Shown here one piece after another: positions 1 to 33,263 of a stretch of 33,263 bases of DNA (positions are counted from its first letter, which is position 1; each line of letters starts with the position of its first letter). The stretch is from Chiloscyllium plagiosum (lineage: Eukaryota), in contig NW_025213461.1 in the NCBI RefSeq assembly GCF_004010195.1, forward strand, positions 1-33,263, in the 5' to 3' direction. The position numbers and the translations under genes are program-made. Below the pieces are notes generated by a model. That model was not told the origin of the DNA and searched no databases. It saw only the letters and a list, made by a program, of their open reading frames with translations.

Positions 1-2175
1 TAGGTGTATACCACTGGGCAAGAGTTACAGCTGCAGGAAAGGCAATTATGAGGTGATTAGGCAAGATTTAGGAAGCATAGGATGAAGAAGGAAACTGCAG
101 GGGATAGGCACATTAGAAATGTGGAGCTTATTCAAGGAAAAGCTACTGTGTGTCCTAGATAAGTATGTACCTATCAGGCAGGGAGGAAGCTGTAGAGTGC
201 GAGAGCTGTGATTTATGAAGGAAGTGGTCAAGAGGAAGAAGAAGGCTTATGTTAGGATGAGAGGTGAAGGCTCAGTTAGGGCGCTTGAGGGTTACAAGGT
301 AGCCAGGAAAGACCTAAAGAGAGAACTCAGAAGAGCCAGGAGGAGACATGAGAAGTTGTTGGTGGATAGGATCAGGGTAAACCCTAAGGCTTTCATAGGT
401 ATTTAAGGAATAAAGGAATGACGAAGTAAGATTAGGGCCAATCAAGGATAGTAATGGGAAGTTGTGTGTGGAGTCAGAGGAGATAGGGGAAGCACTAAAT
501 GAATATTTTTCAACAGTATTCACTCTAGAAAATGACAATGTTGTCGAGGAGAATACTGAGATACAGGCTACTAGATTGGGGGTGTGATTGAGGTTCACAA
601 GGAGGAGGTATTAGAAATCCTGCAGAGTGTAAAAATAGATAAGTCCCCTGGGCTGGATGGGATTTATCCTAGGATCCTTTGGGAAGCCAGGGAGGAGATT
701 ACCAAGCCTTTGGCATTGATCTTTAAATCGTCATTGTCTACAGGAATAGTGCCAGAAGACTGGAGGATAGCAAATGTGGTTCCCTTGTTCAAGAAGGGGA
801 GTAGAGACAACCCTAGTAATTATAGACCAGTGAGCCTCACTTCAGTTGTTGGTAAAGTGTTGGAAAAGGTTATAAGAGATAGGATTTATAATTATCTCAA
901 AAATAATATTTGATTAGGGATAGTCAGCATGGTTATGTGAGGGGTAGGTCGTGCCTTCACAAACTTTTTTGAGTTCTTTGAGAAGGTGACCAAACAGGTA
1001 GATGAGAGTAAACCGGTTGATGTGGTGTATATGGATTTCAGCAAGGCGTTCGATAAGGTTCCACACAGTAGGCTACTGTACAAAATGAGGAGGAATGTGA
1101 TTATGGGCGATATAGCAGTTTGGATCAGTAATTGGCTTGCTGAAAGAAGACAGAGGGTGGCGGTTGATGGTAAATGTTCATCCTGGAATCCAGTTACTAG
1201 TGATGTACCGCAAGGGTCGGTGTTGGGTCCACTATAAACAACCTGGATGAGAGTGTAGAACGGTTAGTAAATTTGCAGACGACACTAAGGTCGGTGGAGT
1301 TGTGGATAGTGACGAAGGATGTAGTATGTTACAGAGAGACATAGATAAACTGCAGAGCTGGGCTGAGAGGTGGCAAATGGAGTTTAATGCAGACAAGTGT
1401 GAGGTGATTCACTTTGGTCGGAGTAACCGGAATGCAAAGTACTGGGCTAATGGTAAGATTCTTGGTAGTGTAGATGAGCAGAGAGATCTCGGTATCCAGG
1501 TACACAGATCCTTGAAAGTTGCCACCCAGGTTGACGGGGTTGTTAAGAAGGCATACAGTGTTTTAGCTTTTATTAAAAGAGGGATCAAGTTCCGGAACCA
1601 TGAGGTTATGCTACAGCTGTACAAAACTCTGGTGCGGCCGCACTTGGAGTATTGTGTACAGTTCTGGTCACCGCATTATAAGAAGGATGTGGAAGCTTTG
1701 GAAAGGGTGCAGAGGAGATTTATTAGGATGTTGCCTGGTATGGAGGGAAGGTCTTATGAGAAAAGGCTGAGGGACTTGAAGTTGTTTTCGTTAGAGAGAA
1801 GAAGGTTGAGAGGTGACTTAATAGAGTCATATAAGATAATCAGAGGGTTAGATAGGGTGCACAGGGAGAGCCTTTTTCCAAAACTGGTGACGGCCAGCAC
1901 GAGGGGGCATAGCTTTAAATTGAGGGGTGATAGGTATAGGACAGATGTCAGAGGTAGTTTCTTTACTCAGAGAGTAGTAAGGGTATGGAATGCTTTGCCT
2001 GAATGGTAGTAGATTCGCCAACTTTAAGTATATTTGAGTCGTCATTGGACAAGCATATGGACGCACATGGGATAGTGTAAGTTAGATGGGCTTCAGCTTG
2101 GTATGACAGGTCGGCGCAACATCGAGGGCCGAAGGGCCTGTACTGTGCTGTAATGTTCTATGTTCTATGTTCTAT
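1..2175 (+). mobile_element. CR1 LINE, ORF2 (RT) and 3' UTR, frameshifted; 5' part lies outside the window
   Basis: ORF pieces KSPGLDGIYPRIL, NYRPVSLTSVVGK, YMDFSKAFDKVPH, VPQGSVLGP; FADD at 1272-1283; LVRPHLEYCVQFWSP; 3' tail (ATGTTCT)x3 at 2153-2175. Confidence 0.96.
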
Positions 2176-2177
2176 AA

Positions 2178-2265
2178 TACTGAAGAATTTTAGCTGGTCT
2201 GGTAGCATTTGTGGAGAAAGAAATAGAGTTAATGTTTCAAGTTCAATATGATTCGTCTTCAAACC
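2178..2265 (-). mobile_element. Old Penelope-type terminal fragment with a degenerate hammerhead motif
   Basis: Reverse complement reads TTGAAGA-CGAATCATATTGAACTT-GAAACATTAACTCT, resembling copies at 14840-14940 and 29245-29400. Confidence 0.55.
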
Positions 2266-3634
2266 TGCCAATTTGGGTTAAAACATCTCTGTTAATGGGA
2301 ATGCATTGCTGACATCTTGTCCAAAGATATTGTGTGATATAGAAGATAAGCAAACAGATGTTCGCACCAAGTGAAGCATAATGGATTTTGATCACTTTCT
2401 TTTAAACAACCCAGCTCTGGAGTCACATTATCTAGGGTTCCTTTGCATTGGGTGATGAGAATGTTCATATAACTGTCAAGTGTAGCATTTCAGAAAAATT
2501 CTGAGCTTGTTTATCTCCCGGTGATTGCTGAGAAATAGTCAATGTGCCACTTTGGGTTCAATAGCAGCCATTTAAAATCCAGTAAAAGTCAACTTTAAAA
2601 AAGGAAAATGAAACAGGATAGATTGAATATATTTTTTAAAACTGTCTATCCTTTCCTACCTTCTGAGCATGATGGGAGCATATTCCATTTTTTTTTATTC
2701 TATGTGCGATGAAAAGGAATTTAAAAAAACCATAATCTGTTGAGAGACTAACAGTTCAGGAATAGTTCATTGCATAATTAGGACAACTGATAGCAAAAAC
2801 ATAAGATTTACAAAATCCATGAGAGATGGCTCTGAGAAGAGGCTGCATGATCTAGAGAACAGGAATTGACGTTGCCATAGTGAAGCAACCAGGTACATAT
2901 ATAAACTATGAAGAAGTTTTCATAAAAATATCTGAAAAAGTGTAGTTAGTTGAACTTTTGCATTCATCCTCAAGGCCACTCATAAGTTTGATATACTTTT
3001 TTGGTAACGTTCTCAGAATATGTTATTAAATACAAATGATTTCATTTGAAATACAGTACAGTAAGACATAAATTAGTTAATTTCACCTCATCAAAAGCCA
3101 TCAGGGATGGACTCCGAACAGGAATTTGTTAATTAACTTCACTAAATTAATGTGTTTACAGTAGCATAATTAATACTTTCAAAAGACTAAGGAGTATAGG
3201 CCAACATCAGGATGAATAATCTGAAGGCAAAAAATGGCTGATAACATGGTCACGATGTTTGCGCAAATGAAGTTAATGACATCAGCTCGCCATGTCAGGC
3301 TTTAGGATTCATCCATGCCTGCAGTGCTGAAGTCAACACATTTTATTCACAGTGACGCAGCTCATGCTCCCAGCCTGTCCCACTTTCATTTCATGTGATC
3401 AACCAAACTCGAATCAATAGGTGATCTAATTGATTTAATTATCTCTGGATCCGCTTCATTCGTCTAGCGGAATGAGTGTTACCACAGTACAGGAAGAAAA
3501 GTACGCATATGTTGAAATGAAATTACATATCCATGCTGAACAGGCGGATGTGTGACATCTCAACAGAGTGCCACTCTATCATTGGGTAGTGGCCTCACAC
3601 TACAACGCTCTGTCCCTGTACGTGCACGCTCTTT

Positions 3635-3650
3635 GCTCCACCTGCTGGCA
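3635..3650 (-). promoter_or_regulatory. CTCF-like motif
   Basis: Minus strand TGCCAGCAGGTGGAGC closely matches the CTCF core CCASYAGRKGGCRS, in repeat-free sequence. Confidence 0.55.
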
Positions 3651-4002
3651 GAAGTCACAAAAAGGTGCAGCGTACAGATATAGTTAACTGAAAATATGTT
3701 CGAAACTTTGCTGGAATCAACTGAGGTCTGCTTCACATAGGATAAAATTACACACAGTGCCCAAAATTAATGTAACATCCGCCATGATATTTTAAAACTG
3801 GAATCTTTCTATTGTTGACAGGTTAACAGCTTTGATTAAAAAGTACATATAGTCAATTTACAGCATGTTGCAGGTTATCACTGCTAAAGCTACTGGATTA
3901 TATACTGCTTTTTTTTGGCAACCGTTGCATTTCTAAAATAACTTTAATGGAGTTAAGCGAGTCTCTTCCAATAGAATGCTAGCCGAGATTTTGTGGAGGT
4001 AC

Positions 4003-4019
4003 TGATGATGATGATGATG
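4003..4019. repeat. (TGA)n microsatellite
   Basis: TGATGATGATGATGATG. Confidence 0.8.
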
Positions 4020-4036
4020 GAATTGATCACGCTCAC

Positions 4037-4077
4037 CTTCATTCCTCTACTGAAACTGGCAGTAATGTCTGGATTCT
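4037..4077 (-). other. Candidate 41-nt internal exon (one open frame, xNPDITASFSRGMK)
   Basis: Minus strand T-rich tract ...TTTTATGTTTTTTTTTGTGAAAGTAG | exon | AAG^GTGAGC donor. Confidence 0.4.
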
Positions 4078-4524
4078 CTACTTTCACAAAAAAAACATAA
4101 AATACAAATGTAGCTGTCAGTGGTTCTTAACTTGTACAGGGAGTTCTGCACTGGTGAGGTTCTGCAAAGAGCAAACTCTAACAATCAATAAATTGATGCT
4201 TTCTTCCAATTTACACTGTTTGCCACATTGTAAAAACCTTTGAACAAGCTATACTTTGTTGAATGAGGTGTAACTGAGTCCTCAGCAACTTACTACGTTT
4301 ATGAAAGCTAATTTTGTAATTGTGGAATGTCACTTTACTCCATAATCATATAAACATTTGTATAGTCCTAAAATAGGAATATTAATATGTTTTTAGCTTC
4401 TATCCAAATAATATCATAATTTATTTGGTGATTGGAAAATTTATATTAAAAATAAAGGATGATGTGCTTTTTTATTCTCTGAGAGAATACCTCAATGGGA
4501 TTGACTGGTCACTATTTTAGGAGA

Positions 4525-6185
4525 TCTGGACATCACTGGCAAGGTTAACATTTATTGTCCACCCCAAATTTCCCTTGCTGAGCCACCTTTTTGAACTGCT
4601 GCAGTCCATATTGTGTAGTTTATTATATTGTTGCATCAAGGAAGTTGCATGATTTTGACCAAATGCCACTAAAGGAACATCTATTTAGTTCCAAGTCAAG
4701 TTGATGTGTGGCCTGGAGGGGAATATGCAGGCAGTGGTGTTGTTATATTTCTGTTGCCCATGTTCTTCAAGATGGTATAGTTTATTGGTTTGCAAGTTGC
4801 TGTCATAGGAGCCTGGGCAAATTCCTGCTGTGCATCTTGACAATGGTATCGAGTGATGTCGCTATGAATCAGTGATGGTAATGTTTATGGTTTCAGTTAG
4901 AGAGCCAATCAAATAGCTGTTTGACCTGGATGATGTCAATCTTCTTGGATGTTGGTGGAGCTGCACTCATCCATGTAAATAAAGAGTGTTCAGTCACATT
5001 TTTGATTTGTGCCTTATAAATAGTGAACAGTCTTTGGCAAGACTTCAAGCCTCAAGCCTGCTGTTGCAAGTATGACATTAATGTGGCTGGTCTAGTTACA
5101 TTTCTGGTCAATGGTGTTATGAAGATGTGGGGGTACTGTACCTTTAAGAGAGTTAAAAGCTAGCACTAAGTGTTCTGAATAAGGTCACAATGTAACACTG
5201 GGTCGAACGCTAGGATAGCTGGTTGCCTGGAGATAAGAGCAGATTTGAATTAGGCCAATAAGGTTAAGTTATACCCCCCAAAAATACCAAATTCCAAACA
5301 AGTTTGAATTTAGTATATTGACAACCTTAAAAACCAGTGACACATCCAATGCTTTGGGGATATAAGACCAGAAAAAGTTGAACAGTTGGGAGGAGAACTG
5401 CCATTCCTTCAGCATTCGAGACTGCCCAAAAAACAGCTCTCTTAAAAGTACCTTTATCAATCAGTAACCTGTGAAGCAGAAATCCCTAAGAAGAAGAAAA
5501 GAAGATTTGACATCTGGCGGTTTTTTTTCAAAAGTTGAATTTTGGTAAATCTTAATCAAGGGAGTTTTATCGGACTACTATTCTAGAAGGGAAAGTGAAA
5601 GGTAGGTTAGAGGAAGGAGTTGTAAATAGCTGTTAGTTAACTATTCTGTGTTATACTTTAAGAAATAGAGTTATTACTTTTACTTTTGTTCTTGGCCTCT
5701 TGAATTTTCACAGATTACTGCACAGGATAAATATTTTCTGCGTTGCTGGTTTAATTTAAACAGGAGAGTTTACCTATGTCGTAACAATGGTAACCACTGG
5801 ATTTGACGCCAGGAAATTCAGTGATGCTAATGCATTGAAGGGCAAGCAGAGGTGGTTAGACTCTCCGTAGTTGGAGATGATAATTATAAATGTCTGGAAT
5901 GAGTTTTGCATGACACATATCAGCCAAAGATGAAATCTGGATTGGCCTCATTTCAGTAAGTGTTATGAATAGTGCTAGATATTCCTCCATACCCTATGCT
6001 GTATCCAGTACCTTCAACCATTACTTAAGTGAATCAAATAGGATAAAGACTAGCATCTGTGATACTGGGGCCCTCAGGGGCAAGCCGAGATGTACCGTCC
6101 ACTTGGCATTCTGACTGAAGATGCTTGCCTACATCATCACTGTTGAGAAGCTTGAATCTCCACATGGCTTAGCCAGATTCAAACA
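4525..6185 (-). mobile_element. Old CR1-like LINE 3' part, interrupted by a solo LTR
   Basis: 3' end reads GACAATAAATGTTAACCTTGCCAGTGATGTCC on the minus strand; TTTCTGGTCAATGG|TAACC joins across the LTR; similar to 19660-20500. Confidence 0.75.
5115..5786. mobile_element. Solo LTR (672 bp)
   Basis: Termini TGTTATGA...TCGTAACA (imperfect inverted, TG..CA) flanked by 4-bp TSD ATGG (5111-5114, 5787-5790). Confidence 0.9.
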
Positions 6186-6719
6186 ACTGTTAGGAATCTG
6201 ACAGAGATCATCAGGTCTTCATGTATAACCTTCTGTAAGCCCATTGGTGGGTGCTGCTCCTTCATTGGTGAATGTAAAATTTAGCCCTTTGTCTCAATTG
6301 TGTTTATCTCATGCTAATCAGTCTAATCATGTAAACACATACTATTTCAATACTTGTTAGCATCTAAATTTGTTAATAGGATACTCAATACCTTGGAATT
6401 AAATGCAACAAGAAAAACATGTGTTGGGGACCTGTTTGAAATTGGATGAAAATGTATTTAAAAAAACAGCCATCCAAGAGAAGAGATGTGTGGATTTGAA
6501 TGTTATGGTAAGCACTGCATGGAGAAATGAAGACTTTCTTCCAAAGTACATTGTCTTTGTATATGCTCCACAAATAAGCTCAAGTAATGCTTAACAATAC
6601 TATCATTATCTCCAATTCGGGTGGCTCTGTTCTCAAAAAAAAGTGTTCAGATCATGGAGCAAAGGGTTAACTAAACGATTACTCTAAACATGCGTTAGGA
6701 GCTATTTCATGATGATGTC

Positions 6720-8700
6720 AGGTCCAATGGATTGAGACCTGATGGAACAAGCTGCTGGAGAAGCCCTGTTCTAACTTGCTTATGTATGAAAATTTTGGTG
6801 ATAAAGGTTAATAGTTTGCACCAGCCTTCTCTTCAGGCTTCATCAGTCTTAAGCTCCTAATGATGTTCCTATATGGTGACCAGACCCAGAAAAGTGGTGG
6901 TAAGTAACAAGAAAAAGACGTGAAGAGAAATCCAGTCACACCAGAGAGTAGCAGATGAAGGACTTTAAGGGCAGGCTAGAAACCTGCGAACAAAACTATC
7001 AGGACAGTCCAGCGACTAGCACAGACAGCACCAAGTGAAACATTGCCTTCAACTCAGGTGAGCAATGAATTCTGCCCTACCTCTCCCAACAGCTTTCTGG
7101 AATGCAAAATTCACCAGGCAGGCTGAGCAAATGTAGAGTGAGTGTAAGTCCTTTCATGCCACTCTTCTTGGAGGGTGCCGAATTGAAAGTGCACCATATC
7201 AGCAACAAGGAAAGTACACAGAAATGGTGCCAACTGATATTTCACAATATCTCCGGAAAGTGGTTTATATTAGGAAGAAGGCCTCCATTGAAAGCCATAG
7301 CTGAAATAACAATTGTTAATATGAGAGGAGAGGTCATTTAAAAATGCTAACATTTACAAGACACATGAAAGATAACTTTAATAGAAACCTTTCACAAGAA
7401 ATCACTTTTCCTACTGAAGTCACGGGCAATGAAGATCATCATTGGAGAGTAAACATCACTGTAAATGCATATCACACAGACTTTAAATTGGACACAAGTG
7501 CAGGAGTTAGTGTTTTGGCTGATGGACTTAAATGACTGCAAAACATTACACCGCAGTCTTCATCTAATACATTGCAAGACCCCGAAGGAATTAACCTCAA
7601 CATTAAAGGTCAGATTCAGGCAATATTAGGACACAAAGGCACAGAAATGTCAGAAACATTGTATATTATCCATAACCAATCATGTTCATAACAAAGTAGG
7701 AAAGCATGGATGGGTCTCAACTTTATCGTTAAAGTAGACGATGTCACCAACAAGGAGGAGTTTGAACAATAGTTTCCAAAATTCTCAAAGGCCTAGGACC
7801 ATTTCACATTGAAAGCAGTTGCCCAACTCAGCTGCATGCTTGTGTTCAGGAAGGTCCCATTGCACTTCTTAAAAGGGGAAGGATTGAGACCATGCTCCAT
7901 GGGAAGCTATTTCACTACTCACTGAACTGACCATTTAGGATTCTACCATGGTGCCAGTTCCCAGACAAAATAGACCAATTAGAATTTGTACTGATTTAAC
8001 ACGTTTAATAAGGTGATATCACAAAAGAAATACACCAAATGGTGAGTAAAGACAATAGCCCAGCTAAACTTGCAAATAGCATAATCTTCACCAAGATGGT
8101 TGAAAACAGTGAGTCTGGGCAACTTTGATGAAGTGAGGAGTCCAAATTTCTAGTCATTGCATGTTCGTAACATTGTCTGAATATTATTGCCTACATTTTG
8201 GAATTGCATCCCCACCTGAGACTTTCCTGTGGATGAGGTCCATCGTATTTGAAGGTATGGAAGGTATGCTATATTGATGACATTTGCAGCTACAGATCCA
8301 CTGAAGAACAAAATGAAAAAATATAGTGGAATTCTTGGAACCATTATGAGTGCTGCATTGACACTCAATGACAAGTGAGAAATTTCAAAGTACGGATGTC
8401 ACAGCAGACCCGAAAAGTCAAAAAACATTCAGGAATTACCACCTACCAGAACACTAAATATTTATGTATATTGGTGAATCAGGTGGGATCAATGAAATGT
8501 TCATGTCATCAGATGTCCAAGCACATTATATTCCCAAACTTCAAACTATTATAGCAGCAGAGATGTCATTCAGAGAATGGGGTAAGCCTATTCCTGATCC
8601 AGCGTCATGGGGTAAGAAGACTGGTTTATTGGAGTTCTCACTGAAACCAGACATCAATATGCTATAATAGAGAAGGAAGAGGCAGGAAGTCTACAAATTG
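6720..8700 (+). mobile_element. Degenerate Gypsy LTR retrotransposon (putative 5' LTR remnant, PBS, protease, RT)
   Basis: PBS-like TGGTGACCAGAC at 6874; protease WRVNITVN..FKLDTSAGVSV; RT MVPVPRQNRPIRICTDLTRL, FGIASPPETF, CYIDDI (8267-8284), LTLNDK*E; many stops and frameshifts. Confidence 0.9.
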
Positions 8701-9191
8701 CGCTAAGTTGTAGACTAATAAAAATTCCTCTGATTGCTGATGCAGTTATGTTCATTCATATTCTATAATCTTACTGTTCATCTGAACTTTTCCCAGATGC
8801 TCACTTAAGTTGGAATGTGAGACTTGGAAGTCTAAGACACCACAATATTTTTTTGGAACATATATACTGAATGCAACTTGGAGTGCTATAACTTGAATAC
8901 CCAAGGAAGTTGTTTTGCAACATGAAAATGAAGTGTTGTGAATCCAATGTTTTTTTGGAATCAGTAAAAGGGAAAATTTGAAACCGAGCTGCACAGAGAA
9001 TCTTTCAAATAAAGGAAATATTGTCTGGTTGGGCTGCTGGGTATTAAACGGCTATATGTGCCATGAGCTGCAGAGGTGCGTGTGTGTGTTTGTGTCTGTG
9101 TGCATGCAAAGACAGACAATCAAAGAAAGCACACCAGGAATGATCTAAGTTTACATAACCAATCATGGGATTGAAGGATGATCATCACATT

Positions 9192-9497
9192 ATATACAAT
9201 ATACAATCCCTACAGGGCAGCAAGAGGCTGTTCAGCCCATGAAATCTGCACCAACCCTCCAAAGAAAATCCCACCCAACCCCAACCTCCTCCCCTATCCC
9301 TGTAACCGTGCATTTCCCATGGTTAAAGTCTCAACCTGCACATCTTTGGACTGTGGGAGAAGCACCCAGTGAAACCCCACACAGATACAGGGAGAATATA
9401 CAAATTCCACATAGATAATCACCCAAGGCTGGAATCATACCCAGATCCCAGACACTGTGAGGCAGCAGTACTAACCACTGAGTCACCATGCCACCCC
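9192..9497 (-). mobile_element. HE1-type V-SINE
   Basis: tRNA-like head (GGTGACTCAGTGGTTAGTACTGCTGCCTCACAG), V-domain CCCACAGTCCAAAGATGTGCAGG, CR1-like tail. Confidence 0.9.
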
Positions 9498-10091
9498 AAA
9501 GGCAAATCATAATTGCAAAAATCAAAAGGAATGAGAGAATAAAAAAGCTTTACAGCCTGTGATCTTGGTTTTTGACTTTTCGAATTTTATTTACTATGTC
9601 CATATTCTCTCAGTGTCTGTATTAAATCTCTTTTTTTGTCTTTTTTAATTGTAATTTAATGCCTGTGTGGAGTTGGGGTTTTGAAAGGGTACAGTTTAAT
9701 TTGTGTAAATTGGAAATGGTTTCTTTTCACTGGTCTTAATAAAGTTAGGTGTATTACAGTGAATAGAGTATTTTTCTGTTACTGGAGAAAATCTGGTGTG
9801 AATTGCTTTTGTTCTGAGTAGCAGTCAGTCAGGCAAATTGGTTATTTTGGTGGTCTCATTGAGATTTTATTCATTTATCCATTTTTTGACAATTAGTGGA
9901 ACAGTGCTATGTGATTAATGATGCACTGTTCCCAGTTAATTCTTGACAAAGGTCATTGATTTATTTTATTACCTTATGAATTAGCTGCTGCAAACATTTG
10001 ATTTTTCTAAGAAACTTGTCCTTTTTAGTCACTGGGATTTCCTTTTCCATACCTTGTCTTTGCGATGTACACTTAGAATTTAATTGCTCAT

Positions 10092-10330
10092 TCATAGACC
10101 AGGGAACAGTACAACACAGGAGCAGGCCCTTCGGCCCACCATTTCTGTGCTCACCCTGATGCCATTCTAAACTAATCCCATCTGCCTGCACATGGTCCCT
10201 TTTCTACTATTTCCTGCTTGTTCATGTGTCTGTCTAAATGCCTTTTCACCATTGCTATCGTATCTGTTTCCACCACCTCTCTTGGCAGCATATTCTGGGC
10301 ACCTACCATCCTTGCATAAAAAAATTTACA
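10092..10330 (-). mobile_element. CR1 3' end fragment
   Basis: ACAGGAGCAGGCCCTTCGGCCC mirrors the GGGCCGAAGGGCCTGT 3' UTR of the CR1 at 2126-2141. Confidence 0.8.
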
Positions 10331-10339
10331 CTTCTTAAA

Positions 10340-10960
10340 AAATGCGCGAATCCATCTGTGGTCCTAGGGATTGATATTCATCCACAACAAGTAGTTCACA
10401 ACGTAATGAAGTAATGTTAGCTTCCTCTCATGCTACTGAATAAAGATGGATCAAAGCTGTATGAGTGTTTCCTTTCAATGTGGAACAATGAAGATGAGGA
10501 ATCACATAAACTGTAGCCATGATATGTCCCGCATTGGCCTTTACACTCTAACTGGAATAGATCCTGGAACCTGAAGCTGAATATTAAACGGCTGAAGAAG
10601 CGTATACTTCAGCCTTGGCGTGGAATCTGAAAGACCAAACACTGCAGTTTGTTCATAATGAACCCCGTTTCCTCAACATTAACCATGATGTCAGCAAACC
10701 AGGATCCATCTGTTTGTCTGTGAAATCAGAAGACCTAAAGTCTCATATTGGGTCTGTTATATCTGAGTACCAGCAATCCACAAGCAGTGGTTTTGTTACA
10801 TCAAGGTATTGTAAGTCCTGTTCCTCAGCCTTTGGGCCTTTGGTGACTGTAGTGTCTGTTTTCATGCTGTTAAAGTTATTTTGAAATGGCCTGTCTTCAG
10901 GTAATCACGACCCGTATTAATACTGGCCAGACAAACTGCCACTAATGGTGTCCTTCAATG
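10340..10960 (-). mobile_element. Second degenerate Gypsy fragment (Gag zinc knuckle and protease)
   Basis: Minus strand CLASINTGRDYLKTGHF (decayed CPAx4CxxCxKxGHF); WFADIMVN...LLQPFNIQLQVPGSIP/ECKGQ aligns with the 7440-7615 protease. Confidence 0.75.
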
Positions 10961-11017
10961 ACTGCACTCAATTCATTCTTGTGCTTTCTACTGGCAACTT
11001 TCTTTGTGTGCTTCTAC

Positions 11018-11136
11018 AACCAGCTGAAGGAGCTGTGCTCTGAAAGGTAGTGCTTCCAAATAAACCTGTTGGACTATAACGTGGTGTTATGTGATTTTTA
11101 ACTTTGTACATCCCAGTCCAACACTGACACCTCCGA
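11018..11136 (+). mobile_element. Short Penelope-type terminal element (AGCU hammerhead family), core degenerate
   Basis: CAGCTGA-AGGAGCTGTGCTCT-GAAAGGTAGTGCTTCCAAATAAACCTGTTGGACTATAAC; near-identical family member inverted at 19190-19282. Confidence 0.8.
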
Positions 11137-11204
11137 ATCTTTATTTCCCACCTCTGTGTACAGCTGTGTTTTTTTATATAATTGTCTAGTTGCAGTTGCT
11201 AGGC

Positions 11205-11393
11205 GAAAGTGAGGACTGCAGATACTGGAGATCAGAGTCAAGATTAGAGTGGTGCTGGAAAAGCACAGCAGGTCAGGCAGCATCCGAGGAGCAGGAAAAT
11301 CAATATTTTGGGAAAGAGCCCTTCATCCTCATTCCTGATGAAGGACTTTTGCCCAAAACGTCAATTTTCCTGCTCCTCGGATGCTGCTTGATC
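11205..11393. mobile_element. Palindromic non-autonomous Penelope-derived element
   Basis: 57-bp inverted arms 11271-11327 and 11337-11393 (about 9 mismatches), 9-nt loop; CTGATGA-AGGACTTTTGCCC-AAAACGTC. Confidence 0.85.
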
Positions 11394-11777
11394 TCTAGTT
11401 GCTGTTGCTGACTGATTTTCAAGTTTGTCTTACTGTCTACTTCTGGAGGCTCTTTTTTTGTTTGCCTTTTGCTCCCTAAATGCCCTGTGGATTGTCTCCA
11501 GAGTTTGTTAGCCTGCTATCATCTCTTCTTCCATTGTCTGACTGACTGGTGCCATTGCTCTACTGCACTGCAGGTCTTTCCCAGGCACTAATTGCAGACT
11601 GACTGAGCTTGGAGGTTCTCCCCTTCATTTAGGCCTGTGACCCTGAGAAGTGCTGCCTGCCTACCTCTGAGTTTTCTTCCTGAGCCTGCTGCAGGTATTT
11701 TCCTATCTTCTGAACTGTGAAATATGAGCATCATGGCAAGATGGTGAATGAACATGACAAGCAACTGCAAGATGAGA

Positions 11778-12096
11778 ATTAGATTAGATTCCCTACAGTG
11801 TGGAAACAGGCCCTTTGGCCCAACAAGTCCACACCGGCCCTCCGAAGAGTGACCCTCCAAAGAGTAACCCACCCAGTCCCATTTCCATCTGACTAATGCA
11901 CCTAACACTACGGGCAATTTAGCACGGCCAGTTCACCTGACCTGCACATCTTTGGACTGTGGGAGGAAACCCACACACACACACAAGCGGGGAGAATGTG
12001 CAAACTCTACACAGACAGTCGCCCAAGGCTGAAATTGAACCTGGGACCCTGGTACTGTGAGGCAGCAGTACTAATCACTGAGCCATCGTGCTGCCC
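11778..12096 (-). mobile_element. HE1-type V-SINE, full length
   Basis: tRNA-like head, V-domain, tail GGGCCTGTTTCCACACTGTAGGGAATCTAATCTAAT on the minus strand. Confidence 0.93.
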
Positions 12097-12914
12097 AGAT
12101 CATGATTGTAGATTGAGTGAAGGTGTTTTTATCTATAAACCTACTGTGCCTGCTGCAACGTCTTTTGTTTTGAATCAGGGCCTATCCTTATTGTTGTCAT
12201 TTCTCACTCCTGCTGTAGAGTGCTTCCAGGCAGTTCCTTTCTTTCCATTCCTGAAGGCTGCTGGGATAGCCTTGGTCCCCGATCTGATGCCGCCATTAGG
12301 TTAGATGATGTCTGTGTTCAGGAAAGTTTAATATTTAATGGTTTTCCTGAACATAATATAGTGCATCAGAATTTAGGAGAGGAGAGAGCATGTCGAAGCC
12401 CCTTCACATACGGATCCCAGTTCCTTTGCATTCTGAGATCATCGTGAGGTTGCTGATATGATTGTCCCTAATTATCATAGATTTCCCACATACTGCACTA
12501 ATGATATTCCTACACTGAGCTTAGACTGAATGAATTAACCATTGTCAAGTTTTCAAAAAGCAAGTTCTGAATTTGGATGCAGAAAGTACAATTGCTTTTA
12601 TCCTTGATTTTTTTTTCACAAATAACCTTTTCCTATTTTGTGACCAACCAGGATGATTCAATATTTGTCACAAGAAGTCAATTTAAAGTGTGATTCACTC
12701 TTCACAGACACCCATCAGGAAGCTGTCATGCTGCATAAAAACTGGTTGATAAGGCTCAGGATGATAGGAAATGGTTTAACTCCTCTTCACCCCAGCCTGC
12801 AAATGGAACAGTATCAGATAAATAAAGTTACTGCAGAATAGTGGTCATTCAGTTCATAATTTAGCTTAACCCTTTGGGTTTTGATATATCTATGGCAAAA
12901 TGGGTTTTGAGTCA

Positions 12915-13165
12915 TAATTAGGGGTTCAAGGTCTACTTCAGGAGATTTGAGCACAAAAGCTATGCTAGTGCTGAAGTGCAGTAATGGAGGGGAGTCTTGA
13001 TCTTTGAATGAGATGCTAAAGTTGGGACTTAAAGATCTTACCTGACTATTTTGAAGGAAAGCAGAGCAGGTCTCTCCAATATTTGTCCCTCAAAAGCATA
13101 TCATTTAATCGTTATCACTGCTGTTTATTGATCCTTGCTGAGTGTGAATTAGCTACCATGTATTA
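12915..13165 (+). mobile_element. Deu-domain SINE (SacSINE1/AmnSINE-like), degenerate
   Basis: GGTTCAAG..GAGATTTGAGCACA..GTGCAGTA..TCTTTGAATGAGATG..AAAGATC..CTATTTTGAAG..AGAGCAGG..CCAATATTT.TCCCTCAA pattern. Confidence 0.7.
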
Positions 13166-13169
13166 AAAT

Positions 13170-13345
13170 GCAGGAGTATTACAGGAGTGCAGAGATCTCA
13201 AAGAGTTGTAGGGCTGGAGATGTTTGCAGACATTAGGAAAGTTGAGCCTTAAAGAGATTGAAAACCAAACATAAGGATCTTAAAGTCACATCATTGGCAG
13301 CTAGGAGCTAACATAGGTCAATAAGCACAGAGTTCAATGTGTATT
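13170..13345 (-). mobile_element. L2-like LINE fragment
   Basis: GGAGTGCAGAGATCTC..GTTGTAGGGCTGGAGATG resembles the reverse of an L2 ORF2 C-terminal region. Confidence 0.45.
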
Positions 13346-13593
13346 AAGGTACATGCAACAAACAGTCTTCACTGCTCATAATGCAGTCTCATCTCCAGAC
13401 TCAGTAATCACTTTGTAGAACCCTCACTCAGTCCACAAGCGTAATCCTCATCTTCCAGTTGCTCATCATGCTCAATCACCATTTTGCCATGACACTCGGA
13501 TTTCTGCTCTTGGCTGACCTCAGTGTTCCAGAGAAGCTTAACACAAGATTGATGAGCAGCACCTCATCTTCAAACAGGCACTTTATCCTGGAC

Positions 13594-14089
13594 TAGGAGA
13601 AAGTGAGGCCTGCAAATGCTGGAGAGTCAGAGTCAAAACGTGTAGCACTGAAAAAACAAAACAGGTCAGGCACCATCCGAGGAGCAGGAGACTCAATATT
13701 TCGGGCATATGCCCTTCATCAGAAATGGGGGAGGGCAAGGGGGCTGAGAGATAAATGGGAAGGGGTGTGGGGCTGGGGCTAAGGTAGCTGGGAAGGCAAT
13801 AGGTAGATGAAGGTGGGGGGTGCTTGTGATAGGTCACCATCTTCTGCCTTGGGGCCCTCCAACCACATGGCATCAATGTCGATTTCACCAGTTTCCTCAT
13901 TTCCCCTTCCCCCACCTTATCCCAGATCCAAACCTCCAACTCGGCACCACCCTCTTGAACTGTCCTACTTGTCCATCTTCTTTCCCACCAATCCACTCCA
14001 TCCTCCGGTCCAACCTATCACCATCACCCCCTCTCCTGTTCCTCGGTTGCTGCCTGACCTGCTGTGCTTTTCCAGCGCCACACTTCTTG
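13594..14089. mobile_element. Younger non-autonomous Penelope element with inverted termini
   Basis: 14-bp direct repeat ACTTTATCCTGGAC at 13580-13593 and 14090-14103; internal IFCLGALQPHGINVDFTSF (GIY-YIG end, from 13839); ends match the 11205 element. Confidence 0.87.
13691..13726 (-). ncRNA. Minimal type-I hammerhead ribozyme motif with intact core
   Basis: Minus strand AUUU-CUGAUGA-A-GGGCAUAUGCCC-GAAA-UA-UU-GAGU: core, stem II, palindromic AAUAUU stem III, stem I AUUU/GAGU with wobbles. Confidence 0.7.
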
Positions 14090-14467
14090 ACTTTATCCTG
14101 GACCTCCAGCACTCAACATTGAGATTAATAACTTCAGCGCATGACCTCTTTCCTCCATTTTGATTCATGTTTTGTTTTAAATCGCACATATGGAATTTAC
14201 CACAATTGCCAGAGTCAACAAACACTGCCTTTTTTTTTGCAATCGCCAATCTATAGACTCTGTTTTCACATTTTTGTTTTCAGATAGAACTGTTTGTTAT
14301 TCTGCCATTTGCACTTACACTGAAATAAACATTCTTTTCTTTCCTGGGCCTTTGCCTTTTGTTTCTTGCCATCTTGGTTATTTAATCTCTCTCAGTTTTC
14401 CCCTGTCTATTCCAGACCTTCTCTTTTTGTCTACCTCCCCTTTCCCTGGATCCTCAGCATTAATAGG

Positions 14468-14838
14468 AAGACAACGGCCGAGGGGTATTATCAATGGACT
14501 GTTAATCCAGAGACCCAGGTAATGTTCTGGGGAGCCGAGTTTGAATCCATGGCAGATGGTGAAATCTGAATTCAATAAAAAACAAAACATTCGGAATGAA
14601 CAGTCTAATGACGACCATGAGTCTGTTGTTGATTATTGGAAAACCCCCACCTGGTTCACTAAGGGAAGGAAACGGCCATCCTTACCTGGACTGGCCTACT
14701 TATGACTCTAGATCCACAGCCTACTTATGACAACAGATCCACAGCAACGTGGTGGACACTAAACTGCCCTCTGGGCAATAAATGCTAGTCTAGCCAGTGA
14801 CCATCCAAATCCCAGTAATGATTGAATTTAAAAAAAAC
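14468..14838 (+). mobile_element. tRNA-derived SINE with old-CR1-like LINE tail
   Basis: A-box-like CGGCCGAGGGG, B-box-like AGTTTGAATCC, body CTGGTTCACTAA..GGGAAGGAAA..CCACAGCAA, tail GGCAATAAATGCTAGTCTAGCCAGTGAC, A-rich end. Confidence 0.85.
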
Positions 14839-15869
14839 AGTCCCAAAGAGTCATATATTAGATGAAAATGATGACTCTGTTTCTTACTCCACATGTGCTG
14901 CTGCACCTGCTGAGCTTTTCCAGCACTTACTGATTTTATAGGCAATTAAATTTTCATCAATAGGGTGGGAGGTGAACGACAGGAGTATTGAAGAGTTGAG
15001 GAATAAACAACACCCGATTGAGGGCTTTTGCAGTGGATCTGCTGAGAAGGGGTATTGGGGGAGGGGGATGGGATGAGAGCTGTTACAGGGCTGGAAATTA
15101 GAAGGCATTGATGGAGAAGCGGCTACGAATTTATAAAGTCATCTCAGGATCGAATAAGGTGCCAAAATTGTAAATAGTCTCATTCAGCCTCTGACAGTGA
15201 CCAGAGCTGAAGAGTGCCACTGTCAGCAGAAGGAGGCTCTGAGTTGCTAGATTTGATTTTGTTTGGCAAAGAGTGGAAAAGTTCCACTGGATTGAAAGGT
15301 GAGGCAATCTGCAGAGGCAGCAGCTGAATTTAATAAGGCGAGGGAAATATATTTCTACTCATAGGAAACTGAATCAGACGATCTGAAGGAACTGCTCGCT
15401 TGTTGAGGTGTATGACTTTTTTAAAAACAAATTAGGATATTGCTGAATTATGCAGTTCCCCCTGTTGTGAATTATGAATGACCCCTTAGGGGTGTTGAGC
15501 TCTGCCTCTTAATTTCCCAATAAATAAATAGATTGAACATTGATCTACTTATATAAGTTGCATTTCTCTGAGACCTTGCTGTGACAGTGAAATGGCTAAG
15601 GTCATGGAGTTAAGATTTTTGCATTAGAAGGTTTACAAGATAACTGTAAACCTAAGGCAAAGGTCTGTTAAAGCCCAATCGTAGGCAAGGTGAACTATCC
15701 TAATCCAGCACATGCCCTTCACACTCGCTAGTCATTTCCAAGACCCTGGGATGTCACCTACTGCCATGTGCTTGCACATCCACTGGGCAGAGGCTTAAGT
15801 GAATGAACTAATCTCTTAAAACTATTGTGCATTTTTAAGAAGAATTCTGACTGCATCAGAGGCTAGAAA

Positions 15870-16500
15870 TGTCTGGAAGAGATTGTCCACAGGAAGAGCG
15901 AGGGAAAATGGAAAGACAGGCCAGACAGGGGACGTGTATGTTCTCTGAGGAAGTGCTGGCCAGCTTGGTTAGCACATTGAATAAAGATCCATTCTACAAA
16001 GGCCATGGAGTCCTTTCAGACACACACTGCAAAGGCAGAAAGCCACAGACATTCTTGAGATCTGTAACCCCAAAGACACAGAGCACTTCTGTGTAAAGCT
16101 CAATGACCTCATAAGATTGTTGGAGGTAAGTAAAAACATTTTAAAATGCATCTGCGACTCAGTGCACTAGTTACCACATTGTCAATGCTCGATTCACCAG
16201 ACCCCATCAATAATCTTCCATGATTCAAGCCGAACACTCAGATGCTGCAATTCACCTTAATACATTCACTTCTGCTTCAAGTACCCATATCCTATAGACA
16301 CCTCATATTTCCAGTTGTTCATCTAAGAAAGGCAGATCACTCAAGCACAGTGCAATGCACTCACTAGCGTCGTTCTCTATCCCTTGAAAATAAAGTGGCC
16401 CATATCAGCATGGAGCAGTAATTTGTCTATGGGATGCCTCGAACTCCTCTCCCTCTTGGAGGAGACAATGTTCAAAATTACAGCAAATCTTCCACAGCCG
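15870..16500 (+). mobile_element. Harbinger-type Myb/SANT-like ORF relic (two exons)
   Basis: MERQARQGTCMFSEEVLASLV...CVKLNDLIRLLE^GTAAGT (donor near 16126); downstream NKVAHISMEQ..LELLSLLEETMFKI. Confidence 0.6.
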
Positions 16501-17146
16501 ACATTGCTGAAGCCACACAATGTTCTCGTCTTGTGCACCAACTCAAACCTCATTTCATCCTATTCCTGTAACTGTGTAATGGGCAATGAGGTGATCCTAT
16601 GTTTTTTTTCCTTCCACTAGTCTTCCAAATTTCCCCATATACATTTATGATTTCATATTCCCAAAAGCTGTTGAATCATCGGGAGCAAGCCCCTGCCATT
16701 CTGGTACCTGTGACACCAAAAACAGTGACACAATCAAGTCAAAATACCTGGCTTCAGGTTTTCTGAATACACAAATAATGATATTCAGGTAGAAAAAACA
16801 TTCTGTAAAAAATACTATTCCCACTGTTTTAATGCCATCAGACCTATTTCAAGAATGCCTTAGGTATTGTCATAGCAAACACTTAAAGGATTCCATCCTG
16901 TGTGAGAGTATTAGAGTGCACTTGTGTAAATTTATATTTTGGAATTCAAAATAATGTAAAATATATGGAGCATGTCACTGGAAGAAAATACAAACTGCTT
17001 TTGACAGAGGCAGTTACACATTAGGGAGTTTATGGTGGAGAGCGCTATATATTATATATTGGCCTGAGTTGTTTGTCTATTGTGACCAGGTTAATCCAAT
17101 TACTAAAGGCAAACAATAAATAATGGCTAAAACGCTACTGTTTTTT

Positions 17147-17404
17147 GACATGGTGGCTCAGTGGTTGGCACTGCTGCCTCACAGCACCAGGGGCCCGGGT
17201 TCAATTCGTGCCTTGGGCAACTGCCTGTGTGGAGTTTTCACATTGTCCCTGTGTCTGAGTGGGTTTGCTCCGGTTTCCTCCCATAGTCCAAAAGATGTGC
17301 AGGTCAGGTAAATTGGCCATGCTAAACTGCCTGTTGTGTAGGGGAATGGGTCTGGATGGGTTGCACTTCAGAGCCTGTTTCCAGACTGTAGGGAATCTAA
17401 TCTA
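17147..17404 (+). mobile_element. HE1-type V-SINE with internal deletions
   Basis: TGGCTCAGTGGTTGG A-box, GGTTCAATTC B-box, V-domain, AATCT tail. Confidence 0.92.
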
Positions 17405-17794
17405 TTACTGAAAACAAACTGCAAATGAGATGTTGAGTGTTGATTTATAGAATTGATGTTGTAGTCAGCCAATAGATATTGGCTAATTGAGTTGTTCAAC
17501 TACATTTTATTAATGGACTCTGATATGCCCAAGTTTCTTCAATTTGGCAACAATTCAGCAATTTACTAACTATACTTATTTCCAGATTTGTGACTCTTGT
17601 CATTTGTACTTAACACAGATCTTCTCAGTCTCAGTCTAATTCATTTAGGGGATTGAATAAGGAATGGGTTCTACTTACTTAGACTATCAAACCCCCTCAC
17701 AATGTCAGCATTTTCATGGCGTAGTAGACACAGTGTCAGGGCTTGCTTGGGATTACAATCCACCAAGGCTACAAAGAGTATGGATCAACAACAT

Positions 17795-18005
17795 CTTGCA
17801 CTTGTAACAGAGTAAAATGTCACAAAGTACTTCACAGGAAAAGTCTTGAACAAAATCCAACAACAAGCAATATAATGATATTAAATATTTGAGCAGAAAG
17901 AAAATAGGCATTTAGGAATGTTTAGGAATGTTTTAAAAAGAGGAAAGTGACCTGGAAGGGCAGAGAGGTTTAAGGGAAGGAGTTTCAGAGCTTAGAGTCC
18001 AGCCA
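17795..18005 (-). mobile_element. L2-like 3' fragment
   Basis: AGAGAGGTTTAAGGGAAGGAGTTTCAGAGCTTAG is the reverse of the L2 LWNSLP-type segment also seen at 27180-27210. Confidence 0.55.
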
Positions 18006-18321
18006 CAGAATTCCCAGTCACTGACCTGTTCATGTACCCACAGTACTGATATGGCTGGTTTAGTCCAATCCCAGATCAGTGGTTACATCTGCCTAGGGTC
18101 TAAGTGTTGGGGATTCAGCAATAGTAATGCTGTTAAAAATGATGTGGAGAAGATGGATTCTCTCTTGTCAGCAATGGTCATGGCCTGGCGCTTGAGTTGT
18201 TCAAATGCTAAATGACACTTATCAGCCCAAGCCTGAGCACTGTCCAGGTCTGACTTCATTTGGATATGGACTACCTTAGTATCTGAGGAATGGTTAATAG
18301 CTTTGAATAAAGAGCTCATGG

Positions 18322-19545
18322 TGTTGGAGTTAGGATAATATATTGGCGTAGATAAAGAATTGGCTCATGGGCAGGAAACAGCAAGATGGGGTAAGGGGTT
18401 CTTTTTTGGATTGGTGGCCTGCGACCAGTAGAGTTCCACAGGGACAAATGCTGGACCACAACTGTTTACAATGTATATAAATGACTTGGAGGAAGGAAGC
18501 AAATGTGCTGTAGTCAAATCGTAGATGACACAAAAATAGGTGGCAAAGCAGGTTATAAAAGAGGTACAGTTTACAGAGAGATATTGAGGTTAAAGGAATT
18601 GCAAAAAAATTACATATGGATTATAATGTGGAAAATATGAAGTTGTTCATTTGGAAAATGATTTAAATGTGGAAAAACTGCAGAAGGCTGCAACACAAAG
18701 GGACTTGAGGGGACTTGAGCACAAAACATAGAAAGCTAGCATGCAGGTGCAGCAAGTAATCAGGAAGGCTAATGGAATGTTGGCCTTCATTTCAAGGAGA
18801 TTGGATTATAAGAGTGGGGATGTTTTACTAAACTGCACAAGGTGCTGGTAAGACAACATCTGGAACACTGTGAGCAGCTTTGGTCCACTTATTTAAGGAA
18901 AGATATAATATCATTAATGACAGTTCAGAGATGGTTCACAAGAATGATATCAGATATGGAGGGATTGTCTTATGACCAAAAACTAAATAAGCTGGGATCC
19001 TACTCTCCAGAGTTTAGAAGAATGAGAGGCGATCTTAATGCATTATTTAGGGTTCTTAAGGGGCTTGACAGGGTAAATGCTGAGAGGATGTTTCCTCTCA
19101 TGAGTGAGATTAGGACCAGAGGGCACAGTCTCAGATTAAAGGGGCACCAATTTAAGACTGAGTTAAGAGGAATTTCTTCTCTGAGGGCTTACAAAGTTAA
19201 AAATCACACAACACCAGGTTATAGTCCAACAGGTTTAATTGGAAGCACACTAGCTTTTGGAGCGACGCTCCTTCATCAGATGATTAGTGGAGGGCTCAAT
19301 CCTCCAATTCTCTGAGGGTTGTGAGTCTTTAGACCTCCTTGTCACAGAGACCTGTTGGGCAGAATCTTGTGCATACTTAAGGCTGAGAGGCATAGATTCC
19401 TGACCATTATGGGAAATCAAGGCTTACAGGGAAAGCACAGGAAAATAGACATGATGAATATTGGATCAGCTATGATCTGATGGAATGGCGGAGGAAGTTC
19501 AAGAGGCAGAACTGCCTGCTCCTGTTCTTATTTCCTCTGGTTTTA
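18322..19545 (+). mobile_element. CR1 LINE ORF2 3' part
   Basis: VPQGQMLDH, LVRQHLEHCEQLWS, RMRGDL, RTRGHSLRL. Confidence 0.92.
19188..19307 (-). mobile_element. 120-bp Penelope-type insert carrying a hammerhead motif (19248-19282)
   Basis: TSD TTCTCTGAGGG at 19177-19187 and 19308-19318; minus strand CAU-CUGAUGA-A-GGAGCGUCGCUCC-AAAA-GC-UA-GUG (G12 mutated to A). Confidence 0.87.
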
Positions 19546-20490
19546 GGCTCTTACTTTCTGCAATCATTAGTGAATATCCCCAACTCTGAACTTATGATGA
19601 AGGTCAACGATGAAGCAGCAGAAGACGTCAACGATGAAGCAGCTTTCAAACATGTATTCAAGGGATGTGGGCAGCAGTGGTTAGGCTAGCATTCCTAATT
19701 GCCCTGAGAAAGCAGGGACTGAGCTGACTTCTGGAACCACTGCAGAAGATGGGGTGCAGTGCTGAGTTGAAAGAAGCTTGAGGATTTTGTCCCAGTGATA
19801 GTATAAGAATGGTTATATGATTCCAAGTCAGGATAATGAGTTGTTTGAAGGGGGACTTGCAGGTGATGATGTTCTCATGCATCTACTGCCAAAGTCACTA
19901 TTCTGAAGCACTGCTTCAGTGATATGCTGGAACTGAGATGACTGACCTCCAACAACCACAACCATCTTCCTGTGTGCCAGGTATGACTCCAACTCACAGA
20001 GAATTTGTCCCCCTGATTCCCATTGACTCTGATTTTGCTAGGGCTCCTTGATGCCACACTTTGTCAAATTTGTCAGGCCTTGATGTCAAGAGCAGCCACT
20101 CTCACTTCAGGTCTGGAATTCAGCTCTTTTATCCATGTTTGAACCCTAGGCCCTGATGAGGTCAGGAGTTCCTGAGTGGCCCTGCTTGAACCCAAACTGA
20201 GTCTCAGTGACTGGGTTATTATTGAGTAAGTGTGCTTTATAGGACTGTTGATTACCCCTTCCAATACATTATTGATAACTAAGAGTAGATTGTTCGGGTC
20301 ATAATTTGCAGGGTTAGATATTTCCTGGTTTTTGTGGATCAGACGTACCTGGACAATTTTCCTCATTGTCAGGTAGATGCCAGTGTTGTTATTGTACTGG
20401 AGCTGCTTGGCTAGGGATGTGGCAAGTTCTGGAGCACAACTCTTCAATATTATTGCTGGAAAGTAGCCAGGCTTTATAGTCTTTGTAGTA

Positions 20491-20691
20491 CAGGCAGTCT
20501 TTGGGTTGCGAACAAGTTCTATTCTGGGGTCCATTCGCAAGTAAATTTGTATGTAAGTCTGAACACAGTGCAGGAGAATATAAAGGAGCCATTTGTAAGT
20601 ACACAAAATGTTTGTATGCCAGGTCTTTAAGAGATCACATTGTAAATACAAGTGTTCATCAGTCAGATATTTGTAAATCAGGAGCCTCCTG
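20491..20691. mobile_element. Tigger/pogo-like MITE
   Basis: TA|CAGGCAGTCTTTGGGTTGCGAACA ... TATTTGTAAATCAGGAGCCTCCTG|TG: degenerate TIRs at a TA target; host LINE resumes on both sides. Confidence 0.65.
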
Positions 20692-21635
20692 TGCCTGGTG
20701 TCTTCAGCTTGATATCATGCGGACTGTATCAAATTGGCTGAAGACAGCTATTAATAATGCTGGGGATCTCAGGGGGTGACTGAATGAGGATGGGGTATTT
20801 GTGGAGTCTCTTTCTCCAGTGAGTTGTTTAATGGTCTGCCACAATTCACAACTGGATATAGCAGGACTGCAGAGCTTCAATGTGATTTATTGATTATGGG
20901 ATCTCTCCCTCAGTATATCACACAATATTTATCTCCTGGGAATGCAAATAGACCTGTGTTGTGACTTCACCAGGTGGACACCTCATTTTGAGGTATGCCT
21001 GGTGCTGCTCCTTGCATACCCTCCTGCATTCCTCATTAAACTAGGATTGATCCTCTGACTGGATGGTAAAGGCAGAGTTGGGAATATGCTACATCAAAAA
21101 GTTATAGGTCATGGTTGAATATATACTGTTGATGGTTCACAATCTTGGATTTGCTAGTCTTAGAATTTCTGCTTGAAATGTATCCAATTTAATGTGGTGG
21201 TCATGCAAATAACACAATGAAGGATATCCACAATATGATTTCATTTTCATAGATACTGTGCAGTCATCACTCCTAACAGTACATGGACAGATGCACCTAC
21301 AACAGGTAAATTGGTGAGGACAAGTCAAATATGCTTGTCCCTCTTGTTGGTTCTCTCATCACTCAGTTTAGCAGTTATGTCCTTTAGGGCTAGACAAGCC
21401 CATTCAGTGGTGGTGCTACTGAGTCACTCTTGGTGACAAGCAGACATTGATGTCCCTGACCCAGAGTACATTTTGTGCACTTGATACCCTCAGTGCTTCT
21501 TCAGAGTGTTGTTTGACAAGGAAGAATATTAATGGATGGGGTTGTGGGGGGAATAGGTGATGGTCAACAGGAAGTTTCCTTGCCCATGTTTGACCTGATA
21601 CCATGAAACTTCATGGCTTCCACAGTTCATGTTGA

Positions 21636-21827
21636 AAAATGTGCTGCAAAAGCACGGCTGGTTAGGCAGCATCCGAGGAGCAGGAGAATCGATGTCATAT
21701 TTCCTGATGAAGAGCTTATGCTTGAAAAGCCAACTCTCCTGCTCCTCGGATGCTGCCTGACTGGCTGTGCTTTTCCAGCACCACATGTTTTGACTCTGAT
21801 CTCCAGCATCTGCAGTCTTCACTCTCT
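21636..21827 (+). mobile_element. Palindromic Penelope-derived insert with hammerhead motif (21700-21735)
   Basis: Direct repeat CACAGTTCAT at 21621-21630 and 21828-21837; CTGATGA-AGAGCTTATGCTT-GAAAAGCC; inverted GCAGCATCCGAGGAGCAGGAG arms. Confidence 0.87.
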
Positions 21828-22454
21828 CACAGTTCATATTAAGAATTCCAAGGGCAACTTCCTTCCAACTGTAACGTCACTTCTGTAACAGCAATGGTTG
21901 TGTCTGAGACATTTTCTGTAACATATGATTCTGTGACAATGGATATGTCAGGCTGTTGCTTGACTAGTCTGTGGACCATTCTCCCACTTCTTTGTAAGGG
22001 GGACTTTGAAGGGTCAACAAGACTGTGTTTGCAGTGTCATCATCAATGTTGAGTGGTCAGTCCAATTTCCTTCCTCTTATCAAACTACGTAGCAGCACTA
22101 GGCAAAGGCAGAGAGCATTTGAGGGTCAGTCACATCGCTTCGGATCTGGAGTTATCTATAATCCAGTCTAGGTGAAAACAGCACATTTTCCTCACTTAAA
22201 GAAATTAGTAAACCAGATGGGTTTTTAGGCAATTGTATAATTTTGTGGTCAAATCATTAGATTAGCTTTTAATTTATTTTTAAAACTAACTGAGCATTAT
22301 TTGTGTCATGGGATTATTAATTATTGATTAGAATGCTACCATCTCCCCAGACTGTGTGTTGGTATCTCTGCGACTACCATGTCTTCACACTGATCAAAGC
22401 CACATTTATTTATTCATAACGAGGAACTGTTATTGTTAGATATTCATCTTGCAG

Positions 22455-22535
22455 CCTGGTGTATTTTTGAATGTTGCATTTTTCATTGTCTACAAAATTG
22501 GAGAAGAGCCAGATGTAGTCTCTGCAAGCTCAAAT
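22455..22535 (+). other. Candidate 81-nt exon
   Basis: TTCATCTTGCAG | 27 open codons PGVFLNVAFFIVYKIGEEPDVVSASSN | AAT^GTGAGT. Confidence 0.25.
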
Positions 22536-23470
22536 GTGAGTAATCTTTACCCATTATTTATTATTTCACTGTTGGACTAATACATTCCAGTGAACTATGC
22601 TTCAGCTAGTCTCTAAAGAAATGGACAGATACTTTTTCATATTGTCTAGATAAATCTGCTTGCAAATTGTCCATCTGTTCATTTCTGTGACAAAGGATTT
22701 TTCATTGCCAACTTTATCCCAGTGCAAAGCTAAAGTGAAAGGTACATTACATTACTCAGAAAAAAAATAGTTCTGGGAAATTGGGCAACAGGATATCACA
22801 TAGAGATAGTCATCTTTTGTCAGCTCATGTTTTATAGAATCCTTGAGCACGGGTAGAGGTGATTCAGCCCATCATGCTCCTGCTGACCCTCTGAGAGAAT
22901 TATCCAATAATGGCAATCTCCCCTGCCACTCTGTTCTTTCACCACTGTCCAGCAAATTGTTTAGAGACCCAATTTCTTTTTGAAAGTTACTATTAAAGCT
23001 GTTTGCACCTCCATTTCAGGTAGTGCATTCTGAATCATCATAACTTGCTGAATAAAAGAATTTTACAATCTAGAGCACTCTGTAATAATTTACCACATTT
23101 GCTCAGAAATACCTTCAGTCCATGACAATGTCAAGAAGGACAAAATGGAAAGATCAAGAAAACATTGTTATGTGCAAACGTCTTGACTTTGGCAGTAATA
23201 ACTTACACATTTCTGACAGCGATACGTAGATAAGAATGTAATCACTTCTGTATTTCAGCTATTATGCTATAGATTTTTCATAAATTGCTTTGAAGTTAAT
23301 ATTTGCCATCCATTCTAATTCTATTATGAATCCTTTCTCCCTACCTTTTGATCCTTTAGCAGGAATAACATCAGCTCTGCATCCAAGTGGGGCAAAACGT
23401 CTTAACTCCCAACAGGAGCTATACATATAGGCATCCAAGCTATCAGATTCTACTGTTTCTGTCTATAATA

Positions 23471-23788
23471 GTGGCACAGTGGCTCAGTAGTTAGCACGGC
23501 TGCCTCACAGCACCAGGGACCCTGGTTCAATTCCTGCCTCGGGCAACTGTCTGTGTGGAGTTTGCACGTTCTCCCCATGTCTGCGTGGGTTTCCTCCAGG
23601 TGCTCCGGTTTCCTCCCACAGTCAGAAAGATGTGCAGGTTAGGTGAATTGGCCATGCTAAATTGCCTGTAGTGTTAGTCAGGAGTGAATGTAGGGGAATG
23701 GGTCAGGGTGGGTTGTTCTTTGGACGGTCGGTGTGGATTTGTTGGGCCAAAGGGCCTGTTTCCACACTGTAGGTAATCTAATCTAATC
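23471..23788 (+). mobile_element. HE1-type V-SINE, full length and well preserved
   Basis: A-box and B-box, GTGTGGAGTTTGCACGTTCTCCCC, GGTTTCCTCCCACAGTC, tail (TAATC)3. Confidence 0.95.
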
Positions 23789-23947
23789 AGACCTACTCTG
23801 TTGACATCATTGCGAACTGAATATCTGAACATCCAATAGGAGCTATGCATTTAGCTCAAAGGGAGTTACAGTTCTTAATATCCTCTGTTCAGTCAAAAAA
23901 CAAATACAAGAATACTATTCCCGACTAGACCTTGCAAACATTTGTCA

Positions 23948-24098
23948 GGAGTTAGGATACAGATACTGGAGGAGTTAGGACCACAGATACTGGAGGAGTC
24001 TGAGTTGAAATGTGTAGTGCTGGAAAAGCACAGCAGCTCAAGCAGAATCCAAGGATCAGGAGAGTCGACGTTTTGGGCATAACCCCTTCATCAGGAAA
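23948..24098 (-). mobile_element. Single-arm Penelope-derived element with hammerhead motif (24063-24098)
   Basis: Minus strand CTGATGA-AGGGGTTATGCCC-AAAACGTC-GACT; 23/24-bp tandem duplication at 23948-23994. Confidence 0.85.
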
Positions 24099-24294
24099 GT
24101 ACTGAGATACAATCTGATTGGAAAATCCGAAAGTCAGTAAATATTGATTGCACCCAGTTAAAATTCTCACCTACAAGCAATTCTTTTTTCACACAGGCCA
24201 TGAAGAAAATAAACAATAAACAACAATTTTCTTCATAGGTTAGATAATTTTTTTCAGGTGCAGATTTGCCAAAATATTTAGTGAAAGGAAAAGA

Positions 24295-24530
24295 AGAAAG
24301 AATTTGCATTACCACAGCTCACTACATTAGGACATCCCAAAGTGTTTTACAGCCAATGAGAGAGTTTTGAAGGGAAGCCACTATAGAAAATGTAGCTGTC
24401 CCTGAGCACATATGCATAATGCCAAAAAAACAGCAGTGTGATAATGTTCAGATAATCTACTTTAATTATGTTGGCTGCAGGTTAAATGTTGTCCAGACAC
24501 TGGGAGAACATGCTTGTTTTTGTTCAAAAT
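24295..24530 (-). mobile_element. Deu-domain SINE 3' half
   Basis: GGACATCCCAAAGTGTTTTACAGCCAATG...CAGATAATC...CCAGACACTGGGAGAAC, reverse of the Deu-SINE 3' portion. Confidence 0.65.
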
Positions 24531-24532
24531 TG

Positions 24533-25130
24533 ATATAATAAGCAGGAACAAAAAGTCTTGTTACAATTTACAGAGCTTTGGTGAGACCAAATTTAGAATG
24601 CAATTTTGGTCTCGATATTTAAGAAAAGCTTGACTTGCTTTGGCAGACAGTGCGACGAAGGTTCACTAGATTGATCCCTGGAGTGATGGGGTTATCTTAC
24701 AACAAAAAGTTAACTGAATTGGGCCTATAGTTTTTGGAATTTAGAAGAATGAATGGCAGTCTCATTGAAACATTCAAAATTCTGAAGGGGCTGTCAGAGC
24801 AGATACGGAGAGCTTGATTCTGCTGGCTGTGAGAGTCAGGACATGGGGCAAGGTTTTAATACGAGAAGACGATCACTTGGGATTGTGGTGAGGAAAAGTT
24901 CCTTTACTCAAATGACTGTGTATTTTTGGAATTCTCCATCACAGAGGGTTATGAGCATTGCATTGTTGAATAAATTTAAGTCTCGGATGGACAGACGTTT
25001 GGTCTTACAGGGTAGAAAGTGTTATGAGATGTGGCCAAGAAAGTGGATTTGAAGAGTGAGATTAGCCATGATCATAATGAATGGCAGATCAGATTTGACA
25101 GGCTACATGGTATACACCTGCTACTATCTG
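24533..25130 (+). mobile_element. CR1 3' fragment
   Basis: YRALVRPNLE, RRFTRLIPG, EFRRMNGSLIETFKILKG, FTQ..V.FWNS. Confidence 0.88.
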
Positions 25131-26056
25131 TTGCATATGTATATTATATATGTGTGTGTGCACGTATACATGTGTGTTGTAGAATCTGTTATATTCACAG
25201 CAGAATGGAGATGGATCCTTGGTTTCAAAATCCCATCCAAAAGATGGATTATTAAACTAATGAAAGATTTGTACCTCATTTTACTGCAATATCAATGCCA
25301 TTGACTGACTTCCAGCTGTGGATTAATTGAGCAGTTTAAAATGAGCTCGGCAATGGATTCTAATTGCACCAGATTCAGTCAGGCTGCTTGCTGTTTACCC
25401 ATTATTAAGCCTCATGCACTTTCTGATTCATTTGAACTGTGCTTATAGAATATAAAGCTGTGTAATCAGCCTAAATACCTGAGCTAGTCCTAATTTTATT
25501 GTTTAGATTTCACAGCCAGAGGACATTACTCAACTAAGCCTGTGGAATGGAAAATGTTGGGCTCGCCGCTAAAATGTAGATCCTTTGCTGAGTGTCTGTC
25601 TCATGGATTAATTTGAATCAATGACTCCCTTGACAGCTGGTCAAACAGGAGCTGGAAGGTATCTACCTTATTGCAGTTGCCATTGTGCCACAGAACAGCT
25701 TTATTGAATGAGACTTGGGCTTGAATTCCAAATCTATCTGTCACTTGGATCTGAAAACCACGAGGGTGATAAACTTTATCTCCCATTAGTACCTCCATTT
25801 AGGAAAGCAATAGGGGCCATGGCAGCTGAACAGATCATTACTACCTTGGCAGCGGTGAAACAAATGACTTTGTCTGGGTCACAATGCATGTTAACAGACC
25901 TTAATGGGTCTTTTAAAAAGTCCGCAACTCAAACTTTTCCCTCAGATCTCAAGCAGCACAGGATGCCTAGGTAAATTGGGCAATGTAATTAAACATTGGG
26001 GGAATAGGACATCCATTTGTGAAGTTAAACTATAATTATTTATAAACGTTGCTAAA

Positions 26057-26174
26057 AGGGCTGTTGTAGCACAGCAGTAGTGTCCCTATTTTTGAGCTAG
26101 GAGGCCCAGGTTTAAATGCTACCAGCTTCAAAGGTATGTAATAATATCTCTGAACAGCTTGACTGGAAAATATC
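26057..26174 (+). mobile_element. Short (~120 bp) tRNA-derived SINE
   Basis: TSD TATAAAyGTTGC at 26041-26052 and 26175-26186; degenerate A/B boxes; related inverted copy near 26745-26860. Confidence 0.7.
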
Positions 26175-26294
26175 TATAAATGTTGCAAAGGATTTAAGTC
26201 TTTTCTTGGTGGACAAACACAAAGAATGGAATGCGAAGGCTTCCTAAGTTAAATATCTGGTAATTATGTGCTGCAGATCTCTCAGGAACTCCAG

Positions 26295-26308
26295 GTTGCT
26301 ATGACAAC
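26295..26308. promoter_or_regulatory. RFX X-box-like palindrome
   Basis: GTTGCTATGACAAC versus consensus GTTGCCATGGCAAC. Confidence 0.45.
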
Positions 26309-26344
26309 GTGCATGTTGTAGTGAGGCGCTATGGATAAAGCTAT

Positions 26345-26640
26345 CTCTCACGGCCAGACTGTGCAACAGTATCTTCCCCCCAAGCCATCAAGCTCCTTAA
26401 TACTGTATGATTGGACTCTTTTCCATTTGAAATTCTTTGCATAACTCCGAAATTGCTGCTAGAACAATGTTCATGAATTATCATTCCTTTATTACAGTGT
26501 AAGTTGTGAGTTTTGCACTTCTCTGCACTCTATGCCGCCCTGTGTAGTTTGTGTTGTCCATGTAGCACCTTGATCCTAAAGGAATGTTGTCTCATTCTTA
26601 CTGTATCAATTATATATGGTAGAAATGACAAGTAAAAGTC
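26345..26640 (+). mobile_element. Rex1/Babar LINE 3' end
   Basis: TARLCNSIFP/QAIKLLN C-terminal motif, then UTR ending in (CT)n. Confidence 0.7.
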
Positions 26641-26663
26641 TCTCTCTCTCTCTCTCTCTCTCT
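26639..26663. repeat. (TC)12 microsatellite
   Basis: Perfect TC run. Confidence 0.95.
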
Positions 26664-26892
26664 GTCAAGCTCCATGCCATCACATGCCTGAAAAGGAGTC
26701 TCTCCTACTGCCTGCCACATGCATAAATTGGCATGTTTGAAGATTGATATTCAAGCTTATTGGCTGTGTTATGAGTATATATTCATTGACCAAAAAGTCC
26801 TAGGGTGGAACCTGAGACTAGAGCTTCTAACTCAGAGCCAGGAGCAGTGTCCACTGCACCTTCAGACTTCAAGTCAAGAATCTGTCTTGATA

Positions 26893-27095
26893 TAAAAGCA
26901 ACATGCTGCATATTCTGGAAATCTGAAATAGAAACAAAATATGTTGGAAGTACTCAGTCAGTCTGACAGTTTCTGCAAAGGAAGAGACAGAGTTACCATT
27001 TCAGATACTGTATAAAAACAGAAAATGCTGAAAATACTCAGCAGGCCTGATAGCATACGTGAAGAGAAATAGAGTTAATCCTTCATGACAACTGA
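26893..27095 (-). mobile_element. Two tandem old Penelope-type terminal fragments
   Basis: Repeated AAACA.AA.ATG.TG.AA.TACTCAG...AGAGTTA units. Confidence 0.55.
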
Positions 27096-27119
27096 CAAAC
27101 TGTCTGGTCACTTGAACAT

Positions 27120-27390
27120 CTCTGATTTTGATTGCTCCCTCATTGGTGGCCTTGCCTTTAGCTGCTAATATAAATTAAGTTCTGGAATTTCCTCCCTCAA
27201 CCTCTTCAATTCCTTACCCATCCTTCTTACTTAAAGATGCCTCCTAAAATCTACGCCCTTGACCAATCTGTGGGCCATCTGGCCGAGAATGACTTCTGTC
27301 ACTCCATACCACATCTTTCCTGAGAAGCATGTTCTATTATTATATAACATGAAAGATGCTATATATATATATATATATATAGATTGTTAT
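27120..27390 (+). mobile_element. L2 LINE 3' end with (TA)11 run at 27360-27381
   Basis: IGGLAFSC...FWNFLP.PL...LK.LLK.Y..DQ pattern. Confidence 0.7.
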
Positions 27391-27399
27391 TATCATTAC

Positions 27400-27522
27400 C
27401 TTGTAGGCTCAACCCGCTGGAAACACATCTGAAGAAATCATGGCTCTCTGAAGATTATTTCCCAATGTGTGTGTCCAGCTGATAGACGACACTGAGCACA
27501 GACTGCTCTTGTAAAATGATTC
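27400..27522 (-). other. Candidate 123-nt exon (non-coding or stop-containing)
   Basis: Minus strand CCCTTTTCCTAAACTAG | exon | AAG^GTAATG; all three frames contain a stop. Confidence 0.3.
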
Positions 27523-27899
27523 CTAGTTTAGGAAAAGGGTTAATATTGATTTATTTTCTATTAATTTTTGGCTTTCAGCTTTTAAGTGAGTTTCTGTTGC
27601 GGGTAGGAAATGTCAGTTATCATTTCACTGGAAATAGGAAATCAAGCCATGTTTTAGCTGATAAGAGTTCAGGAGAAGTAAAAATCAAGCTGCTCTTTGT
27701 TAGCTGAGATTGCAGTATCACTTCCATAAGGCAGGCAGCAGTGAGATAGTCGACAGGTTACTGGTGCCACATATTCCAGCGATAAGCAAGGCCAACTCCT
27801 TAGGAAACATTGTTGAGAAATTTGCTCAAGTGATGATTATCAAACCCATGCAACTGTTTCTTGGTGAATGTTTTGATCAGTGTTAGAGAGTGGTGCACA

Positions 27900-28440
27900 G
27901 TGAAATCGTTACAGCAGCAGCTCAGTTGGTATCACTGAGTTTGAAAGGTTCAAGTCCCTCAGTAGGGATATTTTTTATTGGACAAAACTGTCCAGCAAGC
28001 ATTTATTGACTATCCCTAATTGCCTTTTTGAGGAGGTGGTTGTGAGCTGCCTTGAACCATTGCAGTCCATGTGCTGTAGGTACACACAATGTCATTAGGA
28101 AGGGAATTCCAGCAGATTTTGACCCGGCAACAGTGAAGGAACAGCGATACATTTCCAAGTCAGGATGGTGACTGGCTTGGAGAGGAACTTGTAGCTGTTG
28201 GTATTCCCATTTATTTTCTTATGTATTCTATCTCTTCAACTTCCTACCAATCTGTGGACCATCTGGTCCATTATGATCTTATGTGGCTCCATATCTAATT
28301 GAATGTATTTGAGCAACTAATCTAGGTTGAAGCTCCAGTGCAGTACTAAGGCATCACTGCACTGTCAGAGGTGGCATATTTGGAGAAGATGTAAAACTAA
28401 TGTCCTCTGAAGTGGATAAACAGATCCCATAGCACAATAT
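27900..28440 (+). mobile_element. Deu-domain SINE interrupted by an old CR1-like LINE 3' end (27965-28215, minus)
   Basis: GGTTCAAGTCCC...TTGAGCA..CCAGTGCAGTACT..CTGCACTGTCAGAGGTG..AGATCCCATAGCAC; insert contains GCATTTATTG..TCCCTAATTGCC. Confidence 0.7.
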
Positions 28441-28859
28441 CAGTCAAGCCTAGGTGTGGCAAGACCATAGAGAGAACTGGAAACAAAGATAAAAATTTTA
28501 ATTTTAAAATGGTGCTTGACGATGAGCCAATGCTGCCAATAAATAGGATTGTTAGAACAAAATTGGATAAGTCTTGGCTCTCAAGCTGTCAACATGTAAT
28601 ACATTGGATGCTTTGGTATTGTATTGTACATATGAGCATAAGTATATGTGCACTTATTAGTGATAGTAATCATTGTATGCTTGGTTCCTCTGTAAGCCAA
28701 TAAACACCTCTGAACTTCATTGTCTGGTTAAATAATTTATAATGTTAAGCATTAGAAAGGTGGGGTACTTGGAATACATTCACTACAGAGAAACTCAGCT
28801 CATCAACACTAAGGACAATTATAAATGCTGGCCTATACAACACAACGCCCATCTTGTCA

Positions 28860-29235
28860 ATTGAAAGTTCGGGAAAGATAAGATTGAGAGGAGATTTATT
28901 CGGGTTATTCAAAATCATCAGGGTTCTGGACACAGTAAATAACGAAAACATTTTCTCATTAGTAGAAGGCTCAGGACAGATTTAAGACAATAGGCAAAAG
29001 AAGCAATGGAGAAGCAATGGAGACAAGTGAACAGGATCGGGAATGTGCTGCCTGAGAGTATGATGGATGTAGGTTTAATTGAGGAATTCAGGGGGGATCG
29101 AGATTATTATCTGAAAAAGAAAAACATGCAAGGCTACTTTGAAAAGGCTAGGCAGTGGCTCTAGATGTATTATCCCTTCAAAGAAGCAATGCAGACACAG
29201 TGGGCTGAATGGCCTCCTGTGATGTAACCATTCAC
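28860..29235 (+). mobile_element. CR1 3' fragment
   Basis: RLRGDLFGLFKIIR.LD.VN.E..F; UTR GGGCTGAATGGCCTCCT. Confidence 0.8.
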
Positions 29236-29244
29236 TGATTCGAC

Positions 29245-29400
29245 AACAAAAACAGAAATTTCTGGAGAACTCAACAGGTCTGCCAGCATCTCAGTTCTGT
29301 AGAAGGGTCACTGGACCTGAAATACTAACTCTATTTTCTCTCCAGACCCTGCTTATTCTCTCCAGCACTTTCTGTTTTTGTTTCAGATCAACAATCACAG
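29245..29400 (+). mobile_element. Old palindromic Penelope-type element with degenerate hammerhead
   Basis: ACAAAAACAGAAA...TTTCTGTTTTTGT inverted ends; CTGTAGA-AGGGTCACTGGACCT-GAAATACT. Confidence 0.7.
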
Positions 29401-30189
29401 TTCTCAGTTTCTTTGTGTTTTTTTTGTTGTAATTCGACAATTCCTAACACCAGTCATGACGAGTCTACAGTAAGCTCTGTTTAGTGTGGTGACAGGTGGT
29501 CTGTCAGTATGCCCAGTATCTTTCAAATCCAAGCCTTCATTGGCTCCATTCCAATGGCCTGCACCATGTGCCTTTTGTGGGCCATTAGTATTTTCTCCTG
29601 TTACACTTCAGCAGCTGCTAATCTTTGAGCTGCTTCCCTCCATGCTAGTTTGGCCTTAAGACAGGCCAGTAAGGGAAAATGCTACCACCAATTAGACACA
29701 AGAGATGTTCACTCATTTATATGTGTGACTACTTATTCATTTCACAAATTACTGCAGCAAAAACATTTCATTCTTTCATGTTTGTGATTCATGAGGAGAA
29801 AATATTTGGGGTCTATGTGGGGAAGGGGAAGGGCAAGAAATTGGACCTATACCTTGTAGCTCTTTCAATAACCAGTGCATGCACAATGGGTTAAGCAGAT
29901 GCTTCATGCTGCACCTTTCCGTGATTTCAAGAATTTGCACCATCACATGTTGTATTTTAGATTAAGTATTAACATTCAGAAATTATATAGATTGCAAGAC
30001 TTTGCCAGGTTTTGAGAGCTCATTTTATCAGTAGTTAATTAAAGTTCTGTTTGGAAAATAATGTGTTATTTTTAAGCTCCTTTCACTCGCAAGCAACATT
30101 ACCACGTGCATCTTTGGTCATTCTTTGTTTTAAAAAGTATAGCCTTTCTGTTACTTCTGTTTACAAAGCCTTGACCTTTTCCAGTTATT

Positions 30190-30345
30190 AATTCATGTCA
30201 CAATGTTGCGACCAACTCAATCTGCTTCCAATTTTATGAATAACTACTTGTGTTGGAGATTTCTGGGAGTCCATGCAGTTACCTTCCATTGAAACCTCCA
30301 TGTCCACCATATTTATGATTTCTTCAAACAATTCAACTAGAATGG
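30190..30345 (-). mobile_element. Degenerate CR1 RT fragment
   Basis: LVELFEEIINMVD....MDSQK in ORF 30188-30496. Confidence 0.6.
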
Positions 30346-30906
30346 TGAGATGAGTAAGATTCAAACTGTGGAAGTGCTCAATAAATCTTACATTGATGAT
30401 AATATAGTTTCCTAAATATGAGTCAAACATGGTCTCGAACAGAGTTTGCTTGAGCGACCACAGATTTAAAATTGGACATTCTAAATTGACCCACATCCAG
30501 AGAAATCAGGCCTAATAGAAATTGGGCCAAACAAAATTAACCAGCTGTCAGCAGCTATCAGCTACAGAGATTAGTTGAAACCAAGATCAAAGGGATATCA
30601 AAGGTCCAGAGGGAACCAGATCAAACCAACCCAAGTGCTGTGTATCGGAGAAGTATCAATCTGACCTTCTGGCATTTTGACTATCTAACAATATGCACAT
30701 TACACATCCTGGTATGGCAACAGTGATAGGTGTTGTGTGGCCCCATTGATTTATTTTGACTTAGCTCATGACCTCACTGGCCAGAGGCCACAGAACATTC
30801 TGGAAGATCGGGGTGAGACGGCACACATCTGGAAGCCATCCCTTCAGCAAAGACATGCCAGAGAAGACTCGCAGCAAGACTCATGACAGAAGATCGTGCA
30901 GTAAAT

Positions 30907-33048
30907 CATAAGACAGCACACCATAAGGTATCGGAGTGGAAATTAGGCCATTCAGCTCATTGAATCTGCTCTACCATTGAATCATGGCTGATAAGTTTCT
31001 CAATCCTATTCTCCCACTTTCTCCTTGTACCTCTTGACCCTCTTGACAATCAAGAACCTATCTATTTCTGCTCTAAATATACTCAATGACCTGGTTTCTA
31101 CAGCCTTCTGTGGCTCTGAATTCTGCACCTTCACCATTCTCTGCCTGAAAAAGTTACTCCTTATCTCTGTTCTAAAGAGTCTTCCCTTTACTCTAAGGCT
31201 GTGCCCTCACGTCCTTATCTCTCCTACCAATGGAAACATCTTTCCAATGTCCACTCTGTCCAAGTCATTCAGTATTCTGTAAGTTTCAATTAGATCCCTA
31301 CTCATCTTTCTAAACTCCATCGAGTATAGACCATGAGAACTCAAACATTTCTCATCTGTTATTAAGCTTTTCATGAACCTCCTCTGCACCTGCTCCAGGG
31401 CTTAGTATATCCTTCCCGCGGCTTAGGGCCCAAACTTGCTCACAATGCTCTAAACGTGGTCTGACTGCAGCTTCATAAAGCCTCAGAAGTTCATACCTGA
31501 TTTTATATTCAAGTTCTCTTGAAATAAATGCCAACATTAAATTAGCCTTCCTAACTGATGAAGGGCTTATGCCTGAAATGTCGGTTCTCAGCCTGATAGC
31601 CTGACTGGCTGTGCTTTTCCAGTGCCACACTTTTCGACTCTGATTGCCAGCATCTGCAGTCCTCACTTTCTCCTTTGCCTTCCTAACAACTGACCCAACT
31701 TGTTTGCCTTGAGAAAATCCTGGACTACAATTCCCAAGTCCCTTTGCACTTCAGATTTATGAATTTTCTCCCACTTAGAAAATAGTCCATGACTCTATTC
31801 TTCCTACCAAAGTACATGACCTTACATTTTCCCTCGTTGTATTCCATCAGCGATTTCTTTGCCCCCTCTCCTAACTTGTCCAAATCCTTCTGCAACTTTC
31901 CTCCTCCTCAATGTTATCTGTCCCTGCACCTATCTCTGTATCATCTGCAAACTTAGCTAGAATGCCCCCAGTTCCTTCATCTAGATCATTAATGTATAGT
32001 TGTGGTCCCAACACTGACTCTTGCAGAACACCGCTTTGTCACTGGCTGCCATCCTCAGAAGGAGCCTTTTATTCCCACTTTCTTATTTCTGCCAGATGCC
32101 AAACTTCTATCCATGCTAGTACCTTGCTTCTAACACCGTGGGCCCTTACCTTACTCAACAAACTCCTGTGCAGCACCTTGTCAAAGGCCTTTTGGAAGTC
32201 CAAGTAGATTACATCCATTGGCTCTCCTTGATCTAACCTGCTCGTTACCCCCTCAAAGAATTCTAACAGGCATGACCACTCCTTGAGGGAACCACGCTGA
32301 ATTTGATCTATTTTACCATGCACTTCCAAATATTCAGAAATCTCATCCTTCACAATCTTACCAACAACCAAGATCAGGCTAATTAGCCTGTAATTTCCCA
32401 TCTTTTGCCTACTCCCTTCTTAAACAGGGGGATTATATTAGCAATTTTCCAGTCGTCTGGGACTTTCCTTGGCTCCAGTGACTCCTGAAAGATCACTGTT
32501 AATGCCTTCACTATCTCTTCAGCCAAGTCTTTCCAACCTCTGGGGTATAGTCCATCTGGTCCAGGTGATTTATCCACCTCAGACCTTTCAGTTTTTCTAG
32601 CACCTTCTCCTTGCCACCATACTCCGTTCTGCCCCCTGAGTCTCTTGAATATTTGAGATATTACTCGTGTCTTCCACCGTGAAGACTGACACAAAGTACT
32701 TATTCAGTTCCTCGGATCTTTCTTTGTTCCCCATTACTACTTCTCCAGCATCACTTTCCAATGGTCCATTATCCGCTTTTGCCTCTCTTTTGCCCTTTAT
32801 ATATCTAAAGAAACTCTTGCAATCTTCTTTCATATTACTGGCTAGCTTACCCTCATATTTAATCTTCTCCCCCTTTATTTCTTTTGCCATTGTCCTCTGT
32901 TGGTCTCTGTAGGGCTTCCCAATGCCCTGGCTTACCAGTGCCCTTCGCCATGCAGTTTGCTTTCTCTTTTGCTTTTATGCTGTCCCAACATCCCTTGTCA
33001 GCTATGGTTGCCTCAAACTCCCTTTAGTATCCTTCTTTATCCTGGGGA
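30907..33048 (-). mobile_element. CR1 LINE ORF2 and 3' UTR, frameshifted
   Basis: EELNKYFVSVFT, KSPGPDGLYPR, NYRLISL, YLDFQKAFDKV, VRPRLEHC.Q.W, RKMSRDLIETY; CATAAG tail units near 30907-30920. Confidence 0.95.
31555..31676 (+). mobile_element. Single-arm Penelope-derived insert starting at the hammerhead core
   Basis: TSD GCCTTCCTAAC at 31545-31555 and 31677-31687; CTGATGA-AGGGCTTATGCCT-GAAA-TGTC. Confidence 0.87.
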
Positions 33049-33221
33049 TGACCCGAGAAGACCCAGGAGAAGATCTGTCAACTTGCAAGACCCACCTTTG
33101 TGGAAGACAGCCAGTCCTATGCCAAAGAGCAAGGAAATTTCAACAGCCCAGTGCAAACATGTGGATCATTGTGGGTAATATCCTTTCTCAGACAGATAGA
33201 GCTAGATAGGGAGTAAATATT

Positions 33222-33263
33222 ACATAGAACATCACAGCACGAAACAGGCCCTTCGGCTCACGA
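33222..33263 (-). mobile_element. 3' end of a CR1 or CR1-tailed SINE running off the window
   Basis: CATAGAAC tail followed by ACAGGCCCTTCGG. Confidence 0.75.

What the first reader, a model, noticed from the sequence alone, without database searches (positions are those of the whole stretch)
2178..31676. About ten minimal hammerhead-ribozyme motifs spread by three families of short Penelope-derived elements
Seen: CTGAnGA-A-[4-5 bp stem II]-(G/A)AAA-xx-TH motifs. The GGGC/GCCC family is at 11335(+), ~11300-11327(-, core truncated), 13691-13726(-), 21704(+), 24063-24098(-) and 31555(+). The GGAGC/GCTCC family is at 11021(+) and 19248-19282(-). An older family is at ~2228-2264(-), 29297(+) and, very decayed, ~14840. 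Stem III is reduced to a palindrome (ACGT, AGCT or ATAT). Established: Penelope-like elements carry minimal type-I hammerheads proposed to cleave as dimers through a palindromic stem III. Inference: these 120-500 bp non-coding inserts are a retrozyme-like, non-autonomous, ribozyme-bearing system, present here at roughly one motif per 3 kb.
Basis: partly seen in the sequence, partly recalled or inferred. Interest (0 to 1): 0.75.

Follow-up and report, generated by a model that had tools for sequence, protein, structure and literature searches.

The report
Penelope end-stubs with decayed hammerheads
The small ribozyme motifs are the broken-off, mostly mutated ends of ordinary protein-coding Penelope-type jumping genes that litter this shark-type genome, not a separate self-copying RNA family, and the places where they start and stop suggest they are likely dead-end first-step copies, a testable clue to how these elements move.

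Summary
The motifs exist at the stated places and belong to three repeat families whose majority sequence is a textbook minimal type-I hammerhead. Only 2 of the 11 named sites keep every core base, and one of those lacks stem I. The arms are pseudo-LTR ends of autonomous ~3.5-kb Penelope-like elements: they lie downstream of the endonuclease and directly before the start codon. They are not retrozymes: among 144 arms in 575 kb of randomly placed genome there were 2 tandem against 33 head-to-head pairs, with varied junctions, and the lethal G12A change is nearly as common as its tolerated neighbour (603 vs 704). Density is genome-typical (1 per 5.6 kb). What remains interesting: 5' ends pile up just ahead of the hammerhead, not at its cut; 43 of 48 inverted pairs join a long and a short arm; family B RNAs are polyadenylated before both copying start points. 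This fits 'strong-stop' copying (inferred). The scan found the same on other DNA of this and other genomes.

The parts
2178..2268 (-). Family C pLTR arm; hammerhead relic (C3 position 2262, C3U, stem II 3/5)
   Evidence: no TSD found
11013..11140 (+). Family B pLTR arm, long 3' end; hammerhead with a 3-nt deletion in the CUGAUGA box; AATAAA and GU-rich element kept
11201..11393 (.). Family A head-to-head insertion: long arm on - (core broken, 11327) and short arm on + (C3 11335, G12A); 16-bp TSD with 1 mismatch
13594..14089 (.). Family A inverted insertion with a perfect 14-bp TSD: - arm = tail + the only intact hammerhead (C3 13722) + 3' UTR; + arm = endonuclease end + 3' UTR, a gap that skips the hammerhead, short tail
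13839..13937 (+). C-terminal codons of the Penelope GIY-YIG endonuclease inside the 13594-14089 insert
   Evidence: tblastn 79% over 33 aa, E 2.8e-11, to a family A copy; 6553 first-look candidates for this stretch
14866..14941 (+). Family C relic; only the flank downstream of the hammerhead aligns
19190..19307 (-). Family B solo arm, short 3' end, 13-bp TSD; hammerhead C3 19279 with G12A; ATTAAA and GU-rich element kept
21634..21827 (.). Family A head-to-head insertion, 13-bp TSD: short - arm without core, long + arm (C3 21704, U16.1C, GAGC/GCTT stem II variant)
23972..24099 (-). Family A solo arm (C3 24094, G12A, one stem II mismatch); no TSD found
26905..27086 (-).
29236..29402 (.). Family C head-to-head insertion: short - arm without core, long + arm (C3 29297, A6U, U16.1C)
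31556..31673 (+). Family A solo arm starting at the hammerhead's first bases, 14-bp TSD with 1 mismatch; core kept, stem I lost

Best explanation
The inserts are 90-500-bp end pieces (pseudo-LTR arms) of three lineages of protein-coding, endonuclease-bearing Penelope-like retrotransposons, and they are likely dead-end products, each made anew when the element's reverse transcriptase primes at a chromosome nick and runs off the likely front end of the element's uncut RNA. Shown: arm = sequence that lies both after the endonuclease/3' UTR and directly before the start codon; 12-21-bp target duplications; two 3' end classes 30-40 nt apart; head-to-head pairs made of one long and one short arm; 5' ends piled just ahead of the hammerhead; poly(A) addition 29-32 nt after the predicted cut in family B RNA. 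Inferred: the pile-up marks the transcription start (TATA-like box 35-40 nt upstream); both target strands prime, one at each internal start point, and the two short copies are joined to give the hairpins; longer copies need a jump from the RNA's 5' end to its 3' repeat. The hammerhead was under selection in the master elements (paired changes between families) and would need a dimer or the element's protein to cut; after insertion it decays close to neutrally.
For: Arm follows the endonuclease end by about 100 nt on the same strand in 13 of 19 other loci retrieved with the window's EN stretch, and the other 6 (like the window's own + arm) carry the arm without its hammerhead. Arm precedes the ORF start in families A and B. 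Arm-RT-EN-arm on one strand in L258; arm-ORF-arm in L251; RT then arm in L181. RVT_1 E 3.5e-9 and 1.5e-10; nearest Atlas cluster 0.96 with RVT_1 76%, HTH_animal 91%, GIY-YIG 11%. Family C: endonuclease end 260-450 nt upstream on the same strand in 3 loci (L106, L161, L256; E 8e-6 to 2e-4). Tandem 2, tail-to-tail 1, head-to-head 33 among 144 random arms; 75 A, 38 B and 30 C junctions spread over many lengths. TSD in 17 of 27 inverted units vs 4 of 270 controls; long+short in 43 of 48 pairs. 5' ends within -20..+9 of C3: 49 of 81 A arms, 12 of 22 and 17 of 32 B arms; within 2 nt of the cut: 2 of 81, 0 of 22, 0 of 32. Exact genome counts: intact 28-mer 1305, C11.1T 704, G12A 603. Poly(A) loose ends at two places, 358 and 446 reads, with read depth running through the predicted cut; none of 54 B arms ends there (shortest +54). 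Extra G before the predicted start in 7 of 7 non-reference bases in family B. The layout is described for PLEs (PMC8557442 passages; PMC3846280 passages); two internal start points and priming on both strands were shown in vitro (PMC11167929 parts 1-2 of 4).
Against: No intact autonomous copy was recovered; the one '1195-aa' frame was an N-run artefact. Core bases of family A copies diverge less than flanks (3.9% vs 7.0%, p=0.012, 49 copies; not seen in B or C) and G12A is 14% rarer than C11.1T (p=0.006), so decay is not perfectly neutral or the measure is biased by how hits were chosen. The extra-G signal is absent in family A (6 of 23) and unclear in C (3 of 6), and some B cases could be templated by the inverted arm. 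No RNA 5' end was mapped: one search lists no pile-up of starts. 5' ends come from profile boundaries (about +/-5 nt); TSD-defined ends were obtained for only 14 of 44 A, 3 of 27 B and 5 of 33 C solo arms, with 7 of 14 A ends at -13..+5 and none of the 3 B ends there. One family C junction recurs in at least 4 loci, though these were picked by similarity to the window copy. The RNA run is of a same-label organism and may not be the window's species.
Confidence: 0.8

Rival explanations
1. Same identity (Penelope end-stubs), but the stop is structural: reverse transcriptase copying a read-through or tandem transcript stalls or folds back at the hammerhead's hairpins and micro-palindromes, so no transcription start or strand jump is involved.
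For: Junctions often show short overlaps (negative gaps); stem II of family B is a near-perfect palindrome; self-priming at palindromes was proposed for PLE inversions (PMC3846280 passages); family B RNA runs on past the poly(A) site at about a third of the depth.
Against: Most ends lie 5' of the hairpins, i.e. after the enzyme would have passed them; all three families have a TATA-like box at the same distance; extra G in family B; simple fold-back does not predict one long plus one short arm (43 of 48).
Confidence: 0.3
2. The short inserts are a retrozyme-like or SINE-like non-autonomous system that is transcribed, self-cleaves, circularises and is re-inserted by Penelope proteins.
For: Very high number of short copies (21,758 exact family B 38-mers; about 640,000 hammerhead-covering arms extrapolated); 27 of 103 random arms still fit a strict descriptor; one recurring family C junction; retrozymes were reported in one unnamed chondrichthyan (bioRxiv 2026.07.22.740005).
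Against: 2 tandem pairs among 144 arms, neither with two intact cores; varied junctions; copies include the uncut hammerhead and do not start at the cut; G12A almost as common as C11.1T; a head-to-head copy is predicted to fold into a long hairpin that ties up the cut-site flank.
Confidence: 0.07
3. The stubs are copies of the 3' cleavage product of the hammerhead (5'-OH RNA), i.e. a genomic record of cutting in vivo.
For: One solo copy has a TSD-defined start at +29 (doubtful 10-bp TSD); the window's 14031 arm resumes about 3 nt after the predicted cut.
Against: 2 of 81, 0 of 22 and 0 of 32 arms start within 2 nt of the cut; most carry the whole core.
Confidence: 0.05

Closest known systems
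Minimal hammerheads (min-HHR) of metazoan PLE pseudo-LTRs (Cervera and De la Pena 2014, PMC4209133; parts 1-2 of 4 read)
   Same: CUGAnGA / GAAA core, extra base between 9 and 10.1, G10.1-C11.1 pair, palindromic 15.2-16.2, no loop 3; mostly single motifs tied to truncated PLEs; pairs on opposite strands close together; several families per genome.
   Different: Copy number here is far higher (about 170,000 strict motifs extrapolated from 28 in 575 kb, against 4,000-9,000 reported for coelacanth and Xenopus with another descriptor); no shark example in the parts read; stem I is only 2-4 bp.
Insertion unit of endonuclease-positive PLEs, Neptune/Nematis type (Craig et al. 2021, PMC8557442, passages; Arkhipova et al. 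2013, PMC3846280, passages)
   Same: 5' truncation, adjacent inverted copy, one-sided 30-40-bp tail, TSD, CX2-5CxxC linker between RT and EN (CHGGRCKTC in L250).
   Different: Here the commonest unit is reduced to the two arms alone and the truncation point is sharply peaked; I did not find that peak described in the passages read.
Anole Poseidon element PAc (Frangieh et al. 2024, PMC11167929; parts 1-2 of 4 read)
   Same: Two internal start points that define the tail, both target strands extended, uncut RNA as the main template.
   Different: In PAc the ORF starts inside the hammerhead; here it starts about 90 nt (B) or 140 nt (A) after the cut site.
Non-LTR retrozymes (Cervera and De la Pena 2020, PMC7229834, passages; Li et al. 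2026, bioRxiv 10.64898/2026.07.22.740005, parts 1-3 of 5)
   Same: Type-I hammerhead, short non-coding units, kinship with PLE pseudo-LTRs.
   Different: Retrozymes are head-to-tail tandem arrays that give circular RNA; these are dispersed solo or head-to-head pieces colinear with the parent element.

Membership tests
PLE minimal hammerhead | Conserved core CUGAnGA...GAAA..UH around a 4-8-bp stem II | tested here: met
   Met by the majority motif of all three families and 27 random copies; met by only 2 of 11 window sites
PLE minimal hammerhead | Extra base after A9, G10.1-C11.1 pair, palindromic 15.2-16.2 | tested here: met
   A: ACGT, B: AGCT, C: ACGT/ATGT; extra A in all three
PLE minimal hammerhead | Paired changes in the helices | tested here: met
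   Read from the hit table, where stem I was not required: 2.1-1.1 is C-G in A and B, U-A in C; 2.2-1.2 is U-A in A and C, A-U in B; 15.2-16.2 is C-G or G-C; stem I of 2 or more pairs in 23 of 28 hits. The formal count was mis-registered and is not used
PLE minimal hammerhead | Lies in the pseudo-LTR of a PLE | tested here: met
PLE minimal hammerhead | Self-cleavage as a dimer or with the element's protein | not testable with these tools
   RNA reads show uncut molecules but cannot measure the cut fraction
Endonuclease-positive Penelope-like element | Single ORF with RT then GIY-YIG endonuclease between direct pseudo-LTRs | tested here: met
   L258 (A), L251 and L181 (B) in decayed form; RVT_1 hits; GIY-YIG read from the motif (recalled) and the Atlas cluster, no direct Pfam GIY-YIG hit; family C only by endonuclease ends
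Endonuclease-positive Penelope-like element | 5' truncation, inverted adjacent copy, one-sided 30-40-bp tail, TSD | tested here: met
Neptune/Nematis clades | CX2-5CxxC linker before the endonuclease | tested here: met
   Family B CHGGRCKTC, family A C-x-CK-x-CKTC type; definition from PMC8557442 passages
Neptune/Nematis clades | Placement on an RT tree | not tested
   No reference PLE proteins were at hand
Non-LTR retrozyme | Head-to-tail tandem repeats with a complete hammerhead in consecutive units | tested here: not met
   2 tandem pairs among 144 random arms, 1 in the window; none with two intact cores
Non-LTR retrozyme | Spreads as its own unit with a fixed monomer | tested here: not met
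   Junctions and 5' ends vary between loci; one recurring C junction is unresolved
Non-LTR retrozyme | Abundant circular RNA | not testable with these tools
   Only a poly(A) single-cell library was laid; 4 back-joint reads could come from a deleted genomic copy

The most novel reading that the evidence does not exclude
The shark Penelope pseudo-LTR is organised like a retroviral U3-R-U5 (TATA-like box, start just before the hammerhead, poly(A) site 30 nt after the cut site, then two priming points before the start codon). The hundreds of thousands of stubs are integrated 'strong-stop' DNAs, the hairpins are twin strong-stops primed from the two target strands, and full copies arise by a 5'-to-3' strand jump through the roughly 65-nt repeat that holds the hammerhead. 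This would supply the missing mechanism for pseudo-LTR regeneration (stated as unknown in PMC2377424, passages), and family B stubs would also be a large dispersed source of poly(A) signals.
Probability: 0.45. Interest if true: 0.65.

Novelty: new member of a known kind. Interest (0 to 1): 0.36.

Why it matters
As ribozymes the motifs are ordinary: minimal hammerheads in Penelope ends are known since 2014, and almost all copies here are broken. The value is in the insertion record. How Penelope elements rebuild their terminal repeats and why they form inverted pairs is an open question; this genome holds hundreds of thousands of insertions whose sharp start, two stop points, long-plus-short pairing and poly(A) site give exact predictions for cap mapping and for the existing in vitro insertion assay. 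Five literature searches found no paper on shark Penelope hammerheads or on a strong-stop model; the library lacks most subscription papers, Repbase and Dfam, and the dimer-cleavage paper (PMC5785218) was not held.

Tried and rejected
Rfam scan at E<=10: no hammerhead family hit; minimal motifs fall below the models. Single-strand folding of six motifs: no better than shuffles, only stem II forms reliably. A '1195-aa' open frame was a run of N, not an intact gene. L249 first looked like arm-ORF-arm but is a complex inversion; dropped. The first long family A profile mixed in inverted arms and was rebuilt. The pair count used a mis-registered alignment and structure; discarded. No RNA holder on record was listed for the window stretch; run X22 laid 0 reads and is no test. 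Excess of copies starting at the cut site: not found. Extra G at the predicted start: not found in family A. No host gene was identified in the window (frames of 85 aa or more listed; 8 of them scanned, only RVT_1 hits); short exons were not searched for. The DNA searches return only the 40 best-scoring candidates, so loci L002-L110 are biased to the query and were not used for rates, except where 'all loci' is said (junction list, extra-G count). PMC5785218 could not be read. No supplements were opened; the species and family tables of the 2026 preprint may bear on whether these families are already listed.


Full report
Observation. The window is a whole 33-kb contig of a 3.56-Gb genome; its repeats look shark-like (from memory of HE1-type SINEs; earlier notes say bamboo shark, not checked). 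Ten of the 11 named sites are arms that cover the hammerhead; the one near 14840 aligns only downstream of it. Only 13722(-) and 31555(+) keep all core bases, and 31555 has lost stem I because the insert begins at the motif's first bases. Three copies carry G12A, the rest other core changes or a deletion. A strict descriptor gives 2 window hits against 1 in 30 shuffles and 28 hits in 575 kb of randomly placed genome against 0-1 per shuffle. Rfam has no hit.

The motif itself. The majority motifs are A: UUC-CUGAUGA-A-GGGC/GCCC-GAA-ACGU-C-GA; B: CAC-CUGAUGA-A-GGAGC/GCUCC-GAA-AGCU-A-GUG; C: AGUU-CUGAAGA-A-GGGUC/GACCY-GAA-AYGU-U-AACU. Stem I and the stem III palindrome were not required by the descriptor, yet they pair and change in pairs between families, which is good evidence that the fold was selected in the parent elements. 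These are the traits listed for PLE minimal hammerheads (PMC4209133, parts 1-2 of 4), which that paper says are mostly single, tied to truncated PLEs, sometimes paired on opposite strands, and weak cutters in vitro.

What carries them. The window's 13594-14089 insert contains the end of a Penelope endonuclease (79% over 33 aa). In 19 other loci retrieved with that stretch the family A arm follows on the same strand, about 100 nt downstream with its hammerhead in 13 and without it in 6. Upstream of family B arms lies an RT frame (RVT_1 E 1.5e-10 and 3.5e-9; Atlas cluster RVT_1 / HTH_animal / GIY-YIG at 0.96). The same arms also sit directly before the ORF start in both families. L258 shows arm-RT-EN-arm on one strand over 3.5 kb and L251 arm-ORF-arm over 3.1 kb. 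Three family C copies have an endonuclease end 260-450 nt upstream. So each arm is the pseudo-LTR of an autonomous-type element. A CX4CX2C linker points to the Neptune/Nematis type (definition in PMC8557442, passages); no tree was built. No intact copy was found.

Are the short inserts a system of their own? Sixty 10-kb stretches at round coordinates on 27 large contigs (575,355 non-N bases) hold 82 A, 21 B and 41 C arms, 103 of which cover the hammerhead: one per 5.6 kb, about 640,000 genome-wide by extrapolation; the window's 10 are within chance of that (p=0.08). Neighbouring arms within 1 kb were head-to-head 33 times, tandem twice, tail-to-tail once. Junctions of 75 A, 38 B and 30 C inverted pairs (all loci, partly query-biased) cover many lengths with different sequences; one C junction recurs in at least 4 loci chosen for likeness to the window copy. 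TSDs of 12-21 bp flank 17 of 27 random inverted units against 4 of 270 controls and 5 of 11 window units. Exact counts for a family A 28-mer are 1305 intact, 704 with the tolerated C11.1T and 603 with the lethal G12A at the same CpG: close to neutral decay, with a 14% deficit (p=0.006). Against full neutrality, core bases of 49 A copies differ from the majority at 3.9% against 7.0% in flanks (p=0.012; B 4.4 vs 6.4%, C 15.6 vs 12.2%, both not significant); this may reflect constraint in the master lineages or hit selection. Retrozymes are tandem arrays with a ribozyme per unit that yield circles (PMC7229834 passages; bioRxiv 2026.07.22.740005 parts 1-3 of 5). That defining layout is not met. 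The layout seen is the known PLE insertion unit (PMC8557442, PMC3846280 passages).

How it likely works. 3' ends fall in two classes, about +52-70 and +91-99 nt after the predicted cut, as expected from the two internal start points shown for the anole element, which also extends both target strands and uses uncut RNA (PMC11167929 parts 1-2 of 4). 43 of 48 inverted pairs join one long and one short arm. 5' ends pile up at -20..+9 from C3 in 49 of 81 A arms (window included), 12 of 22 random B arms and 17 of 32 B arms anchored downstream, and almost never at the cut (2, 0, 0). In B, 7 of 7 non-reference bases before that start are G, as a cap would give, but A (6 of 23) and C (3 of 6) do not show it. 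In a poly(A) single-cell RNA run of a same-label organism (2% of the run read), family B reads carry poly(A) 29 and 32 nt after the predicted cut (358 and 446 reads), 12-15 nt after ATTAAA/AATAAA and before a GU-rich stretch, with depth running through the cut; both window B copies keep that signal. No B arm of 54 ends there. Since the poly(A) site lies before both start points, the insertions cannot begin at the 3' end of the polyadenylated RNA; they begin either in the 5' copy of the repeat or on read-through RNA. The first option makes the stubs run-off ('strong-stop') copies, the hairpins twin run-offs, and long copies the result of a jump to the 3' repeat. This step is inferred (about even odds); stalling or fold-back on read-through RNA is the main rival. 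No RNA 5' end was mapped, and TSD-defined ends support the pile-up only for A (7 of 14) and C (3 of 5), not B (0 of 3).

Novelty and score. The ribozyme, its host and the insertion layout are known kinds; I found no paper on them in sharks or on a strong-stop model, within a library that lacks most subscription journals and repeat databases. [quoted passage not shown] The scan has noted the same elements and the same model on other pieces of this genome and in other genomes; those notes are not independent support. Verdict: real, ordinary in kind, not a retrozyme system; modest interest for the mechanism clue.

Noticed in passing
window 9209-9494, 11778-12091, 17146-17404, 23471-23787: Four copies of a ~300-bp repeat family (69-85% alike) with an ATCTA-type tail; looks like the shark HE1-type SINE (name recalled).
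   Followed up: no
window 575-2173 (+), 18700-19500 (+), 24646-25049 (+), 30995-33263 (-): LINE fragments of CR1 type (name recalled; RVT_1 hits for three frames). The family B stub at 19190 and the family A stub at 31556 are inserted inside two of them.
   Followed up: partly
window 13525-13590 (+): A short older fragment that reads like a Penelope endonuclease end (..KIDEQHLIFK..) lies right at the target site of the 13594-14089 insert; no tblastn hit at E<=0.05.
   Followed up: partly
window 14022-14031 (+): The + arm jumps from the 3' UTR to about 3 nt after the predicted hammerhead cut, skipping the whole core; 6 of 19 related loci also carry the arm without its core after the endonuclease. 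Deletion by short overlaps or use of cut RNA; not resolved.
   Followed up: partly
window 11058-11063 (+) and 19231-19236 (-): Both family B stubs keep AATAAA/ATTAAA plus a GU-rich element; family B reads are polyadenylated there. With 21,758 exact copies of the adjoining 38-mer, these stubs could end host transcripts.
   Followed up: partly
window 23947-23999: A 24-bp tandem duplication (2.2 copies) overlaps the tail end of the 24094 stub, where no TSD was found.
   Followed up: no
window 29236-29402; L082, L084, L085: One family C inversion junction recurs in several loci; a hotspot by short overlap or a small subfamily that spread as a unit.
   Followed up: partly
L146:9735 (+): One strict minimal-hammerhead hit outside the three families, with a 7-bp stem II and no stem I; a fourth family or chance.
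   Followed up: no
L260:5151-6113 (-): An uninterrupted 321-aa frame that reads like an intronless EB1/MAPRE-type microtubule end-binding protein (recognised from memory), near a family A element.
   Followed up: no
window 20076-20714 (-): A 213-aa frame resembling another LINE RT fragment; no Pfam hit.
   Followed up: partly
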